Source: a virus
Length of the DNA stretch: 64,000 bases
Virus record (IMG/VR): IMGVR_UViG_3300031088_000734
Reading direction: 5' to 3' (one strand)
Shown: one piece after another, positions 1 to 64,000 of the stretch
Layout: each line of letters opens with the position of its first letter
Numbering within the stretch: the stretch's first letter is position 1
Made by a program: the position numbers and the translations under genes
The notes under the pieces: generated by a model
What the model was told of the DNA's origin: nothing
The model's input: only the letters and a program-made list of their open reading frames with translations
Database searches by the model: none

Positions 1-123
1 TTTAAACCTATATTCATCAAAAGATAAGAAAAGACGCATTAACAGCGTCTTTTTTTGTTTTTTTTATTTGACTTATTACTAATAAATAATATTATATATT
101 CAATTTATTGGAGTTATTATATT

Positions 124-657
124 ATGGAAAAAGTTAAGAAAAGTTTAAGCTCTATTATGCTTTCATGTACATTCAATATAGTGCTTACTGGCGTAGTTTT
201 TTATTTGTTATATTTATTATTAGGTTATATTAGTGATAATTGGAATACCATTAGTACCAGTATCATTTCTTTTATGAATCTTTTTATACCACTTAAAAAT
301 TTTTTGTTTGCACATCTTGGAAAAATATTTATTGGCTGGTCTATATTCGCTCTTTGGCTGCTATGTGTATGTGTCAAAATGGAAGAAAATGAAATCAAAG
401 AATCAGGCATAATTAATTTCATAGGTTTCTTAATGTTGCCTATTGGATCAATTGTTTTCTTCATGATTCCTTTTGCACTCGGTTGGGAATGGTTTCCAGT
501 CAATGTTTTTTCTATTTTAGCTAGTATCGTTCTGCTTGTTTTCTTTATTGGGGTAATTTGTATTTTCTTTGGTTTAGATACTGGTGACCAACCAGAAAAT
601 GTAGAAAGTACAGATATTGATGCTCCTGAGCAATTAGAGCTATTTGATAAAAAATAA
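124..657 (+). CDS. Hypothetical membrane protein (about 4 TM segments, acidic C-tail)
   Basis: ORF track 55..657; GGAG upstream of ATG 124; several hydrophobic stretches. Confidence 0.75.
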   Translation: MEKVKKSLSSIMLSCTFNIVLTGVVFYLLYLLLGYISDNWNTISTSIISFMNLFIPLKNFLFAHLGKIFIGWSIFALWLLCVCVKMEENEIKESGIINFIGFLMLPIGSIVFFMIPFALGWEWFPVNVFSILASIVLLVFFIGVICIFFGLDTGDQPENVESTDIDAPEQLELFDKK

Positions 658-672
658 AACAACAGTCCGACG

Positions 673-701
673 AAAAGACGCTTTCATAGCGTCTTTTTTT
701 T
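673..701 (+). terminator. Intrinsic terminator (AAAAGAC...GTCTTTT type, probably bidirectional)
   Basis: AAAAGACGC-tttcata-GCGTCTTTT followed by T run; near-identical stem at 29..56. Confidence 0.75.
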
Positions 702-745
702 GCTTTATTGTTTTCATCATGGTATTATAACCAAATCAAAAAAAT

Positions 746-1375
746 ATGAGGTTATCATCAGTGATTAATGTAATTACCAACAAAAAAATGATTGAAAAAA
801 TTAAAATGGGTTTAAATTCTGAGTTGGTTGATCATCCTGCCATTCGAATTGATCATTGGGTCTATAATGCTGTTATCTTTCGAGAACTGTCCTATGACCA
901 GAACGGCTTTAAACGTCCTGCTGATATTATTAATTACCTTTACTGTTCTTCTTACAACGACTTCTTGAAGGCTTATAAAGTCACTAAAAGTAGCTTTGTT
1001 TTTGAAACGTTCAGACGCTATAAACATTATGCACTTGAATACACCACACCTACTGAAACCTATTATTTCACAGTAAGCTATAACTCAGAACGTGGCATGG
1101 ATATTAATTTCTATCCCCATATGATTGCTTCTGGTTTTGATCCAGCGGCCCGTGATGATTTTAATGGCGAAATGTATTTGGTTTATTCAAAGATTATGTA
1201 TGAATTCTTGACAGAATTCTACGCAGACATTTTAAACCATCTTTTCGACACTTATGATTTGGCTTCCATTATTGACTATTTCAGCAAGTCATACCGCCAT
1301 TCAGTGGGTGCTGTTGAAATTTTGACCGATTATGAACAATCTAGGGACATTACCTTGATTATGCCAAAATTGTAA
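746..1375 (+). CDS. Hypothetical protein
   Basis: 209-aa ORF downstream of TTGCTT-17-TATTAT promoter; no recognisable motif. Confidence 0.7.
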   Translation: MRLSSVINVITNKKMIEKIKMGLNSELVDHPAIRIDHWVYNAVIFRELSYDQNGFKRPADIINYLYCSSYNDFLKAYKVTKSSFVFETFRRYKHYALEYTTPTETYYFTVSYNSERGMDINFYPHMIASGFDPAARDDFNGEMYLVYSKIMYEFLTEFYADILNHLFDTYDLASIIDYFSKSYRHSVGAVEILTDYEQSRDITLIMPKL

Positions 1376-1441
1376 TCATTGAATAGACAAAAATGTTGGA
1401 ATATGTTAATATGGAAGTTCACTTTTTTAAGAGATCTTTCC

Positions 1442-2620
1442 ATGACACTTCCGACATTATCTCAATTGAACTCAAATCATGAACTGATTAAAGATTTACT
1501 TCTAAAAAAAAATCTAACCATGTCCGAATATCCAGTAGCAGATTGGCAAAAAATTGTACCGGGTAAAACTGATTTTGCTTTTTGTTCTGGCCCCATTAAG
1601 TTGACTGCTCTTACAGTGTACGCCATTCAATCGGAAACTATTTTTTATTCTGTCATCTTCCCTGAGTATTCCAACAATCAAATTCGTCAGCTCACTACTT
1701 TGCTTGATTTTGTTAAAACTATTTTAAAAGAAAAACCTTCAACTTACGAACCATATAATAAATTTACGCTGGCTAATAATTGTTTAATTGTTGACAATAA
1801 AAAAATCAGTTTATTTTCTAATAATAATAAAGTTTTTTTAAGCAAGTACTCTACTGTAAACCTTGTAGACAAATTATTGTTGCCTGATTTAAGCTTTGAA
1901 ACATTGTATTCAACTATTTTAAATGATTTTAACGAAAAAATCAGTGTTATGCTTAATTCTGAGTTAGCTACCATCAATACTACCAGTATAATTCGATTAC
2001 AAGAAGAAACAAATGAAGAGTTTATTACTAGAACTCATAAAAATCGTATTGTAAAAGCATTGAGCGTTACTGCGTTTAAACAGCATGTCGATGGTCTATA
2101 TCTGCCTATTCAATCTATTCCTTATGATGTAAAAAATAAATCATTGGATAGTAATTCAATGTATTTTATGGATGTTTATGGTCGAGATAAATTTGCAATA
2201 GGTATTCAAAAAATTAATAAATTAAAAATGATGTTGTCTCCATTAATGTCTGATAATGACATTAATCAACTGGTTCAATTGCTATCGATAGCTCAATTTC
2301 ATAGCCACTTGTTACATGCTGAATTTAATAATAATTGTGTCGAATTTTCACAAAAAGATCTTTCGCTTTTATCAAAAGAAAGTTTGTCTAATAATCCAGT
2401 CTATATGGAATTTTCAATCGGTATTTTTGATTTTGAAATTACTGATAAATTTAAAATTGATAACTATATGGGGGATGGTGAGCAATATTTCTTAACCATT
2501 AATGAAGCCTATGACTATCTATTGGATTACATTCAACAAGATATTTGCAAGGTGTTGCATGCCGATGTTGAGAATGTTTGTAATAAAGATCTTCTTGTTA
2601 TTGATATGATGACCTGTTAA
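1442..2620 (+). CDS. Hypothetical protein; C-terminal half paralogous to 2623..3186; M(-4) C-terminal motif family
   Basis: KFAIGIQKINKLKMMLSPLMSDNDINQLVQLLSIAQF aligns with KFLIGVQRIQYLRQILKPLMVDKNISQLIHMLSIAQF; ends DLLVIDMMTC; start refined from 1379. Confidence 0.75.
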   Translation: MTLPTLSQLNSNHELIKDLLLKKNLTMSEYPVADWQKIVPGKTDFAFCSGPIKLTALTVYAIQSETIFYSVIFPEYSNNQIRQLTTLLDFVKTILKEKPSTYEPYNKFTLANNCLIVDNKKISLFSNNNKVFLSKYSTVNLVDKLLLPDLSFETLYSTILNDFNEKISVMLNSELATINTTSIIRLQEETNEEFITRTHKNRIVKALSVTAFKQHVDGLYLPIQSIPYDVKNKSLDSNSMYFMDVYGRDKFAIGIQKINKLKMMLSPLMSDNDINQLVQLLSIAQFHSHLLHAEFNNNCVEFSQKDLSLLSKESLSNNPVYMEFSIGIFDFEITDKFKIDNYMGDGEQYFLTINEAYDYLLDYIQQDICKVLHADVENVCNKDLLVIDMMTC

Positions 2621-2622
2621 TT

Positions 2623-3186
2623 ATGATTAATAATATAGAGTTATCTTTAAATTTAAAGGAATTTTTAATATATGTTGAGTCATTGAACATTGGTATGGAA
2701 CCTATTTCTTATTATTATTCAATTAACATGGATTACAAAAAAAGACTATGTGTGGTGACGGAAGATAGCAAAACTAAATTTTTGATAGGGGTTCAAAGGA
2801 TACAATATTTACGACAGATTTTAAAACCATTAATGGTTGATAAAAATATTAGTCAACTAATTCATATGCTTTCAATCGCTCAATTTTATAGCTATTTATT
2901 TTACAATGATGATTATTTCAATGGGACAGTTGATTTTTCTTATGTAGATAAATATGCATCTGATTATTTACAGTTTTCAGTAGGTGTTTTAAATTTTAAT
3001 ATTTTTGACAATAATATACAAGTTTATAATTGTGGTGACGATTATATATTTGGGTCATTTACTATTGAAGATACATATAATTTTTTCTTAAATTATATTC
3101 AACAAAAAATAATTGACCATTTACACGCTGATCGGGAGCAGATAACTAACAAAAATATTTTGCTTCTTGAAATGCTAAAAATTTAA
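2623..3186 (+). CDS. Hypothetical protein, paralogue of preceding gene's C-half; M(-4) motif family
   Basis: 187-aa ORF; ends NILLLEMLKI. Confidence 0.75.
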   Translation: MINNIELSLNLKEFLIYVESLNIGMEPISYYYSINMDYKKRLCVVTEDSKTKFLIGVQRIQYLRQILKPLMVDKNISQLIHMLSIAQFYSYLFYNDDYFNGTVDFSYVDKYASDYLQFSVGVLNFNIFDNNIQVYNCGDDYIFGSFTIEDTYNFFLNYIQQKIIDHLHADREQITNKNILLLEMLKI

Positions 3187-3213
3187 ACAACTAGCTTTCA
3201 GTCCATTTATTGA

Positions 3214-3242
3214 TTGCCTTGTTTTTAGCCTTGTGTTATAAT
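3214..3242 (+). promoter_or_regulatory. sigma70-type promoter (example of many in window)
   Basis: TTGCCT-17 nt-TATAAT with TG extension. Confidence 0.75.
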
Positions 3243-3270
3243 GAGGCATCATTTTTTAGAGCATTCACCT

Positions 3271-3648
3271 ATGCAACAAAAACCAGAATGGACAACCGCC
3301 CAAATCAATGCGAACATAGCCCTTCGCAACCGTCTTTATGTATCAGGATTTCTATTGTCTGGCGTTTTGAAGGATATTCGGGCTGGTCATGCTGATGGTG
3401 TTGTGAACCTTCATTATGAAGATGACACTCCAGTGGGTGTTATTGTTCATGTTACCGATGGCACATTGACTGATGATTTGTCTTGTTATTATGACTTGAT
3501 GGTCTTTGTCCGTAAGGCTCATCGGAACAAAGGAATTGGGAAAAAATTAGTGAATGAATTGAATGTATCTAATCGTTTAAAAGTAGGGCGTGGTTCTCGA
3601 TACAGCCAACATTTCTGGAGTTCACTGGGGTTCAATATCTATGGCTAA
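3271..3648 (+). CDS. GNAT-family N-acetyltransferase
   Basis: Acetyl-CoA motif A: VFVRKAHRNKGIGKKLV; start moved to 3271 because ATG 3241 overlaps the -10 box. Confidence 0.75.
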   Translation: MQQKPEWTTAQINANIALRNRLYVSGFLLSGVLKDIRAGHADGVVNLHYEDDTPVGVIVHVTDGTLTDDLSCYYDLMVFVRKAHRNKGIGKKLVNELNVSNRLKVGRGSRYSQHFWSSLGFNIYG

Positions 3649-4183
3649 TCATCACACTAAAAAGAAAATTGTGAAGCTGGTTGTTGACAGTTTTCACACT
3701 GTTTTTAAAAATAACCATCTTAATGGTCTAGGCTTTCATGAAGATTTTGAACCGATGAAAGATGTGTGTGCATTTTTCAATGGCACCCCTGTCGGAGCCT
3801 ATGGTTGTTTTAAATTTGAACTAGATGGGCATACTATCTTTGTTTATAACACTTATGGTGATGAAGATCACGAAAGACATGATGCCGAAGACATGGTGAA
3901 CATTGCCAGTATGGGTTTTTGTTTTTATTTTGACAAATACTTTTATTGCTTTGATATGGATTCTGCTGGTTATATTACGCTTTTCAACAAGACAGTAAAA
4001 CCAGCTAAAATTGATCCTGATTTTTTCAGTGGTAAACGACCTTTTTATCATTATGATGATCAAGGTTTCTTGTCTATGCAAGGATTTTATGAGAGCCTTA
4101 AATTTCCAGAGCATACAGAAGCTCATAAGTGGACAAGTGGGCCAAGAACTCGATTTGAGCTTGAAAAATTTGCTCTTTTGTGA
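3641..4183 (+). CDS. Hypothetical protein
   Basis: ORF track 3590..4183; ATG 3641 overlaps stop of GNAT gene. Confidence 0.7.
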   Translation: MANHHTKKKIVKLVVDSFHTVFKNNHLNGLGFHEDFEPMKDVCAFFNGTPVGAYGCFKFELDGHTIFVYNTYGDEDHERHDAEDMVNIASMGFCFYFDKYFYCFDMDSAGYITLFNKTVKPAKIDPDFFSGKRPFYHYDDQGFLSMQGFYESLKFPEHTEAHKWTSGPRTRFELEKFALL

Positions 4184-4233
4184 TACTATTGTTTAAAATT
4201 TGAAACGACAACTCATTTCATATAGGTGAATTT

Positions 4234-4539
4234 ATGACTACCCATTATCTTTCCATCTACAACCGTGAAACCACCACATTGAACTATTCAGGATTTAAAG
4301 ACCCTACTGCAAGCTTGCTTAAAGTAGAAGGTGAACTTTCACCAGTGGTTTTTGCTGCAGCTAAATTTATTGTAACCGATGGCGTGTTGGTTAAAATTAA
4401 CGAAGGTGGACGTTATCCTAAATGCGGTGTTGGTGAAACCCTGACTGATGAACAAGTTCATCACCTGCAATCCAACTATGAAAAAACCACCACTCAATAT
4501 TTGAATACATCCGATAAAGTTGAGGCTATCTTGGCATGA
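4234..4539 (+). CDS. Hypothetical protein
   Basis: 101 aa; AGGTG RBS. Confidence 0.7.
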   Translation: MTTHYLSIYNRETTTLNYSGFKDPTASLLKVEGELSPVVFAAAKFIVTDGVLVKINEGGRYPKCGVGETLTDEQVHHLQSNYEKTTTQYLNTSDKVEAILA

Positions 4540-4967
4540 CAACTAAACTCAGAAAAGAAGAAGTGCAACTCTATAAGCCGAAGTATCGAAATAGAACTCA
4601 TGCTCGCATGGACTTTTCTGATTGGCAAAAAGAACTCAACCGTAAAATCAGACAACAAATGCCACCAGAACTTTGCTTTCGTGTGGCAGTTCGTGAACAC
4701 TTCTTAGATCGCCTTATTGATCGAGAAGCTGATCCGCGACACATCAAAAAGTTGATTGAAGATACAATTCAGAAGAAAATGTGCGAAATTCTTTTTTTTG
4801 GTGCATTGAACAAAGATTTTCCACGCATGGTGTTTACAGATACCATTCACCATGTCATGACAACTTGGTCAAATCATGACCGTTGCATTGTATTACGTTC
4901 TTATTTCTTGAACGGTGATCGACTGGTTGGTCAAAACCCTGAATTCACATTAAATCCCCATCAGTAA
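4536..4967 (+). CDS. Hypothetical protein
   Basis: 143 aa; ATGA overlap with upstream gene. Confidence 0.7.
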   Translation: MTTKLRKEEVQLYKPKYRNRTHARMDFSDWQKELNRKIRQQMPPELCFRVAVREHFLDRLIDREADPRHIKKLIEDTIQKKMCEILFFGALNKDFPRMVFTDTIHHVMTTWSNHDRCIVLRSYFLNGDRLVGQNPEFTLNPHQ

Positions 4968-5033
4968 AGATTTTCGTTGCATAATTGTTTTTTTACTGTT
5001 ATACTCTCGAAATCATATTATTGGAGATCAACC

Positions 5034-5426
5034 ATGTTTAAAGAAATGTCTCAACAAACTCAAGAACTTATTGTGGAATCACTCAACAGTGTTGTTACTC
5101 GACTCACTTGTTTTAATGGTGAAATTGCTATTCTTATGCAAGACGCGGCTGAACCCTATCAGAGCATCAATGATTCAGTGACTGACAAACTTGAAAACGT
5201 TGCCGAACTTTTTACCGAAGAAGGTCATGTGATTGATGAAGTGGACGCTTACGCAAAAATGGTTGTGCTGAAAGCCCTTAATGACCGTATTAAGGAACTT
5301 GAAACTTCTATGACTTATTTTATTCAATTTGGTGAAGCGTTGCCTATTGAAGATGTCGTTTTCGCTTATGAATCCAAAATTAAAGCCCTGTATGGTGCTC
5401 AAATGGAATTCTTGACCGCTGTTTAA
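5034..5426 (+). CDS. Hypothetical protein
   Basis: ORF track 4977..5426; GGAG RBS before ATG 5034. Confidence 0.7.
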   Translation: MFKEMSQQTQELIVESLNSVVTRLTCFNGEIAILMQDAAEPYQSINDSVTDKLENVAELFTEEGHVIDEVDAYAKMVVLKALNDRIKELETSMTYFIQFGEALPIEDVVFAYESKIKALYGAQMEFLTAV

Positions 5427-5524
5427 CCTGTAAATGATTTAATAAAAGCCATCTTTTTGATGGTTTTTTTATTGATTTTTTTCGTCGTTTTTATTATAAT
5501 AAAGGTCTAAATCCTAACCGAGTA

Positions 5525-5971
5525 ATGCAAATGCCTAATTTTAATGTCGGTGATGTTGTTGTTGACTTGACCAATATGGACAAATGGCGAGATCCAAAGG
5601 AGTTTAAATTGGAGTTGTTTCTATATGACTTCAATAAAAAAGTTTTGATAACTGATGCAACAAATTTTATTATCAAATCGAATTATGAACGCTATAACAC
5701 TTCTGCTTTCTTACCTGATTATGAACTGTTTTCTCAATCTACTGGCTTGAATGAAGCTAAGTCAAGAGTTCTTTTTAATTTGACACCACACAGGGCTGGG
5801 CTGGGTAAAGAATTTCAAAAACAGAATACACCAGAAGAACTTGTTCGTTTAAAATCTTCAATTGCGATGGATAGTGATGAGGATACGACACAATTTATTA
5901 TTGCTTTGAAAGATGCCTTCTTGGCCTATTTTGATAGTATTCATGAAGAAATCAAGCCACAAATTTCTTGA
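5525..5971 (+). CDS. Hypothetical protein
   Basis: 148-aa ORF following terminator and TATAAT box. Confidence 0.65.
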   Translation: MQMPNFNVGDVVVDLTNMDKWRDPKEFKLELFLYDFNKKVLITDATNFIIKSNYERYNTSAFLPDYELFSQSTGLNEAKSRVLFNLTPHRAGLGKEFQKQNTPEELVRLKSSIAMDSDEDTTQFIIALKDAFLAYFDSIHEEIKPQIS

Positions 5972-6022
5972 GCTTTTTGGTGTTTTTTGATAAAATATCT
6001 TCATAAATTAATCACATATTAG

Positions 6023-6298
6023 GTGGAAACTATGTCAAATCGCGTTATTACTATTAAAAAAGTCGGCACTGTTAACAATGTTATGTATCGAGACGTTTTG
6101 GTGGGATCTTTTCATGACGGGGACAATGACACCCTTGCCATGATTATTGATCGGGCTGTTGATGTTTACATTGAACGGCGAGCACCTGATTTGAAAGAAG
6201 CTTTTGAGCGAACCATTGATATGGCTTATGATATGGGCCGAAAAGGTCAAGGTATTGCTACAGCCAAAAAACTTATTTTGCTGGCTTGCTCGGCATAA
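6023..6298 (+). CDS. Hypothetical protein
   Basis: 91-aa ORF; likely start ATG 6032 after AGGTGG. Confidence 0.65.
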   Translation: METMSNRVITIKKVGTVNNVMYRDVLVGSFHDGDNDTLAMIIDRAVDVYIERRAPDLKEAFERTIDMAYDMGRKGQGIATAKKLILLACSA

Positions 6299-6329
6299 CG
6301 TCAACTTTCTATCATTTTTGAGGCTTAAC

Positions 6330-6593
6330 ATGAACGCTATTACCATTACACATTTGCCCATGCAACAAGTCAGCAGTGTCGCCTACAAGGGAAAATTCAT
6401 TGGGCTTGCAGATGATGGAGATTCAGCCAAGCTGCAGCGGTTGGTTAATGAAGCTATGGTTCTTCATGACAAAGCTGAAAAAGAAAACTGGATTAAAACA
6501 ATGGTTAAAGTCTCTCGACTCGTGTATAATCTTGACAATGATGAGGTTTCTGAATCTCGTATGGTTGAAATGATTAAGGAGCGATTTGAATGA
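6330..6593 (+). CDS. Hypothetical protein
   Basis: ORF track 6204..6593; GAGG RBS before ATG 6330. Confidence 0.65.
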   Translation: MNAITITHLPMQQVSSVAYKGKFIGLADDGDSAKLQRLVNEAMVLHDKAEKENWIKTMVKVSRLVYNLDNDEVSESRMVEMIKERFE

Positions 6594-7063
6594 AATACCT
6601 TTCTTTGTCAAAAGACATTGGAGCCGTAGCAGTTGCTCTTGGTATTCCAAGTTACAAAATCAAAGACACCATCTTTGATGTATTTCAGTCTATGGAGATT
6701 AAATATTCCAATTTTTCTGATTGGTATGACAAAGTTTTTGTCGAAGTATTGATGGATAATGTGCGTCGAGATATTGTGTTGGCTGTTGATGGTACTACCA
6801 TTGCAGGCATCTTGATTTTGAAAGATATGGATGGTGAAAAGAAAGTCTGCAATATTGTGGTACTTCCAGCTTATCGTAAACAAGGTATTGCCAACGAATT
6901 GTTTGAAATTGCATTTGAATACCTTGGAACTCGTAAACCTATGCTTTCTATGTCACAAGATCTAGTGCCTAGCTTTTCTGGTATCATTCGTAAGTTTAAA
7001 TTCAAGCTAACTAATATTGATCAAGCCTATAATAAAGACAAACCAGAATTTTATTATAATTGA
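6590..7063 (+). CDS. GNAT-family N-acetyltransferase
   Basis: KVCNIVVLPAYRKQGIANELFEIA motif A; ATGA overlap, AAGGAG RBS. Confidence 0.75.
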   Translation: MKYLSLSKDIGAVAVALGIPSYKIKDTIFDVFQSMEIKYSNFSDWYDKVFVEVLMDNVRRDIVLAVDGTTIAGILILKDMDGEKKVCNIVVLPAYRKQGIANELFEIAFEYLGTRKPMLSMSQDLVPSFSGIIRKFKFKLTNIDQAYNKDKPEFYYN

Positions 7064-7111
7064 AAAAAAGTATTGACTTATAGCGTTCATTGTTTTATAA
7101 TTATCAACATT

Positions 7112-7195
7112 GCGGAAGTGATGAAATGGTAGACGTTCTGGTCTTAGAAGCCAGTGCCGAGAGGCGTGTGGGTTCGAGTCCCACCTTCCGCACCA
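7112..7195 (+). tRNA. tRNA-Leu (anticodon TAG)
   Basis: GCGGAAG/CTTCCGC acceptor, CTGGT-cttagaa-GCCAG anticodon arm (TAG at 7145-7147), long variable arm, GTGGG-TTCGAGT-CCCAC T arm, encoded CCA. Confidence 0.95.
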
Positions 7196-7204
7196 TTTTA
7201 ATAT

Positions 7205-7231
7205 AGGCTCACATTTGTGGGTCTTTTTTTT
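7205..7231 (+). terminator. Intrinsic terminator after tRNA-Leu
   Basis: AGGCTCAC-attt-GTGGGTCT plus T run. Confidence 0.75.
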
Positions 7232-7268
7232 AACTTTAAAACAGAGTTTGCTTATTGAGAGGTCAGCA

Positions 7269-7475
7269 GTGAAAGAACATTGCCCAGTCATTAAATCAAG
7301 ACGTAATCAATTCATATTGGTAGGTATTCTTTCTTTTTTTGCTCTTTTTGTGGGCATGGAAATGGTTCGTTTTTTTCATAACTACTCTGACCGTCAATCC
7401 TCTATACATAATACAGCTTCTGATAAAACTCAGGGGCTTGTTAAATCATTCTTTTCTCAACAAGGGAGCCGATAA
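7269..7475 (+). CDS. Small single-TM hypothetical protein
   Basis: ORF track 7215..7475; GTG 7269 after GAGAGG; hydrophobic FILVGILSFFALFVGM. Confidence 0.5.
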   Translation: MKEHCPVIKSRRNQFILVGILSFFALFVGMEMVRFFHNYSDRQSSIHNTASDKTQGLVKSFFSQQGSR

Positions 7476-7963
7476 TGACGCTTCCTTCTTACACTGACTT
7501 CATCGTTAAATACACCCCAGAAAAGCCACTTGAACGTAGTTGGATGCCTCACTTACACAATAACAGTTATTACTATTCTGATAAAGAGTCTCGATTTGTA
7601 GATGTTTCTGAAATGTTGGAAAGTTTGTATTCAGATAAATTAATTAGTTATACACGAACAGACGCGAATGTTATCTCCGTTGATTTGTTTGATGAACGCT
7701 TTGATATTCTGGATGCCATTGCTGAATCTAACTACCATAATAAGGAGATCATCAATCTCTTGATACAAATGGATATCAATCATATGAAACCTGACTGTTG
7801 GGTGGAGAAATTGAATTTTCATCATAATGCCATTCACCCCATAGCATCTGTTAAAGACATGCGGTGTTATTTCTTGCCAAGAACTCGCCCTTACGATGTT
7901 GTTAGGGAAGTTATCTATACTGATATTTGCAAATCCTACATAAAGCTCTTCATTCCAGATTGA
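7475..7963 (+). CDS. Hypothetical protein
   Basis: 162 aa; GGGAG RBS, TAATG coupling. Confidence 0.7.
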   Translation: MTLPSYTDFIVKYTPEKPLERSWMPHLHNNSYYYSDKESRFVDVSEMLESLYSDKLISYTRTDANVISVDLFDERFDILDAIAESNYHNKEIINLLIQMDINHMKPDCWVEKLNFHHNAIHPIASVKDMRCYFLPRTRPYDVVREVIYTDICKSYIKLFIPD

Positions 7964-8012
7964 GCCTTTGCTTTATTTGTGGTATAATTGTCGAAATCTT
8001 AGAGGAACTACT

Positions 8013-8591
8013 ATGACCAGTCTTGATCTCGTTTTGAAAAATATGATCCTGTCTGCACCTCATATTTATCCAACAACTTGGCAATGTTATGCGTCGATTT
8101 TTCTAGACGTTAGATCCGGGTTTGTTTTTTCAAATTCAGAAATTGAATGTCCTTTTGTAGTCAGCGATTCCCCGGTTATCAATGAACAACATCTTGAAGC
8201 CTACAAAGCTTTGGCTGTTAATCCAAAAGGCCAGCTTGACTACGAAATGAAAGTATTTATGACAAATTTTATCAAAGAAAATATTGATATGATTGTTAAA
8301 ACGAAATGCGTCTATGTAGAATACCTTAAGCCTTCTCGGGACGATTTAGCCCTGTTGAATGATCAGTCACCTATTTGGTTAATTGATGACACCTATACTG
8401 CTGATGTGATTAAAGCGGCTCTCGATGTGTTGAAAGAAATGAAACATGTGTTGTGGAATTTTCATGGCATTCATCATTCACCTTCTCGACCGATTGATCG
8501 TGCAGCTTGGAAAGAAATGTGTTATCATGCGGCTTATGTTAAAGTCTCTGAACGACTTGAATTCCTTCAACCAAAAAGGACGCTCGCCTAA
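8013..8591 (+). CDS. Hypothetical protein, weak paralogue of 8591..9175
   Basis: N-terminus LKNMILSAPHIYPTTWQCYASIFL resembles IEAIIAQYNLSFSTRWRVLEHLFL; GAGGA RBS. Confidence 0.65.
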   Translation: MTSLDLVLKNMILSAPHIYPTTWQCYASIFLDVRSGFVFSNSEIECPFVVSDSPVINEQHLEAYKALAVNPKGQLDYEMKVFMTNFIKENIDMIVKTKCVYVEYLKPSRDDLALLNDQSPIWLIDDTYTADVIKAALDVLKEMKHVLWNFHGIHHSPSRPIDRAAWKEMCYHAAYVKVSERLEFLQPKRTLA

Positions 8592-9175
8592 TGAAAGCCA
8601 TTACAGTCATTGAAGCCATTATTGCTCAATACAACCTTTCATTCTCCACTCGTTGGCGAGTATTGGAACACCTTTTTCTGGTGAATGGTAATGGTTGCCA
8701 TTGGTTGAAAGATGGATCTTTGGATTCAGACATTTCAAATTATAAAGAAGGCGTGATGGGTGAAAACAAAATGATTCAATCATTGAATCAATCAATTGAA
8801 CTGGTTAAGGACTATAATATTCCAGCTTTTACTGACGCTTATCATTTGCAAATTAAGTTTGAACAAGGTTTTGATCAGTTCAAACAGAAAAATTTCAAAG
8901 AAATTGCCGCTAACCAATTCTTTTTCTTTGATAGTCAAATCCCTACTTTTAAAGATCTGTCTCGGGCGACCTTCAACCATCTGTTCTATGAAGTCCCTGA
9001 CAATGTTCAACCCGACTGGAAAGCTTTGATTGTGGAAACAGCCTGTATTGTTCAAAAGGGGATTAAAGATACTTATTTTGTTTCTGGTGCTCTTACTTCC
9101 CCGGATTCATGGACTAATCAAGAAGCTTTTGGTGTTTACATGGCGGCTGAGAATCAGCTAAAATCTTTAAAATGA
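8591..9175 (+). CDS. Hypothetical protein
   Basis: 194 aa; TAATG coupling. Confidence 0.7.
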   Translation: MKAITVIEAIIAQYNLSFSTRWRVLEHLFLVNGNGCHWLKDGSLDSDISNYKEGVMGENKMIQSLNQSIELVKDYNIPAFTDAYHLQIKFEQGFDQFKQKNFKEIAANQFFFFDSQIPTFKDLSRATFNHLFYEVPDNVQPDWKALIVETACIVQKGIKDTYFVSGALTSPDSWTNQEAFGVYMAAENQLKSLK

Positions 9176-9243
9176 CTTGATCCACTATTGATTTTTCGTC
9201 CTACTATGTTATAATAGCCTTCTTAATTAGGGAGGTCACTGTC

Positions 9244-9735
9244 ATGTCGAACAATCATGAAATCGAAAATCTTGAAGCTAAAATTTTCACGACCTTACGC
9301 CGTAATGGAAACTATGCGATTCCTAAAAATGCGGTGAACATTTACGCACCTATCCTTTCATTGCTTACCAAGATGAGCGAAGAGGGGCTGGTTGTTCAAA
9401 GTGAATCTCCTAACAAATTCATTTTCACGGCTACCGAAAAAATGTCGCCTACTATTGTTGTTCGTGGCGTGACTGCAGACAAAGTTCGCACTGGATATCA
9501 CCTTTGCCGACAAAAAAATAATGATGTGGTTTCCAAAGTGAATGCTCGAAATCTTGAAGTCTATACCAAAGATGTAGACTTTCTGGGGGTTGTTTGCTCC
9601 GTAGAAACAAAAGAGGTTCCCGCTAATTTTTGGGAAATGCTGACCTTCAGAAAAAACAGTGTTAAAACCGTGATTAAGTTCAAATACAAAACGCTGGTGG
9701 TGTCGCCTGACACTGAATTGATGAAAGTTCGTTAA
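9244..9735 (+). CDS. Hypothetical protein
   Basis: 163 aa; GGGAGG RBS. Confidence 0.75.
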   Translation: MSNNHEIENLEAKIFTTLRRNGNYAIPKNAVNIYAPILSLLTKMSEEGLVVQSESPNKFIFTATEKMSPTIVVRGVTADKVRTGYHLCRQKNNDVVSKVNARNLEVYTKDVDFLGVVCSVETKEVPANFWEMLTFRKNSVKTVIKFKYKTLVVSPDTELMKVR

Positions 9736-9848
9736 TCGTCCACTTATCAGCTAACCGTCTAGAACAAAACTAACAGGCACTTCGGTGCTTGTTTTTTTTT
9801 GAAAGTCGATCTATACTATTATACTGTTTTAATTTATGGAGGTTGCCA

Positions 9849-10169
9849 TTGTTTAAATTTGCTGTTTTGTTGAGTTTCACTGCTTTCCTTGCTGGTTGTG
9901 GTGGTGATACTGTAATTAGCCAAAATCCTCGTGAATTTATTGTTTTGGAATATGATAAACCTTATGGATTTAGCGTTACGCTTGAAGACGTGATTACTCA
10001 TGAGATCTATAAGGATGTGCCTGTTTCCACATCATGTGACGACTACCCAAAATTGAAAATTGATTCAATCTGGTCATTCCCTGTCACTACCTATGTTGAT
10101 AACTCTGGTAAATCCTATTCCGTGGTTGACGCCAGTGATTTGTGCGACAAATTAGAAAAAATGCTGTAA
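9849..10169 (+). CDS. Putative lipoprotein
   Basis: TTG start after GGAGG; signal peptide with lipobox FLAG-C. Confidence 0.65.
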   Translation: MFKFAVLLSFTAFLAGCGGDTVISQNPREFIVLEYDKPYGFSVTLEDVITHEIYKDVPVSTSCDDYPKLKIDSIWSFPVTTYVDNSGKSYSVVDASDLCDKLEKML

Positions 10170-10215
10170 AAACTTTTCAATTTCTGTTATACTTAGGCAT
10201 TCTTCATGATAAAGG

Positions 10216-10899
10216 ATGTCTATTATGACTTCGCTTAATGCATTACTGTTTTCTATCTCAAATCTTAAAACACGTTTTAATCGTGAGAACCTTTCCGAAT
10301 TCATTCCATCTTGTTTTATATACCAGTCGGTATGTATTATAATCATGGCTTTGGCTTTTATTTATGGAATCAGCACTGATAATCGACAAATCATTGTATT
10401 CAGTTCCTTTAATGGCATTTCTTCAATCCTGCTATTCGGATTGGTGTTGTGGATGAACACCATTAAAACACTCCCTGATCGCTATTATAGTTGGTCTACT
10501 GTCATCAATTATTTGGGTGCGTTGGTTGCCATTCCTTATCTGGTGTTTATTGAACGTGAAGCGGGCAATATTGTCTCGATGCTCTTCTTTTTCATCAATA
10601 TTTTCAACTTTTGTGTACTTCTGCATATTTTGAATTTTCGGACTAACCATCACCATAGTTGGAATGCTCTTCGTCAAGTCACCAAATTGAAAAAAGGTTT
10701 TAAATTCAAACTGACTATGGGGTTACGCCTCCATATGATTATGCCTATTGGTTTAATCAGTATTCATTTTGAAAGCATTACTATCAATCATGTCGATTAT
10801 GATTTGTATTATCTCACACAACATTTCAAAGAATATGATCTTGACTTGTCGTCAGTTACTGATGCTGATTTGAAGCTTTGGGAAATGATTAAATATTGA
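10216..10899 (+). CDS. 4-TM membrane protein, copy 1 of tandem triplet; M(-4) motif family
   Basis: Hydrophobic helices; DRYYSWSTVINY motif; ends DLKLWEMIKY. Confidence 0.75.
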   Translation: MSIMTSLNALLFSISNLKTRFNRENLSEFIPSCFIYQSVCIIIMALAFIYGISTDNRQIIVFSSFNGISSILLFGLVLWMNTIKTLPDRYYSWSTVINYLGALVAIPYLVFIEREAGNIVSMLFFFINIFNFCVLLHILNFRTNHHHSWNALRQVTKLKKGFKFKLTMGLRLHMIMPIGLISIHFESITINHVDYDLYYLTQHFKEYDLDLSSVTDADLKLWEMIKY

Positions 10900-10916
10900 T
10901 TAACTTCAGGTGACTT

Positions 10917-11585
10917 ATGAATAATACTTTATTGTTCGCACAACGTATGATTGTCGCTTATGCCACAGGATTTATTGGTATCCTATGTTCTATTCTTATC
11001 GCTGCCTTGCAGATAACAAAGACATCTAATACCAGTGATGTGCTATTGCTTTGTTTGGCTTGTGGCTTTGCAGTTGCTGTTTTTGTAATGTATCTGGATG
11101 GCCGTCCAGTGCTTAAACATATTCATTATTATTCAAAATACACCATGTTGAATTATGTGTTTAGCTTATATGTTGTAGCTCATTCAGTTTTCATGAGTGG
11201 TTCAAACCAATTATTTATATTATTGCCTGCCATGTTGCTAAGTTTTTTCAATATTTTCTTGTTTTCTAAGATCCATCATGGTCTTTCTGAGCATTTGGTT
11301 ATTCCAGAACTTCAACGATTGTATAGGCTGTTGCCAGAAATAAATAATGTTAATATTGATTTTGATTATACTTTTTTAAGAAAAACAGACCTTCTGATCT
11401 TTGAAAGACGATTTTTTAAAATCATGACAACAATGGGCGAGTTACTTTTTGATGGCCGTCATATTTATCTTAATGGTGAGCAATATGAAGTCGATGCCTT
11501 TGTGGCTGGATTTAAGGCTTGTGCGATTGATATCAACAGTTCAACACCAGAAGATGCTGTTGTTATGCAAATGTATTGTGTATAA
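10917..11585 (+). CDS. 4-TM membrane protein, copy 2; M(-4) motif family
   Basis: HYYSKYTMLNY motif; ends DAVVMQMYCV. Confidence 0.75.
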   Translation: MNNTLLFAQRMIVAYATGFIGILCSILIAALQITKTSNTSDVLLLCLACGFAVAVFVMYLDGRPVLKHIHYYSKYTMLNYVFSLYVVAHSVFMSGSNQLFILLPAMLLSFFNIFLFSKIHHGLSEHLVIPELQRLYRLLPEINNVNIDFDYTFLRKTDLLIFERRFFKIMTTMGELLFDGRHIYLNGEQYEVDAFVAGFKACAIDINSSTPEDAVVMQMYCV

Positions 11586-11663
11586 TTTCAGCTAAACAGG
11601 TCATTTTTAGCTGTCTTATTTTCTTTCAATAGTGTATAATCAACATCTATTTGAATCAACGCC

Positions 11664-12368
11664 ATGAGGTGTTTTATGAAAGCATTACAGTATTTGAAAC
11701 AAATCACCCCCTTGTTTATTATGCGTCAATACAACTTGTCTGCATTTATTGTATTGTTGTGTTCTTGTTTTGGCATGTATCTCACCATGTCACATATGGA
11801 ACTGGGTGGCAATAAGTTTTTTATCATTGTGGGTGGTGTGACCTTAGTTACGCTGGGGTTCTCATTTACGCTTCACGCGATGAATTACTTTGCTATGCCT
11901 CCTGACCGATTCTACTCAGACTGGTCTTTGATGAATTATATTTTGGCTGGCGTTGTGTTATTGACCACGCTCACCATGCCAGAAGAAAGTCTTATTAACT
12001 ATTTGATTATTTTTTCTATTGCTATTCTCAACTTGTGTCTGTTTATGTCGAGTATGCAATTTAGAAGCACCCATTCAACCGAAATCAACAAAATGCGAAA
12101 GTTGTTCCCTGATGAAAAACAATTCAAGTTTGATTTTGACTTTGTTTTTGCCCGAGATTTCAAGGGTGTTGTCAATAAGAAAAAAGTCAACTTTGGTCTT
12201 TGTCTCTTAACCAACTCAGGTAAGATTGTTTTGGCGGGTGATCATTTTTATTTTGATGACAAACCTTATTCTGCTGAAAAGCTGGCAATCGACCTTAAAG
12301 AATGTGAGTTGAGCTTTAATAAGGCCAGCAAAGATGATTTGAAGGTTGTTGAAATGGCGACTTATTAA
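11664..12368 (+). CDS. 4-TM membrane protein, copy 3; M(-4) motif family
   Basis: DRFYSDWSLMNY motif; ends DLKVVEMATY. Confidence 0.75.
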   Translation: MRCFMKALQYLKQITPLFIMRQYNLSAFIVLLCSCFGMYLTMSHMELGGNKFFIIVGGVTLVTLGFSFTLHAMNYFAMPPDRFYSDWSLMNYILAGVVLLTTLTMPEESLINYLIIFSIAILNLCLFMSSMQFRSTHSTEINKMRKLFPDEKQFKFDFDFVFARDFKGVVNKKKVNFGLCLLTNSGKIVLAGDHFYFDDKPYSAEKLAIDLKECELSFNKASKDDLKVVEMATY

Positions 12369-12425
12369 TTCGCTATCTTTATTGAGCCATTTACGGTATA
12401 ATCAAGAAAACTTGGAGAGCTTCAC

Positions 12426-12935
12426 ATGTCGGATAAACCTGTTAAAATTGTTCCTTACGTTCCACACTATGCCCGTGGTGGTAATGAAGTGTTGATGGAA
12501 CAAGAACGTACTTTCTATGACCGTAGCGGCAACCATGCTCTGGTTACTAGTGTGGTTTATCGTGACAAGAAAGGTGGCATTCATCAAGAAGACATTCGTG
12601 TTAAATGGCTTAATATTAAACCAGCCGTTAAGGTTGAGAAGCCCAAGGTAACAGTTGAACGTGTTTACATCAGCTTGATGGTGTGCAGTAACGGATTGTT
12701 CTTTTATACCACACTGCAGATGTCTGATGGTCGCCGTGAAACGCCATCGCATAGTAAAGAGCTTTACCGTGCCCTTTACGACATTGCAACATGGGCCAAC
12801 ACCTTTGATATTGAACCCGATGTTTACTTGTCAAATGAATATGTTTCCGAAACTGATGTGCAAGCTGCTTACAAAGAAATTAAACGGATGGTTGAACGAC
12901 TTAAAATGTCTCGCAATCAAAAAAGTTACTTTTAA
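12426..12935 (+). CDS. Hypothetical protein
   Basis: 169 aa; GGAG RBS. Confidence 0.75.
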   Translation: MSDKPVKIVPYVPHYARGGNEVLMEQERTFYDRSGNHALVTSVVYRDKKGGIHQEDIRVKWLNIKPAVKVEKPKVTVERVYISLMVCSNGLFFYTTLQMSDGRRETPSHSKELYRALYDIATWANTFDIEPDVYLSNEYVSETDVQAAYKEIKRMVERLKMSRNQKSYF

Positions 12936-12949
12936 TTGAGGTTTTAATT

Positions 12950-13228
12950 ATGTCAAAAATCAACGGGTTTATGGAATGGTTTAAAATGTCGTATCCTACT
13001 CGCAATGTGGAAACGCTTCGTCGTCGGGCATCTGGATTGACGATTCGATTGAGTGATTACGCTCAGAATAATTATGGCACTGATTCTGCTGACCGCATGG
13101 AGAGTGTTGTAAAAACCAGTTGGAGTGTACTTACTGGGATGAATCTTATTCCAGAAAAAGACAAGGTGTTTCATTTGAAAGGTCTTATCAAACAGTTGAA
13201 GAGAAACACTAAGATGAATGGTTGCTGA
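12950..13228 (+). CDS. Small helical protein, paralogue of 13222..13494
   Basis: NVETLRRRASGL...IKQLKRNTKMNGC vs NVEDLRAEAIRL...IKRLKPISKMKRC. Confidence 0.7.
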   Translation: MSKINGFMEWFKMSYPTRNVETLRRRASGLTIRLSDYAQNNYGTDSADRMESVVKTSWSVLTGMNLIPEKDKVFHLKGLIKQLKRNTKMNGC

Positions 13229-13494
13229 TTATGTTTCAATCTTTGTTGAAATATTTTAAAGCATCCAACAACGTCGAAGATCTTCGTGCAGAAGCGATAC
13301 GCCTTATTGGAGAGATTGAGTCGCGTTTGTACTCTCAGGAAACACGCGAAGGTTATCTAAACTCCATGAAGACGTTAAAAACATCAAGAGAAATGATGCA
13401 AATTCTTAACGAATCCAGTGAAGAACAACAAGTTATTTTCTTGAAAAAGATGATCAAACGGCTGAAACCGATTAGTAAAATGAAAAGGTGTTGA
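13222..13494 (+). CDS. Small helical protein, paralogue of 12950..13228
   Basis: See paralogue alignment. Confidence 0.7.
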   Translation: MLIMFQSLLKYFKASNNVEDLRAEAIRLIGEIESRLYSQETREGYLNSMKTLKTSREMMQILNESSEEQQVIFLKKMIKRLKPISKMKRC

Positions 13495-13581
13495 TGCTTA
13501 TTAAAGTGTTTGCATTTTTTCATTGTTTCTGTTATTATCAGTCATCACGTTGTACTATTTGACAGCATAAAGGAACCTTCT

Positions 13582-14112
13582 ATGAAACAACCAGAATTAA
13601 CAAAATTAAAGATTCTCATTGAGGTATTGAAAGATAAACATAATGATTATTACGAAAAGTACAGTGATCATGATTTTCTAGCACATGTCGATGAAGATGA
13701 TAATTCTGATAGTATTGCTTATTTGATGGAGCATGTACGAAAACTTAAAGTAAGTGATAAGCAATATCCATCTTATTTACAACATTGTTATGCTATTTTT
13801 AATCAATTACAAGGATCTATTCGGTCGGATCTTGAAACAGCTAAACTGACTTATTTTGATCTTATTTATCAAAGCCTTACTGACACGTCTTCACTTCGTT
13901 TATTTCTTGTTGAATCTTCCGTTCATCAACCTGAAAAACTGGATGAATTATATAATGTCATTAAGCAAGATAAAAATGAAAAGTTTGCTGATGTTATTCT
14001 TGGAGTTATTGACAATTGTAAGGACTTTGAAGAGGACCGACAACGTAAATTGTCCAACATTAATTCACACTTTAAATATTTCAATAAGTGTTTTAAGGAT
14101 TTGAAAAAATGA
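13582..14112 (+). CDS. Hypothetical protein
   Basis: ORF track 13510..14112; AAGGA RBS before ATG 13582. Confidence 0.7.
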   Translation: MKQPELTKLKILIEVLKDKHNDYYEKYSDHDFLAHVDEDDNSDSIAYLMEHVRKLKVSDKQYPSYLQHCYAIFNQLQGSIRSDLETAKLTYFDLIYQSLTDTSSLRLFLVESSVHQPEKLDELYNVIKQDKNEKFADVILGVIDNCKDFEEDRQRKLSNINSHFKYFNKCFKDLKK

Positions 14113-14114
14113 AC

Positions 14115-14240
14115 CAAATCGCCCGTATCCCTTTATGGTTAAGACGATTAGGTAATAGTCCGGTGGCTACCTCGCCAGTAATGGCTTAATAGACGACTGA
14201 TTGGTGTCGGCAAATCCGGTAAGATGGTGTAAGACTATCA
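14115..14240 (+). ncRNA. Candidate structured RNA in 3' UTR
   Basis: Hand-folded stems AATCG/CGATT, ATAGTC/GACTAT, GCCA-GTAA-TGGC (GNRA loop), CGAC/GTCG; no family assigned. Confidence 0.35.
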
Positions 14241-14247
14241 AAGAAAG

Positions 14248-14269
14248 AAGACCTTCGGGTCTTTTTTTT
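14248..14269 (+). terminator. Intrinsic terminator with UUCG loop
   Basis: AAGACC-TTCG-GGTCTT plus T run. Confidence 0.8.
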
Positions 14270-14349
14270 ATTCTTTTTGCGTTACCAAATCTTATTAAAA
14301 AGAATGCCCCTTGATTCATCTATGGGGATGAATTTTTATGCTTAAATTA

Positions 14350-14378
14350 TTGACTTTATAGATAATTTATTGTAAGAT
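14350..14378 (+). promoter_or_regulatory. tnpB promoter, probably giving a leaderless mRNA
   Basis: TTGACT-17 nt-TAAGAT; ATG 7 nt downstream; no SD. Confidence 0.6.
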
Positions 14379-14385
14379 TCCCAAA

Positions 14386-15453
14386 ATGGATAACCTAACG
14401 ACTATTAAAACTCTAAAGCTTAGAGTTAAAGACAAATATAAAGGCGTTCTTTGCCAGATGGCGAAGAACGTTAACTTTGTTTGGAACTTCGTTAATGAAA
14501 TCAGCACTCGCTCAATTGTCGAGCGTGACAAATTCCTTTCCGCTAGAGATCTTCAAAAATACACCGATGGTTCTTCGAAACTAATCAACTTGCATAGTCA
14601 AACTATTCAAGGAATTTGTGACGAATATGCGACTCGTAGAATTCAATTCAAAAAAAGAAAATTAAAATGGAGAAAATCGGTAGGTTCTAAACGATCTCTT
14701 GGTTGGGTTCCTTTTAAGAGTGGTGCTGTTTCTTATAAAAATGGTCAAATTCATTTTAATAAACATCATTTCTCTATTTGGGACAGTTACGGACTGTCCC
14801 AATATAAATTCAAAAGTGGTTCTTTTAATGAAGATGCTCGTGGTAGATGGTACTTCAACGTGGCGGTTGAAGTTCCAAGAACATTATCTTCAAGTCAAGG
14901 TAGTGTAGGGATTGATCTTGGATTTAAAGAATCGGCTGTTTGCAGTGACGGTTTTAAAACAGAAAGAAATCGGATTTATCGTTCTTATGAAAAGAAATTA
15001 GCCATTGCTCAACGTTCTAACAACAAAGTTAGAACGAGAGCTATTCACGCTAAAATTGCTAATATTCGAAAAGATACACTCCATAAATTCACAAATCATT
15101 TGGTCAAAAACTACAGTGAAATTTATGTAGGTGATTTGAGCATTAAAAAAATGCTCAAAGCTAAAAGAGGAAAGTCTACGTTAGATGCCGCTCACGGCAT
15201 GATAAGAAGTATGCTGGTCTATAAATGCGATAACGCAGGCATACATCACAATGTGAATGTAGACGAAAAAAACACTACCCGCACCTGTCATTCGTGTAAG
15301 TCCTTAACAGGACCGAAAGGATTAGATGGGCTGCGAATAAGAGTATGGACTTGTTGTGTGTGTGGTGACACACACAACCGGGATGAAAATTCCGCTAAGA
15401 ATATACTCGAGGTCGGACATGGCCTTCTAGCAGTAGGAATCCCCTTGCTTTAG
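14386..15453 (+). CDS. tnpB: RNA-guided endonuclease TnpB
   Basis: RuvC-I VGIDLG, Zn finger CHSC/CCVC, RuvC-III HNRDENSAKNI, typical N-terminus IKTLKLRVKD...NFVWN. Confidence 0.92.
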   Translation: MDNLTTIKTLKLRVKDKYKGVLCQMAKNVNFVWNFVNEISTRSIVERDKFLSARDLQKYTDGSSKLINLHSQTIQGICDEYATRRIQFKKRKLKWRKSVGSKRSLGWVPFKSGAVSYKNGQIHFNKHHFSIWDSYGLSQYKFKSGSFNEDARGRWYFNVAVEVPRTLSSSQGSVGIDLGFKESAVCSDGFKTERNRIYRSYEKKLAIAQRSNNKVRTRAIHAKIANIRKDTLHKFTNHLVKNYSEIYVGDLSIKKMLKAKRGKSTLDAAHGMIRSMLVYKCDNAGIHHNVNVDEKNTTRTCHSCKSLTGPKGLDGLRIRVWTCCVCGDTHNRDENSAKNILEVGHGLLAVGIPLL

Positions 15454-15497
15454 CTATGGGGTGGATGTCAAAATTAAGTAATAACTATTATAACGAT

Positions 15498-16343
15498 ATG
15501 AAAAATTATTTAAAAACATCACTGGCTTTGTCTGTTTGCTTAGCCTCTTTGATCGCTCATGCTGATTACCAAGTTAACTATTTTCTTGATAAGAAAGACA
15601 TCAACTTTACCAATACTCCTGTTGTTGGAGAGTGGCTATCAACCACACCATCTTACAGCGATTGGACATATGTGGGTGACTATTTCGACTGTCAGTCAGC
15701 CTTGCCAACCATTGAAACACAAGATGAAGGCGTTCAGTTTACACAAACGCTATCAGATTGTTCCAGAAATAGAACACGCTCTGTTCAACAACGAGAGCAA
15801 AACGATCAAACACATGCCTACCGAGATGTTGGTAATCCTGTTGATGAAAATGAAGACGAAAAAAACTTATCATATACACAACAATTAACAGGAACCAATC
15901 CATCTTTCACACTTAATTTTGGAGCTGGTCGATATACAACAACTGGTAACACATTGGTGGGTTCTTATGCCCGAACAAATTCTGGCATATCTATTGGTTC
16001 TACCATATTGAATGAAAATGGTGCTAGAGTACTCTTGTACTTTACTTCTTTTGCTCAATATCCTTCACTTCAAACATGTATGCTCAGGTATGGAATTACT
16101 TCAACAACTGGTTGGACACCGGGCGGCATAACGCCACCTACTGCCTATGATGATGTTCAAAAATATAATTATATTGATCTCTATAATGGAAGTACATTAT
16201 ACAAACGTTACAGCCTTTCAGGTTCAACTATAAACTCAGCAGAGACTGGTTATTACCGAGATATTTCAGTTTCTTGCTCTGATATGGTTTCATTCTACAA
16301 CAACACTTCATTTTTCAGTAAAGCTGTTTTTCGTAAAAACTGA
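15498..16343 (+). CDS. Secreted protein, [DEG]Y mature N-terminus family
   Basis: Signal peptide ending AHA-DYQVNYFL...INF; Thr/Ser-rich; start refined from 15456, which lies inside the IS end. Confidence 0.75.
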   Translation: MKNYLKTSLALSVCLASLIAHADYQVNYFLDKKDINFTNTPVVGEWLSTTPSYSDWTYVGDYFDCQSALPTIETQDEGVQFTQTLSDCSRNRTRSVQQREQNDQTHAYRDVGNPVDENEDEKNLSYTQQLTGTNPSFTLNFGAGRYTTTGNTLVGSYARTNSGISIGSTILNENGARVLLYFTSFAQYPSLQTCMLRYGITSTTGWTPGGITPPTAYDDVQKYNYIDLYNGSTLYKRYSLSGSTINSAETGYYRDISVSCSDMVSFYNNTSFFSKAVFRKN

Positions 16344-16399
16344 TTAAATTTTGAACAAAAAAAAGACCTTCTAAAAGGTCTTTTTAGTTAACAATAACT

Positions 16400-16981
16400 T
16401 TATTGCTTTTGGAACTTATCCCATTCTTCTTTAATGGTTTCCGAATCAACAAATACTGCTAGGTTTTCATAGACCACATCATTAATCTTGATATTGCGAT
16501 CTCGACCCACTGACATACCTAGAATAGCTAACTTGTCTTCAGAGTATACTGGGCCACCTGACATACCACCAATCGTTCGGGAATCACTAATCGCATAACG
16601 ACCATCTTTAAATTCAACTTCGTCTTGAATGAACTTACCACGCAGTTCAACAGTCAGACCGTTGTCTTTTGGCCCTACATGAATCACTTCTTCATCGGCT
16701 TTTGGATTTCGCCATTCAATGGCTGGATTGAACTTGTCGTTAGGTTTATTCTTGAAGAACACCAGATCAACGGTATCACTGACATACGCAGGATCTTCTG
16801 GGTATTTGTTATGCTTTGCGGTTACGGCATATTCTTCATTCCACTGAATAAAGCTAGCTGTAATCACTTCAGGGTTTTTGTTATTGACAATCATTTCGTA
16901 GTTGCTATTGGGAGCATGACTTGAACACGCTGATATAATTGCAGCCAAAGCTAATGAACACATCATTTTAAACATTTTCAA
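16400..16981 (-). CDS. Trypsin-like serine protease lipoprotein (triad intact)
   Basis: Lipobox ISA-C; YAVTAKH, DLVFF, GGMSGGPV. Confidence 0.8.
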   Translation of the reverse strand: MKMFKMMCSLALAAIISACSSHAPNSNYEMIVNNKNPEVITASFIQWNEEYAVTAKHNKYPEDPAYVSDTVDLVFFKNKPNDKFNPAIEWRNPKADEEVIHVGPKDNGLTVELRGKFIQDEVEFKDGRYAISDSRTIGGMSGGPVYSEDKLAILGMSVGRDRNIKINDVVYENLAVFVDSETIKEEWDKFQKQ

Positions 16982-17050
16982 TGGTATTACTCCTTTATTA
17001 AATTTCGCAGATTATACAGTTATTTTGATTAATTATCAATATCAATCTTA

Positions 17051-17638
17051 TTATTTCTTATTAGTATTTTGAAATTTGTCCCATTCTTGTTCAATTTTCG
17101 AACTTTCAATAAACAACGCAATATCAGGATAGATCACTCCATTGATTTTTGCATTGTTAGCCTTGGCTACGGACATACCCAGAATGGATTGTTTGTCTTC
17201 GGAATAAACAGGGCCACCCGACATCCCTTTGATAATGGCTGCACTGCTAACAGAGTAAGCTGCACCTTCATACAGAATTTCTTGATTAATCGAAGTGCCA
17301 TGTCGTGTCAGTGTCCGATCACCAGAACTAGAACCTACATGTGTTACAGGTTCCTCAATTGATGGATTACGCCACTGAATGTTGGAGTTGAATCCTTTGT
17401 CAGCCGGATGTTTAAAGAAGGCCAGATCATATGTCTCACTTACATAGTCAGGATTTTTTGGATACAGGTTGTGCTTTGCGGTTACAGCATATTCGCTGTT
17501 CCATTGAATATAGCTGGCACTAATCACTTTTCCATCTTGCAGGTCAGTGATTTTTTTGTAATTGCTGTTAGGGGGAGAACTACAAGCAGCTACCAGTACA
17601 ACACACGCCATCACCACAATCATTTTCAGCATTTTCAT
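17051..17638 (-). CDS. Trypsin-like serine protease lipoprotein (triad intact)
   Basis: Lipobox VAA-C; YAVTAKH, DLAFF, KGMSGGPV; tandem paralogue of 16400..16981. Confidence 0.8.
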   Translation of the reverse strand: MKMLKMIVVMACVVLVAACSSPPNSNYKKITDLQDGKVISASYIQWNSEYAVTAKHNLYPKNPDYVSETYDLAFFKHPADKGFNSNIQWRNPSIEEPVTHVGSSSGDRTLTRHGTSINQEILYEGAAYSVSSAAIIKGMSGGPVYSEDKQSILGMSVAKANNAKINGVIYPDIALFIESSKIEQEWDKFQNTNKK

Positions 17639-17787
17639 GAATAACTGTCTCCGTTTAAATTTGCATTATTATAGTATAAATTGAGTAAAAACACAAGGTT
17701 AATGTGCTTTCGCTCTTTAATATGGCGATGTTTTCATAAATGATTATTATTATCAACAAGTTATGCCTGTATGAAAGCAAAAACACA

Positions 17788-17816
17788 TTGACTTCTTGGT
17801 TTGTATTTGTTATTAT
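17788..17816 (+). promoter_or_regulatory. sigma70 promoter of tRNA-like RNA
   Basis: TTGACT-17 nt-TATTAT with TG extension; predicted start about 17822. Confidence 0.75.
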
Positions 17817-17821
17817 TGAGC

Positions 17822-17918
17822 CACTAGATAGAGATGACGATGGAATCGCCTCACAGCAAGGTTAGATCATCTTTAGGTTCAGCGGCGATTGGTTGGGTTC
17901 GAGTCCCAGATCTAGTGT
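17822..17918 (+). ncRNA. tRNA-shaped small RNA with 8-bp acceptor stem, expanded central loop and no CCA
   Basis: CACTAGAT/ATCTAGTG, T arm TTGGG-TTCGAGT-CCCAG, inner stem AATCGCC/GGCGATT enclosing 33 nt; own promoter and terminator. Confidence 0.65.
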
Positions 17919-17919
17919 G

Positions 17920-17951
17920 AGGACTTACAATTATGTGAGTCCTTTTTTTTT
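17920..17951 (+). terminator. Intrinsic terminator
   Basis: GGACTTACA-atta-TGTGAGTCC plus T run. Confidence 0.8.
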
Positions 17952-17962
17952 GGAGATTTTTT

Positions 17963-18589
17963 ATGGAAACATTACATAAACAGTATTATAAGGCGGCTCT
18001 TGTCGTTTTATTGCTCGTTTTAATTTCTTTTTGCATTAATTCCATTGTTCTCAATCCTTTTGAACATTCTCCTTATGTCTTTCGAATTCTCTACATTGTC
18101 ACTGCCGCTCTGAGTGTTTTTGCTTTCTTTAAATCAAGAAAACTACTGGTTCAACTTGACTTGGTTAGTATTGTGAAGTATCTCTTCTCATTTGTTGTCG
18201 CTATTATCTTTTTCTCTGGCATTATGACGATATTTAATCCACAGATAACTCAACTCATTGTGGCTAAAAAATATGATGACTATTCTGTTCAAATTAAAGA
18301 AGAAGATCGTTATCAACCGCTCTATTACTATTTTGCAGTGGCCCAGCAGAAAAATAATGTCAAATATTTACTCAACTTTGAAAAAAATGGTTTGATTGAG
18401 AATTTTATTTATCTGGATGACAACGGGCTTGAAGCTTTAACCAATATCATGAAAGTTTCCAAAGACAAAAACCTTATCGAGCTGTATGATAGATTTAATA
18501 AGGATGGTAAAATTAGTAAGAAAGAAGCTAAACAGATATTGCTTTATCTTGCAACCTTTGGAGTGACTTATGAAAAACAACCTTTTTAA
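17963..18589 (+). CDS. Membrane protein (3 N-terminal TM helices)
   Basis: 208 aa; GGAG RBS; hydrophobic N-half. Confidence 0.75.
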   Translation: METLHKQYYKAALVVLLLVLISFCINSIVLNPFEHSPYVFRILYIVTAALSVFAFFKSRKLLVQLDLVSIVKYLFSFVVAIIFFSGIMTIFNPQITQLIVAKKYDDYSVQIKEEDRYQPLYYYFAVAQQKNNVKYLLNFEKNGLIENFIYLDDNGLEALTNIMKVSKDKNLIELYDRFNKDGKISKKEAKQILLYLATFGVTYEKQPF

Positions 18590-18854
18590 GCGGTTTTACA
18601 AACGCTTTGAACATTACTTCCCAACTGATGAAGAACGTGACCCATGTCCCTCTTGTGGTGGTTGTATGCGACATCGTTTGCATGAAGACAGTGGTATGTC
18701 AGCAGAAGCTAAGTTTGGTTGTCTCAAATGTGATTACACTGAGTTCCGTGGTGGCACTGGCAGTGAAATCTGGTTGGAACGGATTTATTTCGCAAGACAA
18801 AAAAATTCATATTTGCGAAAAAAGTATTCAATTGTTGTAAAATATGATGTATAG
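18570..18854 (+). CDS. Small Zn-ribbon protein
   Basis: CPSCGG...CLKC; GGAG RBS. Confidence 0.7.
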   Translation: MKNNLFKRFYKRFEHYFPTDEERDPCPSCGGCMRHRLHEDSGMSAEAKFGCLKCDYTEFRGGTGSEIWLERIYFARQKNSYLRKKYSIVVKYDV

Positions 18855-18883
18855 TAACAATTAAACATAATCGCCAAGGAGAT

Positions 18884-19234
18884 TTGATCATGGGTAATAA
18901 AAATAAACCACAACGTTTTGAAGGCTTTTGGTGGTCAGAACGTGAACCCCACTTCCCTAAACCTGTCAGCTCTGATGTCGAGTTTGAAGGCAAAGCTGCA
19001 GTGGTTGAAGCACTCGAAAAACTGGAAAAAAATATTTATACTCACAAAGACAGGGCTGGCACTTGTGTTTATTTCAAAGGGTGGTCTAACTGTCGCTGTT
19101 GTGGGGCAGAAAATGGCTCAGCGGAATTTTCTTACAAGAACTGGAAATGGCCTGATGGGTTGTCTCATTATGTCAAAGTGCATAATGTGAAACCATCCGA
19201 TGACTTCTTGAAAGATGTGTTACATATCAGTTAA
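18884..19234 (+). CDS. Hypothetical protein with CRCC and WKWPDGLSHY motifs
   Basis: AAGGAG RBS (ATG 18890); possible metal-binding Cys/His. Confidence 0.75.
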   Translation: MIMGNKNKPQRFEGFWWSEREPHFPKPVSSDVEFEGKAAVVEALEKLEKNIYTHKDRAGTCVYFKGWSNCRCCGAENGSAEFSYKNWKWPDGLSHYVKVHNVKPSDDFLKDVLHIS

Positions 19235-19305
19235 GTTGTATTCCTGCCATCCTTGATTGTCTGTTCTCAAAATGGTATAATATCTTATCATTTTGAGGAT
19301 AGATC

Positions 19306-20121
19306 ATGACCAAAAAATCGTATGAACTCATTGTAAATACTAACCGAGACATTAGCCAACTGTATAAAATGCTGGGAGCTTATATTACCAGCCATATTGA
19401 AAAGAAAAGCTCATGTGAAGGTGACTATCCTTTTGATACTGACGATATTATTGCTGGCTACGCAGAAGAGAACCGTGACAAATACCCAGATTATTTGTGG
19501 TGGAATGCTAACACTCAATTCAAAGGTCGAAACAATGAAGACCCTTACCTTTTGGCTTCTGGTAAAGGTTCTTTCTACGAAAAGAACTTTCCTGATATTA
19601 TCTTTTCAGTAGGCGATACTGATGAGTATGTTCGTTCTAAGATCAAAGCTGAAATCTTTAAAAGGTTTAATGCGATTGTTGACCCAGTTGATAATTCGAC
19701 ATTGATTGATGAAGTCAACGTATTGATTGACTCTGATGTCTTCACTGCTCGTTTTACAAAAGAATATTGCCATGCTGTTGTTGAAGACTATAACATGATG
19801 GAAAAATTATTTGCTGGTTATGTGTTTGATAAAGTTGAAGTCCCATCTGAAATCAGTAATAGATCTTCAATGGTGTTCTTTCTTGGAAAAGAACCAACCA
19901 AGGAAATTGTTGAGAACATGATTACTCGTATTCATCAATTCATTGACAACTATGAAGCTATTGTGGCTGAGACGAGTTCAGGCTTTAGATATTTTTTTGA
20001 ATCCGGCATTGATGAAGTCATCACTATTGATGCAGTCCTTACAGATCCTGCTAACTTTAAAGTAGTGTCTGTTGAATTAGTGGAACATGTTACAGAATCA
20101 ACCACTAAAAAACTTGTGTAA
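19306..20121 (+). CDS. Hypothetical protein
   Basis: 271 aa; GAGGA RBS; TGGTATAAT promoter upstream. Confidence 0.8.
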   Translation: MTKKSYELIVNTNRDISQLYKMLGAYITSHIEKKSSCEGDYPFDTDDIIAGYAEENRDKYPDYLWWNANTQFKGRNNEDPYLLASGKGSFYEKNFPDIIFSVGDTDEYVRSKIKAEIFKRFNAIVDPVDNSTLIDEVNVLIDSDVFTARFTKEYCHAVVEDYNMMEKLFAGYVFDKVEVPSEISNRSSMVFFLGKEPTKEIVENMITRIHQFIDNYEAIVAETSSGFRYFFESGIDEVITIDAVLTDPANFKVVSVELVEHVTESTTKKLV

Positions 20122-20337
20122 TATTTGTTACAAAAATAACCCAGCCTTGTGTTGGGTTTTCGATTGAATGTTCATTTTTTCGATGATATACTGTAATTCA
20201 TTTTGGAGAATTACATGTTTCATATGCAGGAAGCCAACAACATTGTTGAGTTACTTAGAGCTATTTAAGGTGACGGAGCAACAAGTCTTTTAAATAGACA
20301 AGTACATTTTTTTAACAATTAATAATAGGCGATTACC

Positions 20338-21357
20338 ATGACTTTCGAACGCGATCTTGATCAATTTTACACCAACAGTGACATCGCTCTTAAATGCTAT
20401 GACTTACTGCAAGGTGTACTGGCACAAAACAATATCAAACCCACAATATGGTTAGAACCCTCAGCCGGTTCTGGTGCGTTCTTTTCTATTGTCTCTGGTA
20501 GTAAGCTTGGTATTGATATTGATCCGAAAATTGATAAAGTCGTCAAGGCAGATTTTTTGGAATACCCTTTGAAAGACGAAGGTTATATCACCATTGGTAA
20601 TCCTCCATTTGGCAAGAATTCCAGTTTAGCCATCAAGTTTTTTAACAAATGTGCAGAAGTTTCCAAAGTCGTCGCCTTTATTGTGCCGAAGACCTTTAAG
20701 AAAGACAGTGTGCAAAAGAAGTTGAATAACCACATGCACCTTGCGTTTGAATGGGATGTGCCCAGCAACTCTTTTAACATTAAGAAAGAAATTGTGGATG
20801 TGCCTTGTGTCTTTCAAGTTTGGATTAAACAAGACATCGTTCGTCAAAGCACCAACAAAAGCTCGCTGGCGGAAGATTTCATCTTCACTAATAGAACCAC
20901 GGCTAACATCGCATTTCAACGAGTAGGGGTAAGAGCTGGCACCATTAAGGGCTGTGCGGCGTTCCCTGAAATTGCTGATGCCTCACATTTGTTTATCAAT
21001 ACCTTACAACCTGATGTTGTGAAAATTTTAAAAGTGATTGACTGGTCAGCTATTAAGTTTAATACGGCTGGTAACCCAAGTATTTCAAAGCGTGAATTGA
21101 TCAGCGAATACACTCGATACAAAGCGAGCCTTGTGGGTATTATTGATGACTATCTGTTGTTTAATTTCGACGGCGTTATCTCTATTGTGTTCTTGGTGAA
21201 TGGCAATGTGTTCAACATCAAAGTTGAAAACGATAACCTTGTGTTCCATGATGCTATTTTTAAAATTCAAGTCGGTAATGTTGACTTTAATTTGGTGAAA
21301 GCGGCTTATCTTGATTTCAAAAAAATGTTGAATGAAAACATCACTAAAAAAAGTTAA
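20338..21357 (+). CDS. SAM-dependent DNA methyltransferase (N6-adenine/N4-cytosine type), orphan
   Basis: Motif I WLEPSAGSGAF and motif IV IGNPPFG; no adjacent restriction nuclease. Confidence 0.8.
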   Translation: MTFERDLDQFYTNSDIALKCYDLLQGVLAQNNIKPTIWLEPSAGSGAFFSIVSGSKLGIDIDPKIDKVVKADFLEYPLKDEGYITIGNPPFGKNSSLAIKFFNKCAEVSKVVAFIVPKTFKKDSVQKKLNNHMHLAFEWDVPSNSFNIKKEIVDVPCVFQVWIKQDIVRQSTNKSSLAEDFIFTNRTTANIAFQRVGVRAGTIKGCAAFPEIADASHLFINTLQPDVVKILKVIDWSAIKFNTAGNPSISKRELISEYTRYKASLVGIIDDYLLFNFDGVISIVFLVNGNVFNIKVENDNLVFHDAIFKIQVGNVDFNLVKAAYLDFKKMLNENITKKS

Positions 21358-21375
21358 AATATTTGAAAAAAAAGG

Positions 21376-21420
21376 TTGCCTTACCGATAAAGTTTTGATA
21401 GAATATCTACATTGAATGAG
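21376..21420 (+). promoter_or_regulatory. Stable-RNA promoter with conserved leader
   Basis: A-tract, TTGCCT-17-TAGAAT, then CTACATTGAATGAG (also at 26124). Confidence 0.7.
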
Positions 21421-21450
21421 CAAAGCAACACGCTCTCAATGCCTTAAAAT

Positions 21451-21524
21451 GGCTGCTTGGCAGAATGGTCATGTACCGGATTGCAAATCCGAGTATGGGG
21501 GTTCGATTCCCTCAGCAGCCTCCA
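21451..21524 (+). tRNA. tRNA-Cys (anticodon GCA)
   Basis: GGCTGCT/AGCAGCC acceptor, CCGGA-ttGCAaa-TCCGA anticodon arm, GGTTCGATTCC T arm, encoded CCA. Confidence 0.93.
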
Positions 21525-21579
21525 ACTTTAAAACACAAAAAAAGACATCTTCTGATGTCTTTTTTATTGTCTTTATTTT

Positions 21580-22134
21580 TTAATCTTTTGTTGTTTCTTC
21601 TGTCTCGAATGGATCAATTGCCATTATTATTTTTTCATCGTTGCTTTTAAGAACATCAGTTTTGACTACATATTCTGGTTTATTCATTTCTTCATAAAGA
21701 TAGTAAGCCACATTTCCTGTTATTCCCATATATTTTTTCATGTCGTATTCGATAACATGTTTTGCATTAATAATGGCTTGATGATTTAGATCTGGGAATA
21801 GATCTTCTAATTTTCCTTTATAAACCATTTTATCGAACATGATTGCTTTCATATTTCTTAAATCATGAATAACCATAATCAGTATGACCAATGGGATACT
21901 TACTGCAGCATATCCAACCATTAAGTAATAGTACCAGTTTGGTATTATTGACAGTGGAGCAAATAACACCATCATCATGACCACCAAAGGAGCCATTAAA
22001 AAAAGAGTTAATTTAAATAATTTAGGATCTCTTTTTTTATCATATTCTGCTACATTTCTTTTGAAATATTCGAAATTTTTTATAAATTCTTTTTTTGCTA
22101 ATTTCTCTTTCATATTATTTATCCTTCCTTGCAA
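21580..22134 (-). CDS. 2-TM membrane protein, paralogue of 25490..26071
   Basis: KEFIKNFEYFKRN / FDKMVYKGKLEDLFP vs KEFLENFEFYKKN / FNKMIYKGLTSDLFP. Confidence 0.75.
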   Translation of the reverse strand: MQGRINNMKEKLAKKEFIKNFEYFKRNVAEYDKKRDPKLFKLTLFLMAPLVVMMMVLFAPLSIIPNWYYYLMVGYAAVSIPLVILIMVIHDLRNMKAIMFDKMVYKGKLEDLFPDLNHQAIINAKHVIEYDMKKYMGITGNVAYYLYEEMNKPEYVVKTDVLKSNDEKIIMAIDPFETEETTKD

Positions 22135-22259
22135 TTATCCTATTATCTTATAATAAAATGTCAAACGACTATTCATTCGAATACAATTTTGTTAAATAAA
22201 CTTGACATTATATATTTTTTTTGGATACAATACAGTCTCAACTTATCGGAGAATCAAAA

Positions 22260-22595
22260 ATGAAAAAAATGTCTATTTGTGCTACTATTAGTATGTTGCT
22301 TGCCTTTGTTATTGGTTCGCAAGCTATTGCTTCAGAAACGGTTGTTCAAAGCCAACATGTAACCTCTGTTATACCTCTTGTTGTTGAAGCCACTCCATTC
22401 ATGGATGTAAAACAGGTGATTTCTGATAGTCCATTGGTTGCACATACAGCCGAATATATTGCACATGTTCGTTGTCAAGATGAAGCTCGTGTAATGGTAT
22501 TTAAAGATAGTCACGGCGTATTGAAGTCGGTTCAATATACTGCCAGTAATATGAATGGTTGCACTGACGGTGATGGTGGGATTAATTATCTTTAA
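22260..22595 (+). CDS. Secreted hypothetical protein
   Basis: GGAG RBS; signal peptide ending QAIA-S. Confidence 0.7.
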   Translation: MKKMSICATISMLLAFVIGSQAIASETVVQSQHVTSVIPLVVEATPFMDVKQVISDSPLVAHTAEYIAHVRCQDEARVMVFKDSHGVLKSVQYTASNMNGCTDGDGGINYL

Positions 22596-22643
22596 CTAGA
22601 GTACAAGAAAAAAGGTTAGTAAACACTAACCTTTTTTATTTTT

Positions 22644-24476
22644 TTACTGTCTACATATCCTGTACATCTCTTCAGAAGAACCTACTTCATCTATTATGGC
22701 AGAACCTACATAAGTACTTCTTGTGTAAGTATAGCCTCCTGCACTTGCAGATGTTGCATTTGATCTTATTGTATAAACTGTAACTCCAGAAAATCTCCAT
22801 ACTTGGTTTCTAGTTGCACTGTTATATATTACACTATTTGATGTGCTATACGCTGGGCAAACAATACTACTTGTTGTGGTTACTGATACAGATTTTACTG
22901 GACTATATCTTGTCACTCCATTTAAAGATTTCTTAGCACTTGCATAATATGTCGTTGTTGTTACAGCAGATGATGCGGTTGAAGGCAAGTTTGATTCTGC
23001 AGTTCCTGCACTGTTCATTCCCTGTAACGTAGAGCCAGCACTATATCCAGATCCAGCAAACGTAATTGCAGTGGATTGCACAACCGATGTACTTGCAACT
23101 CCATTCACAGTAAACGTTGTAAATGTTGGATTGCTTTCAACAACAACAGTTTTAGTTGATTCAGTTTCAACATTGGCTTCATTTATAGCTATTACCGTGT
23201 AAACATATGTGCCTGCCGCTGTTGGTGTTATTGCTGTTGATGTCGAAACACCTAAATCAACATTATTCGTAGCAATACCTGAATTAGCATTATTTGATTT
23301 TATCTTATAGCTTGTAGCACCGCTTGATGAGAATGATAATGTGAATGGTGCATTTGCAAACACTGTAGATGGTGCTGTAATTGAAGGTGAAGTTGCAGGC
23401 TGTATCACATTGACTGTAATTTTTTCCTGTACACTCTTTCCAGCTCCGTTTTTGTTTACATATATATAATCTTTCGAACCTGTTGTTGGTGCTACTAATG
23501 TTTTGTTTTGACCAGTTACATTTAAATTATCTAGTAATTGTTCTTCGAAACCACTTCCGCTCCAATTGAAATCAAGATTGCTATTTGGCCCTACTTTAAT
23601 GGTAGTTGGCACACCGTTCACAGTAAATGAACTAATTATTGGCTCTGGGTATACTGTTATACTTTTCTTTTTATTAATTTTAGTTCCACTAAAACTTGTT
23701 GATTCTAATGTATAATCAAAAGTTCCAATTGTGTTTGTTACGATTTCTTTTGTGCCTGATGGTGAGTTTGCTGGTGAACCATCAAAAGTTAACAATTCAG
23801 ATCCTTCAACACTCCAATTGAAAATAGCGGTGTCACCAACAGTTAATTTTTCTTTGTCCACATTGAAAGAATTTATTAGGGAGTCAGGAACAACTTCAAT
23901 GGATAGTGATTTAGATTTATCAGATATTCCAGTATATCCTTTCGCAGTTAACGTATATGTTGTTGTGGTTTGCGGATAGACAGTTGTATTACTGTTAAAT
24001 GAGATTCCACCAATCCCGTTATCAATACTAGCAGAAGCAGCATCAATTATATTCCAATTTAATGTTGCAGATTGACCAAATCCAATTCTTTGAATATTAC
24101 TTGTAAACGTAATTTCTTGTTCAGGTTGAATAACATTCAATGTGAGTTTTTCTTGTTTAGTGTTTGAACCATTACTTATTGTAATTAGGTATTCTGTTGT
24201 TTCAATAGGAGAGACACCTGCAAGTCCTTTTTTTGAATTATAAGAACCAATATTTTCTATGTTAATTTTATTAGCATATTTATAATCCCAAATAATACTG
24301 GTTTCTTCGCCTCTTTTTATTGTTGAGTTTTTTAGTTTTATCTCTCCATTAACTTCGCTGTCTTTTATAATTATTTTGTTACCATCCAATGGAACGTAAA
24401 CATTATAGTCTGCAAAGCTATTGCCACTTAGTAAAGCAATTAATATTAGATATTTATTTTTATTCATTTTAGTCAT
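22644..24476 (-). CDS. Large secreted protein with tandem Ig/PKD-like repeats, [DEG]Y family (adhesin/fibre-like)
   Basis: Signal peptide SFA-DYNVYVPL; repeated I-x-S-F-x-V...L-x-W units (ATLNWNI, AIFNWSV, LDFNWSG) and TTTYTLTA strands. Confidence 0.75.
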   Translation of the reverse strand: MTKMNKNKYLILIALLSGNSFADYNVYVPLDGNKIIIKDSEVNGEIKLKNSTIKRGEETSIIWDYKYANKINIENIGSYNSKKGLAGVSPIETTEYLITISNGSNTKQEKLTLNVIQPEQEITFTSNIQRIGFGQSATLNWNIIDAASASIDNGIGGISFNSNTTVYPQTTTTYTLTAKGYTGISDKSKSLSIEVVPDSLINSFNVDKEKLTVGDTAIFNWSVEGSELLTFDGSPANSPSGTKEIVTNTIGTFDYTLESTSFSGTKINKKKSITVYPEPIISSFTVNGVPTTIKVGPNSNLDFNWSGSGFEEQLLDNLNVTGQNKTLVAPTTGSKDYIYVNKNGAGKSVQEKITVNVIQPATSPSITAPSTVFANAPFTLSFSSSGATSYKIKSNNANSGIATNNVDLGVSTSTAITPTAAGTYVYTVIAINEANVETESTKTVVVESNPTFTTFTVNGVASTSVVQSTAITFAGSGYSAGSTLQGMNSAGTAESNLPSTASSAVTTTTYYASAKKSLNGVTRYSPVKSVSVTTTSSIVCPAYSTSNSVIYNSATRNQVWRFSGVTVYTIRSNATSASAGGYTYTRSTYVGSAIIDEVGSSEEMYRICRQ

Positions 24477-24822
24477 CTATTATAGTTATTTATAAATATT
24501 ATTGTATAACATATTTAACACATAACAATATCTTTATTCTATTTTCTTCTTTTTTTTATTCATTCATTGAAAATTTACAGACTATATATTTGAATATATT
24601 TTTCTATATCGAATATTATTCATGAATTATTTTTATTATAAAATGCAGATTATAATGAAAACAACACATGATATGATTAAAGATTCTTTTTTTGTCACTC
24701 CCATTAATTTATTATAGAAATAATTAGAATATAGTGCGAAGAACATGAAAAAGTCAACTATTTTTCATAACCCGTCAAGAAAATTGAACAGGAATTAATT
24801 ATTAGTCATAATAATGTTAGCA

Positions 24823-24850
24823 CAAAGTATCAAAATATTTTGATACTTTG
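24823..24850. repeat. Perfect 28-bp palindrome
   Basis: CAAAGTATCAAAATATTTTGATACTTTG equals its own reverse complement. Confidence 0.9.
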
Positions 24851-24951
24851 AGTATGCTTGTATAAAAAATCTTGCAAAAAAAATAATTGCGAACACACAT
24901 GTTTTGTGTTAAAATCATGTGATTAAAAGATGTTTCATTTAGGAGAACGTT

Positions 24952-25101
24952 ATGCCTAAGATTTCTATTGAACAGATCCGATTAGCGAACCAAAAGCTTA
25001 TGGCGGGTGAAGGTGGTTCTGTTAAAAGTTATGCTTCCAAGCTTTCTAAAAATGACATCAATGAGATGTTAAAGAAAGCTTTCCACTCATTGCCACAATA
25101 A
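24952..25101 (+). CDS. 49-aa small protein (below ORF-track cut-off)
   Basis: AGGAG RBS; MPKISIEQIRLANQKLMAGEGGSVKSYASKLSKNDINEMLKKAFHSLPQ; TTGCGA-17-TAAAAT upstream. Confidence 0.65.
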   Translation: MPKISIEQIRLANQKLMAGEGGSVKSYASKLSKNDINEMLKKAFHSLPQ

Positions 25102-25113
25102 TTGGAGGTCATT

Positions 25114-25440
25114 ATGACCAAGAAAAAAGTATTTGAACCTATTTTTAATGCTGATGGTAATTTCGTAGTGCTTGGTTATGATCCATTTTATTGCCAAAGG
25201 GATAATCCAGCTCATCGTGCTATTCATGATGTTTTGTTTGATTCAGATGGTAATTTGAATGAAGCACTGGATGCTAATTATACTGATGATATTCAGGATC
25301 TCGAAGAGTTCGTTCAGGAATTATTTAAGAAAAATCCTTCAGTCTCTCCATTATGTGATGCGGTTCATTTGTATTTTGCTGAACTGGCATCCAGTGCGAC
25401 CAATCAGCAGTATTCAGTTGCCAGTATGTTCAAGCGTTAA
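25114..25440 (+). CDS. Hypothetical protein
   Basis: GGAGG RBS before ATG 25114; operon with 49-aa ORF. Confidence 0.7.
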   Translation: MTKKKVFEPIFNADGNFVVLGYDPFYCQRDNPAHRAIHDVLFDSDGNLNEALDANYTDDIQDLEEFVQELFKKNPSVSPLCDAVHLYFAELASSATNQQYSVASMFKR

Positions 25441-25489
25441 TATAGTTAACCAACTCAGTAAAAAAGACATCCTAGATGTCTTTTTTGTT

Positions 25490-26071
25490 TTAATCTACTT
25501 CTAAATCTTTTAAACCATGAACTCTACCAATTTCATCAATGGCTTGTTGTTGAATGGTAGGCTTAGGAGCGTTATTGATAAAGTCATTATCATTAATTCC
25601 CTGATAGATTGCGTAAGCAGTTTCTCCTTTAAGTCCACCTCTGTAATGAATATCGGCTCTTATCTGTTCTTTATAATAATTGATGACTGGGTGTTCGATA
25701 TTTGGGAAGAGATCAGACGTTAATCCTTTGTAAATCATTTTATTAAATTTTGTTATTTTTCTATTTAAAAAAGACTCAATGAATGATATAGTAAATGTGA
25801 AAAACAATCCAAAAACAAAAAATGTCCATAAATAGTTCATATAAATATTAGATTTTTCTTCATCTAATATTGTTGCTACTTTTGTTCCAAATCCTATTAA
25901 TGCGAATGAAAATATCATTAGTGTAACAAGTCCATACGATTTCATTTTATATCTGTATTCTGTAGGATTTTTTTTGTAAAACTCAAAATTTTCTAAAAAT
26001 TCTTTATTGATCATGATAAACTCCTTTATTCTTTTACATTTTATTAGTAAAAAAAAATTAATCAAATGCAA
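25490..26071 (-). CDS. 2-TM membrane protein, paralogue of 21580..22134
   Basis: See paralogue alignment; real start probably MINKEFLEN. Confidence 0.75.
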   Translation of the reverse strand: MHLINFFLLIKCKRIKEFIMINKEFLENFEFYKKNPTEYRYKMKSYGLVTLMIFSFALIGFGTKVATILDEEKSNIYMNYLWTFFVFGLFFTFTISFIESFLNRKITKFNKMIYKGLTSDLFPNIEHPVINYYKEQIRADIHYRGGLKGETAYAIYQGINDNDFINNAPKPTIQQQAIDEIGRVHGLKDLEVD

Positions 26072-26092
26072 AAAAAAACTGTTTGAAAGGTC

Positions 26093-26137
26093 TTGATTGC
26101 TTCGTTTCTTTTTGCTAGAATGGCTACATTGAATGAG
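26093..26137 (+). promoter_or_regulatory. Stable-RNA promoter with conserved leader
   Basis: TTGATT-17-TAGAAT, then CTACATTGAATGAG. Confidence 0.7.
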
Positions 26138-26169
26138 ACGACAGCTTCAAAGTCACTCAGGATTGTCAT

Positions 26170-26272
26170 GTGGATGTGTGAGCGTAATAGGAGAGTTGGC
26201 CCTCCGTCCTTGAATAAAGGTTACTCTACTGTTGTATTGGTAACGTAGGTTCAAATCCTACCATCTGCACCA
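26170..26272 (+). tRNA. Aberrant tRNA-like RNA (degenerate Ser-TGA-like), CCA retained
   Basis: GTGGATG/CATCTGC acceptor plus ACCA; GTAGG-TTCAAAT-CCTAC T arm; long variable arm TTAC/GTAA; anticodon arm poorly paired; about 11 extra nt before D-like hairpin GGAG-agttggcc-CTCC. Confidence 0.65.
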
Positions 26273-26313
26273 AATTGCTTGATTGTTGTGATGGATTGTG
26301 GTATAATCATCAC

Positions 26314-26555
26314 AGCAAACGAATTAGGAGCCTTCGTCAAAGAAGGTTGGATAGCAGCGGTGTCGCGGGCGAGCTATCACGAAAGGTGAGGAATACTCCC
26401 TTTCATAGTAACAAAGTCCATCGGGGTGTTTTCTGCCTTTGATTAAAACGCTTGGGTGAAGCGGTTCTTTGTTACGAACTTATTTGTCAATTAGCGAAGG
26501 AATTATAGTCCTAGTGGCTATGATTAAAACGGTTGGGTGAACTGGCCTTCGTTAA
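26314..26555 (+). ncRNA. Unassigned structured RNA, unit 1 (5' domain plus two tandem 3' domains)
   Basis: Promoter TTGATT-17-TATAAT (26279..26307); GATAGC-agcggtg..gggcga-GCTATC; two TGATTAAAACG-x-TTGGGTGAA three-way-junction domains at 26408..26475 and 26491..26555. Confidence 0.65.
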
Positions 26556-26605
26556 GACCAATTTTAAAGGTTGTTATTTACAGGCGTTTGATGTATAATA
26601 GCGAC

Positions 26606-26776
26606 ATGTTAAACGAATACGGAGCAGCAGTTAAATGTTGCTGAATGGTAGCGGTGGTCGGGCGAGCCATTGTTTGAAGGAGAGGTGATTTCTTAGTCCC
26701 TCTCTTAGCAACAAGGGAATTGAGATGTTGTTGGTCTTGATTAAAACGGTTGGGTGAACCGGCTCTTGTTGCAAAC
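26606..26776 (+). ncRNA. Unassigned structured RNA, unit 2 (5' domain plus one 3' domain)
   Basis: Promoter TTGTTA-17-TATAAT (26571..26599); AATGGT-agcggtg..gggcga-GCCATT; GCAACAAG/CTTGTTGC closing the TGATTAAAACGGTTGGGTGAACCG domain; terminator-like AGTTGTT-aaat-GACAGCT plus T run after. Confidence 0.65.
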
Positions 26777-26836
26777 CCTATTCCAAAGAGTTGTTAAATG
26801 ACAGCTTTTTTCTTTTTAGCAGTGATGGAGATTGTC

Positions 26837-27049
26837 ATGATTGAGAATAATGAATTTGCAAGTGATTATGCTACACAACTTGTATCTAATATGACGCTTG
26901 AACAACGCCAAATGGCATTTAAACATCTTGAAAGTTTTTTTGATGAAGTTACTATTTCAACAATGAAACATGATGCACAATACATTGGCGAAGAGCGAGC
27001 AGCGATGGATCGTTCTCTTGCGGAGCTGGATGCTAAACCTGCTGTTTGA
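26837..27049 (+). CDS. Small hypothetical protein
   Basis: ORF track 26798..27049; GGAG RBS before ATG 26837. Confidence 0.6.
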   Translation: MIENNEFASDYATQLVSNMTLEQRQMAFKHLESFFDEVTISTMKHDAQYIGEERAAMDRSLAELDAKPAV

Positions 27050-27064
27050 TGAAATACCTTTTTA

Positions 27065-27235
27065 TTGGTGAATACTCAATTTATTGAGGTCGTAGGCTAG
27101 TCCCTTCTTCACCAGCCAGATTTGCTGTAGGCTCTTGTAGCCTGTCCGACCGGGTTGTGACCGGGCAGCACCAGACGGTGCCCACCTAACAGTGGAGTCG
27201 ATATGGCGTAGGTAATCGGTTCCTATTGCAGCAAT
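27065..27235 (+). ncRNA. Candidate multi-branched structured RNA
   Basis: GC-richer than flanks; TGGTGAA/TTCACCA, TTGCTGTA/TGCAGCAA, TAGGCT/AGCCTG, GCACC-agac-GGTGC, CCAC/GTGG, CGAC/GTCG. Confidence 0.45.
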
Positions 27236-27325
27236 GAAATTATTAACATTATTGAGAGATTCTTATGCCGACATACGAAAAAATCTGGACACGATTATAA
27301 AATGTTAGCCCTAGGAGGGTCAATT

Positions 27326-27487
27326 ATGTCTAGAAGTGTAAAAGGTAGTAAAGGTTGTGGTTATGAATACTGGTCTAAACGTCCTATGTGCTATTCTTCT
27401 CCCGGTCGTTGGGCGAAGCAAAAATGCCATAGAATTGAAAGACAACATGACAAAGAGTTAATCAGAACTGAACTCAAAGATCTTTGA
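27326..27487 (+). CDS. Small basic protein (53 aa)
   Basis: GGAGG RBS; MSRSVKGSKGCGYEYWSKRP...KCHRIERQ. Confidence 0.7.
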   Translation: MSRSVKGSKGCGYEYWSKRPMCYSSPGRWAKQKCHRIERQHDKELIRTELKDL

Positions 27488-27489
27488 GT

Positions 27490-27645
27490 GGTTCTTACAG
27501 AGCAAGACCTGCATTAAGCGAAGACTGGCAGCTTGATACGGGATTTATACCGGCCCAGCGGAGTAGTGGAGTGATAGGTGTATGCCTTGACCTTAGAAGC
27601 GATAATCTTCGGTGACTTGGTGGTGGAAAAAGATAAACCACATAG
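27490..27645 (+). ncRNA. Candidate structured 3' UTR RNA
   Basis: ATTAAGC/GCTTGAT (27513/27537), GGTTCTT/AAGACC, GTGG/CCAC; ends at terminator 27649..27675. Confidence 0.35.
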
Positions 27646-27648
27646 AGT

Positions 27649-27675
27649 AAAAGACTTCTTCGGAGGTCTTTTTTT
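27649..27675 (+). terminator. Intrinsic terminator with UUCG loop
   Basis: AAAAGACTTC-TTCG-GAGGTCTTTT plus T run. Confidence 0.8.
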
Positions 27676-27738
27676 ATTTGGTCATTTTTTAAAATTATGG
27701 TATTATAATTATAATAAACAAAAATTCATCAGGTATAT

Positions 27739-28791
27739 ATGAATATAAACAGAGATGTTATAATTAATCACTTTGAACATTTAAAAGGATTAATGGAAAA
27801 AGAAGATCAAGCAGTAGCACATATAGATTCTCTTAAAGATAATGGTGTTAGTTTGAATGATAGATCTCATATGAAAATGGCTGCACTTCAAGAGACTTCA
27901 TTTTATAATGATTTAACAAATAATGCGTTATTGGAAAACTTTAAACAACTTCCTGATGATGCGGGTTATATTAAACATTTAGCAGCAATTTCAATTAATG
28001 TGTACACCAGTGCTGATCATGGAATGCTTAAAGATTTCTTAAAATCTAAAGGGTTTTTATCTAACGAATTCAATTTACTAGATGATTTAAATAATAAAGA
28101 ACCTGCATTTAAGGCTCTCATTGGATCGGATTCACTAGATGGTTTGAATAGTATTATTTCTGATATAGATACTCTTTGTGGAAAAAATGATATTCTTTTT
28201 GAACGCTATAAATCTCTTATCAATAACAGTATTAATAATGTTGAAGTAAAAAGTAATGTTGAATCTGTTTTTTGGATAATGAATAAAGTGGATAGCCCTA
28301 TTGTTTTGGGCAGTAAAATAGATGACATTATTGTATTTGATGTTGGTGGCAAGCATGATTTCACACTTTCCACTCATAACATCAGCAATCCATTGGTTTC
28401 ATATAATGCACCAGAAGATAAAAAAACTGTTAAAAAAACTGGACTTATTGCTGGATTCTTGAATAATCATTTGGAAAAGACAGAAAATGCAATCAAGGCA
28501 GAAGTTTTGAAAGAAACCTTAGCTGGTTTTGAAAGCTCTTGTTTGCGTTATCAGGATAACATTAGAAATTTAACTGATTCTGTTATTGATTTCAATCTTC
28601 GTTCACATGCAGAAAAAGATCCAAATATTTCTATACTGAGATCGTATCAAATAGAACATGGACGATTAAATGATCTATTCCGTACTATTGTTCGTAATAA
28701 TTCAGACTATGTTGAAAGATCGATTGATAATAATCCTGAACAACTTAAGATTCATCAAGAAATAATTAAAAAATATGGCTTTAAACCTTAA
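27739..28791 (+). CDS. Hypothetical protein
   Basis: 350-aa ORF; no recognisable motif. Confidence 0.8.
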   Translation: MNINRDVIINHFEHLKGLMEKEDQAVAHIDSLKDNGVSLNDRSHMKMAALQETSFYNDLTNNALLENFKQLPDDAGYIKHLAAISINVYTSADHGMLKDFLKSKGFLSNEFNLLDDLNNKEPAFKALIGSDSLDGLNSIISDIDTLCGKNDILFERYKSLINNSINNVEVKSNVESVFWIMNKVDSPIVLGSKIDDIIVFDVGGKHDFTLSTHNISNPLVSYNAPEDKKTVKKTGLIAGFLNNHLEKTENAIKAEVLKETLAGFESSCLRYQDNIRNLTDSVIDFNLRSHAEKDPNISILRSYQIEHGRLNDLFRTIVRNNSDYVERSIDNNPEQLKIHQEIIKKYGFKP

Positions 28792-28847
28792 GTTCTTCAC
28801 AAAAAAAAGACTTCTGATGAAGTCTTTTTTTTTGTTTTTTTTAACTA

Positions 28848-29480
28848 TTACATTTTAAAGCGTCTTTTTGTTTCTAACTTTGGTTTTGGTGTTTCTCTGT
28901 TTGCTGCCAAATTAATCCACTGAGTGTCTTCTCTACCTTGTTTATCTATACTGTGAGATAATTTTACATTTCCAAAAAGTTTTGAATCATCAATTATTTT
29001 TGTTAATTCTGGTATGGTGTAGTAACTGAAAAATCTTCCTTTGGGATCACTGGATTCGCCTTCACCTGCCTTGAAGCTTGCATATATTTTTGCACCTTCT
29101 TTCATGCTTTCGGCAATATTCTTTAAAGCATCTTTCAATTCATTTTTGTTCAAATGAAGTAATGAAGCCATACACCAAACACCATCAAATTCATTTTTCC
29201 AGTCTATTTCTGCAAATGTCTTATTTTCTACTTTTACAGCAGAATTGTTTTTAGCAATTTCAACCAATTCTTTGGAAGCATCTATACCTTGTACATTAAA
29301 TCCTAAATTTTTGAAAGCCAATAAATCACGGCCTGAACCGCAACCAGCATCTAATATTTTTGCACCCACTGGTAAGCCCTTGGTGAATTCCTTGTGGAGA
29401 TCAGAAATGTCTAAATTTATAGTGCTTTGAGCATATTCATCAGCATTCTTATTGTAATAATCTATCGTCTCTTTATTCAT
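28848..29480 (-). CDS. Class I SAM-dependent methyltransferase (TehB/tellurite-resistance-like)
   Basis: KILDAGCGSGRD motif I; FDGVWCMASLLHL. Confidence 0.8.
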   Translation of the reverse strand: MNKETIDYYNKNADEYAQSTINLDISDLHKEFTKGLPVGAKILDAGCGSGRDLLAFKNLGFNVQGIDASKELVEIAKNNSAVKVENKTFAEIDWKNEFDGVWCMASLLHLNKNELKDALKNIAESMKEGAKIYASFKAGEGESSDPKGRFFSYYTIPELTKIIDDSKLFGNVKLSHSIDKQGREDTQWINLAANRETPKPKLETKRRFKM

Positions 29481-29586
29481 AATATTCTTTTCTGTTGATT
29501 ATTTACATTGTACCACATTTTTTTGTTGTTTAAAGCTTGAAGAAGTGCTATAATCTTCCCATACAAACACACAAAGGTGCTTTACC

Positions 29587-29853
29587 ATGATCAGTGAACG
29601 AGTTTCGGTTAATAACTATGTTGTTCGTTTCTACACTAAAGTAGAAGACGCCCGTGATGCGGCTAAATACGAACATATGCAAGTCTGCCAGTATGGTAAA
29701 GACAATCGTTTTATCATCACACCAGACAAAGATGCTGAGCACCCTGAATTGATTGATACCACTGGCGTTATTTTCAGTAAGCGTTCGCAGGAAAATGACA
29801 GCACTGTTAAGGTTTGGATGACTGAGTTTGTAGCTGAACTCACCGTTGTCTAA
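29587..29853 (+). CDS. Hypothetical protein
   Basis: 88 aa; AAGGTG RBS. Confidence 0.6.
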   Translation: MISERVSVNNYVVRFYTKVEDARDAAKYEHMQVCQYGKDNRFIITPDKDAEHPELIDTTGVIFSKRSQENDSTVKVWMTEFVAELTVV

Positions 29854-30014
29854 GTAGGAACTGCTGGGGAGCAGCGTAAGACCATTAGGAGCAGTTGTAA
29901 CGACCTCGCACATGAGAATGTCCGGGGTTTTTTGTTGCCTATCAAAAATAAATAGATGACAGGTTTATCTATTTTTGATAGAATAGAGACATAATTTAAT
30001 CGGAGACATTTGTA

Positions 30015-30236
30015 ATGACCAGTAAACTTAACAAAAAAATTGATGAAGAAATGTCCGTATTTATCGCTAAAATGGAGAGTGGTTTCACACCAGACGCGGC
30101 ATTCAAAGCCATTCTTCGCCGTGTCTTGAAAGAGCAAGATCGGGATACTCGCCATGCGTGTGCCGAAAGCGTTTTGCAAACCAATAATTCAGATGAAGCT
30201 CACGAAGCCTGTATGAATTGCAATACGTTTGGTTAA
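30015..30236 (+). CDS. Hypothetical protein
   Basis: 73 aa; RHACAE motif. Confidence 0.55.
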   Translation: MTSKLNKKIDEEMSVFIAKMESGFTPDAAFKAILRRVLKEQDRDTRHACAESVLQTNNSDEAHEACMNCNTFG

Positions 30237-30354
30237 TTCAAGTCTATTATTTTTTGACTAATTTAAAGAGCCGACGAATGGCTCTTTTTTTTGTTTAACT
30301 CTTTCATTTTTTACAATTTAAGCTATAATGGATGTGCAAACTAAGGAGCTTACT

Positions 30355-31038
30355 ATGTTTAAACTAATGTGTATTATATTTTCTAGCTTATTGATGACGG
30401 GGTGTGCTATTAACAACATTGGTAACACAGTGAATCGAAAAATGGATAATTATTCAATTATTGATACCATTACAGAACCACAAAGCAAGCTGGATTACAT
30501 TCGTTTTGAATCACGTAAAACGGAAGCTGCAGACACCTATTTCTCAGTATCGAGTGGTGTTCAGTGGAATGATGATTATGTGGTGGCTTTAAAAACAACT
30601 GAAAGTGCAAATGATAAGTTTGCGTGTCTTGATGAATGTGGTGTTGTGTTTATTAAGAAACATAAACAAGCACCGGTACCGGAATGGCGTCATCGCATCA
30701 GTAATGAACCTGTTACCTTGTTAGGGGCTTCGGACGAAGTTGATGAAACCTTTGTTTATAAATCAATGGATATAGATGTTTCTGCTATCAGTGCAGACAT
30801 CACACCATATCCAGTATATGCGGTACCAACCACCATTGTAGAAAACAATGCAGAAGGTGGCCCAGTCTATGGCACTGATGGTAAAGTGATTGGTATCATT
30901 TCTGGTTTTGTGAATACTGTTGATGATACAGGTGAACGTTTGACTTATCTGGATGGTTTTGATTCTGGTTATTTTGCTTTGTATATTCCTTATAGTGAAT
31001 TGATTAGAGCTTGGGATTTAGTTAAGCCAACTAAGTAA
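30355..31038 (+). CDS. Trypsin-like lipoprotein, catalytically dead
   Basis: Lipobox MTG-C; GVQWNDDYVVALKT (His lost), NAEGGPV (Ser replaced by Glu). Confidence 0.7.
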   Translation: MFKLMCIIFSSLLMTGCAINNIGNTVNRKMDNYSIIDTITEPQSKLDYIRFESRKTEAADTYFSVSSGVQWNDDYVVALKTTESANDKFACLDECGVVFIKKHKQAPVPEWRHRISNEPVTLLGASDEVDETFVYKSMDIDVSAISADITPYPVYAVPTTIVENNAEGGPVYGTDGKVIGIISGFVNTVDDTGERLTYLDGFDSGYFALYIPYSELIRAWDLVKPTK

Positions 31039-31139
31039 ATATATTCTTATTAATATTAAGGACTTTTTAGTCCTTTTTTGTTGCTTAAAATTCAATAATT
31101 TGGTATAATAGCACTTCACTATTCCATCGAGTAAAATCA

Positions 31140-31865
31140 ATGTTTAGATACGTCATTCTTGTTGCCATTACAAGCCTTATTGTAGGTTGTTCGTTTAATG
31201 CTTCCAATTATGAAGCAGAGCAAGCTAAACAGCCTGTTAATGGTCTTAAAAACTACAATGTGGTTCAAGACGCCAGTATCAACATGGGTGGACGCGATTT
31301 GAATTTCGTTACCTTTGAAAAAACAGTTGAAGTTCATGTTATTCAAAATGGTAAAATCATCACTGATACGCAATCTCAATATGGCAGCGGTGTTCAATGG
31401 AATGAAGATTATGTAGTGACGACTAAAGCTGTCAATTTTGTAAATGGATCTTCTCAGCCATGTATCAAAGATTGTGAAATTCAATTTATCAAACGAAAAG
31501 CAACCGCTCCGGTTCCTGATTGGCGTTCTCATGTTGCCAATGAACGAATCACCTTTGTAGGCATTGAAAGCGAAGCTCGTTTTCGTGCTGAATTTGGTAT
31601 GGATTTGAACGTTAAGACCTATACCGAAACCAACACAAGCACGTTGCTCAATGTAGCCGACAATCAAATTGTTAACAACATGTCAGGTGGGCCAGCTTAT
31701 GGTCTGGATGGTAAAGTAGTTGGTATCTTGACGGGTTCTACTGAGACGGCTAATCTTCGTAATTCAACCAATCGTAATTTGAGTGCCCGTGGCGAACGTT
31801 TGTCAGTCTATCTGTCCTATGAAGATGTGCAGAAAGAATGGGTTAAGTTTCAACAATCACATTAA
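31140..31865 (+). CDS. Trypsin-like lipoprotein, probably inactive
   Basis: Lipobox IVG-C; GVQWNEDYVVTTKA (His replaced by Ala), NMSGGPA retains Ser. Confidence 0.7.
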   Translation: MFRYVILVAITSLIVGCSFNASNYEAEQAKQPVNGLKNYNVVQDASINMGGRDLNFVTFEKTVEVHVIQNGKIITDTQSQYGSGVQWNEDYVVTTKAVNFVNGSSQPCIKDCEIQFIKRKATAPVPDWRSHVANERITFVGIESEARFRAEFGMDLNVKTYTETNTSTLLNVADNQIVNNMSGGPAYGLDGKVVGILTGSTETANLRNSTNRNLSARGERLSVYLSYEDVQKEWVKFQQSH

Positions 31866-31889
31866 TTATTTTAATATTAGGAGAATACA

Positions 31890-32099
31890 ATGGAAGCAAA
31901 ACTTAAAGAATTTCAAACCATGACTGAACGTTTTCGTGTTCTGGAAACCGAGATCCTGACTGCTATTCAAACCGTAGGTAAATCAAAAGGCTTTAACTGG
32001 CCGCTTCATGCTATTTCGAATTTGTTTGTGGGTGAAAACTATGTTTCCTTTAAAGTCAACGGCCTTCCAAAACGTCTTGAAATGCACGAAATCGTTTAA
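31890..32099 (+). CDS. Small hypothetical protein
   Basis: 69 aa; AGGAG RBS. Confidence 0.65.
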   Translation: MEAKLKEFQTMTERFRVLETEILTAIQTVGKSKGFNWPLHAISNLFVGENYVSFKVNGLPKRLEMHEIV

Positions 32100-32123
32100 T
32101 ATTAATCATTTTAATTAAAGGTT

Positions 32124-32912
32124 TTGACTATGAAAAATATTATCAAACATCATTTAAAGCAATTGTTCGAAGAAACTTTTAACATCACTGTTAATAATAT
32201 TCTTTTCTCTAAAAATAAGTATAATTCTCAACTTTTTGCTGGTAATGTTTATTATGGTGACAACAAAAAATTAAAATATAAATTTACGACAACTCCTATT
32301 AATGAAGACTCATTTACAACTAAGTTAGTTATTCCGCCTGATGATGATTTGTATCATTCTGCTTATTTTTCTGGTTTGCTTGACAATCATATTATTTATC
32401 AGAAAGTTAGAAGTTGTTATAATTTAAACCATAAGTACAAACAGTTTCGTCTTGACGAATATGATTCGCCTATTGTCGTCAAACAGACTGTCAAAAACAA
32501 CAAGGCTGAAGTTACTCATGAGTTTAAATTACATATTTTTTCTGTTGTCGGTTTGAGTTCAAAAACTGCTTCAGAAGGTCAATTGGATACTAACCTTGTG
32601 CTTGAATGGACAGATGATGGCCTCATTAATGTTAGGGATTCTTATTTGAAGCAAAATATGCATTATCCTAACAGGAGACGTATACTTTCTTTTCAAGGGC
32701 ATGGTGATCAAAAGATGGAGAGAAATGAAGAAACTTACGATTTCATTTTAGATATCATCCATCAAAACTTCATTCACTTTATCGCATATCGTCAACAGGC
32801 CGACTTACCGATTGATGATATGACAATTGAAGACGTTTACAAGACAAATCATGTTGACTTAAATTATAAGTTCATTGCTGCTAGTTTGGTGCGGGATATG
32901 GTTTCAATTTAA
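32124..32912 (+). CDS. Hypothetical protein; divergent M(-4) motif member
   Basis: 262 aa; ends ASLVRDMVSI. Confidence 0.75.
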   Translation: MTMKNIIKHHLKQLFEETFNITVNNILFSKNKYNSQLFAGNVYYGDNKKLKYKFTTTPINEDSFTTKLVIPPDDDLYHSAYFSGLLDNHIIYQKVRSCYNLNHKYKQFRLDEYDSPIVVKQTVKNNKAEVTHEFKLHIFSVVGLSSKTASEGQLDTNLVLEWTDDGLINVRDSYLKQNMHYPNRRRILSFQGHGDQKMERNEETYDFILDIIHQNFIHFIAYRQQADLPIDDMTIEDVYKTNHVDLNYKFIAASLVRDMVSI

Positions 32913-32981
32913 ACTTTTCACGTTGTATAAATGCATCTAATATGGTATACTTATGCCATCAAATCACTGAGGTACAGGTTC

Positions 32982-33518
32982 ATGAAAAAAAGCATTAAAC
33001 TTCTTTTGTCTGTTTTGGCAATCACTTCCACAATGGTATTCGCAGAAGTTCCTGTTGAGAAACAGTTCTCACTGGATAAATTCAGTTATCTGGGTGTTGG
33101 CTTTAAAGATAGCAAGGCAGATCTTGTTGCCAAAGGGTTTGAATGTGTTGCATCGGAATGTAAGCGAGAAACTAAATCTGACAACATCAAAGTCACTTTT
33201 TCTGGTGAAAAACTTCAATATGTTGTTGCACAAGTTTATTATCCGAAATTTATTCATTGTGATGTTAATCAAAAACGAATTCGGGACTTTTTAACAGAGC
33301 ACTATGCGTTTGAATATGTCAATCAAGACCGAAATTTCTTAGGTATGCATGTTACCAGTCGGAGTATGGGTGGCAATATTAACACCACAGAAGGTTTGAT
33401 TTTTGTTAATGTTTCTTGTTCATATAATGGCGAAACAAAAAAAGATTATTCTCTGATTGAGTTTAATCTGGTCGATATTGTTTATCAAGACTTTAAAAAT
33501 GATTTTAAATATCAATAA
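32982..33518 (+). CDS. Secreted protein, paralogue of 33642..34181
   Basis: Signal peptide LLLSVLAITSTMVFA; LDKFSYLGVGFK; conserved Cys pairs. Confidence 0.75.
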   Translation: MKKSIKLLLSVLAITSTMVFAEVPVEKQFSLDKFSYLGVGFKDSKADLVAKGFECVASECKRETKSDNIKVTFSGEKLQYVVAQVYYPKFIHCDVNQKRIRDFLTEHYAFEYVNQDRNFLGMHVTSRSMGGNINTTEGLIFVNVSCSYNGETKKDYSLIEFNLVDIVYQDFKNDFKYQ

Positions 33519-33641
33519 TTCAACAGTTACATCAAAATAGATAAAAAAAACAAACCCATTGTCCTCAGTGGGTTTTTTGTTGTTTTAATGAATAAAATAG
33601 TGTATAATCCATCTATTAAATTTAATGAAGGTCAAAAAATT

Positions 33642-34181
33642 ATGAAAAACAGTTTTCGCATTCTTCTGTCCATTTTGGCAATCACTTCAACAATGCTTTC
33701 AGCGGATGAAACTGTTGAAAAAGTTCGTCAGCTTGATAAATTCAGCTATCATGGCGTTGGCTTCAAGTCGAGTAAAGCAGATTTGGAAGGTCAACGATTC
33801 ACTTGTAATCAAATGCGTTGCTCTCGTAATGAAAAAGACACTCAGATTGATGTTATATTTACTGGTGATAGGATTCAGAAGATTGATGCACGAACCCGCT
33901 ACAATAGCCGTATTGATTGTCTTGACAATCAGAAAGAAATTAAAAACTTTTTGGCAGACACCTATGATTTTGAATATGTCAATCAAGACTACAAAGTGCT
34001 TGGCATGAATGTTAAGAGTGAGGATTTGGGTGGTAACATTAAAACGAAGGATGGTTCTATTTGGGTGAATGTCTCTTGCATGAATGATCCTAAGATTAAT
34101 ATGAGTTACGTCAGCACCCTGTTTGACCTCAAAGATATTTCCTATCAGAACTTTAAGGATGCCTTTAAATATGAACAATAA
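33642..34181 (+). CDS. Secreted protein, paralogue of 32982..33518
   Basis: ILLSILAITSTMLSA; LDKFSYHGVGFK; YVNQD...GGNI...VNVSC shared. Confidence 0.75.
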   Translation: MKNSFRILLSILAITSTMLSADETVEKVRQLDKFSYHGVGFKSSKADLEGQRFTCNQMRCSRNEKDTQIDVIFTGDRIQKIDARTRYNSRIDCLDNQKEIKNFLADTYDFEYVNQDYKVLGMNVKSEDLGGNIKTKDGSIWVNVSCMNDPKINMSYVSTLFDLKDISYQNFKDAFKYEQ

Positions 34182-34243
34182 CAATTAAAAAATTGACAAA
34201 AACAACTTTATGCTATTATTTATTTCATAAAAAAGAGGTGTAT

Positions 34244-34696
34244 ATGGAAGATTCTAACGAAAATGAAATAAGAAAAATCGGGCCAGTTAATTTTATTATT
34301 ATTTTACTAGGCTGTTGTGTTGTCGCTTTTTTTGCAGTTTCATCTTTATTTTTCTTATCATCAGGACATAAGCCTTCTTATTACATAAATAACGAAGGAA
34401 CTGTCTCAGAATTTACTATTGTTGACAATGTTATGAATTTTAAAATGAAAGGATACCAAACAAAATTCATTATGGAATTCAATGAAAATCCTGACATAAA
34501 ACAAACAGATACTATTGAAATAGAATCTAATAACCATCAAGGTTTCGTACAGGTCTATGTAAACAGTAAATTAGTTTACGACAAATTATCTGATTTAACT
34601 TTTACAGAAATTACAGATGATGGTGTTAACACAGTATCCCGTGTTATTAAAAATATTAAAGACAATAAACTAACCCCCACTACATCTATTTTGTAA
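34244..34696 (+). CDS. Single-TM membrane protein
   Basis: GAGG RBS; FIIILLGCCVVAFFAVSSLFFL. Confidence 0.7.
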   Translation: MEDSNENEIRKIGPVNFIIILLGCCVVAFFAVSSLFFLSSGHKPSYYINNEGTVSEFTIVDNVMNFKMKGYQTKFIMEFNENPDIKQTDTIEIESNNHQGFVQVYVNSKLVYDKLSDLTFTEITDDGVNTVSRVIKNIKDNKLTPTTSIL

Positions 34697-34731
34697 ATTA
34701 ATAACAATGTCTTCTGAGGATATTTTATAAT

Positions 34732-35271
34732 ATGAATAAAATTGTTAGCAATGGCTCAGTGCATCATCTTATTGATTTGAAATCAAGGGAAGCTATGCAC
34801 CTTTATTACGGTTTAAAAAACAGGTTTGAATATACTGTTGAAAATCGTGAAGAAGTCATTAAAACCATTGCTGATGATATTCGTTCTTTTGTCTTGCAGT
34901 ATGACTTTTTGGTGTATCCAGAAAGCAGTGCATCGTTTATCAGTGATGTGCTGTCTCAGATTGATATTCCACAATACCAAGTGGTTAAAAATTCTATTGA
35001 GAATGTGAGAGCATACTCTAATACGCTCAATTTACAAAAGAAAGAACGTGAAAGCCATGAGGAACGTTTTGCACTTATGGGACCAAAGTTTAAAATCAAC
35101 CAGATGAAATCAACACAACGTATAAAATATGAAGATGTTATTTTTGACAAGATTGAATTGCCATCAGGTCGAGGTCTTGTGGTTGATGATAGTCATTTCT
35201 CAGGTACTACATACAGAGCGTTGGTCAGTGTTACGGGTGTTCATGAGTTCTTGGCGATATTTTCAAAATAA
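34732..35271 (+). CDS. Phosphoribosyltransferase-fold protein
   Basis: PRPP-binding-like loop GLVVDDSHFSGTTY near C-terminus. Confidence 0.6.
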   Translation: MNKIVSNGSVHHLIDLKSREAMHLYYGLKNRFEYTVENREEVIKTIADDIRSFVLQYDFLVYPESSASFISDVLSQIDIPQYQVVKNSIENVRAYSNTLNLQKKERESHEERFALMGPKFKINQMKSTQRIKYEDVIFDKIELPSGRGLVVDDSHFSGTTYRALVSVTGVHEFLAIFSK

Positions 35272-35367
35272 TGAAGTGTAAAACACTATAATATCTGTTT
35301 AACCTCCATTTGACAGCATTTTTAAGTAGTGATAGCATGATATTAATATAATATTAGAAGTATAATC

Positions 35368-35961
35368 ATGACTAAGTTTTTGTGTTTTTCTGCTTTAATG
35401 GCTTGCATAGTATTTCCATCAGTTCATGCTGAATATAGAATGGTAGTTGGTCTTGAAGATACTTCTGGTGGTAGTCTTCCAAAAGATTCGATTGTGTTCA
35501 CAAATACAGGCACTGTTCCCACTCAACCGGAAGGTGATGATTATTCTATTTTTGGTAGCTATGCGGCGGTTGCAAGAACAATTGTCGCTGAGAAAAATCC
35601 TGTCACTGTTATGACATATGAAAACGTTCGAGATGTTTTTAATGCTGGCTATAATTTGAACGATTATCGCACGCTGCAAATGGATGGTTATGGATATGGT
35701 TTGTTAGCGAATTATGTATGGTCTACTGATTTTACATTGAGTAATCTCATCTCTTTACACAATGAAGGATATAATTTGTTAACGGTGGCTCAAGCTGGGA
35801 ACTATATCTTTGATGTATACAATATTCCTACCAATGTTGGTATTCATAAGATTACAGAAAGCTATAAGGCCAGTTGTTTTCCTTCTTTAGTTTCTGTTTT
35901 CCCGCAAATAGATATTTCCCAATGGGACGCTTATGCTGGACAACAAAACTGTTTAAAATAA
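35368..35961 (+). CDS. Secreted protein, [DEG]Y family
   Basis: VHA-EYRMVVGLEDTSGGSLPKDSIVF. Confidence 0.75.
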   Translation: MTKFLCFSALMACIVFPSVHAEYRMVVGLEDTSGGSLPKDSIVFTNTGTVPTQPEGDDYSIFGSYAAVARTIVAEKNPVTVMTYENVRDVFNAGYNLNDYRTLQMDGYGYGLLANYVWSTDFTLSNLISLHNEGYNLLTVAQAGNYIFDVYNIPTNVGIHKITESYKASCFPSLVSVFPQIDISQWDAYAGQQNCLK

Positions 35962-35968
35962 TCTAGGT

Positions 35969-36157
35969 ATGTGGTATAATAGCTTACACTTACAGAGGAT
36001 GATGATTATGTTGAAATGTCTTTTTGGTTTGAACTGCAATATGGTTTATTTTAAAGATGTTGTGATTAGTCATGGGATCTTGGATGGTAGCACTGTCATG
36101 TCTGTTTACAAATGCACGGTCTGCAATCGAGAGAAAAACGAAGAATATTCACGTTAA
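35969..36157 (+). CDS. Small Cys-containing protein
   Basis: KCLFGLNC...YKCTVC; GAGGA RBS (likely start near 36002). Confidence 0.55.
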   Translation: MWYNSLHLQRMMIMLKCLFGLNCNMVYFKDVVISHGILDGSTVMSVYKCTVCNREKNEEYSR

Positions 36158-36193
36158 AAAAAGGTAGCCTAGGCTACCTTCTTTATTTTGTTA

Positions 36194-36496
36194 TTACTCT
36201 TTTTTCATGTCTTCGACATTATCTCTGAGATAACTCTCTTTTCTACTGGCTTTTAATTCGTCCCATTTTTTGTTTTGCTCTGGGGTGAGTACGCCTTGTA
36301 TATCTTTATCTTCTGCGAGACGGTGTTTTTCATGAATGTCTCTTAATTGTGTTTTTTGTGTATCGTTAAGTTTTAAATCTTGATAATACTTACCAAAGAA
36401 TCCTTCAAACCAGTTGTCATTTGTACTTGGGCCAGCGAAAGCAACTGATGATGTAAGTAATGCAGCTCCCATAATTGCGATTAATGATTTGTTCAT
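36194..36496 (-). CDS. Spy/CpxP-like periplasmic protein
   Basis: Signal peptide AFA-G; DLKLNDTQKTQL and VLTPEQ (LTxxQ) motifs. Confidence 0.6.
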   Translation of the reverse strand: MNKSLIAIMGAALLTSSVAFAGPSTNDNWFEGFFGKYYQDLKLNDTQKTQLRDIHEKHRLAEDKDIQGVLTPEQNKKWDELKASRKESYLRDNVEDMKKE

Positions 36497-36666
36497 AAAA
36501 CATCCTCCTAATTATTGGTCTTACTAATATTAGCATAGAAAAACCAAAAGTCAATAGCAACCATTCGCATTTACTTGTCTCTATTTCCTTTTAAACATGT
36601 AAAAACGTTTAACTTTTCCATATTCTTTGGTATAATACAAACACTTAAAACAGTGGAGATAAAAAT

Positions 36667-36987
36667 ATGGTTAGCTTTTTGAAATATACCTTTACCATCA
36701 GACCAGAATTTGTCCATGAATTGAAAGAATCCATGCTTGAATATGACTGGATGCCGAATTTTGTTTCGGTTGATGATGCGGGTGTTGTTTCTTTATTTGA
36801 CGTTCAAGATGGCCTTACAGAAGATGCTATTACGCAAGTTATGGGTTCGTTGTCACCAGAAGGTGTTGCCAGTATGGAATGTGATATCATTGCGTGCGAA
36901 TTCAATGAAGTGATTCGTTGCCGTGTTAAAAATGGTCGAGTTGTTAAGAACTATGCCTGCGATTTTGTGTGGAGTGCTACAACTTAA
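36667..36987 (+). CDS. Hypothetical protein
   Basis: 106 aa; GGAG RBS; TGGTATAAT upstream. Confidence 0.7.
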   Translation: MVSFLKYTFTIRPEFVHELKESMLEYDWMPNFVSVDDAGVVSLFDVQDGLTEDAITQVMGSLSPEGVASMECDIIACEFNEVIRCRVKNGRVVKNYACDFVWSATT

Positions 36988-37179
36988 TACATAATTTATT
37001 GAGGGTAAAAATAAACCGCCATCAAGGCGGTTTTCCTTTTGGTTCAAATTCAAACGCTAGTAATCATGAATTGATCAATTGTTGCTTGTTCATCAAATAG
37101 ACTTTTTTTCACCAAAAGAATAAACATCTTCCTCAACATATATCATTACTGAGTAGGTTTATTTTTTAGAGTTCTCATT

Positions 37180-37779
37180 TCACTGCTCCCATTTTTTATT
37201 AACAGAAATTTTTTCTTGAATTTCTTGAACTTCTTTGATTGTAAGATCTTTTGAATTAATCTCAACCTTCAACATGGAGTGTAGTTTTAACAAAGACTCA
37301 TTAACAGCTAAAAACAAAATGTTGTTACTGATAAGATCTTTGTCTACTTGTCCACAAATGAAGGGATCATTCGTTTTGAATTGTTTAAACCATTTATTTT
37401 CAAAATAACCAAATGATATTGACAATTCTTTTGTATCTTTATAGAGTTTTTGGAGTTCATCTTCAAAAAGACTGTAATCTAATTTAAAAACAGTATCATT
37501 CATTGAGCCAATAGGCAATTCAAGATTAGACACGAGCATTCTAGCTACTTCTTTTGCAAGCATTAAGCTGTTAGCACTTTTTGAATTAATGAATTTCATC
37601 AAATGAGAAGATGCTTCGTTTTTTATTTCAATGGCATTTATTCTTTCATGTATTCCTCGAATATCAAAAAAGACATTTCCAATTTGTTGAATTAAAAAGT
37701 TGTATGTTTTTTGTGTCATGGTTATTTCCATTGCAATGAAATGTATGGCTATTATACAGTGTGTACGCTCCTTTTTCAA
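37180..37779 (-). CDS. Hypothetical protein
   Basis: 199-aa ORF. Confidence 0.7.
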   Translation of the reverse strand: MKKERTHCIIAIHFIAMEITMTQKTYNFLIQQIGNVFFDIRGIHERINAIEIKNEASSHLMKFINSKSANSLMLAKEVARMLVSNLELPIGSMNDTVFKLDYSLFEDELQKLYKDTKELSISFGYFENKWFKQFKTNDPFICGQVDKDLISNNILFLAVNESLLKLHSMLKVEINSKDLTIKEVQEIQEKISVNKKWEQ

Positions 37780-37854
37780 GAAAAAATCGTAAACATATTA
37801 ATGAAAATTGTATAAAGTTATTCGCTTATATTTTATACTTGTTTTTTCTTTCGG

Positions 37855-38280
37855 GTGGTTGAAAAACTTAATTTTTATGGTAATTTATTCATTTCAAATG
37901 AGGATTTTTCAATGGCGTTAATTTTATACAGTAATGGTGAAGCTTCATTCATCAAGAAAGACATCAATCCAGACTATTTTGATGACAGCGGTCGATTAAA
38001 TATTGACTATGTACAATTCACATTGGATTCAGAAGACATCCATACAATCTTCATAGATGATCCAGAAACTGTCTTGACCATTGGTGAAGGTGAGTTTCAA
38101 GGTCATTACACCATGTTCCTTTACAACAGTGAGGCTGAATTTAAACAATTGCCAGTGAATGAGTTCATGACTGATGTTGCGTTGCAAGTGGGAATGATAC
38201 CTCCTGATACTAATATCAGAGGCACTGTCATTTGTTTGGAAATTGATGAGCTAGGTATGCCAGACATGTCGAATATATGA
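37855..38280 (+). CDS. DUF3846-like protein, paralogue of 38352..38696
   Basis: LYNSEAEFKQLPVNEFMT...NIRGTVICL. Confidence 0.55.
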   Translation: MVEKLNFYGNLFISNEDFSMALILYSNGEASFIKKDINPDYFDDSGRLNIDYVQFTLDSEDIHTIFIDDPETVLTIGEGEFQGHYTMFLYNSEAEFKQLPVNEFMTDVALQVGMIPPDTNIRGTVICLEIDELGMPDMSNI

Positions 38281-38351
38281 TAAATTGTCTATTGTTTATT
38301 GAATTAACTTTACATCATGTTAATCTTTAATTAACAACATGGAGTTATTCA

Positions 38352-38696
38352 ATGGCATTAGTCATTTTTGAGGATGGCACAGCGAATAGTGCAAATGCAG
38401 TAGATCAACCAGAATTTTATGATGAACTAGGTAGGCCCAACACCATGTTCATGCAAAGTGTTTTAGAAACAACCAACATAGGGGCTATCTATTTTGAAGA
38501 CCCAGAAGATGTCATTAGTTACAAAGGCGTTGATTATTCGTTAATTCTTGTCGATAACGAAGCAGAAGACAAAGGGCTTTCTGTCAACAAATTTGCTACT
38601 GAGGTCACTAGACGTATGGGGTTGATTGAAGAGGATGAAGTTCTTAAAGGAGTTGTTATGTTTGTGGCGGTTACAGAATTAGGTCCAATGGAATAA
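38352..38696 (+). CDS. DUF3846-like protein
   Basis: LVDNEAEDKGLSVNKFAT...VLKGVVMFV; GGAG RBS. Confidence 0.55.
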   Translation: MALVIFEDGTANSANAVDQPEFYDELGRPNTMFMQSVLETTNIGAIYFEDPEDVISYKGVDYSLILVDNEAEDKGLSVNKFATEVTRRMGLIEEDEVLKGVVMFVAVTELGPME

Positions 38697-38711
38697 GTTT
38701 TTTAATAGGAG

Positions 38712-38972
38712 ATGTATATGAGTGTATTTAAGATTGAAGCTGATGGTAAGATGCATGTGTTTAATTTGGTAAAATTTAACTTGTATGACAATCGTGGTAA
38801 TGGTTATGTTCTACATACTGATAATGCTTCACAATTAAAAGCTTTAACAGTTGGACAGAATATTGACAGGTTAGATATTTTAGAAGGTGTTGGTCAAGTG
38901 GCTCGTGGCCTTATTGTTAAAGAAATAAATGATACAACGCTAACACTTGTTCATCATTATGTTTTAAAATAA
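38712..38972 (+). CDS. Hypothetical protein
   Basis: 86 aa; AGGAG RBS. Confidence 0.65.
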   Translation: MYMSVFKIEADGKMHVFNLVKFNLYDNRGNGYVLHTDNASQLKALTVGQNIDRLDILEGVGQVARGLIVKEINDTTLTLVHHYVLK

Positions 38973-39088
38973 AAAAGCATTAATGACAGCTTTTAATAAA
39001 AAGACCTTTATGGTCTTTTTTACTTTAAATATAACCTTATTTGACAATTATTTGGCTTGCATTATAATATGAGTATATAACAGTTATT

Positions 39089-39634
39089 GTGGCTAACATG
39101 AATAATAAACTTTTTTTATTTGCACTTTTTGGATTAATTCCTGTCACTTCTATAGCTGAGTATAGAATGAATATCAATTTCTCTGATCCATCCAGTATTT
39201 CTTTTGGAACAAACACCAGTGAACCGGGTGAAGGTACACCAGAAGAACCTACAGATCCAGTTGATGCTTGCCCAACCAGCTTTCCAACTCCTACATTAGC
39301 AGCAGGATTTCCAACGATTATAAAATCTGGTGCATCCGTTAATTATAGTGTTCAAATTACTTCGGCTGGGGGTTATGCTAGTATGGCAGAAGTGGGATCG
39401 GGACAGCGTTTTGTTAAAATTGTTACGACTCATGTATCAGGAGTTGGTTATGGTGATGGTGGTCTTTATGTAGGAACGACTCAAACATGGGGTGTAAATG
39501 CTGGTGAAACTCTCAATGTCGTTTTAACTCCAGTTGCTTATGACATGCAAGAAGGCACTCAATGTCCTATTACTGGAACACCTTTTACATTGGTTAATAA
39601 AACACACGCCCAACTTTATTCAGAAGCACAATAA
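39089..39634 (+). CDS. Secreted protein, [DEG]Y family
   Basis: SIA-EYRMNINFSDPSSISF then PGEGTPEEP linker. Confidence 0.75.
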   Translation: MANMNNKLFLFALFGLIPVTSIAEYRMNINFSDPSSISFGTNTSEPGEGTPEEPTDPVDACPTSFPTPTLAAGFPTIIKSGASVNYSVQITSAGGYASMAEVGSGQRFVKIVTTHVSGVGYGDGGLYVGTTQTWGVNAGETLNVVLTPVAYDMQEGTQCPITGTPFTLVNKTHAQLYSEAQ

Positions 39635-39680
39635 TTGTTTCAGTTATTTAAAGGAGCCTTTCGAGGTTCTTTTTTAATCC

Positions 39681-40079
39681 TTGATATTTGTCTTGGTGTT
39701 TGGTAAAATAGCTCCATATTTCATGAAGAGAGTATTAACAATGACCACTACTATCCTTACTGTTGAACAGCAACGTAATCGTTTTGTAAAACACCACAAA
39801 AACGCAGCACCTGTTGGTTTTGACTACACCTTTGAAGGTAATGGTTTTAAAGACATTATGCTGAATGGTATCTTTTTGGGGTGGCTGTTGGCGGTTGAAG
39901 CACAGACCAAAGACGAAGTGAATCTCTATTACAGCCGAACCTATGGTTGGAAACTTGAATCTGCTGATAGTGGTTTCACTGTTCCTTCGCCAGAATTCAT
40001 GCGGCGGTCGGATGAATATAAAGTCATTGAATGGGCTAAAGAACATGGTTTCTTGGTGATTAAAGTTGATGATGAATAA
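39681..40079 (+). CDS. Hypothetical protein
   Basis: 132-aa ORF; likely start MTTTILT at 39741. Confidence 0.65.
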   Translation: MIFVLVFGKIAPYFMKRVLTMTTTILTVEQQRNRFVKHHKNAAPVGFDYTFEGNGFKDIMLNGIFLGWLLAVEAQTKDEVNLYYSRTYGWKLESADSGFTVPSPEFMRRSDEYKVIEWAKEHGFLVIKVDDE

Positions 40080-40121
40080 TGTTTGACTGCATAAAAAAGC
40101 CCAGCTAATGCTGGGTTTTCT

Positions 40122-40631
40122 TTATTTCTTATTCCATTTTTCCTGACAGACAAATCGTATGCGTTCTATTTCATCCAAGAACCATTGATAATCAGTCGCA
40201 AGATAGATTTTGTATTTCCCGTTCTTTCCATACCAGTTGAAATGGATAAATGGTAATGTAGACGCCACCAACATATTGAGCAAATCTCTATTTTGACGCA
40301 GCTTACACCTTAAACCTTCTAAGATATCTTCGACTTCTTCACTGGTCAATCCTGTTGTTCGTGGATTTAACTTATCCATTTCATCACCTTTTTGTTTGGC
40401 TTCATAACCATACAGTGATCTTAACTCATCATGTTGTTGACCAGACCAAAGCCATGCCCAATACCCCTCTAAACTCTCGAAGTGCCCGTGTTTGGGATGA
40501 TTGAAGGGGTAGTGTGCGAAGTTGCTTAATGCTTTTCCAAGTTTTGTCTTTCCTTTGGAAGCCGCATTAATAAATAGAATGCCATCGTTATCTGGCGAAA
40601 TGTCTTCTTCTTGCAGAATGGTAATTGTCAT
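40122..40631 (-). CDS. NADAR-family protein, T4 gp30.3-like
   Basis: LSNFAHYPF...HFESLEGYW resembles the T4 gp30.3 N-terminal LSNFA-x-x-PF...LEGFL motif as I recall it; KLRQNRDLLNML helix. Confidence 0.65.
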   Translation of the reverse strand: MTITILQEEDISPDNDGILFINAASKGKTKLGKALSNFAHYPFNHPKHGHFESLEGYWAWLWSGQQHDELRSLYGYEAKQKGDEMDKLNPRTTGLTSEEVEDILEGLRCKLRQNRDLLNMLVASTLPFIHFNWYGKNGKYKIYLATDYQWFLDEIERIRFVCQEKWNKK

Positions 40632-40704
40632 TGTTAATAACTCCTGAGATCTCTATTAACAATAACATGTTTTTTAATCTTTTCAATTTAGGTTAGTGAC
40701 GCTT

Positions 40705-41151
40705 TTAGTCTTTTGGTGCTTCTTTAGTCAACCTTGCTTCAAAGTCTTTGTAGTTTTTGATAGCCACTCGCATTTCAGATTCGAGCTTTTCTTTCTTTTG
40801 TTCATCAACAATTCTTTGATCCAAAGTGACTTTTGGTTTTTCATTGAGATCTTGAATGCAATCGGTAATCCAAGAAATAAAGACACCATGTCGAATAGCT
40901 TTCACAGCTTTATAAAGAAACAATAGTGTCATGATCCCCACACCAATGCAACCAATGGTGAACATCACTGTCGATATAAGGAAATACAATGGAAAGAAAA
41001 AGTCAGATTCAGCCACGTAGCTTATACGGATAATGAACTGCAGCATAAACCCAAGCACAATCATTGCCATTGATAAGCAGAAAACGGAACTCTTTACAGA
41101 GTTATCTACCAACATCCAGCTTGGTATTTTTGATTTTAGGTCTATGCTCAT
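40705..41151 (-). CDS. 2-TM membrane protein
   Basis: 148 aa; two hydrophobic helices, charged tail. Confidence 0.7.
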   Translation of the reverse strand: MSIDLKSKIPSWMLVDNSVKSSVFCLSMAMIVLGFMLQFIIRISYVAESDFFFPLYFLISTVMFTIGCIGVGIMTLLFLYKAVKAIRHGVFISWITDCIQDLNEKPKVTLDQRIVDEQKKEKLESEMRVAIKNYKDFEARLTKEAPKD

Positions 41152-41223
41152 TGTTCAAATCCTCATTAATTACTGCAATTGTATCAAATGTAAACATACA
41201 TTGCAATATATTATAACAATATA

Positions 41224-41751
41224 TTATATCGTTAACATGTTAGCTACAGTCAATCTCTGATTAAACTCAACACTGTTGAAATCATATACACCCACTACAT
41301 CCATTTCTGGCAACAACTCTTTTAGTTCTGACCCTTTGTAATGCTTGGACAGCATGAGTAATTTCAATAACTTTTGATCCAAACCCACATTAAAGTTACA
41401 GATGACTTTTTCATTGATATTACGTTCATAACGATAAACAATATCATTCAGTTCAAGATGGTTTTCACCTTTAACATCTTCATAGAAAATCCAGAGCATG
41501 GCTCCGTTGGCTTTATTATAAAATGAGAAACGTAATCGTTTGAATTTACCATCGTCAAAAATGGCATCACAATCTTCTAGCATCCCCGGAAAGGATATGC
41601 CTAATTTAATGGTGTCAAAGTTGAGTGTTGTCTTGTAGATTAATCCACATGTTCCTTTGATGGCTGCATGCTCACAAAGAACTTCAAAATAGCCGGGAAG
41701 CCCCCATTTATTTTTATCTTTGAAGTCCGTTAAAACAAATTTTTCGTACAT
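41224..41751 (-). CDS. YDFxS subfamily of M(-4) motif proteins
   Basis: Ends ELLPEMDVVGVYDFNSVEFNQRLTVANMLTI. Confidence 0.75.
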   Translation of the reverse strand: MYEKFVLTDFKDKNKWGLPGYFEVLCEHAAIKGTCGLIYKTTLNFDTIKLGISFPGMLEDCDAIFDDGKFKRLRFSFYNKANGAMLWIFYEDVKGENHLELNDIVYRYERNINEKVICNFNVGLDQKLLKLLMLSKHYKGSELKELLPEMDVVGVYDFNSVEFNQRLTVANMLTI

Positions 41752-41752
41752 A

Positions 41753-42292
41753 TTAAATTAACACCATTTTAGCGAGATCCAGCCTTTGTCTGAAATTATC
41801 ACTGTTTAAATCATATACACCTGTCTGATAAAATTCTGGAAATGTTTCTTCCACGAATTCTTTTTGACCTGTTTTGCTACTCATCAAGATTTTGATCATA
41901 TCTTCATCAAGAATAGCTCCAAATCTATATTTTTGATGATCTTCAATATGTCCACCAGATGGGTTATATCCGAATGCTGTTCTAATAAAGTTCAAATCTT
42001 TATCAACTGTAATGCTTAGTATTTTATTATATCTTCTGCTATTAAAAGCAAAATGAATATGTTTAAGACAACCTTCATCTGTAAAGTAAGCGTGACAGGT
42101 TTCTTCCAAATCATCAAATTTCATGCCTGTTTTAACATCAGGAAGACTTAGATTTTTATTGTTTGCATAACGATTAATTTCTTTTTCAGCAATAGCTTCT
42201 ACAAGATCGATAAAACCTGTTTTATCCGCTTGAAAAAAATTTGACATTTTAGGGTATTCCGACATGAATAAACTCCATTGAAAATTAGACAT
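41753..42292 (-). CDS. YDFxS subfamily of M(-4) motif proteins
   Basis: Ends ETFPEFYQTGVYDLNSDNFRQRLDLAKMVLI. Confidence 0.75.
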   Translation of the reverse strand: MSNFQWSLFMSEYPKMSNFFQADKTGFIDLVEAIAEKEINRYANNKNLSLPDVKTGMKFDDLEETCHAYFTDEGCLKHIHFAFNSRRYNKILSITVDKDLNFIRTAFGYNPSGGHIEDHQKYRFGAILDEDMIKILMSSKTGQKEFVEETFPEFYQTGVYDLNSDNFRQRLDLAKMVLI

Positions 42293-42437
42293 TTATTATA
42301 GCACAGAAGATTCCAAAAATGCAAATGTGAAATAAATCCGTTTTTGACATCAATATGTTTCTATTTATTACAAAATTTTCTTTGATCTATGTCAATAAAT
42401 AGTGTATAATTCTAATATCATTTAAGGTACCTAAACT

Positions 42438-43436
42438 ATGCACAACTTTCATTCTCATCATGCTCACGACGATCATGCTCATGATCCCGTTAACGTCGCT
42501 AATCATGACCATTGTCCAAGTCTTCATATTCATGACATCAATAAACAGAAATCGAGTGGTCGTAAAAAGCTTGCTATGATCATGACGATTACCTTTGCTT
42601 TTGCCATTGTTGAAATGGTCGGTGGTTGGTTCTCTGGGTCGTTAGCCTTGATTTCAGATGCTTTTCATATGCTGACTGATTCGTCTTCTCTTATGCTCGC
42701 TTTAATCATGGCAATTCTGGCTCAAAGACCAGCAGATGATAAGTATTCCTATGGGCATGGTCGTTGGGAGATTATCGGGGCATTACTGAATGGTATTTTC
42801 ATGATTGCCGTGATTGTCTTCTTAATTTATGAAGGTATTGATAGAATCTTGAACCCAAGACCTGTTGAATCGACTACGATTATCTGGATTGCAACTATTG
42901 GATTGTTGATCAATATCTTTGCTGCATGGTTACTTCACTCCCATAGTCATTCATTAAACACCCGTGGGGCGTTTCTTCATGTCTTGGGTGATTTGCTGGG
43001 TAGTGTTGCTGCGATTGCGGCTGGTGTGCTTATCTACTTTACTGGCATGACCATTTTTGACCCAATTATCTCTATCGTTGTTGCTCTTATTTTGGTTGCA
43101 CCTACTTATAATTTATTGAAACAAACGTCTCGTATTATCTTAGAAGGTGTTCCAGAACATATTGATTATGTTGAAGTGGGTAAAAGTTTAAACGAAGTAC
43201 AAAATGTCCTTTCCGTTCATGACCTTCACATTTGGTCAATGACATCAGAACATATTTCATTATCAGCACACGTTGAAATTGCAAGCATTGATCAATGGGA
43301 ACAAGTATTAGCTGACATCCAGCTCATGTTGTCTAATAAATTCCAGATTAACCACATCACTCTTCAACCCGAAGTCCATAAAGAACATAAAGATGATCCT
43401 TTTGAAGACAATCATCTGGTTGAAGACGCTAACTAA
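42438..43436 (+). CDS. zitB: Cation diffusion facilitator Zn/Co/Cd exporter (ZitB/CzcD-like)
   Basis: His-rich N-terminus, SLALISDAFHMLTD, YSYGHGRWEI, LHVLGDLLGS, VHDLHIW, HITLQPE. Confidence 0.9.
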   Translation: MHNFHSHHAHDDHAHDPVNVANHDHCPSLHIHDINKQKSSGRKKLAMIMTITFAFAIVEMVGGWFSGSLALISDAFHMLTDSSSLMLALIMAILAQRPADDKYSYGHGRWEIIGALLNGIFMIAVIVFLIYEGIDRILNPRPVESTTIIWIATIGLLINIFAAWLLHSHSHSLNTRGAFLHVLGDLLGSVAAIAAGVLIYFTGMTIFDPIISIVVALILVAPTYNLLKQTSRIILEGVPEHIDYVEVGKSLNEVQNVLSVHDLHIWSMTSEHISLSAHVEIASIDQWEQVLADIQLMLSNKFQINHITLQPEVHKEHKDDPFEDNHLVEDAN

Positions 43437-43501
43437 ATACTTCTATCTATCGTCCGTTGTTTGTGGTATACTCGCTATATTCTCAATAACGGACTTTTAA
43501 C

Positions 43502-43771
43502 ATGCACTATTTGAAATACCTGTTTGACTGGAACAACCATCCTATTCGTAGCCTCTACGTCTTAATTCCTATTGTTATCCTTAAATTTGGCTATTTGTTG
43601 GCATATTCTGTTGCACAGATAACGGTCAATCACTACTGGGTTCCCTTGATTATTACCGTGCTGGGGTTTATTCTGTTCATGGTTTGCGTTTGGCCGCTAT
43701 ATCAGATTATTCGTGATAAGGAAGCCGAAAAGAAAACTCAAAAAAACCAGAAACTTGACGAAAAACATTAA
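43502..43771 (+). CDS. Small 2-TM membrane protein
   Basis: 89 aa; two hydrophobic helices. Confidence 0.65.
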   Translation: MHYLKYLFDWNNHPIRSLYVLIPIVILKFGYLLAYSVAQITVNHYWVPLIITVLGFILFMVCVWPLYQIIRDKEAEKKTQKNQKLDEKH

Positions 43772-43894
43772 AATAATTGACCGTTTTTAATTTTAGTGCT
43801 ATAATTTAGTTCTCAATTAAACACCAACTAATGTCACCCCATTAGTTTAGATAACAACATTGACCATAACATTTACAATTTTTGGAGTCCTACA

Positions 43895-44227
43895 ATGACT
43901 AACGCTACTATCAAGATCGATAACAAAGAAATTTCTACTCTGGCCGCAGAATGGCTTGATGCTATTGAAAACATTCCGAACGAAAGCATTTATTCTAAAA
44001 TGAAAGTGCGAGAAGAGTCGATGAACTTGTGGAACATGTTCCGCACCAACTGCGATGTGCTGGTTAACGGTGATGTTTCTATCGTGGTGGCCGAAACTGA
44101 CATCATGGCAAAATCGAAGGCATATGCGATATTTGTGCATTCTTTGCCAGAAGATATTCGTGAATTGTTTAATCACAAGTTTGAAAATTTCTGGGAAGCT
44201 GTTTGTTCTCATATGGTTCTTAAATAA
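43895..44227 (+). CDS. Hypothetical protein
   Basis: 110 aa; GGAG RBS. Confidence 0.7.
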   Translation: MTNATIKIDNKEISTLAAEWLDAIENIPNESIYSKMKVREESMNLWNMFRTNCDVLVNGDVSIVVAETDIMAKSKAYAIFVHSLPEDIRELFNHKFENFWEAVCSHMVLK

Positions 44228-44267
44228 TTCAAAACATGTAGATATGAATAAAGCCTCTTCGGAGGCT

Positions 44268-45206
44268 TTATTTTTTGAACATTATATCTAGTTTACCTAC
44301 ATAATCATTTATGTTAGGAAGTCCATCACATAGGTAATCTGCATTAAAGCTACTGCCTATGTTTGAGAAATATCTTCTTTCCATTGTACATATATAATCT
44401 TTTGGTGATTTTTCAGTTCTGATGATTACTTCGTTTGGAACATCTAATAATGTAGTTGATTGAACACCATCCATTCTTATTTTTAGGGTTTGCTCCAAGC
44501 TTGGAATAATATAGTTTTCTGGATACACATCATTTTCTTGGCTTCTCATTGAGCCATTGACTTCATAAATGTCTCGTTGTGCTTTGTAGACATCATCACT
44601 GTAATCAAATGTAATTGCTACATTCAAATTACCTAATGAATTTTGTAATGATGTTGTATTTTCTATTATTTGGATATCTTTATTACTCGCAATACCTTCA
44701 TATTCTATATTGTATCTTTTATGATTTCCACTTGGCACTAATTGTGGGTTTCTTTTTAGTTCAATAGAAATAGTTGGAAATGAATAAGTTGGTTTATTTT
44801 CATTCATTTCATAATTCTCATTAGGCAACAATGACTTTAATGCTTCAGTTGTCGCTTGTCGTTCGATATCAGAAACAATAACTCTTCTTAATGGAATTTT
44901 AAAACTGTCGTCAATAGTATAACGTCTACCTTGTAAAAGCTTTTGTTCCTTTTGTCTGTATAATTCAGGATCTATTTTATCTATGGCAGTATTTAACACT
45001 TCATCTTCAATACCTACAAACGAGTCTTTTTTAACGGTTTGAACGGTTTCTACTGTTTTTGCATGGTTAATGCCTTCGACTTCAACTACTTTTTCTTCTT
45101 TTACGCTGTAATATAAAATACCACTAATTGCTATTACTGGTATCCATATCAGTACATCTTTTTTAGCCATCTTAAATTCCTGTAGGTATTCTTTAAATAA
45201 GACCAT
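44268..45206 (-). CDS. Membrane-anchored exported hypothetical protein
   Basis: 312 aa; N-terminal TM VLIWIPVIAISGILYY; likely start MAKKD. Confidence 0.7.
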   Translation of the reverse strand: MVLFKEYLQEFKMAKKDVLIWIPVIAISGILYYSVKEEKVVEVEGINHAKTVETVQTVKKDSFVGIEDEVLNTAIDKIDPELYRQKEQKLLQGRRYTIDDSFKIPLRRVIVSDIERQATTEALKSLLPNENYEMNENKPTYSFPTISIELKRNPQLVPSGNHKRYNIEYEGIASNKDIQIIENTTSLQNSLGNLNVAITFDYSDDVYKAQRDIYEVNGSMRSQENDVYPENYIIPSLEQTLKIRMDGVQSTTLLDVPNEVIIRTEKSPKDYICTMERRYFSNIGSSFNADYLCDGLPNINDYVGKLDIMFKK

Positions 45207-45472
45207 ATAATCATTATAATGTCAATATATTCCTTTTTATATAATGTTATTTTTAATCATTAGAGTGTTGATTTAATTTGAATAATTGCAACAAAAATGT
45301 CATGTTAAAATTTTAACTTTTCTTATTTAATTGAGGATTAACCTTATATTTTATTTTTAAATCAATTAACCTATTATTTATTGAAAATATTTTAAAATTT
45401 ATTTTTAATCTTTATTTAAATTTTGACAACCTTAATTTTAAAGCAAAAAAAAGAGCCACAAGGCTCTTTATC

Positions 45473-45730
45473 TTATTGTTTTGGCACATACACTGGTGTT
45501 GGCACTGTCTTGCCATCAAAACAACGATGTGGCCCAGCTAAATGCCAGACTTTTTCGTCATCTTGTGTGCCAATGTATTCACAATTTTCTATTTGGAATT
45601 TTTTGTAACTGAAACCATAACCTGTTGTTTGCAACTTAGTATCACTGAAACTACTGTCATTGACTGCGTTTGCACAACCTGTTAACAAAACCGCACCCGC
45701 CAGTAAAACTCCATACATTAACTTATTCAT
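45473..45730 (-). CDS. Small lipoprotein
   Basis: Lipobox LLTG-C. Confidence 0.7.
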   Translation of the reverse strand: MNKLMYGVLLAGAVLLTGCANAVNDSSFSDTKLQTTGYGFSYKKFQIENCEYIGTQDDEKVWHLAGPHRCFDGKTVPTPVYVPKQ

Positions 45731-45840
45731 TCAAACTCCTTTTAGTTATTAGACACTTTATAAAACAAATAAAACTTTAAGTCAACCACTAATCAAAGTT
45801 TTAATTAAAATAATCAACGTTATACCACTAACAAAAGTAA

Positions 45841-46287
45841 TTAAACATTCACTTTTTTAACTTTACGAAGTTCTTTTAGTTTATGCTCAATTTTGCCTTT
45901 TTCGAAGTTGCAATCCATACACATAGTCTGGGTATTTTTTATGCTATCAGCACCACCCAAAGAACGAGCCAGAATATGGTCGTGGGTCATGAGCACTTGT
46001 TGACCATTCTCACGAATAGCCCATAGATTAAGGTGGTAGTTTTCATCAATGGCATGACGTTCCATTGCAAAGAAGGCGGCTTTCACACCACAGTCAACAC
46101 ATTCGGTGCCATGCACAACAAATGTGAGTAGACGCAAAGAACTCAATTTAACTTGTTGTCCCGAAAACTCAACTCGTTTTGATTTGTTCTTTTCTTTGTT
46201 GATTGGGGGATTGTCATTGTATGCTTTGATAGCTTGTAGAGTTTCATTAAGGTCGCACTCTTTCAGCCGAATGTAATTAGTAGCCAT
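45841..46287 (-). CDS. HNH endonuclease
   Basis: CVDCG...THDHILARSLGGADSIKNTQTMCMDCNFEKG. Confidence 0.85.
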   Translation of the reverse strand: MATNYIRLKECDLNETLQAIKAYNDNPPINKEKNKSKRVEFSGQQVKLSSLRLLTFVVHGTECVDCGVKAAFFAMERHAIDENYHLNLWAIRENGQQVLMTHDHILARSLGGADSIKNTQTMCMDCNFEKGKIEHKLKELRKVKKVNV

Positions 46288-46387
46288 GATATTTTATTCC
46301 TTGCCTTTGTTCGATTAACCTAAGTATATCAAAATGCCTTCAAAAAATCCAGTATTTAGATAACAAAAAATCGCCATAAGGCGACTT

Positions 46388-46735
46388 TTAAGGTTTTGAT
46401 GGCTTCCATCTTGGGTTTATGTCAGCAAGCTTGTTTTCAGTGATAGTTGCAGGTCTTAAAGATGATGTAATAAATGCCCCTATTTCTCTCTCATTGACTT
46501 TGTAACTAGCTTTATTGTTTAAATTTTCAGTTTCAACTTTGTATTCCTGACCTCTAAATTCAACTCTTACCGCAGTGACTGGGCTGGATTCGTTGATTTT
46601 CAATCCTTCAATTCTTGGCTTGCCTACTTCGATTTCACCTGTTTGAAGGTTGACTAAACATTCTTTTTGAATGCTTTTTCCATCAGCTCTTGTTTCTACA
46701 AAGGACGCTTTCTTTTTAACATCAGTTTCTTTCAT
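46388..46735 (-). CDS. Hypothetical protein
   Basis: 115 aa; basic C-tail RWKPSKP. Confidence 0.65.
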   Translation of the reverse strand: MKETDVKKKASFVETRADGKSIQKECLVNLQTGEIEVGKPRIEGLKINESSPVTAVRVEFRGQEYKVETENLNNKASYKVNEREIGAFITSSLRPATITENKLADINPRWKPSKP

Positions 46736-46853
46736 AATTAAATCTCGTGTTTTTTATTATTATATCATATTTAAAATATTTCTCAAATTTCTTGTTGCCG
46801 ATGGTTTCATATTCTGCTATAATCCACCCATTATTCATTATTGAGGATTCAAC

Positions 46854-47342
46854 ATGAACACTGTTCGTCTTATTACCATCGTCAATGCTTATACCAAACA
46901 TCCAGAATTTGACATGAAACATCTTGACGATGTGAATCATCTCTTAGATTCAGTAGCTCGAAAACAATTCGATTCAGCCGCTTATGCTCTTAAATCGCTT
47001 TCTTCTGGCTTTGGATTCTACCCTGATGAACATAAAGCGGAAGAAGAATTTTGCAAAGCTATTCGTGTTGAATTGATGGCTGTTGGTAAAGCTCACTATC
47101 ATCAAGAAATGGCAAACCAGATTGATTTCATTATGGACAGTCCACATTTTAATCTGTTCATGCCTGTTCTGTTGCCAGCTCTTAGCACTGAACGCCATAT
47201 TGTTTTGAACAGTGATAAGCTGGACGAAGCGATTACGTTTTATTCAGAACGTGGTGAGGTGTTCGACCTTGTTATTGCTGGTCTTTTGGTTCAAATCGGA
47301 AAACTTAACAAACAAATGACTACTTATTGTGAAGGTCAGTAA
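46854..47342 (+). CDS. Hypothetical protein
   Basis: 162 aa; GAGGA RBS. Confidence 0.75.
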   Translation: MNTVRLITIVNAYTKHPEFDMKHLDDVNHLLDSVARKQFDSAAYALKSLSSGFGFYPDEHKAEEEFCKAIRVELMAVGKAHYHQEMANQIDFIMDSPHFNLFMPVLLPALSTERHIVLNSDKLDEAITFYSERGEVFDLVIAGLLVQIGKLNKQMTTYCEGQ

Positions 47343-47808
47343 AATGAAGAAAACAGACGTACAGAAACCGCCATTGCAAAAACTTAAGGCCCAACATCTG
47401 AGAAGTTTTCAGGAAGCCATTGTTGTCGCAGAAGCCATTGCGAAAGAACGAGCCGCTAACATTTGTTTTTATGCTGGTTCAAATCGTGTTGAAATGAATC
47501 GTATGATTGCCGCTAACAACGCAGAATGTGCTTTGTTTAGTGCTGTCTATGAAAAGTTTTATGATCATTTTGAGTCTCAGTTTTTGACTGATGTCGATAT
47601 TGAACCTTTTTCAAACGATGATTTGGCTATTATGGAACAGTTGTTCCAGATTAAAACAGATAATATGAGCAAAGCAAAAGACGATCTATTACGTTATAGC
47701 ACTGACAATATGGTTTCATTTAGCATCACGGCTGAAATTGGTCGAGTAAACTTTGTTTATAAAGATATTATTGACATTGTTAAAGAACACTATATGTTGA
47801 AGCAATGA
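47329..47808 (+). CDS. Hypothetical protein
   Basis: 159-aa ORF, operonic; likely start 47344. Confidence 0.7.
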   Translation: MKVSKMKKTDVQKPPLQKLKAQHLRSFQEAIVVAEAIAKERAANICFYAGSNRVEMNRMIAANNAECALFSAVYEKFYDHFESQFLTDVDIEPFSNDDLAIMEQLFQIKTDNMSKAKDDLLRYSTDNMVSFSITAEIGRVNFVYKDIIDIVKEHYMLKQ

Positions 47809-48353
47809 AGAAAAATATTGAAAAAATAAAACGCCAACTGAATAAACCCTTAGCGAGTAATGGAGTGTCCCTTGTTCGCTGGGGTGGTTTGTCGATGGTT
47901 CGCCAGAAAGGCAACTATGGTCGAGAGACATTCCATGCGGCACCCGAACGCTATGGCTTTTATGCCTTTCTTTTTCCATTTATTGATTTATTCTTAATCA
48001 GTTCAACTAAAAAAACTGAATTTGATGCAGGTGTTCGTAAAGAATTTCATGCCATTGATGGTTTTATCTGGACGCACCTTAAACCTTATGACCCGTCCAT
48101 GATTGTGGCTATCAAAGGCGAATGGTTCAAAGTTCATGTTAAACACCTTAACAAGATGGTGCAGAAAGCTTTTGCAGTTGAAAGTTCTGTTATTCAAGCT
48201 GACTACTTCTTTGAAAACCCAGAAAAAAGGGTGCCTTGGAAGTGCAATCAAGACAAAGAACTCAAAGTTCAACGAGTGAATGCTTTTGGTGGCTATGGTC
48301 GTATGATTGATAATTTAGAAGTCTTTGTGTGCCGTGATACCAAAATTTCGTAA
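47805..48353 (+). CDS. Hypothetical protein
   Basis: 182 aa; ATGA overlap. Confidence 0.7.
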   Translation: MKKNIEKIKRQLNKPLASNGVSLVRWGGLSMVRQKGNYGRETFHAAPERYGFYAFLFPFIDLFLISSTKKTEFDAGVRKEFHAIDGFIWTHLKPYDPSMIVAIKGEWFKVHVKHLNKMVQKAFAVESSVIQADYFFENPEKRVPWKCNQDKELKVQRVNAFGGYGRMIDNLEVFVCRDTKIS

Positions 48354-48359
48354 TTTCTC

Positions 48360-48710
48360 TTGTTTTTTCTTGCTATACTACACTCAATTAAACAGAAAAG
48401 AGAGTTTATTATGAACGGTTTACATGTTTTTGATCTAACATCGGCACTCTTTGACACTCCGACTCCACAACCAGACGTGTATCTTGAAGTGCGTCTTCAA
48501 TTCAATAGCAATCAAGAAATCGAAACCGTTAACTTTCAAAGCTTGAATGTTTTCAACTTTGTGGCTGATTCGGTGACTGTTCTTCGTTGGAAACACATCT
48601 CTGAATTGGATGGCGAAAAAGATGTGTTGAGTGATGGAGCTAGCTTGGACAGCATGAACAGCTACTTTGCTCAGTTGGAAGCAAACGCTAAAAAACAAAC
48701 CAAACGCTAA
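48360..48710 (+). CDS. Hypothetical protein
   Basis: 116-aa ORF; likely start 48411. Confidence 0.65.
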   Translation: MFFLAILHSIKQKREFIMNGLHVFDLTSALFDTPTPQPDVYLEVRLQFNSNQEIETVNFQSLNVFNFVADSVTVLRWKHISELDGEKDVLSDGASLDSMNSYFAQLEANAKKQTKR

Positions 48711-48723
48711 TAAGGACTATATC

Positions 48724-48918
48724 ATGACTCCTGAACAACGTATCTTGCACGGCCAACGCGAAAGCGACGATGATGGTTTTACTTATGTGGCTGGTAAGCA
48801 CAAAGCTGGTCGTGTTAAACGCACTCGTAACAAGCAGGCTACTGCTCGTTGCATCCGTAACGATAAACGCTCTGTAAAAGCCGCTGAAACTCAGCGTATG
48901 CTTAAAGAGTCTGTCTAA
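48724..48918 (+). CDS. Small basic protein (64 aa)
   Basis: AAGGA RBS; K/R-rich GKHKAGRVKRTRNKQ. Confidence 0.65.
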   Translation: MTPEQRILHGQRESDDDGFTYVAGKHKAGRVKRTRNKQATARCIRNDKRSVKAAETQRMLKESV

Positions 48919-48960
48919 TATAACAAGGCTCAAAAGCCTTGTTTTTAATCCCCTAATTGT

Positions 48961-49482
48961 TTGTCGAGGTTTATCATGGAAAACGTCATTACTGCTATTC
49001 CATTTGTCTCGAAAGAAGTCCAATCTTTCGCTTCTTCTACTATTAAAGTTATTCCAGAAACTGAACGAGCTACTATTGAACAGTTGGCTTCTATTCAAAT
49101 TAAAGAACCCATGTTTGCCGTTGTTGAAGGTGAACGAAATTACATTTATTCTTTTTCGAAAGTTTTTGATGGTGTTAACAAAGAAATTGAAAAAATCAAG
49201 GGCAATAAAATTTCGAATATTGGTATTGCTGTAGCATCGGTTATAGTAGCTGCTATTTGTCTTGTATTATTAAAACATGGTTCTAGTAGTGATAGCATGC
49301 CAGATTTTATTGGCCTTTGTTCAACAGGGATTTTTTTATTATCTTTGTGGAAATTGGCTACCACTCGTTATAAGAAACTGATTAACAACCTTGAAGTCAA
49401 AAAGTCCTACGTTTTGAGTGAAAGTCAAGCTTATTTGAAAAACCTTGATGAAGAAGTCAAAAAGCCTGTTGTTGTCGTCTAA
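48961..49482 (+). CDS. 2-TM membrane protein
   Basis: 173 aa; likely start 48976 after GAGG; C-terminal TM pair. Confidence 0.7.
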   Translation: MSRFIMENVITAIPFVSKEVQSFASSTIKVIPETERATIEQLASIQIKEPMFAVVEGERNYIYSFSKVFDGVNKEIEKIKGNKISNIGIAVASVIVAAICLVLLKHGSSSDSMPDFIGLCSTGIFLLSLWKLATTRYKKLINNLEVKKSYVLSESQAYLKNLDEEVKKPVVVV

Positions 49483-49624
49483 CCTGATTGGATTTCAAAA
49501 GCCACTTCGGTGGCTTTTTTGTTGTCTAAATTTTATCAATTTTATGAAAATTTCAACCCTTATCCCTTTACCGTTGATTTTTTTTACAAATTGTGTTAGA
49601 CTCAATTATTATCGGAGATTTCTT

Positions 49625-51127
49625 ATGTCTAAAATAACAACAGAAGATTGCAAATTATTCCTTTTTGATATATACAAAGATAAAAAAGTAACAGAATGGA
49701 AGCGAATTCGCAAATTTAAAGACGAAAATGGTGATTCATGTCGAGATTTTTCTCATTCTGATGGAACTTCTCTTACTTTGATCGAAAAAAATGGTCAATT
49801 ATCCGTTCTGCCATTAGCAGTAATACAAAGTTTTATTAAAAGTGAAAAACCATCAGGAATTTCTACAAAAAGTGAAAAATCAAAGGGCGTTTCAATCTTG
49901 CCATTAACGCTTGAAAATAATAACGAATTGACTAGAAAAGCTCAATTTACAGTATTTGATGAAACACAACTAAAATCAGCTAAACGCTTAGTAAATGCGT
50001 TTGCTAAACCAAAAGAAGACCCAATTGAACCCAATTCCGACGCCAAAGGTTTTGACGCCATTCCCAACCTTATTTACTTCTCATTTCTTGAAGACGCTAA
50101 TTGTAATGAAATCGAATACTTAGAAACGATTGCTAAGGAGATGAACTTCAATGCCTTAATGAATGATATTGTTGTCTTCTTTATGCCATCGACGGTTTCA
50201 TCCATGTGTGATCATCTGTCTCCATTGATTGAACCGTTGTTGCCGGTACCACTGCAGGAAATTGAAGAAATGTCGTTTACGTTGAATGATAGCAATTTGA
50301 CGGTTACTGATGTCTTTGAACAACTCACCAAAGCAGGTTTTGTTTATAACCCAGATGGTTGTGCTTTGAGGTCATTGTTTACTCAATACCAATTGATTGC
50401 CATTGATCCTGTTATCAATCCTGATGACAAAACTGCAGAATACAAGAAATCGTTCTTGGCTGCATTGAAAAAAGATGATGTGAACAAAATGAAAACTTTG
50501 ATTGATTCGGGAATGCCATTGACATTTAAAGTCGGTGGAAAATCGTTATTAGCTAAAACAATGTATGAGAATAAGCTTGAATGTTTCAAGTATCTATTAA
50601 CGCTCTATCCTAATACGGCTAATACAGGTAATGGGTCTGTTGATCAGGTGTGGGAAGGCGTCTGGTGGCCTAATGATTGTTCTCGTTACTTCATGGCGAA
50701 TGCTACTTATGACTTTACTCATTCCAATAAAACTGCACATCGTCATCTAGTTGGAACATTGGTTCATCATACTGAGTATTTTGACAGTATGAACCAACGA
50801 GTTAATCAAGAACTGTTCTCAGTAGCCTGTCTAGAATCTACATTAACGTATGATAGAGCTTATCCCGTGTTTAAGGATTTTGTCAAAAAAGCCATAGATG
50901 ACTATCCAGTTACTGTTTCAAACAGCAAGGAAATGACTGAACAACTTGAACATGGTTTTATTATTCCACCTATTTTAGAGCTTTTGGCTGGCAGTTCTTG
51001 TACGTTTGATGGAAAGACTGTCTTTGAAGTTGTACAGGCTAAAATTGATGAAATAGGCCATGATCCCAAAGGATATATCAACAAGATTAATTATTATAAA
51101 GCTTTTTTGAGAAATCATAGTCGATAA
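49625..51127 (+). CDS. Large hypothetical protein with ankyrin-like repeats
   Basis: GGAG RBS; ALKKDDVNKMKTLIDSG...GKSLLAKTMYENKLECFKYLL resembles ankyrin helices; start refined from 49445. Confidence 0.65.
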   Translation: MSKITTEDCKLFLFDIYKDKKVTEWKRIRKFKDENGDSCRDFSHSDGTSLTLIEKNGQLSVLPLAVIQSFIKSEKPSGISTKSEKSKGVSILPLTLENNNELTRKAQFTVFDETQLKSAKRLVNAFAKPKEDPIEPNSDAKGFDAIPNLIYFSFLEDANCNEIEYLETIAKEMNFNALMNDIVVFFMPSTVSSMCDHLSPLIEPLLPVPLQEIEEMSFTLNDSNLTVTDVFEQLTKAGFVYNPDGCALRSLFTQYQLIAIDPVINPDDKTAEYKKSFLAALKKDDVNKMKTLIDSGMPLTFKVGGKSLLAKTMYENKLECFKYLLTLYPNTANTGNGSVDQVWEGVWWPNDCSRYFMANATYDFTHSNKTAHRHLVGTLVHHTEYFDSMNQRVNQELFSVACLESTLTYDRAYPVFKDFVKKAIDDYPVTVSNSKEMTEQLEHGFIIPPILELLAGSSCTFDGKTVFEVVQAKIDEIGHDPKGYINKINYYKAFLRNHSR

Positions 51128-51219
51128 TGTTAATTAAACCACTTCGGTGGTTTTTTTGTGACTATTTGAAAGACAACAAAAAGCCCCACGATAGTGAGGC
51201 TTATTCAGTACATTAACGC

Positions 51220-51936
51220 TTAAAGAAAGTGAGCGGAACTTTTAGGCGTCAACTCATAACCAAACGACTGCAGGAATTTCTTGTCAAAAGCAATGATTTT
51301 ATCCCGGTGTTTTTCACACTCTTCCGGCTCTTCAATTTTGTTGGCTTCAATGGCAGAAGCGGTGAACAAGTTACCGTATATTTCAACCAGTGCCATCTGG
51401 TCAGCATCAATGGTTCCGATCTTGTGAATAGGTGTATGACCAATTTTATCTTCCCAGCCACGAATAACGGTTTGTTCGTTAATCAGTCCCGGCATGGAAT
51501 CCATTGCAGCGACCATCAATGCAAAAGAATTGTCTGGCATAGAGCTTGTTTCGTCGGTGATATAACCAAACAATGACACTTTCACGCCATCATTAGGCAC
51601 CAGTTCAACCTTTTTACGCGATTTGGCGACACTGCCATAACGATACTTGCGATAACCAGACAGCATATTCTTTTTAGCGTCCGTAGGCTTACCATCCCGA
51701 GCATCTTGGAAGAGTTCAAGATAAACAGGTAGGCTTACCATCATCTTGTTGGTTACACCCAAGCAGATATGATCCGAAGCGTGATGATAATGGGACACAA
51801 TGATTTTGTCAGCAGTGTTGTAATTTTTTGGAAGACGTTCAGGATCATGAAGTCCTAGACGGTACTGTTCTTCAAACAGAGGGACATTATCACGGTCAAT
51901 GTCATGACGGATAGCGATGACGACTTGGTTGCCCAT
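51220..51936 (-). CDS. Hypothetical protein
   Basis: 238 aa; GGAG RBS on minus strand. Confidence 0.75.
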   Translation of the reverse strand: MGNQVVIAIRHDIDRDNVPLFEEQYRLGLHDPERLPKNYNTADKIIVSHYHHASDHICLGVTNKMMVSLPVYLELFQDARDGKPTDAKKNMLSGYRKYRYGSVAKSRKKVELVPNDGVKVSLFGYITDETSSMPDNSFALMVAAMDSMPGLINEQTVIRGWEDKIGHTPIHKIGTIDADQMALVEIYGNLFTASAIEANKIEEPEECEKHRDKIIAFDKKFLQSFGYELTPKSSAHFL

Positions 51937-52084
51937 TTTTTAAATCTCCAATAGTTTTGATGTGCCTATTTTACTTAAATTGCATAAAGATGTACAGGTT
52001 TTTATTCATTATTATTTATCTTTCATTTTTGATGATTGTATGATATAATTGCATGTCATTTTGCTATTTTTTTAAGGTGTAATC

Positions 52085-52777
52085 ATGCTAACTCTTACTA
52101 AAACACATATAGAAACAGAAGTCTTTAAAGAGACTGTCTTGATTACGCCTGATCATGGTTCCTATGAGAATTTTGTGAGCGAATACAAAAAGAACATTTT
52201 TAATAAAGTTCAAGAAGTTATGGATTTTATCAGTCTTAAAATGGATGCAAAATTACGATTTCAAGTCAACGAATTTGACAACATTTATGAAATTGCTTTG
52301 ATGAAATTTAATTTCAGAAAGGTTACAGAAGGTAGATCGACCACTTGTATTATTACCTTTGATGGATATCTAACTTTTGAGTGTAATAGATTTGCATTTA
52401 AATTTGACAATGCTTATTCATATTTCTACGCAATCTTGAATAAACAGTTAGATCTTGTTCAGTTTGAATACTCATCAGTTCATTATAATAAACACAATGT
52501 TGATCGCAGTATCAACTTGAAATTTGATAAAGACACAAACATGACAGAATATCATTACACAGTTTGTTCTACTTTTTTTGGATGGGAGATTGGGCGGTTA
52601 AAAAGCAAAGACATGCTTTGCTCTTATGCTGATGAATTGTTTTTGCACACTACACTCACCAAAAGAACACCTTTGATGGATGAATTATTCCCAGAATTGT
52701 CTGTTGATGGTGTTTATGATTTTTCATCACAAGATTTTGCTGATCGATTGTCGATCTTTTCTATGCTAACTCTTTAA
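52085..52777 (+). CDS. YDFxS subfamily, array copy 1
   Basis: Ends ELFPELSVDGVYDFSSQDFADRLSIFSMLTL. Confidence 0.75.
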   Translation: MLTLTKTHIETEVFKETVLITPDHGSYENFVSEYKKNIFNKVQEVMDFISLKMDAKLRFQVNEFDNIYEIALMKFNFRKVTEGRSTTCIITFDGYLTFECNRFAFKFDNAYSYFYAILNKQLDLVQFEYSSVHYNKHNVDRSINLKFDKDTNMTEYHYTVCSTFFGWEIGRLKSKDMLCSYADELFLHTTLTKRTPLMDELFPELSVDGVYDFSSQDFADRLSIFSMLTL

Positions 52778-52789
52778 AGGTTTGACATA

Positions 52790-53398
52790 ATGAATATGGC
52801 AGATAACAGGCTAAAAGAAGCAGCAAATTTAGCGAAATCTAAAATTTGTGATTCTCTCTCACTCATTGAGCGAAAATTTAATATGAATTTTGATTTTAAA
52901 ATCACCGAAAATGCTAAAAATATAGTATTTTCCAGTGTGAAAAACTATGATCTTAAATTCTATCAAACACACGGTAAAATTATATTTAAACCTGTTCATG
53001 ATGAATTCATAGTTAAAGTTAATGACTTTAAACTGGCATTACCTAATGCCTTACAATCTTTTTTTATTATTATATTTAATGATAATTTTGATATCATATC
53101 CATAAAATTTACATCTTACAAAAAACTACCTTTTGGGCTTTCTAAAATAATTGTACTTTTTGATGATCAACTTGAACTTGATAATATTGAATACTATTCA
53201 ACTTCCGGCAACTCTTTCAATAAATCTAAATGCTTATTAAACTCTTTTACGGATGAAGTTTTGCTGTTTATTTTATTCAACAATACCACTGATGTGGTAA
53301 AAGAATTGTTGCCAGAGTATCACATTCCATCGGCTTATGATTTTTCATCACAAGATTTTGCTGACCGATTAAATGTTTTTTCCATGCTAACACTTTGA
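52790..53398 (+). CDS. YDFxS subfamily, array copy 2
   Basis: Ends ELLPEYHIPSAYDFSSQDFADRLNVFSMLTL. Confidence 0.75.
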   Translation: MNMADNRLKEAANLAKSKICDSLSLIERKFNMNFDFKITENAKNIVFSSVKNYDLKFYQTHGKIIFKPVHDEFIVKVNDFKLALPNALQSFFIIIFNDNFDIISIKFTSYKKLPFGLSKIIVLFDDQLELDNIEYYSTSGNSFNKSKCLLNSFTDEVLLFILFNNTTDVVKELLPEYHIPSAYDFSSQDFADRLNVFSMLTL

Positions 53399-53414
53399 TA
53401 ATGGAACTTATATT

Positions 53415-54080
53415 ATGAACAAAATTGAGTATTATTACGAAGTAAAAGAAGAAGACTTAAAACTAAACGATAGCTTTGTCGCTGCAAAAAAAATAGTTAT
53501 TGATAAAATTTTTGCAACTATCAAATATATTGAAGACAGATTTAATGTTTCTATTTCTTGTCTTTTAAAAAATGATAATACAATTATTTTTGAGAGTATT
53601 GGACCAGTAGATTTCGAAATATCTATAAATAAAAACACTTCAGATGAAAAATTGTCTTATATTGCAAAATCTGATACAAACTACATTTCGTTTTTAGTCT
53701 ATGACTATGCTTTTTCTTTAAAAAACAAATGTAAATTCACTGTTGAATTTGATTCAAATTTAAATTTTCTAACACTTTCGATACTGTCATCAAGACTCAA
53801 TAAATCAAGAACAAAATTTTCTTTTCTGTCTTTAAACTTTGACACTAATCTTAATTGCAGTAGTATTGAACATATAGATCAAGATAACGATTATAATCTT
53901 TCGAAGACTGTTGATACATTGTCAACTTATGAAGATGAGTTAATGTTATTTAAGATCTATGAAAGCAATCGAGAGACTTTGATAAATGATTTCCCTGAGT
54001 TCTATATTCCAGCAGCTTATGATTTTCAATCGGAACAATTTGCAAATCGTATCAAAGTTTTTTTAATGTTAACTTTTTAA
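53415..54080 (+). CDS. YDFxS subfamily, array copy 3
   Basis: Ends NDFPEFYIPAAYDFQSEQFANRIKVFLMLTF. Confidence 0.75.
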   Translation: MNKIEYYYEVKEEDLKLNDSFVAAKKIVIDKIFATIKYIEDRFNVSISCLLKNDNTIIFESIGPVDFEISINKNTSDEKLSYIAKSDTNYISFLVYDYAFSLKNKCKFTVEFDSNLNFLTLSILSSRLNKSRTKFSFLSLNFDTNLNCSSIEHIDQDNDYNLSKTVDTLSTYEDELMLFKIYESNRETLINDFPEFYIPAAYDFQSEQFANRIKVFLMLTF

Positions 54081-54096
54081 TTAGGAAAAACCCAAT

Positions 54097-54738
54097 ATGT
54101 TAAATACACAAGCTACATTACAAGAATTTAATGAGTACATTCAAGAAAAAAAGAAATCAATTATACAAAAGATCCATGAATCCATTTTCAAAATTGAACA
54201 ACATTTCAATATTAAATTTACCTATGATGTGATGGAATTTGATAATGATATCATTATTAAAGGTGTTGATGAGTATTCTTTTACTGTTTCCAAATGGTTT
54301 CAATCAAAAATACATCCTTATAATTTATTGAAATTTAATTGCACTGGATTTCCTTTTGTCCTTCCTAATAGTCATAAAACGATTTTTTTTATTACGTTTA
54401 ATGATGATTTTGATATTAAAGAAGCTCAATTTAGGACTTCATTTTTGACTAAGAAAGGCAATATAACTGGTCTAAAGATTTTTTTTGATAAATCACTTGA
54501 GTTGAATCTTATAGAAAATAGTTATATTCCAAGTGGTGGTGGCAAAAACAGTTATAGTTTAAAAACATCAGAAATGATGTGTCCATTTTCAGATGAGGTT
54601 ATTTTATTTCGATTGTCTTATAACACAAGTGAAGAAGTTCAAGAACTGTTACCAGAATTCTACATTCCATCAGCCTACAATTTCCAATCAGAAGATTTCA
54701 AAAATAGATTAGCCGTTTATGAAATGATGACTACTTAA
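54097..54738 (+). CDS. YDFxS subfamily, array copy 4
   Basis: Ends ELLPEFYIPSAYNFQSEDFKNRLAVYEMMTT. Confidence 0.75.
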   Translation: MLNTQATLQEFNEYIQEKKKSIIQKIHESIFKIEQHFNIKFTYDVMEFDNDIIIKGVDEYSFTVSKWFQSKIHPYNLLKFNCTGFPFVLPNSHKTIFFITFNDDFDIKEAQFRTSFLTKKGNITGLKIFFDKSLELNLIENSYIPSGGGKNSYSLKTSEMMCPFSDEVILFRLSYNTSEEVQELLPEFYIPSAYNFQSEDFKNRLAVYEMMTT

Positions 54739-54819
54739 ATAGATTGACTTTTTAATATTGTTATTATATATTATGCAATTACTTTAAATATTGCTTATTA
54801 ATTTAACTGAGGATTACAT

Positions 54820-55362
54820 ATGAATAGAGATTTTGTTATATCTGGCAATGCTAATTTGTTTGTAACTGCAGATGATTTCAAAGTATATGTCTACGATATA
54901 TTTGAAAAAGCAAAACCTGCTATATTTGATATGGTTGGTCAATCCTTTGACATGAACCTTGATGATCTTGATCCAACTGTTAAACCTGTCGCTATTAAAA
55001 AAGATCCTAATGTGCCAAAAATGGAATGGACTTACGAACTAACTTTTAAATATACACTTAAGTTCGAAGTTAGATTAGATATGGTGCCACAATCAAAATT
55101 AATTATTAATCTTGATAATGATTTCAACGCATCTGGTGCTCTTGTTTCCTTTTCAACGATTAATGGTGTATCAGAAGATTTTAAATCAACCAAGATTTAT
55201 TTTGGTGCTGATGAACCATCCTGTCGTATTGAAATTCGCCAAAAAGAAAATAAAGATTCAGATCTTGTTAGCCATACTGAACTATTTGATGGTACGGTTA
55301 TTGAAGCTGCTATTAAGGCAAAAACCTTTTTTGATAGAAGTTCAATTGAATCTTTAACTTAA
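54820..55362 (+). CDS. Hypothetical protein
   Basis: 180 aa; GAGGA RBS; weak similarity to 55427..55999. Confidence 0.7.
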   Translation: MNRDFVISGNANLFVTADDFKVYVYDIFEKAKPAIFDMVGQSFDMNLDDLDPTVKPVAIKKDPNVPKMEWTYELTFKYTLKFEVRLDMVPQSKLIINLDNDFNASGALVSFSTINGVSEDFKSTKIYFGADEPSCRIEIRQKENKDSDLVSHTELFDGTVIEAAIKAKTFFDRSSIESLT

Positions 55363-55426
55363 TTTTACTTTATTTTTTTACAATATTATGATAATATACT
55401 ACCTTATTCCAAATTATAGGTGATTC

Positions 55427-55999
55427 ATGTTGAAATTTAGATCTCATCTTCACAATTATGCATCCATTGCTGATTTTGAAAAAGGCTGCCTTGAAAAATT
55501 TGAGTTAGCAAAAAAAGAGTTGATTGCTGTCTTAGGTGTAGACTGCAATATTGAATTGTCTGGTTTTAATCCGCAGTTTAATATTGAACCATTTTATTTA
55601 GAATCTTTTAATTTTTCGATGACCTGTTACGAATATGTGATGACATTCCAACATGGTTCTTCAACATTTGATGAGACGTTGGTGGGTTTGATTAAGTTAC
55701 GTTTTGTTCAGCTTGATGAAAACTTAAATTTAAAAAGTCTTGCATTACAGCATCTGGTTATTGGTAAACTTTCAGAAAATGACCTTTCTCATTCTAGCGT
55801 TAAGGTTTCTTATTCTATTCCAGAAAAATGTGGTAATGTGATTATAAAGTATTCTCCTGATATCCATGATGGTATGGTTAAGGAAAATTTAACTTTAAAT
55901 GATACACTTGCTTCGATTGTTGACAAAGCTACTTCTGTTTTAAATAAGCTTAAAGAAGCTGTAAAAAACTCAGAAGCAATATTGGAACCAATTAAGTAA
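55427..55999 (+). CDS. Hypothetical protein
   Basis: 190 aa; AGGTG RBS. Confidence 0.7.
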   Translation: MLKFRSHLHNYASIADFEKGCLEKFELAKKELIAVLGVDCNIELSGFNPQFNIEPFYLESFNFSMTCYEYVMTFQHGSSTFDETLVGLIKLRFVQLDENLNLKSLALQHLVIGKLSENDLSHSSVKVSYSIPEKCGNVIIKYSPDIHDGMVKENLTLNDTLASIVDKATSVLNKLKEAVKNSEAILEPIK

Positions 56000-56130
56000 T
56001 TTGTTAGATTAAATAATTGAAGGCTCATTGTATATGAGCCTTTTTCATTTACAACAATTTAGTGTTACATATTGAAACATTATTGACTTCAATATATAAT
56101 GAGACTACCTAATTAACAATCGGAATAATA

Positions 56131-56373
56131 ATGCACACTCGCAATACGCTTCATTTGAATGACCAACAACTTGACCTTATTGAAAACATCCTCTCAAACA
56201 CTCAACTTCATGTAACTGATGATTTTGTTGTTGAACAACTTGTCAATAAAGGCATTATGCGTTATCCAGCCGAAAAAGTGATGCAATATCGTTCTTTTTA
56301 CTTTGAGCACAAAAATAAGGCCATTAAGACACCATTGCGTCATGGATTGTCAGCGTCCAATCAAGTTATCTAA
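56131..56373 (+). CDS. Small hypothetical protein
   Basis: 80-aa ORF after TTGACT..TATAAT. Confidence 0.6.
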   Translation: MHTRNTLHLNDQQLDLIENILSNTQLHVTDDFVVEQLVNKGIMRYPAEKVMQYRSFYFEHKNKAIKTPLRHGLSASNQVI

Positions 56374-56490
56374 TCTTTTGTATTTTTGTAATCCTCACCA
56401 TTGTGGGTATTTTTCATTTTCTAATGATTATTTGTTGTAAATCCTCATATATGTAAGGATTTTGTTATTGAAAATATTATTTTTAGTGTT

Positions 56491-57108
56491 ATGTTGAAAA
56501 GAAGTAAACGTAACTATTATAATATTATGGATCAATTAGCCGAGTTATTTTCAAAGCAAACCTATCAAGAAGATGGCATTACACAAGGACAAGTTATTAG
56601 TCTTGCTAAACATCATAAAAAAACACATTCTCAAATCATTGTAAGCCTTTCTAAGATAGAAGGCTTGAATTTGATTACATCCGTCGATTCTTTCGCTAAA
56701 CGAAGAACCAATATCAGACAACAAGAAGGATATCTTTTCAAAGATGGCTCTGTTCTTGTTAAATCTAATGGTGAGTTTGTTGCCTTCACTATTGATGAAA
56801 GCTCTCAATGGTTGAGAGGTTTAGGTACAAAACCATTTGATTTATCGGCTGTTGAGGCCGGGGCAGAATTTACCCTTCGATCTGGTGTTGGATTTTCAGT
56901 AGTTGAAATTGATTATCAAAAAAATTTACCATTGACCATAAAATTGAATAATGATCATTCTATCATTGTATACAAAAATGATGGTAAATCAGACCAATAT
57001 CAGTTCGCTGCTTACGATTTATTGATTGTCACTCCAACCGAAAAACTATTCCCAGTAGACAACGGTAACAAGAAGAACACGAATATTTTATCAATGCTGT
57101 TGAAATAA
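56491..57108 (+). CDS. Hypothetical protein
   Basis: 205-aa ORF. Confidence 0.7.
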   Translation: MLKRSKRNYYNIMDQLAELFSKQTYQEDGITQGQVISLAKHHKKTHSQIIVSLSKIEGLNLITSVDSFAKRRTNIRQQEGYLFKDGSVLVKSNGEFVAFTIDESSQWLRGLGTKPFDLSAVEAGAEFTLRSGVGFSVVEIDYQKNLPLTIKLNNDHSIIVYKNDGKSDQYQFAAYDLLIVTPTEKLFPVDNGNKKNTNILSMLLK

Positions 57109-57144
57109 GTAACACATCATGCTATAATTGAGAAAAATTCGGAG

Positions 57145-57507
57145 ATGATCATGTTAAAGATGCTAAGTAAATTGTTTAGTACAGAAAAACGTGTGTTGGC
57201 AGTTGTTTTTGATGATGGCAGAGTGTTGATCTTCAATGAGAAGAATTTTGAGAGAAATTCTCATCTTGCTTCTTATGTGACAGATGACTTTGAAATTATT
57301 GGTAAACAAGTTGACGGTGTTCAATCGGCTAAAATTGATTATTACGATGGAATGGTTCACATGCCAGACCAAACGTTGTATTCAATCCCTTATGACCAAG
57401 AGAAACGCCCAGACACTTCACCATCACTACCTAAGTCTGTTCGTAATGCTGTCTGGAACTATCTGGAAGGTGCAGAAGATAAGGTTCAAATTAAAATGGC
57501 GTCCTAG
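57145..57507 (+). CDS. Hypothetical protein
   Basis: 120 aa; GGAG RBS. Confidence 0.7.
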   Translation: MIMLKMLSKLFSTEKRVLAVVFDDGRVLIFNEKNFERNSHLASYVTDDFEIIGKQVDGVQSAKIDYYDGMVHMPDQTLYSIPYDQEKRPDTSPSLPKSVRNAVWNYLEGAEDKVQIKMAS

Positions 57508-57637
57508 TGGCGTCTTTTTTTTGCTTTTAATTTCCTATCAATCATCAAGTTAAGGCCGCGTTTGGCACTAAAAACTTGTATTAGATGGCGACATTTGGTA
57601 TAATAACCTACTTTCAAAGAGCCTAGGAGCTTTTAAA

Positions 57638-58165
57638 ATGCCAACTAAATACATTCGTCATCAGTCTCGCTTTGTTGTTTTTCATGAAAAGATTGTCCAC
57701 AGTGAAATGGCCCATCGTCTTTTTGGTCGTGACAAACTGATTCATGGGGCTGGTTTCATCAAACTGTTTCTTGATGATGGTCAAGTGAAAGCTAACTGCT
57801 ATGGTGAGAGCGAATCGTTGCGTGTAGGCACTCGACGTGATGACCATACTCATATCTTGGACGCCATCGGTGTTGAGAATGAAGGCGATGTAGAGCATGC
57901 TAAATACGTCATCTGGCGTGGTAAGGCGGTTGTCTTTTCTAATGATCTTGAACACAAAGCCGTAGCAGAAGCAGCGTTTTTGGGCAGTTCGGATTGTGAA
58001 AGTGCTGGTTTCATCAAGTTCATTTTTACAACGGCTGGTAAGGTCAAAGTCCATTGCTATGGTGAAAGCATGAGCCTTGGTGTTTCGTCTCAGCCAAAGG
58101 ACTTCAGAACGATTGCAGACTTGATGGGCATTCCAGAAGCCAATCTGCATTTTAGTAAACAGTGA
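57638..58165 (+). CDS. Hypothetical protein made of two tandem homologous domains
   Basis: KY..VVF...H..A..GAGFIK..V..CYGESxSL occurs twice; AGGAG RBS. Confidence 0.75.
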   Translation: MPTKYIRHQSRFVVFHEKIVHSEMAHRLFGRDKLIHGAGFIKLFLDDGQVKANCYGESESLRVGTRRDDHTHILDAIGVENEGDVEHAKYVIWRGKAVVFSNDLEHKAVAEAAFLGSSDCESAGFIKFIFTTAGKVKVHCYGESMSLGVSSQPKDFRTIADLMGIPEANLHFSKQ

Positions 58166-58190
58166 TAGGTAGTATAGTCAATACGGAGTT

Positions 58191-58412
58191 TTGATCATGA
58201 ATAAACCATTGAATAAAAATGTGCAGTTTGTAAAGGTTAAACAAGATGGTGTTGGGATTGATATTCCTTACCGTGTAAAAACTTTTGGTGATAAAGAGTG
58301 CATCGTGATTGTAGATAAGAAGGCGACCACTTTCAGTAATGATAAACTTTATCAAGACATGGACTGCTATAAGGCCGATCAACAAGTGAAAGTTCAGCAA
58401 TATAAAAAGTAA
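58191..58412 (+). CDS. Small hypothetical protein
   Basis: 73 aa; GGAG RBS. Confidence 0.6.
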   Translation: MIMNKPLNKNVQFVKVKQDGVGIDIPYRVKTFGDKECIVIVDKKATTFSNDKLYQDMDCYKADQQVKVQQYKK

Positions 58413-58456
58413 ACATAGTATCCAGAGAACAAAAAAGGTAGCCTAAGCTACCTTTT

Positions 58457-59347
58457 TTATTGACCGTTGTAATGTATTTTCACGTCTGTATAATAACCTG
58501 TTGAAGCACCCGATCTTGTTGTAGGTGTTGCATAGGCTCCTATTCCTGCTGGTGTATTAACAAATTTATAGAATACTGGTGAATATGACGTAGAGCCTAC
58601 TTTTACGATTGAAATAGAATAATCTATTTTACCGCCAGTTGGCACATATAATTTTTCTGCAAGAACGAACTTATTGAATTTATTATCTAGCATTGTGTTG
58701 GTGTCATAGGCTGGTGAAGATACACATGTTCCGTTTACACATGCTTTTAAGGTTAATTTGTAAGTAGATTTATTTACATAGTTTGCAAATACTATAGATA
58801 GTGCCGTTACATCTCCTGATGGTATATTGGTTATGCTTGACGCAAATACACCCGTATTAGGCCAAATTAACAAATCAGTTGATGTTTTAGGGATGTTTTC
58901 CGATAATGTAAATACTCCCGTAAATTTAGCTGTTGATACTTCTACACTTGTGGTTTTCTCAACAAACTCACCTTTTCCATTTACTGCTTTTATTGTAAAG
59001 GTGTATGTTCCTGATACGGGTGGAACAACATTGATTGACGTTCCGCTTATTTTTGTGAATTCTGTTCCTGTATTTGCCGTAGCAATGTTACTTTTAATGT
59101 AAATTTCTTGAGTGCTTGTTGTTTCCCAATTAAGTGTTATTTGAGTGTTAGCTTCTACGCTTGCAGATGACGAATCAAAAGAAATTATAGTAGGCGGTTG
59201 CTCTACTGGCGGCAATGGTTCTTCTGTTTCAGGAGTATTAATAAATCTTATTTGTGGTTTGGCATCAAATCTTACTTCATATCCAGCGTAGGAAACTGAC
59301 ATGGCAATTCCAGCCAATATCGAAATGGTTAAGTAACTCTTTTTCAT
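58457..59347 (-). CDS. Secreted protein with one Ig-like repeat, [DEG]Y family
   Basis: SYA-GYEVRFDAKPQIRF; IISFDSSS...ITLNWET...GTYTFTIKAVN matches repeats of 22644..24476. Confidence 0.75.
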   Translation of the reverse strand: MKKSYLTISILAGIAMSVSYAGYEVRFDAKPQIRFINTPETEEPLPPVEQPPTIISFDSSSASVEANTQITLNWETTSTQEIYIKSNIATANTGTEFTKISGTSINVVPPVSGTYTFTIKAVNGKGEFVEKTTSVEVSTAKFTGVFTLSENIPKTSTDLLIWPNTGVFASSITNIPSGDVTALSIVFANYVNKSTYKLTLKACVNGTCVSSPAYDTNTMLDNKFNKFVLAEKLYVPTGGKIDYSISIVKVGSTSYSPVFYKFVNTPAGIGAYATPTTRSGASTGYYTDVKIHYNGQ

Positions 59348-59433
59348 ATTTATTATTTTTATTGTTTATTATTACTATAATATAAAACAGATAAAAGTCA
59401 ATTAATAATAAAGATAGTCAAGTATTTTCAATA

Positions 59434-60048
59434 TTAAAGTTTCCAGTTTTTACCACCAGTCATCAATGTGTAGACATAAAATGGAATACCAACCACTATG
59501 ATGCCAATAATCATTATTGGTGCAATCACAACAACACTAATAATCCACAAACCAATTCCTTTAAATATCTCAACAACACCCATCATGTTTTCTTGAGCTG
59601 TTTGACTGAGTGGTTTCACTTCTATTTTATATTGATATTCTATAGACCTAGAAATGTTTGAATATTCAGCATCACAAGGTTTTATATTTACACTGTAATC
59701 ATTGTTTCTATAATGAAATTTAGATTCTAATTCTTTTTTTGTAAATGGGCCTAATTTTTCTTTTAAAATATCATTTTCTAAAGATAAATATTTCAGGCAG
59801 ACAGCCTCATCTTTGTAAATCGGACTCTCTTTTACTATAAGTCTTATAGAGTTATTATCTTTTACATATATTTTTAATGAAGACTTATCTTCAAAAATTT
59901 TGACGTTTAGTCCTATTTTTAAAGGTTCATCCATGTCTTGTTTATAAACTGGCATCTCTTTCTTTGGAGTACTGGAGCACCCTATTAAACTTATTATTGT
60001 TGCAATGACTGTTGTTGTTTTAAGTATGCTTTTTATTTTTGAATTCAT
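59434..60048 (-). CDS. Lipoprotein with C-terminal TM helix, array copy 1
   Basis: Lipobox LIG-CSS; C-terminal IGLWIISVVVIAPIMIIGIIVVGIPFYVY. Confidence 0.75.
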   Translation of the reverse strand: MNSKIKSILKTTTVIATIISLIGCSSTPKKEMPVYKQDMDEPLKIGLNVKIFEDKSSLKIYVKDNNSIRLIVKESPIYKDEAVCLKYLSLENDILKEKLGPFTKKELESKFHYRNNDYSVNIKPCDAEYSNISRSIEYQYKIEVKPLSQTAQENMMGVVEIFKGIGLWIISVVVIAPIMIIGIIVVGIPFYVYTLMTGGKNWKL

Positions 60049-60061
60049 TTTAATTTCCTTA

Positions 60062-60685
60062 TTAAAAATTGGGCTTGTGAATAAAATTAAAGTATATATA
60101 AATTGGAGTAACTACAATTGCTGCAAGAACTACTCCAACTATCATAAATGGAATAGCAATAACCAGTCCTAGTGCGTCTAGAATAGAATGTGTAATTTTT
60201 TTTGGTATATCTTTATTTGCATGTTCAGGAGTTATTTGAATATTATATTTGTATTTATCTTCATCTTTATAACAATTTTTTACAACTATTTTAAACTCTT
60301 TGTTAGATGAGTGTAAGTATGTGTATTCACTGTAAGTCATGCTTTCATTTGTAAATTTACCACCATCACTATATAAAGATTCTTTTACATTTTTATAATC
60401 CAGTGATAATTTAGTTTGGCATTGTTCAATATCATCATATAATGGACTATCTTTTGAAATTAATTTTATTTTATGATTTTTATTCACAACCATTTCGATT
60501 TTCGATCCATCTTCTCCTTTAGCCGCTAATACACCTTCTGGTAGGTCATCTGTACTTTTATATTCTTTGAATTCATTTTTATATGTATATGGTTCTTTGG
60601 GTAAGCTTGAACATCCAACTATACTACTTATTATGGTCGCTACTGTTAGTAGTTTAAATCCTTTTTTTGTGGCGTTATATTTCAT
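60062..60685 (-). CDS. Lipoprotein with C-terminal TM helix, array copy 2
   Basis: IVG-CSS; LGLVIAIPFMIVGVVLAAIVVTPIYIYF; start refined from 60781. Confidence 0.75.
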   Translation of the reverse strand: MKYNATKKGFKLLTVATIISSIVGCSSLPKEPYTYKNEFKEYKSTDDLPEGVLAAKGEDGSKIEMVVNKNHKIKLISKDSPLYDDIEQCQTKLSLDYKNVKESLYSDGGKFTNESMTYSEYTYLHSSNKEFKIVVKNCYKDEDKYKYNIQITPEHANKDIPKKITHSILDALGLVIAIPFMIVGVVLAAIVVTPIYIYFNFIHKPNF

Positions 60686-60714
60686 TAAAAAATCCATTAT
60701 TAACTTATATATAT

Positions 60715-60778
60715 TATTATATAGCATACAATAATACTTATGGCAAACTAATAAAAAAGCTAACTCGATGTTAGCTTT
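60715..60778 (-). repeat. 64-bp terminator+promoter cassette, copy 1
   Basis: 59/64 identical to 61429..61492; AAAGCTAAC/GTTAGCTTT hairpin then TTGCCA-17-TATATA on minus strand. Confidence 0.8.
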
Positions 60779-60792
60779 CATATGGTCATTAG

Positions 60793-61401
60793 TTATTGGA
60801 AGAGACTTTTGATTATATAGACTGGGTAGAGAATGATCATTCCTAATACGATGAATGGAAATGCTATAGTCATTCCAAGAGCACGCCCAATTTTACTCAT
60901 TGTAGATGGTTTACCACTTGATTTGTCATAGTTTTCAACTTTTATTTCATAGTTGTATACTTTTTGGTCTTTTTCAGCGACTGTTGATGTTTTATCTATT
61001 AATTCTTTGTTTTGCTTACAGCCTGTTTTAGTTATTTTGAAGTCAGATGTTTCAGTATGTGAGTATGATCCAAAATTGGTTTCACTTTCTAGTTTTGACT
61101 CTTTCAATATTATTTTAACAGTGTCACGATAATCTTTGTTAGACTGTGTTTGACATTCTTGATCAGTGTAGTAAGCACTTACTTTTTTGATTATAACAAT
61201 TTCATTTTTACCATTTTTCACATATTCAAATGAATCACCATTTTCATTTTTGTCTGTTAGTTGAGTAATTTCTTCTGTTTTATCATTCATTTTTTTGTCA
61301 TAAACCACTACTTGAGGTTTACCCGCACATCCTACTATACTCATTATCATTAACGATACAGTCGTTATCTTAAATCCATTTTTTACCTTTTTAATATCCA
61401 T
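60793..61401 (-). CDS. Lipoprotein with C-terminal TM helix, array copy 3
   Basis: IVG-CAG; LGMTIAFPFIVLGMIILYPVYII. Confidence 0.75.
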   Translation of the reverse strand: MDIKKVKNGFKITTVSLMIMSIVGCAGKPQVVVYDKKMNDKTEEITQLTDKNENGDSFEYVKNGKNEIVIIKKVSAYYTDQECQTQSNKDYRDTVKIILKESKLESETNFGSYSHTETSDFKITKTGCKQNKELIDKTSTVAEKDQKVYNYEIKVENYDKSSGKPSTMSKIGRALGMTIAFPFIVLGMIILYPVYIIKSLFQ

Positions 61402-61428
61402 AAAATCTCGAATGTTTTCTTATATACA

Positions 61429-61492
61429 TATTATATAGCATACAATAGTACTTATGGCAAATTCATAGAAAAGCTAACTCAATGTTAGCTTT
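61429..61492 (-). repeat. 64-bp terminator+promoter cassette, copy 2
   Basis: See copy 1. Confidence 0.8.
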
Positions 61493-61510
61493 TATTTTAT
61501 CATTTTTAAA

Positions 61511-62230
61511 TTATATGTTGAATATTATTAAAAATGGAAATAAGAATATACTTCCAATTACTACACCAATACCCCAAAAATAATAGGGTAATGACATTTT
61601 TAATGATTCAATTTTACAAGAAATCTTTCTAAATAAACTGGCCTCTGCTACTATTTCATACGTGTAATATTGATCTGTTGTTTTTTTTGAGTTGCATGAT
61701 TCGGTGTCTACTACAGAACCTCCATTTTTTAGCATTTTTTTACATTCTCGAATTCTTTTTTTCTCAAATCGACTAACTGTTTTATTACACTCAATTCCAG
61801 TAATATTGAAGTCTGTATACATATTTTTGGTTTTACCCCATGTTAACTGATAATTCTTTTTACATTCTTCTAAATTAACATTTTCGTAATAATATGTCAT
61901 TTTAACAATATTAAATGACATTTTTTCTTCTGTTATCATTTGTGAATTTTTAAAATATTCATTTGAAGAATATCCTAAGTTTGGTGGCACTCTTTCCAAT
62001 GATGCCCCCATATATACAAAAAAATTAAAACTTAATAAAAATACTAAAATTGTAATACTTATTTTCTTGAATGATGAAAAAAATGTGACGAATGGCTTTA
62101 ATGTAAAACAATAAATATTATATATTATTTTTACACAGATAAATTCAAAAAAATTATATAATAAATCACCCAGTCCCTCAGTGAGATTGGTATTTAATAT
62201 CTTTTTTATTTTTTTCCATAGGTTCTTCAT
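61511..62230 (-). CDS. Related protein with N-terminal TM instead of lipobox and C-terminal TM
   Basis: Shared core (YY...CKK.Y...FNIT...C..YTYEIVAE) and C-terminal hydrophobic helix. Confidence 0.65.
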   Translation of the reverse strand: MKNLWKKIKKILNTNLTEGLGDLLYNFFEFICVKIIYNIYCFTLKPFVTFFSSFKKISITILVFLLSFNFFVYMGASLERVPPNLGYSSNEYFKNSQMITEEKMSFNIVKMTYYYENVNLEECKKNYQLTWGKTKNMYTDFNITGIECNKTVSRFEKKRIRECKKMLKNGGSVVDTESCNSKKTTDQYYTYEIVAEASLFRKISCKIESLKMSLPYYFWGIGVVIGSIFLFPFLIIFNI

Positions 62231-62232
62231 AA

Positions 62233-63204
62233 TTAATTTAAACTCATTTTTGGTTTATTTTTATGTTCAATAATTGGTATTACTACGTCTACCATTTCTG
62301 GTTGTTTTTTATTATTCATCTTTTCTAGTAACTTGATGGTGTAGTATGCATCATTTCCGCTGTTGTGCATTTCTGTTTTTACATGATCGATATCATACTC
62401 ATGCAGCATGGTTTGTAATGGCTTTTGTCTGCCCTCTAATCGTTGAGTGTCAATAATCTGCAAGTTTTTGAAATCGCTGATCCATATTCCATGTATTCCA
62501 AACAGTCTTAAATCTTCTTGATGAGAGTGGAACAACGCATAATCAGCTAGTTCCAGTTGTCCTTTGATAATGTCGGTCATCGTGTCTAACGAGATGATTT
62601 CAGTTTTCCCAAATCTAAATCTTCTTTGCAAGCTACTGTCGCTTTTAGTCTTATAGGCAGTATCAATCAGGTAATGCTTGGATATCATGTTGTCACCTTG
62701 CTTCACCGTCATACCCATCTCAGTGATTAAATCTTTTTTGTTGGAAAACTCAAAGTCTATGGATACAATACGTTTTTCTTCAATGTCTTCTGGCATGGTA
62801 TTGACCATCATCTTTTTTAAGGCGGTTTTTGTAATTGATATTTTTTCGGAAAGTCTTACACCACCAACTTCCTTCATTTTTGTTGACATAGCCCTTCTAA
62901 CATCGCCTATGTTGGACACTGTAAACTCTTCCATCTCTTTATATATTTCTGGATTAGCCATGCCCACTCTTTTCACTTTGAAACCCCTTTCCATTTTTAA
63001 GGTCGCAAATAAGTTTATTTTTTCAAAGTCATCTTGTGAGATGTGAATTTCGTCCGTTCCTTTTGGGAAGTATACTTTTTCAACTTTTAAAATATTGAAA
63101 ATGTTAGAATCACTGTAAAAGTCAATAATTTGTTTTTTCTTCTTCGGATCTTTTGTTGTATTTCCTAATGATTTTCGTATTTTGTTAGTGCTGTAATAGT
63201 TCAT
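62233..63204 (-). CDS. DEDDh-type 3'-5' exonuclease-domain protein
   Basis: Exo I IVSIDFEF, Exo II LFHSHQEDL, Exo III HNSGNDAYYT. Confidence 0.75.
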   Translation of the reverse strand: MNYYSTNKIRKSLGNTTKDPKKKKQIIDFYSDSNIFNILKVEKVYFPKGTDEIHISQDDFEKINLFATLKMERGFKVKRVGMANPEIYKEMEEFTVSNIGDVRRAMSTKMKEVGGVRLSEKISITKTALKKMMVNTMPEDIEEKRIVSIDFEFSNKKDLITEMGMTVKQGDNMISKHYLIDTAYKTKSDSSLQRRFRFGKTEIISLDTMTDIIKGQLELADYALFHSHQEDLRLFGIHGIWISDFKNLQIIDTQRLEGRQKPLQTMLHEYDIDHVKTEMHNSGNDAYYTIKLLEKMNNKKQPEMVDVVIPIIEHKNKPKMSLN

Positions 63205-63345
63205 GGAAATATAGATGTATGGTTATTTATTACATTTTACCATTAAACATTAAGAAGAAAAGCAGCAGATATTTTTTCACATTTAAAACTTGCCTTTTTT
63301 ATCATTATTTACTATAATAATTTATTATTTTCTAGGAGTTGTGTC

Positions 63346-64000
63346 ATGGCAAAAATCTTAACCGGCGATAGACCAACAGGTTCACTTCATCTTGGGCATT
63401 TTGTAGGTTCCTTACGCAACCGTGTTGAACTGCAGCACTTGCACCAGCAAACCATTTTGATTGCTGATAATCAGGCATTGACTGACAATATGGGTAATCC
63501 AACGAAAGTCCGTGATAACGTCATTGAAGTTGCCAAAGACTATCTAGCATGTGGTATCGATCCCACCAAGACCACGATTTGTGTCCAGTCTCATCTGCCA
63601 GCGATTGCCGAATTGACGTTACTGTATCTCAACCTTGTCACTGTCTCCCGTTTGGAACGGAATCCTACTATTCGTGATGAGATTAAAGCAAAGAACTTCG
63701 AACGAAGTATTCCAGCAGGCTTCTTAGCCTATCCAGTGGCACAAGCAGCAGACATTACTGCATTCAAAGCCGATCTTGTTCCAGTCGGTGAAGACCAGCT
63801 TCCATTGATTGAGCAAGCCAATGAAATCGTTCACAAATTGAACACTCAGCTAGGTTTTGAAATTGTTCCTGCTATCAAAGCTATTACTTCGACAGTCGGA
63901 AGACTACCAAGCCTTGATGGTAAATCTAAAATGAGCAAATCGCTAGGTAATACGATTAGTCTATACGCAAGCATGAAAGACATTCAAAAGGCCGTCAATT
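63346..64000 (+). CDS. trpS: Tryptophanyl-tRNA synthetase (runs off window end; absent from ORF track)
   Basis: Hand translation: [23 protein letters not shown]...[15 protein letters not shown]...VPVGEDQLP...[11 protein letters not shown]; HIGH-like HLGH and KMSKS motifs; AGGAG RBS. Confidence 0.95.

Follow-up and report, generated by a model that had tools for sequence, protein, structure and literature searches.

A short motif with a methionine exactly at position −4 was found at the extreme C-terminus of about 48 predicted proteins of one virus record, which represent about 17% (about one in six) of its ORFs and were sorted into 23 BLAST families. The terminal helix that carries this motif is best explained as a docking handle that is conserved and acts in the cytoplasm, and the orphan proteins that bear it form an expanded, fast-evolving set; this interpretation has about an even chance of being correct. 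The window, i.e., the whole stretch of 64,000 nucleotides that was analyzed, comprises bases 19374–83373 (minus strand) of a record of 179,373 bp, and the gene content of the record runs on past both its ends. The source element is giant, AT-rich and phage-like, with almost no annotation. Its genes are led by Shine-Dalgarno sequences, indicating a prokaryotic system.

A C-Terminal Methionine Motif Is Present on One in Six ORFs

In the first-pass annotation of the window, twelve proteins had been listed that shared Met at −4 and Val, Leu or Ile at −7 in 12 of 12 cases. The translations were rechecked, and the twelve ORFs and the last ten residues of each matched this listing exactly; the C-termini could be re-read as described, and the residue pattern stands. 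The twelve members are given below (all F01 entries: translation and family comparison).

1442..2620, + strand: long member of family F06 (392–413 aa), ends DLLVIDMMTC; translation; paralogue of 2623–3186; no match in a Pfam and NCBIfam scan
2623..3186, + strand: F06, 187 aa, ends NILLLEMLKI; translation; tail kept in orthologues at 70–87% identity
10216..10899, + strand: F04 membrane protein (3–4 TM), C-terminal domain predicted to be cytoplasmic, ends DLKLWEMIKY; translation and TM checks; tail kept in the orthologue
10917..11585, + strand: F04 membrane paralogue, ends DAVVMQMYCV; translation, TM and orthologue checks
11664..12368, + strand: F04 membrane paralogue, ends DLKVVEMATY; translation, TM and orthologue checks
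32130..32912, + strand: F12 (weakly related to F06), 260 aa, ends ASLVRDMVSI; hhalign F06–F12 10% with tails removed
41224..41751, − strand: F01, 175 aa, ends RLTVANMLTI
41753..42292, − strand: F01, 179 aa, ends RLDLAKMVLI
52085..52777, + strand: F01, 230 aa, first in a tandem array of four, ends RLSIFSMLTL
52790..53398, + strand: F01, 202 aa, ends RLNVFSMLTL
53415..54080, + strand: F01, 221 aa, ends RIKVFLMLTF
54097..54738, + strand: F01, 213 aa, ends RLAVYEMMTT; protein folded with AF2 (model m15f91d43afac)

An enrichment scan of the C-termini, which had been proposed with the original listing, was performed for the whole 179-kb record. ORFs were picked greedily (n = 287), and the expectation was derived from the Met frequency of 2.3%. 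Met occupied position −4 in 64 of the 287 ORFs, while only about 7 were expected (z = 21.7). The next C-terminal enrichments were Ile at −1 (z = 6.5), and then Leu at −9 and Asp at −11. Clean members were defined by hydrophobic residues at −9, −7, −6 and −1 together with Asp or Glu at −5. The tail was also present on 11 of 26 ORFs of a distant relative with a GC content of 31%. The signal was thus far above background, confirming that the motif is real and far larger than the twelve cases first listed.

The Motif Is Locked to the C-Terminus and Constrained at the Protein Level

The motif was scored with a 12-residue matrix, and for each member its own family was left out. With these leave-one-family-out matrices, scores of at least 8 bits were reached by 26 of the 48 member termini, by 9 of 50,145 internal windows, and by none of 239 other termini. 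The median score of the member termini with the element's matrix was 9. The codon use of the motif was the same as the genome-wide use and synonymous sites were not constrained, showing that it is the peptide, not the DNA, that is under constraint. A cause at the DNA level, namely an internal ATG used as a start codon or a mini-ORF, could be ruled out on the same grounds.

Chance and an ORF-calling artefact were also ruled out. In orthologues with 56–93% identity the Met was kept exactly at −4, whereas ORFs that carried a Met at this position by chance lost it. Application of the same ORF caller to the control genomes RB69 and PA5oct revealed nothing comparable, the top signal being merely a terminal Lys. 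The tail was conserved more than the bodies: within families, identity was 40% for the last 15 residues, 32% for positions −60 to −16, and 25% for the remainder. Taken together, the motif is enriched, locked to the C-terminus, constrained at the protein level, and persists across distant relatives.

The Families Are Dissimilar in Sequence

Outside of the last about 15 residues, no sequence similarity between the families could be detected. After removal of the tails, only the pairs F05–F23, F08–F15, F06–F12, and F01–F02 were related, and the relationship of the F01 and F02 bodies was weak (P0124, E 1e-7; hhalign 25% on the pre-tail module). A 105-sequence profile of F01 retrieved nothing above controls with hmmsearch and hhalign save F02, and Smith-Waterman scores between families were about 2 points above controls, which is indistinguishable from an effect of composition.

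None of 67 tail-bearing proteins matched a Pfam domain at E ≤ 0.001. Ten tail-bearing proteins gave sub-threshold noise alone against Pfam and NCBIfam and no real match against PHROGs; the motif fits none of the curated families tested (Pfam-A, NCBIfam, PHROGs). Scans of viral and genome contigs for related loci yielded no relative, megablast and tblastn against GenBank phages nothing beyond RNA ligase and FtsH-like matches, and ESM Atlas look-ups nothing informative. The best RNA-ligase match was to Ralstonia phage RsoM2USA, and in the first 50 kb of its genome Met was at −4 in 0 of 61 ORFs.

The Tail Ends a Separable Helical Module

The tail comprises the last 9–14 residues of a predicted terminal alpha-helix with an S/T-x-x-D/E N-cap. 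In its consensus, Met at −4 is preceded by an acidic residue at −5, and positions −9, −7, −6, −3 and −1 are hydrophobic. Most of the helix circumference is hydrophobic, and a tight capping-box turn, rather than a floppy linker, connects the helix to the preceding one.

For the best-sampled family, F01, an exhaustive HMMER search yielded 136 representatives. Residue −4 was Met in 109 of the 136 and Ile, Leu or Val in a further 23, and nearly all of the proteins terminated three residues later. The conserved unit of this family comprises about 47 residues with three helices and forms a module that sits on a variable body. In an alignment of 105 sequences, the information content was 1.98 bits for the last 15 residues, 1.80 bits for positions −60 to −16, and 1.06 bits for the rest, and 10 of the 11 residues conserved to at least 70% (start Met excluded) were within the last 47 positions. 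In tandem two-body forms of 320–384 aa the first body lacked the C-terminal module, which was present as a single copy at the end, and a body-only, tail-less paralogue also exists. The body thus does not need the module, and body and C-terminal module are separable.

The AF2 model of the F01 protein encoded at 54097..54738 had a pLDDT of 82 and consisted of a helix (residues 4–37), ten strands (40–157), two helices (164–174 and 179–189), a loop, and the terminal helix (199–212). The last 40 residues had values of 57–71, compared to about 90 for the body. In the model of a protein of family F03 the terminal helix had values of 58–68, again compared to about 90 for the body, so that this helix was the part with the lowest confidence in both models. 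The order of elements was common to both, i.e., N-terminal helices, 9–10 strands, and 3–4 helices, despite the absence of sequence similarity, and both models aligned weakly to BLIP-like chain 4fr9_A and 3u1w_A. A single fold with a structurally conserved last helix is therefore possible. All members would then belong to one ancient, extremely divergent alpha-beta-alpha superfamily, in which the terminal helix would be the part of the core that is conserved best; it would act as a plug, either on the sheet or within a three-helix bundle, and have no common external partner. The weak kinship of F01 and F02 and the narrow length range of the tail-bearing proteins (median 255 aa) are in line with this possibility, and the lack of known domains in all 67 proteins is as expected for one superfamily and not for a tag on arbitrary proteins. 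In addition, a helix that is hydrophobic nearly all around and follows a tight capping turn suits a packed helix, which counts against docking. However, the body occurs and is repeated without the module, the helix is modeled least confidently, and F03 tolerates a deletion of five residues just upstream of the last nine. In the 4-TM families, the domain that bears the tail is short (about 90 residues), and the N-terminal architecture is different. Furthermore, more than 20 families and the 136 F01 representatives preserve the exact spacing from the free C-terminus, which a buried core helix would not require. A purely structural role of the helix is thus considered rather unlikely.

The first-pass annotation had envisaged a short helix appended to variable, unrelated cargo. 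What holds is that the motif is common to dissimilar families, is locked to the C-terminus, outconserves the bodies, and is separable from them. A bare helix of ten residues does not describe the F01 unit, which is the three-helix module with its capping-box turn. Judged from the predicted folds of two sequence-unrelated families and from the lack of known domains, the "unrelated cargo" may in fact form a single superfamily that is ancient and very divergent.

The preferred explanation is that of a docking handle. The terminal helix would close a small helical module on a large, tandemly expanded orphan set. The bodies would diverge fast, in the pattern of an arms race and probably from one ancient alpha-beta-alpha ancestor, while the protein end would stay constant, being required to fit a single common partner that gauges the distance from the free C-terminus. 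We infer that such a partner exists and that selection is for binding rather than for folding. The ankyrin/PRANC (F-box-like) families of poxviruses, like comparable multigene families of other viruses, combine a variable target-binding body with a conserved C-terminal module that fits into one conserved machine. They resemble the tail set in being tandemly expanded and fast-evolving in a giant virus-like genome, but they have no relation to it in sequence or fold, and the tail set is prokaryotic.

The Tail Is Also Present on Integral Membrane Proteins

Three of the twelve window members had been described as 4-TM proteins, and TM prediction showed that this was right. A second membrane family, F21, is encoded outside the window. 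The tail is thus present on soluble and integral-membrane proteins alike. In F04 a strongly basic stretch follows the last TM segment, which places the tail in the cytoplasm.

The membrane members bear on the earlier proposal that the tail might be a cargo signal that directs loading into a shell such as the capsid, or export via a secretion machine. Encapsulins and microcompartments receive cargo by means of C-terminal helical peptides, and C-terminal signals are carried by T1SS and T4BSS substrates; moreover, nearby genes encode an RND pump set together with an outer-membrane factor. Like the tail, encapsulin and microcompartment peptides are short terminal helices on diverse proteins, for which these peptides serve as an address. 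They are, however, attached via flexible linkers to enzymes of known families, with shell genes adjacent, whereas the tail-bearing proteins have no known domains and no shell gene was seen. No capsid, structural, shell or secretion-ATPase family was recognized in the approximately 230 kb examined, and none of the members has a signal peptide. In place of soluble cargo, two families (F04 and F21) are integral 3–4-TM proteins with a cytoplasmic tail, which argues against both packaging and export. Such a role is thus regarded as highly improbable.

A Comparison With Clamp-Binding Tails of T4-Type Phages

In the T4 family, the hydrophobic-acidic C-termini of gp43, gp55 and gp33 are freely interchangeable epitopes for the sliding clamp, which reside on variable, flexible linkers of otherwise unrelated proteins (PMC2988020). 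The tail consensus is likewise a short hydrophobic-acidic motif at the extreme C-terminus of dissimilar proteins, and T4's epitopes are read by one hub. It could thus be envisaged that the tail docks proteins on a gp45-like or DnaN clamp. The end of RB69 gp43 (...ASLFDMFDF) is even in the same register, with Leu at −7, Phe at −6, Asp at −5, Met at −4, and Phe at −1, and T4-type genes for RegB, RNA ligases 1 and 2, and dCMP deaminase are present on the element. However, the gp43 tail scored about 0 bits with the element's matrix, and gp55 and gp33 were not among the top RB69 termini; the matrix thus failed to select the RB69 clamp tails. In contrast to the variable linkers of T4, the 45 pre-tail residues of F01 are predicted to be helical and are more conserved than the body. 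T4 has three clients; that a DNA clamp should serve dozens to hundreds, some of them integral membrane proteins, is implausible. No match to PF02916 or PF00712 was found in the 179-kb record, which is a fragment of the element. Clamp binding is therefore seen as very improbable.

An FtsH-Like Protease Is Encoded Close to Tail Genes

About 6 kb past the end of the record, a soluble FtsH-like tandem-AAA protein of 945 aa is encoded, and its gene neighbors are three more tail genes and a gene for a 936-aa AAA protein. It has Walker A motifs at residues 350 and 561, an AAA lid, and a Peptidase_M41 domain with an intact HEVGH motif, and it has no TM segment. Its N-terminal about 340 residues had no domain match. 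The element thus combines a signal at the extreme C-terminus with an AAA+ protease of the cognate type, and it is tempting to speculate that the protease reads the tail, which would be either a degron for scheduled clearance or a tether of degradation adaptors that catch host proteins.

The adaptor SspB is tethered to ClpX via its C-terminal peptide. Like SspB, the tail set would combine a variable substrate-binding body with a constant tether, and for both the ssrA tag and the SspB tether, recognition is at the extreme C-terminus. Self-tethering of SspB to ClpX (PMC9963277) and recognition of the C-terminal ssrA tag by FtsH (PMC9601784) are precedents for such a system, and the degradation of membrane proteins by FtsH-type enzymes (PMC9601784) is in keeping with the 4-TM members. 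A relative carries a Band_7 (HflK/C-like) gene. Against a role of the protease it has to be stated that the link consists of neighborhood and analogy, and that the jumbo phage PA5oct has an FtsH but no C-terminal motif. In addition, the consensus differs from those of ssrA and SspB, and unlike known degrons, which are unstructured and exposed, the tail is predicted to form a helix within a conserved, structured module. Reading of the tail by the protease is thus deemed improbable. The same holds true for the wider scenario of the element's own tag-directed proteolysis, in which dozens to hundreds of proteins would dock on the FtsH-like protease by the Met −4 helix, and either the variable bodies would deliver captured host proteins, e.g., defense proteins, for destruction, or the docked proteins would themselves be cleared on schedule. 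If this were true, the F-box/PRANC adaptor families of eukaryotic viruses would have a counterpart in a prokaryotic virus.

Significance of the Tail

One C-terminus-locked motif on about one sixth of an element's proteins, and on up to 40% locally in relatives, is among the strongest proteome-wide signals in raw sequence. Among the orphan genes of this giant phage-like lineage, which are otherwise opaque, the tail singles out a functional class. If the single partner assumed for a docking handle reads the tail, this partner would have the position of a hub in the biology of the element, and hundreds of proteins would become accessible to experiment at once by use of the tail as peptide bait or reporter fusion. 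If the tail is instead the core helix of one fold, few lineage-specific protein expansions known from prokaryotic virus-like genomes would be larger than this set. The phage-like lineage of the tail proteins occurs on leaves, surfaces, and foods.

A C-terminal tail with methionine at position -4

The first-pass annotation had listed twelve proteins of the window that end in a motif with methionine at position -4 (counted back from the C-terminus). The translations verified that all twelve C-termini were exact, and the observation was confirmed and greatly extended in the 179,373-bp record: 64 of its 287 ORFs carry Met at -4 versus 7 expected (z 21.7). About 48 ORFs of the whole record are clean members, i.e., they end in the tail. 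The consensus consists of an S/T-x-x-D/E cap, followed by hydrophobic residues at -9, -7, -6, -3, and -1, D/E at -5, and Met at -4. The termini were scored with a 12-residue matrix built from the members' C-termini, leaving out each member's own family. At a cut-off of at least 8 bits, 26 of the 48 member termini were recovered, versus 9 of 50,145 internal windows and 0 of 239 other termini, and thus the motif is enriched at C-termini over background. Selection acts on the peptide, because the codon choice in the motif matches the genome usage. The register is preserved in orthologues from two related genomes, but it is lost where an ORF has Met at -4 by chance. Identical treatment of the phages RB69 and PA5oct yielded only a trivial terminal Lys and no comparable motif.

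Members have a median length of 255 aa, are mildly acidic, and are clustered in tandem (26 adjacent pairs versus 7.9 expected). A distant relative with 31% GC, represented by the 77-kb contig L022, has the tail on 11 of 26 ORFs; these adjoin genes for a class II aminoacyl-tRNA synthetase and for a Band_7 (HflK/C-like) protein. The following termini lie at the border of the definition:

Window 56491-57108, + strand: borderline tail ...NTNILSMLLK (Met at -4, Lys at -1), shared without change by the orthologue of L010
Window 37855-38280, + strand: borderline tail ...ELGMPDMSNI
G000 1269-2309 and 2322-3401 (L001), both + strand, outside the window: paralogues with Ala at -4

The two borderline tails may belong to degenerate members. 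The two adjacent paralogues end in VVEAIFI and VIEAMFI, i.e., in the tail with Ala replacing Met, and have the best-scoring termini among the non-members.

Families and the C-terminal module

The 48 members were grouped into 23 families by BLAST (F01-F23). After removal of the tails, profile-profile comparison linked only F05 with F23, F08 with F15, and F06 with F12. An exhaustive HMMER search with F01, the largest family, retrieved 136 representatives. Position -4 is Met in 109 of them and I/L/V in 23, and nearly all end exactly three residues further. The N-terminal half of F01 matched one F02 protein (E 1e-7), and a weak relation between these two families recurred in further comparisons; no other family scored above the controls, also with a 105-sequence F01 profile.

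The tail is the best-conserved part within families: identity reaches 40% over the last 15 residues, compared with 32% from -60 to -16 and 25% in the remainder. The idea of a bare ten-residue unit was not borne out in F01, the best-sampled family. Of the 11 residues that are at least 70% conserved (start Met excluded), 10 (E -47, P -28, E -27, A -21, Y -20, F -18, S -16, F -13, R -10, and M -4) fall within the last 47 positions, and thus the conserved unit of F01 is a module of about 47 residues rather than a decapeptide. This module is separable from the body. One paralogue consists of the body alone, and two-body forms offer a natural map of the domain boundaries in F01:

P0052, P0059, P0060, P0062, and others, from other genomes and 320-384 aa long: F01 proteins with two bodies in tandem and the module only at the end, kept by the second body and missing from the first

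AF2 models were obtained for F01 and F03, both of them confident. In the F01 model (pLDDT 82), a helix (4-37) is followed by ten strands and by helices 164-174 and 179-189, and a loop then leads to the terminal helix (199-212). In the F03 model (pLDDT 80), N-terminal helices precede nine strands, after which come helices 195-210, 214-218, and 232-245 and the terminal helix (249-256). Although F03 has no sequence similarity to F01, the models favour an ancient common origin for at least many families. The bodies, described earlier as unrelated-looking, may form one very old superfamily. Such an origin, to which the models seem to point, would fit a tail conserved for purely structural reasons, an explanation that we regard as rather unlikely; the models themselves would be compatible with a helix conserved for folding or for binding alike.

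Predicted cellular location and candidate readers of the tail

Proteins with 3-4 TM helices make up two families, F04, which lies in the window, and F21, which lies outside it. Their tail-bearing domain is predicted to be cytoplasmic, because a strongly basic segment follows the last TM helix. Signal peptides were not found on the soluble members. From both features it follows that a reader of the tail, if one exists, would be cytoplasmic, and that capsid loading or export, which had been proposed earlier, is unlikely. A common docking helix was kept as the best reading, with roughly even chances of being correct. It had to be amended with respect to the size of the unit, the relatedness of the bodies, and packaging or export, and its binding partner is putative.

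One candidate reader is a sliding clamp. Among described systems, the T4-family clamp epitopes (PMC2988020) come closest to a single C-terminal motif shared by unrelated proteins, and the tail of RB69 gp43 (...ASLFDMFDF) has the same register as the element's tail. However, the RB69 tail scores about 0 bits with the element's matrix, the element's tail does not follow the linker rule of the T4 epitopes, the number of clients would be implausible for a clamp, and the 179-kb record contains no clamp gene. A better motivated candidate may be a protease encoded just past the record end:

L035:1289-4126, + strand, outside the window and about 6 kb past the end of the record: soluble FtsH-like protein, 945 aa

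This protein has Walker A motifs at residues 350 and 561 (tandem AAA), an AAA lid, and a Peptidase_M41 domain with an intact HEVGH at 776, and it has no TM segment. Its gene is preceded by that of a 936-aa AAA protein and followed by three further tail-bearing genes. C-terminal tags and tethers are known recognition signals of AAA+ proteases (PMC9601784, PMC9963277). The likeness to FtsH of PA5oct-like jumbo phages is confined to the C-terminal 44% (30% identity); PA5oct, which has an FtsH homologue, lacks such a motif, which argues against the protease as reader.

The record and its gene content

The window corresponds to bases 19374-83373 (minus strand) of the record, which is classified as "provirus" in IMG/VR (CheckV estimate 55%). 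The GC content is 34%. Shine-Dalgarno leads are indicated by GGAG, which 22% of naive starts have between -12 and -8, versus 1.7% background. Most ORFs belong to no known family. The genes that could be recognised are the following:

T4-type RegB, RNA ligases 1 and 2, dCMP deaminase
Ribosome recycling factor, SIR2, NAD kinase, methyltransferases
HNH, TnpB, DEDDh exonuclease
Cation-efflux protein and four short trypsin-like paralogues

Contigs as long as 1.86 Mb encode proteins identical to those of the window, and close relatives are found on contigs of 0.77-1.85 Mb. The record borders are arbitrary, because the same gene content runs on past both ends. Past one end, the 936-aa AAA protein and the protease are accompanied by two features amid mostly orphan genes:

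L037:1437-7040, outside the window: complete set of tripartite RND efflux genes, encoding a membrane-fusion protein, an ACR_tran pump, and an outer-membrane factor
L038:1057-1701, outside the window: OmpA-family protein

Both are odd cargo for a phage and raise the question of the replicon's nature; the whole replicon could be either a phage-like element of huge size or a more cell-like entity. The sequence is present in metagenomes from the phyllosphere and from surfaces, and food and soil runs contain small shares of its sequence words.

Among the recognisable genes, the following lie in the window:

16400-16981, - strand: short trypsin-like paralogue
17051-17638, - strand: short trypsin-like paralogue
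30328-31038, + strand: short trypsin-like paralogue
31140-31865, + strand: short trypsin-like paralogue
14386-15453, + strand: IS605-type TnpB (OrfB_IS605 and Cas12f1-like TNB domain)
4536-4967, + strand: RegB homologue (T4 endoribonuclease), 143 aa, assigned by synteny with L018:11914-12345

The four trypsin-like paralogues (193-241 aa) have weak Trypsin_2 matches; none has a PDZ domain or the tail. A 295-aa ORF that adjoins TnpB is one of four paralogues, among them the largest protein of the record (965 aa). RegB cuts at GGAG, and the element that encodes this homologue itself uses GGAG as Shine-Dalgarno motif.

Follow-up and report, generated by a model that had tools for sequence, protein, structure and literature searches.

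The 64,000-nt stretch of viral DNA analysed here (the window) carries on its plus strand a small stand-alone RNA gene, and comparison among homologues supports well that the RNA is real and folds as the top half of a tRNA joined to a pseudoknot. In the reading that we prefer, with a probability of roughly 45%, it is a non-decoding, tRNA-derived RNA of about 95 nt from a jumbo-phage-like element that acts in trans as a tRNA look-alike, and its terminator throttles the operon behind it. The original prediction had described a tRNA mimic with an 8/5 acceptor/T fold and a large open loop in place of the anticodon loop. The stand-alone, non-decoding character and the dedicated promoter and terminator stand, and the geometry does not. 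The features, all on the plus strand, are as follows.

17788-17816, plus strand: sigma-70-type promoter, TTGACT, 17 nt and a TG-extended TATTAT (sequence and homologues)
17823-17917, plus strand: predicted body of the tRNA-like RNA, positions 2-96 (covariance model and start context)
17823-17829, plus strand: 5' strand of the acceptor-like stem, positions 2-8, ACUAGAU, pairing with 17910-17916
17831-17841, plus strand: 5' strand of pseudoknot helix S1, positions 10-16 and 18-20, the D-like segment, pairing with 17861-17863 and 17867-17873
17844-17850, plus strand: 5' strand of stem S2, AAUCGCC, positions 23-29, pairing with 17884-17890
17851-17860, plus strand: loop L2, UCACAGNAAG, invariant except at position 36
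17861-17873, plus strand: 3' strand of S1, positions 40-42 and 46-52, around an invariant AGA bulge (43-45) (covariation)
17874-17883, plus strand: loop L3, (U)AGGUUCAGC, invariant from A54, with a 1-nt length change at its 5' edge in three variants
17884-17890, plus strand: 3' strand of S2, GGCGAUU, followed by an invariant GG linker at 17891-17892 (homologues)
17893-17909, plus strand: T arm, a 5-bp stem and the 7-nt loop UUCGAGU (stem covariation)
17910-17917, plus strand: 3' strand of the acceptor-like stem, AUCUAGU, and the discriminator-like base (homologues)
17919-17951, plus strand: intrinsic terminator, a 10-11-bp hairpin and nine U, present in all variants
17952-18589, plus strand: GGAGA ribosome-binding site and ORF208, adjoining the terminator U-tract
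17963-18589, plus strand: ORF208, a membrane protein and the first gene of an ORF208-ORF94-ORF116 block

The window is part of a 179-kb IMG/VR record that is classed as a provirus, with an estimated completeness of 55%, and the GC content of the element is 34%. The record encodes two relatives of virion proteins, and RNA and translation functions are an investment of the element: it carries a T4 Rnl1-like RNA ligase (E = 6e-74), a ribosome recycling factor, and three tRNA genes. The nearest cultured-phage match of the ligase is in the Ralstonia jumbo phage RsoM2USA (344 kb, 43.5% identity), in which only ordinary phage tRNAs match the covariance model of the tRNA-like RNA, at 13-15 bits. Neither a large terminase nor a tmRNA was seen in the examined parts of the incomplete element. 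ARAGORN at default settings finds only tRNA-Leu(UAG) and tRNA-Cys in the window, and Rfam gathering scores return the same two; these real tRNAs score 54-58 bits, and both genes encode CCA. A TnpB gene at 14386-15453 was considered as a partner of the RNA and rejected, as it lies 2.4 kb away and is missing from the other loci.

The family comprises 17 loci with 11 distinct RNA sequences (the variants referred to below). All 17 score 96-126 bits against a covariance model built from the first five, and in all 17 fetched loci the promoter, the RNA and the terminator occur together. Four sister IMG/VR records turned up in exact-word scans for the RNA, which occurs once per record. Pattern scans of viral contigs, metagenome contigs and species genomes revealed no relatives beyond this lineage; they returned the four sister records and chance matches, the latter rejected by the covariance model. 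Scans with the neighbouring genes (ORF208, ORF116 and an ORF116 alignment) led only to records already known. As far as these searches can recognise it, the family belongs to a single lineage. When the window lineage is compared with the rest, the highly conserved neighbouring gene ORF116 shows an identity of only 0.29-0.39 at four-fold degenerate sites, which means saturation, and across that same divergence the RNA is 86-95% identical. Decay and pseudogene status are thereby excluded. The homologues show no ordinary tRNA in decay, and compensatory changes occur in both S1 and the T stem.

The original prediction placed an 8-bp stem at the ends of the RNA, with transcription starting at its first base. 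The terminal strands CACTAGAT and ATCTAGTG do pair at the ends of the 96-nt stretch in the window, but conservation does not extend to the outermost pair (1-96), which is C-G in seven variants, U-A in one, and a C/A mismatch in three. Every variant has, after the -10 hexamer, 5 nt and then a pyrimidine and an A, which gives the preferred start context Y(-1)A(+1). Because pair 1-96 is not conserved and this context is present in every variant, transcription most likely starts at A2 (17823), with position 1 (17822) probably lying just upstream as base -1 of the promoter. On the same grounds, the fold is most likely an ordinary 7/5 tRNA top half, in which the acceptor stem, of 7 bp, stacks on a T arm of 5 bp and position 96 acts as the discriminator. 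A leaderless start at A2 would make an RNase P cut unnecessary. The likeness to tRNA-Sec and allo-tRNAs consequently falls away: their 13-bp stack (8/5, 9/4, 8/4 or 9/3) has no counterpart in the conserved 7/5 stack, nor does the RNA have a D stem, an anticodon arm, or a variable arm; its D-like segment is engaged in the pseudoknot, and the "variable" region consists of two G. The T loop is present in sequence as originally read (TTCGAGT in the DNA), and the T stem covaries (72-88 as CG/UG/UA and 73-87 as UA/GC/GU).

The 7-bp stem AATCGCC/GGCGATT exists as proposed and is invariant in the 11 variants. The 33 nt inside it, however, are not an open loop. Their centre pairs with the D-like segment (10-16/46-52 and 18-20/40-42), leaving C17 and A43-G44-A45 unpaired, and this helix S1 covaries, with pair 16-46 occurring as AU/CG/GC, 14-48 as UA/CG, and 19-41 as CG/AU; at 18-42 and 10-52, the changes affect only one side. 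S1 and the 7-bp stem S2 (23-29/63-69) combine into a well-supported H-type pseudoknot with predicted loops of 2, 10, and about 10 nt. Across the 11 distinct homologues, pairing holds in 97.9% of cells versus 32-42% with slid partners, both-sided changes occur at six pairs, and the covariation score was reached by none of 500 shuffles. This support for the pseudoknot is wholly comparative and comes from 11 sequences of one narrow lineage with few independent compensatory events; in the window sequence alone, the pseudoknot duplex has -8.2 kcal/mol, which 25% of shuffles equal. The minimum free energy of the RNA has a z-score of -2.66. A competing register for the small helix (19-22/41-44) is mismatched in four of the 11 variants versus none for 18-20/40-42, and D-arm-like hairpins (GAU/AUC, 12-14/24-26; CGAU/AUCG, 17-20/24-27) are broken in one type of variant (L096/L101).

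Conservation is distributed unevenly over the fold. All seven S2 pairs are invariant in the 11 variants, and the only change in the seven acceptor pairs turns an A-U into a G-U (A7/G7), so none of these 14 pairs shows a compensatory change; in the T stem and S1 together, some 40% of pairs have switched type, and variation in the T loop is confined to positions 82-83. With neutral sites saturated, this pattern points beyond a mere need for pairing: the acceptor stem, S2, L2, L3 and the GG linker are probably read sequence-specifically, whether by a partner or in tertiary contacts. Sequences complementary to the two loops, which would be candidate targets in trans, are not enriched in the 179-kb record.

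The transcription unit agrees with the original prediction in most respects. The promoter TTGACT-17-TATTAT is there with a TG extension and is retained as TTGACT-N17-TAWTAT at a constant distance in 11 of 11 variants, with a spacer that varies in sequence. The terminator hairpin (17919-17944, then nine T) begins two bases past the terminal stem, and changes in its stem compensate one another among the variants (GGACUUAC/GUGAGUCC versus GGCUUAC/GUAAGCC). Between the two, the discriminator-like base is G in the window and A in four variants and is followed by UGAGG or AUGGGG; as claimed, CCA is not encoded, although it is in the tRNA-Leu and tRNA-Cys genes of the window. The gene is built like the tRNA-Leu gene of the element, which has the same type of promoter (TTGACT-17-TATAAT), room for a short leader, and its own terminator.

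The tRNA-like parts of the RNA are limited to the T arm and the acceptor stem. No anticodon arm is compatible with the covariation, by which the RNA is judged to be non-decoding. The ARAGORN and Rfam searches suggested in the original prediction recognised no tRNA, tRNA-Sec or tmRNA; specifically, tRNA gave no Rfam match at gathering score or at E = 10 and no ARAGORN match at default. The RNA has no part that looks like an anticodon stem-loop, which weakens the proposal of a decoy for anticodon nucleases. A resemblance to skipping-rope RNAs found no backing in an Rfam match at E up to 10 (release 15, in which inclusion of that model was not confirmed by name). A permissive Rfam search of 17600-18100 (E up to 10) gave four sub-threshold matches, of which only SpF41 (RF02435, a Streptococcus sRNA) touches the RNA. 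What it has in common with our RNA is a stem that closes the structure, a hairpin like the T arm (GGUUCGAAUCC) and a terminator, and its score of 21 bits against a threshold of 52 (E = 0.75, 3' half only) does not amount to membership.

Downstream, in 11 of 11 variants, the GGAGA site of ORF208 follows directly on the terminator U-tract. We found 15 ORF208 homologues at 52-98% identity and fetched the DNA for nine, all from the 52-58% group; the RNA lies directly upstream of the ORF208 homologue in all nine and in the four IMG/VR relatives, and the gene on the other side of the RNA differs. The window genes upstream of the RNA are oppositely oriented, and the next good promoter is at 19253. 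Since no other promoter is visible in the window and the upstream genes are opposed, ORF208, ORF94 and ORF116 would be transcribed only by read-through, and we conclude that the predicted terminator both makes the RNA and throttles the downstream operon. None of the three proteins has a match to a toxin, RNA-binding or defence family in Pfam, PHROGs or PADLOC, and the ESM Atlas was unhelpful. The fifth gene in the row encodes a type II DNA methyltransferase.

Attenuators and leaders have this layout, in which a promoter and an intrinsic terminator flank a structured RNA immediately ahead of a gene, and the RNA may act in cis as the 5' part of the ORF208-ORF94-ORF116 transcript, with the terminator either leaky or regulated by a factor or ligand. 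We regard such a leader or dosage unit as rather unlikely overall, though much in the arrangement is consistent with it: the invariable contact of U-tract and GGAGA site, the single visible promoter, and the presence of the RNA before every fetched ORF208 homologue, even at 52-58% identity and despite the differing upstream gene. The linkage may, however, be plain synteny in a narrow lineage, throughout which ORF116 is 86-93% identical. H-type pseudoknots whose loops and one stem are invariant, as found here, are typical of small ligand-binding aptamers, but a canonical tRNA T arm with an invariant acceptor stem is, to our knowledge, a feature of no known leader or riboswitch. A conserved antiterminator pairing is absent. 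The one candidate, CCUCACA (28-34) with UGUGAGG (97-103), pairs perfectly in the window; four variants have lost it, with AAUGGGG as their trailer and CCUCACA unchanged in every variant, and no other complements to either strand of the terminator are present. In an alternative form, the layout would give an excess of RNA over an RNA-binding downstream protein, as in type III toxin-antitoxin systems. Like ToxIN, the unit consists of a promoter, a pseudoknotted RNA, a terminator and a protein gene, with RNA excess expected; unlike it, there is a single RNA copy rather than tandem repeats as in ToxI, the shape is tRNA-like, and the downstream membrane protein has no ToxN/AbiQ-type match. PADLOC and Pfam gave no ToxN/CptN/TenpN-type match for ORF208, ORF94 or ORF116, in keeping with the missing toxin, RNA-binding and defence matches that count against the leader or dosage unit.

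Distinctly unlikely, in our judgement, is a chargeable tRNA-like RNA that takes part in translation. The terminator would be trimmed off (e.g., by RNase Z/BN), CCA added by the host, and the RNA aminoacylated through its acceptor stem, after which it would act on the ribosome like the tRNA-like domain of a tag-less tmRNA or donate its amino acid elsewhere. Some T4 tRNAs lack an encoded CCA and are matured by host RNase BN (RNase Z/BN) and the CCA-adding enzyme, a precedent for CCA-less phage tRNA precursors matured by host enzymes, so the missing CCA is not decisive against charging; it does weigh against it that the real tRNAs of the element encode CCA and that the discriminator varies between G and A. 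The layout resembles a tmRNA domain in its 7/5 top half, in the 14-nt segment that occupies the D position, and in having a helix at the point from which an anticodon stem would begin, but the D-like segment is paired, whereas it is free in tmRNA. The invariant acceptor stem resembles the identity elements of aminoacyl-tRNA synthetases, and the ribosome recycling factor of the element would suit a role in translation. Against this, G3-U70 is absent (the third pair is U-A if the stem is numbered as 7 bp and C-G if it is numbered as 8 bp), no tmRNA family matches at E = 10, and ARAGORN in tmRNA mode (-m) finds nothing at a 70% threshold. In the variants L105, L100 and L099, one inserted nucleotide throws a candidate tag frame (GCA AGG UUA GAU CAU CUU UAG, encoding ARLDHL-stop) out of register, and the substitutions in that frame track base-pairing rather than codons. 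The RNA thus fails the tmRNA tests of G3-U70, an ACCA end, a model match and a conserved tag frame. No SmpB (PF01668) and no CCA-adding enzyme was found in the five element records, each only 22-59% complete. Tag-less tmRNAs that consist of the tRNA-like domain only have precedents in mycobacteriophage DS6A and some plastids (PMC4131195, PMC11915505).

Barely credible is an intron-bearing tRNA, or a tRNA pseudogene in decay. GUUCAGC beside the 7-bp stem is readable as an anticodon loop with a UCA anticodon if the preceding 26 nt were removed, as the original prediction speculated, but these 26 nt comprise an invariant loop and the strand that covaries with the D-like segment, by which they belong to the mature fold and not to an intron. 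We know of no bacterial mechanism that would remove a 26-nt insert at that position of a tRNA. Under the standard code (table 11) the window is densely filled with open reading frames, and reassignment of a stop codon is unnecessary. When ARAGORN is relaxed to an 80% threshold with introns allowed, it draws a tRNA-Met(CAU) with a 12-nt intron. The covariation contradicts this drawing: two variants have CGU in place of its CAU, with U14 replaced by C in compensation, and in these variants the D stem that it draws is disrupted. The saturated neutral divergence described above speaks likewise against decay.

Returning to the preferred reading of a tRNA look-alike acting in trans, its nearest precedent for a mechanism is, by analogy, the tRNA-like-domain-only tmRNA of phage DS6A. 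An RNA similar to the DS6A form inhibits tmRNA whether chargeable or not, perhaps by titrating SmpB (PMC4131195, PMC11915505). In common with the tmRNA domain of DS6A and plastids, the RNA described here has an acceptor stem stacked on a canonical T arm with neither D stem nor anticodon, a helix leaving where the anticodon stem would start, and a pseudoknot in the body; both types have phage-borne examples, and the proposed action would in each case be titration of a partner that binds the tRNA domain. It differs from the tmRNA domain in having no G3-U70, ACCA, tag frame or tmRNA model match, in its variable discriminator, in the use of its D-like segment for the pseudoknot rather than an elbow loop, and in the lack of SmpB in the examined parts of the element.

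Other tRNA-like RNAs are more distant. The 3' tRNA-like structures (TLS) of plant viruses, mascRNA, and the YrlA module likewise mimic the L shape or the top half of tRNA to recruit tRNA-handling enzymes, and pseudoknots are used among them. In the plant-virus TLS, the pseudoknot builds the acceptor arm, which ends in CCA, whereas here the acceptor is a plain helix with no CCA and the pseudoknot replaces the D/anticodon half; the Ro-binding stem of the bacterial Y RNA YrlA is absent. T4 RNAs C and D are located among the tRNA genes of that phage. As with these and the T4 tRNAs, we are dealing with a small gene of the stable-RNA type in a large phage, though one without a cloverleaf or an anticodon; RNAs C and D are late, whereas the promoter here is host-type and early-looking. 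The function of T4 RNAs C and D is still unknown (PMC9697503).

Mechanistically, we propose that host RNA polymerase would start at the strong sigma-70-type promoter with the first acceptor base, A (17823), and that the strong intrinsic terminator would halt most transcripts a few bases past the discriminator-like base, setting a high ratio of RNA to mRNA for the three small downstream genes. As the homologues show, the RNA keeps the tRNA top half, and the D-like segment, the centre of the former "anticodon loop" and S2 form the compact H-type pseudoknot. The acceptor/T-arm half may then be bound by some protein or machine that reads this part of tRNAs, the candidates being enzymes that process, modify or charge tRNA, defence or toxin enzymes directed at tRNA, and factors associated with the ribosome. 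With specificity supplied by the pseudoknot knob, the RNA would titrate, block or scaffold its partner. A bolder version, which we consider unlikely, is an all-RNA counterpart of a complex between a tRNA domain and a protein, in which the knob of about 60 nt replaces SmpB or the anticodon arm, and which serves early in infection either to plug or redirect a host machine (ribosome rescue or tRNA maturation) or as a sponge for a tRNA-directed immune nuclease or transferase. If true, it would be the first RNA-only decoy of the tRNA top half described in phage.

Large phages carry many tRNAs and translation factors but few non-coding RNAs with a known role. The acceptor/T-arm half of tRNA is recognised by processing enzymes, synthetases, EF-Tu, the elbow contacts of the ribosome, and several tRNA-directed toxins, and the RNA described here, sharply delimited and under strong selection, keeps exactly that half and swaps the decoding half for a pseudoknot of fixed sequence. 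Should it turn out to be a leader instead, attenuators would gain a new class that is constructed from a tRNA. As a decoy or scaffold, it would offer a compact natural design (about 95 nt) for a mimic of the tRNA top half and would reveal a new route by which phages may interfere with tRNA biology or tRNA-based immunity.

Genes upstream of the tRNA-like RNA on the window include:

14386-15453, (+) strand, TnpB/IS605 OrfB-type protein with Cas12f1-like TNB and OrfB_IS605 domains
16400-16981, (-) strand, trypsin-like peptidase, first of a tandem pair
17051-17638, (-) strand, trypsin-like peptidase, second of the pair

The peptidases match the protease family phrog_9683 (E = 1e-17 to 1e-19) and are oriented divergently from the RNA gene, and relatives of them are found upstream of the RNA at some sister loci. 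The TnpB-type gene, which has its own promoter-like site at 14350, is missing from the sister loci of the RNA.

Downstream of the RNA and ORF208, the first of three small genes that follow it directly, are:

18884-19234, (+) strand, ORF116, a DUF7919 protein that looks zinc-binding
20338-21357, (+) strand, orphan type II DNA methyltransferase with GSGAF and NPPF motifs, assigned by PADLOC to MTase_II (E = 5e-39)
21451-21567, (+) strand, tRNA-Cys, following the methyltransferase

Across lineages, ORF116 retains 86-93% identity, whereas the adjacent ORF208 retains only 52-57%; constraint within this small operon is very uneven.

The jumbo-phage-like element encodes further RNA and translation functions, both in the window and elsewhere on its 179-kb record (G000):

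7073-7230, (+) strand, tRNA-Leu(UAG) unit with its own TTGACT-17-TATAAT promoter and terminator
G000:C1:13334-13822, (-) strand, outside the window, ribosome recycling factor (PF01765, E = 5e-51)
G000:C1:84051-85265, (-) strand, ~0.7 kb before window position 1, T4 Rnl1-like RNA ligase (phrog_562, E = 6e-74)

CCA is encoded in both tRNA-Leu(UAG) and tRNA-Cys, and is absent from the gene of the tRNA-like RNA. The ribosome recycling factor gene also occurs in three other records of the set (G001, G003, and G004), and the closest cultured relative of the RNA ligase is that of the Ralstonia jumbo phage RsoM2USA (43.5% identity).

Sister "provirus" records were cut from contigs of 1.84-1.92 Mb that come from two independent assembly projects, namely those carrying the sister loci L094 (jgi 3300034157 Ga0370506_000001; 1,917,244 bp) and L096 (ena ERZ27281805 k141_522346; 1,843,594 bp). 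A Pfam search of the 12-kb stretches flanking the RNA on these two contigs gave zero matches. The contigs may belong to a bacterial chromosome that contains a huge viral-like region, or they may be a phage-like replicon of extraordinary size.

Follow-up and report, generated by a model that had tools for sequence, protein, structure and literature searches.

Large phages encode stable RNAs alongside their tRNAs. For example, the T4 species 1 and 2 RNAs (rnaC and rnaD) and the T5 RNAs RNAI, III, IV, 1, 2, 2H, and 3 are structured molecules of 100-250 nt encoded among tRNA genes, and these stable RNAs of the T4 and T5 tRNA clusters are still annotated as unexplained. A different group is formed by the protein-titrating sRNAs of the CsrB/RsmZ and GlmY type, which expose several short conserved loops on variable stems, are present in multiple copies and are bounded by a promoter and a terminator. 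Another mode of action is that of the HK022 put RNA, which suppresses downstream terminators by means of the beta-prime zinc domain. Structurally, put is composed of two hairpins with one G between them (PMC9378689). Finally, tRNAs, aminoacyl-tRNA synthetases and RNA-repair enzymes form a repertoire that has been described in jumbo phages as a response to attacks on translation (PMC7824862). Judged from its sequence, the 64,000-nt stretch of DNA analysed here (the window) holds two adjacent genes for a folded non-coding RNA, with three reusable modules in all, that can be compared with these systems.

Layout and folding of the two RNA units

Unit A (26314-26560) and unit B (26606-26815) lie on the plus strand, each behind its own predicted promoter, and together comprise two "head" and three three-way-junction (D) modules. 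Every coordinate and stem quoted in the original prediction is present in the sequence; overlooked at that first reading were the fixed size of the first hairpin (H1), the bulged U or UU of the third (H3), a probable closing stem, and the terminator-like hairpin of unit B. Two TG-extended sigma70 promoters had also been proposed. Both are of the sigma70 type by consensus match (10/12 matches each, with 17-nt spacers), but only promoter A (26279-26307) has the extended -10 TG, which is missing from promoter B (26571-26599). The position of promoter A is kept in L003, L007, and L012, and that of promoter B in relatives.

In unit A, the 5' leader (26317-26328) is the probable 5' strand of a closing stem formed with the tail after D1, a pairing that was judged from folds and by eye and that covaries weakly. 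The head follows, made of hairpin H1 (26329-26348; 7 bp and a 6-nt A-rich loop, of fixed size) and, usually after a single G, hairpin H2 (26350-26378), which has a 6-bp covarying stem, a 1x2 internal loop and a conserved G-rich apical element (AGCGGYG..CGGGC). An alternative register of the H2 apex suits all variants at a cost of 3-5 kcal/mol. Next comes the optional hairpin H3 (26381-26404), with a bulged U before GA(G) and a variable loop, which is missing from L004 units 1-2, L013, and L092; then domain D1 (26408-26475), a three-way junction with a UAAAA strand and a P3 hairpin; and finally D2 (26491-26555), an extra D module added to this unit. Unit B has its leader and head at 26611-26671 (H1, 26623-26642; H2, 26644-26671), an H3 carrying the bulged U at 26677-26706 and one D module, D3, at 26708-26772. 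Its tail (26773-26784) is the probable 3' strand of the closing stem according to the MFE fold and the aligned tails, and the unit is closed by a terminator-like hairpin and U tract (26785-26817), conserved in L003, L007, L135, and L136 and uncalled by a strict terminator scan. The 5' leader and the post-D tail can probably pair and close each unit, on weaker evidence than that for the other stems. The hairpins had been described as variable, which is true of the H3 loop; their geometry is nevertheless conserved, with 7 bp and 6 nt in the first and, in the middle one when full-sized, a bulged U or UU before GA. This bulge geometry recalls arginine-binding bulges such as that of HIV TAR.

The 3' domain had been predicted to occur three times and, in fact, its 20-nt core is found in three copies in the window versus 0.08 expected from shuffles, with no further copy in the rest of the 179-kb record at E<0.2. 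Both units fold better than dinucleotide shuffles (z=-3.3 for A and z=-4.2 for B), and the plus strand folds better than its complement by 24-25 kcal/mol. The D module consists of P1, P2 with a freely varying loop, the UAAAA strand (present in 19/20 unique homologues) and a 5-bp P3, which contains a G.U pair in D2. The P3 loop, first taken for an invariant GGGTG, is so within the window but RGGYG across the 20 unique homologues, among which GGGUG is present in 14, AGGUG in 3, and GGGCG in 3. For the 15 pairs of the head, 180/180 cells are standard pairs and both sides change in 11/15; when the alignment was slid as a control, standard pairs dropped to 28-45%. The claim of covarying stems is also supported by a tree-aware permutation test, with E<0.05 for 7/14 pairs of the head (19 double-change branch events) and 3/17 pairs of D (16 events) and no significant pair outside the structure in either module; these E-values are approximate, since they come from a home-made R-scape-like script run on a hand-anchored alignment. 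The covariation of D is modest because its core is nearly invariant, and in general the stems drift while the single-stranded parts stay conserved. It might be argued that the elements are non-functional relics or DNA-level repeats, and the third domain of L012 is indeed a decayed copy; however, significant covariation, strand-specific folding with G.U pairs and promoters conserved across clades have already largely refuted this explanation, which is now scarcely credible.

Relatives of the RNA and their carrier

Homologues were sought by pattern scans of IMG/VR, JGI metagenomes and GTDB, by protein-led searches and with two covariance models, R1 for the head and R2 for domain D. Covariance-model searches had been suggested from the outset and did find homologues, the total being 17 unique heads and 25 unique D domains. 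Close relatives of the window (L001-L003, L007, L012, L133-L139) have the same layout of two heads and three D. Elsewhere the arrangement is different. For example, three complete units are found in the 437-kb record G001, together with one D that follows a different 5' module, and three heads lacking D and two D lacking a detected head are scattered over five separate places in the 290-kb record G005. By locus, heads without D are seen in L090, L092, L093, and L107, and D without detected head in L009, L067, L084, and L086; in the 46.5-kb contig DJWL01000096.1 (L067 / G009 C124), one head and one D lie 23 kb apart. Stand-alone promoter-element-terminator units are represented by window unit B and by L060, in which D lies 33 nt before the terminator. 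The copy number per record is 2-3 heads and 2-4 D. The RNA had been called modular, and the occurrence of head and D apart from each other in relatives bears this out; as their arrangement suggests, the modules have been reshuffled independently in these genomes. Another observation is that, in L084 and L086 (minus strand), a two-hairpin module lies just 3' of D that is head-like by look and present twice in G005; model R1 gives no match to it.

No family member was found by BLAST in isolate phages and plasmids, where the only matches were to the T-arm. Among five GTDB pattern matches, one is real, on the tRNA-rich 46.5-kb contig, which belongs to a Flavobacteriaceae bin and is probably a misplaced contig of the same clade. 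A further GTDB candidate (L069, E=2e-4) was taken as chance, lying in a GC-rich, coding-looking stretch. Likewise, L005, L006, L008, L010, L011, L015, L017-L022, L070-L074, L094-L106, and most of L108-L119 were set aside as chance pattern matches, rejected by the covariance models or, in the case of L006, L008, L011, and L018-L022, by reading as coding DNA. In the searches made, the family thus appears to be confined to this clade; its narrow distribution and rearranged modules together imply a family that is narrow yet old enough for reshuffling.

The carrier of these RNAs is large. The record of the window is a 179-kb IMG/VR fragment, which over 20,225 bp shows 100% identity to the ENA contig ERZ27247443:k141_1011963 (1,281,823 bp; matching segment L134, 760121-780345); moreover, contigs of 1,859,102 and 1,858,324 bp are on record as encoding two of the window proteins. 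On the ENA contig, a lone DnaK gene lies at a distance of 400 kb, and its gene neighbourhood is common to the DnaK of G001. Related DnaKs (77-78% identical, C-terminal half) are present on contigs of 1.84-1.92 Mb, and those of the relatives that were compared share the DnaK neighbourhood; the closest named DnaKs are gammaproteobacterial (about 64%). From these matches the carrier is read as at least 1.28 Mb, and its size is probably 1.86 Mb. To our knowledge, 1.3-1.9 Mb far exceeds the phage genomes known. The carrier had been described as a phage or plasmid, which is apt for a phage-like mobile element and understated for DNA that assembles to this size.

The carrier has about 31-34% GC and mostly genes without known function. 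Its content includes many tRNAs, aminoacyl-tRNA synthetases, GatAB, a T4-type RNA ligase and kinase, NAD salvage, transporters, paralogous unknowns and DnaK. In G000, G001, and G005, which amount to 0.9 Mb, partly overlapping, and to under half of the replicon, tblastn gave no counterpart of the E. coli ribosomal proteins, RNA polymerase subunits, EF-Tu, EF-G or SecY, and blastn gave no rRNA except a GTPase-centre look-alike. No clear capsid or terminase gene was found in the pieces searched, a weak test (the Gp23 search was silent on controls too). Translation of G000 and of the first 400 kb of G001 under three codes gives ORFs of at most 965 aa, and an alternative genetic code was rejected, long ORFs not being created in the carrier. 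Separately, tRNA genes with the CUA (amber-reading) anticodon are present in G001 (C1 375947-376020) and L067 (3096-3171); TAG is used as stop despite them, and recoding gives no longer ORFs. The signals of the carrier look bacterial, and it could represent a giant phage, a giant element of another kind or an atypical cell, so "phage" is a provisional name for it.

Such a carrier could encode an RNP or RNA machine of its own of which these RNAs are parts, with the partner elsewhere in the 1.9-Mb genome; at the extreme, they would be pieces of a divergent housekeeping RNA of a cell-like genome. This explanation is consistent with the size of the carrier, with its tRNAs, aminoacyl-tRNA synthetases and DnaK, with the SRP RNA of a relative and with the confinement of the family to this clade. 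It also draws on the D junction, which has the same topology as the 23S H42-H43-H44 junction (the L11 site), that is, helix, U-N-A-A-A strand and helix, and which, in sequence and topology only, is identical to 23S 1079-1087 at 6/9 positions with the same flanking A-U and U-A pairs. On the other hand, the pattern recurs at 23S 2560, so the D junction is a recurrent building block, a shared folding motif and not L11-site mimicry; unlike the GTPase-associated centre, D lacks the 1067 and 1095 loop sequences and the H42 kink-turn, and the true look-alike is a separate gene of the same genome and not the D modules. In addition, the translation, polymerase and SecY genes and rRNA sought in the 0.9 Mb are missing, and no flanking protein goes with all copies. 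Taken together, a machine of the replicon itself is quite unlikely. The look-alike is a stand-alone RNA at about 125600-125950 of G000:C1, minus strand (L025), conserved in four records (L024, L025, L026, L027), in which the H43 and H44 loops are split by an insert of 253-269 nt.

Genomic context and possible modes of action

All copies sit within tRNA or ncRNA transcription units. The head starts 6-29 nt after a predicted -10 box in 13/15 cases; several units are followed by a tRNA gene at a distance of 7-100 nt, and others end at a terminator without tRNA. Several further elements have been observed around the window units. Upstream, a tRNA-like gene (26170-26272; promoter 26093-26121) has a CCA end, intact acceptor and T arms and a disrupted anticodon arm, with a variable arm whose length differs among relatives, and gives a partial tmRNA-type match in Rfam (E<=10). 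In L001 (370-540) and L135 (4590-4750), an extra promoter-led tRNA-like RNA lies between this first tRNA-like gene and unit A; it is absent from the window and L007. Downstream, a Y-RNA-like stem (27143-27210, by eye) with a bulged C and without Rfam match is enclosed in a longer closing helix (27120-27235); a 61-aa basic protein (27302-27487) belongs to phrog_7399, which has relatives in phiKZ-like and other jumbo phages and is also found near tRNA genes in G001 and G005; and the 3' end of the island has conserved non-coding elements (27500-27640; L135:5570-5630; L136:3445-3510) with short stretches that recall RNase P RNA motifs by eye and with no Rfam match. In G005, a small SRP RNA (RF00169, 58.7 bits, above cut-off; L093 minus strand, C1 183334-183429) adjoins tRNA-Arg and a head module. 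L093 and L107 have Shine-Dalgarno/start/stop minigenes between promoter and head, similar ones being present in G000, and a Shine-Dalgarno-like GAGGUGA in H3 of unit B was dismissed, having no start codon behind it and being missing from the G005 copies.

The position of the heads close to the promoter and of several units close to a tRNA gene would suit a cis-acting leader, whose modules shield the 5' end, direct the maturation of tRNAs or, in a put-like manner, bind RNA polymerase, carrying transcription through the tRNA/ncRNA units in the latter variant. The head resembles put (PMC9378689) in its two adjacent hairpins, its one-G linker, the internal loop in the second hairpin and its closeness to the promoter, and the 70-aa ORF after unit B, without clear promoter, may rely on read-through. 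Nevertheless, the HK022 early region (NC_002166 26000-38000, where put is unannotated) gave no match to R1 or R2, and no equivalent of the put 5' duplex or triplex was seen. Put requires the G at its junction, a position that in 4/17 heads (G005, L107) is A or absent, and many units terminate 30-180 nt downstream, so nothing is left to antiterminate; the put-like reading fails because of this non-invariant G and these short, terminated units. Moreover, neither window unit is followed by a tRNA. A cis-acting leader is considered unlikely.

The same proximity to tRNA genes raises the alternative that tRNA precursors are trimmed by a ribozyme, self-cleaving or processing, consisting of D or of the whole unit, and a compact three-way junction with a near-invariant core, often just 5' of tRNA genes, would be in accordance with it. 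However, the next tRNA is 9 to 187 nt away, and many copies have none; no known self-cleaving ribozyme consensus was matched by the units (Rfam, E<=10) or by divergent homologues; and among the D homologues the loops have no conserved pseudoknot partner, while loop-tail pairing breaks in L013, L067, L084, L086 and the GGGCG copies. A ribozyme is very unlikely on these grounds.

Exchangeable guide-like loops and an RNA antitoxin had also been put forward, and the corresponding explanation is that the variable loops confer specificity on a base-pairing sRNA, a guide RNA or a type I/III antitoxin. The loops do vary from copy to copy, and the order of unit B (promoter, RNA, terminator, small ORF) resembles type III toxin-antitoxin loci. 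But the variable loops, of 4-12 nt, also differ between orthologues of close relatives and include a UUCG cap, and the longest match elsewhere in the own genome, of 12-13 nt, is equalled by shuffles; the complementarity to own-genome RNAs that was to be checked is thus not seen, and the loops seem to drift neutrally. Type III antitoxin RNAs are tandem pseudoknot repeats of ~35 nt followed by a terminator and a toxin gene, whereas here the repeats are unevenly spaced three-way junctions of 65 nt, and the 70-aa ORF is lacking in four RNA carriers (G001, G005, L012, L013) and has no PHROG family. A pairing or antitoxin function thus hardly seems probable.

Conserved single strands, reuse of modules, copy number and stand-alone units are best fitted by a protein- or RNP-binding stable RNA, and we give about even chances to these RNAs being stable, trans-acting molecules that bind a protein or RNP as a decoy or scaffold. 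We infer that a sigma70-type polymerase would transcribe each of the two paralogous genes from its own promoter, yielding folded RNAs of about 245 nt (A) and about 180-210 nt (B), and that the RNA would be the final product, acting in trans. Rigid, sequence-flexible stems would present short conserved surfaces, namely the G-rich apex of H2, H3 with its bulged U, and the RGGYG hairpin, which the rRNA-type UAAAA three-way junction holds in place. Their ligand would be a protein or ribonucleoprotein, most likely one from the host translation, RNA-processing or RNA-sensing machinery, the bound RNA serving as decoy or scaffold; translation or RNA surveillance is suggested as the target by the host-RNA look-alikes and by the tRNA and RNA-repair repertoire. 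Multiple copies per genome would raise the dose, and units followed closely by a tRNA gene would have their 3' end freed during the ordinary maturation of that tRNA. Two findings speak against a decoy or scaffold. No host RNA copied by the modules was found, E. coli rRNA being matched neither in local alignments nor with the covariance models (the GTPase-centre look-alike, used as control, was detected by local alignment), and many copies lie directly 5' of a tRNA gene, which a cis-acting leader fits equally.

A broader and more tentative proposal, which we find possible and on balance doubtful, is that of bacterial replicons of ~1.9 Mb without ribosomal genes, whose RNA modules and look-alikes titrate or rewire host proteins of translation and RNA surveillance. 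It is similarly doubtful that this class of replicon is an undescribed one with a toolkit made of the head, the bulged-U hairpin, the rRNA-type junction and tRNA-, Y-RNA- and GTPase-centre look-alikes. The carrier may in fact matter more than the RNA, for the same DNA repeatedly assembles to 1.3-1.9 Mb, its accessory genes are phage-like, and the parts examined lack ribosomal and polymerase genes; should this be true for the full contigs, the RNA would mark a class of giant elements that has so far escaped recognition.

Comparison with known systems

The expected absence from Rfam has held, as neither the window feature nor its divergent homologues match any family of Rfam 15 at the gathering threshold, and at E<=10 the units have only chance-level matches far under the cut-off. 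Likenesses to 16S h23, 23S H13, the 16S decoding strand, 5S loop E, group II intron D5, pistol and T-box were considered and were dropped because their scores were not above shuffles or because divergent homologues break them. In the literature, no description of the RNA or the replicon was found, but the family may overlap with the 8495 IMG/VR candidate structured RNAs of Fremin et al. 2023 (PMC10690425). As far as can be told from sequence, this is an uncatalogued and well-supported RNA family that is a member of none of the families tested. With the CsrB/RsmZ and GlmY type it shares the general layout, but its conserved loops are RGGYG and GGYG and not the GGA of sRNAs that titrate CsrA/RsmA, with no Rfam match to them.

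The small, independently folding modules of the family, with well-supported structures and sharply defined conserved loops, offer an experimental entry, so a pull-down with loop mutants could name the partner directly. By analogy, the family is akin to the stable RNAs of phage tRNA clusters: both are structured RNAs of comparable length encoded among tRNA genes, in a large phage in one case and in a phage-like carrier in the other. T4 rnaC and rnaD and the T5 stable RNAs have no sequence or structure match with R1 or R2; T4 rnaC and several T5 RNAs end in tRNA-like arms, whereas window-type units do not; and, in contrast to the T4 and T5 RNAs, the units described here are multi-copy and modular, have their own predicted promoters and reside on a megabase replicon. 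What the present analysis adds is the megabase size of the carrier, together with the independent reshuffling of three modules.
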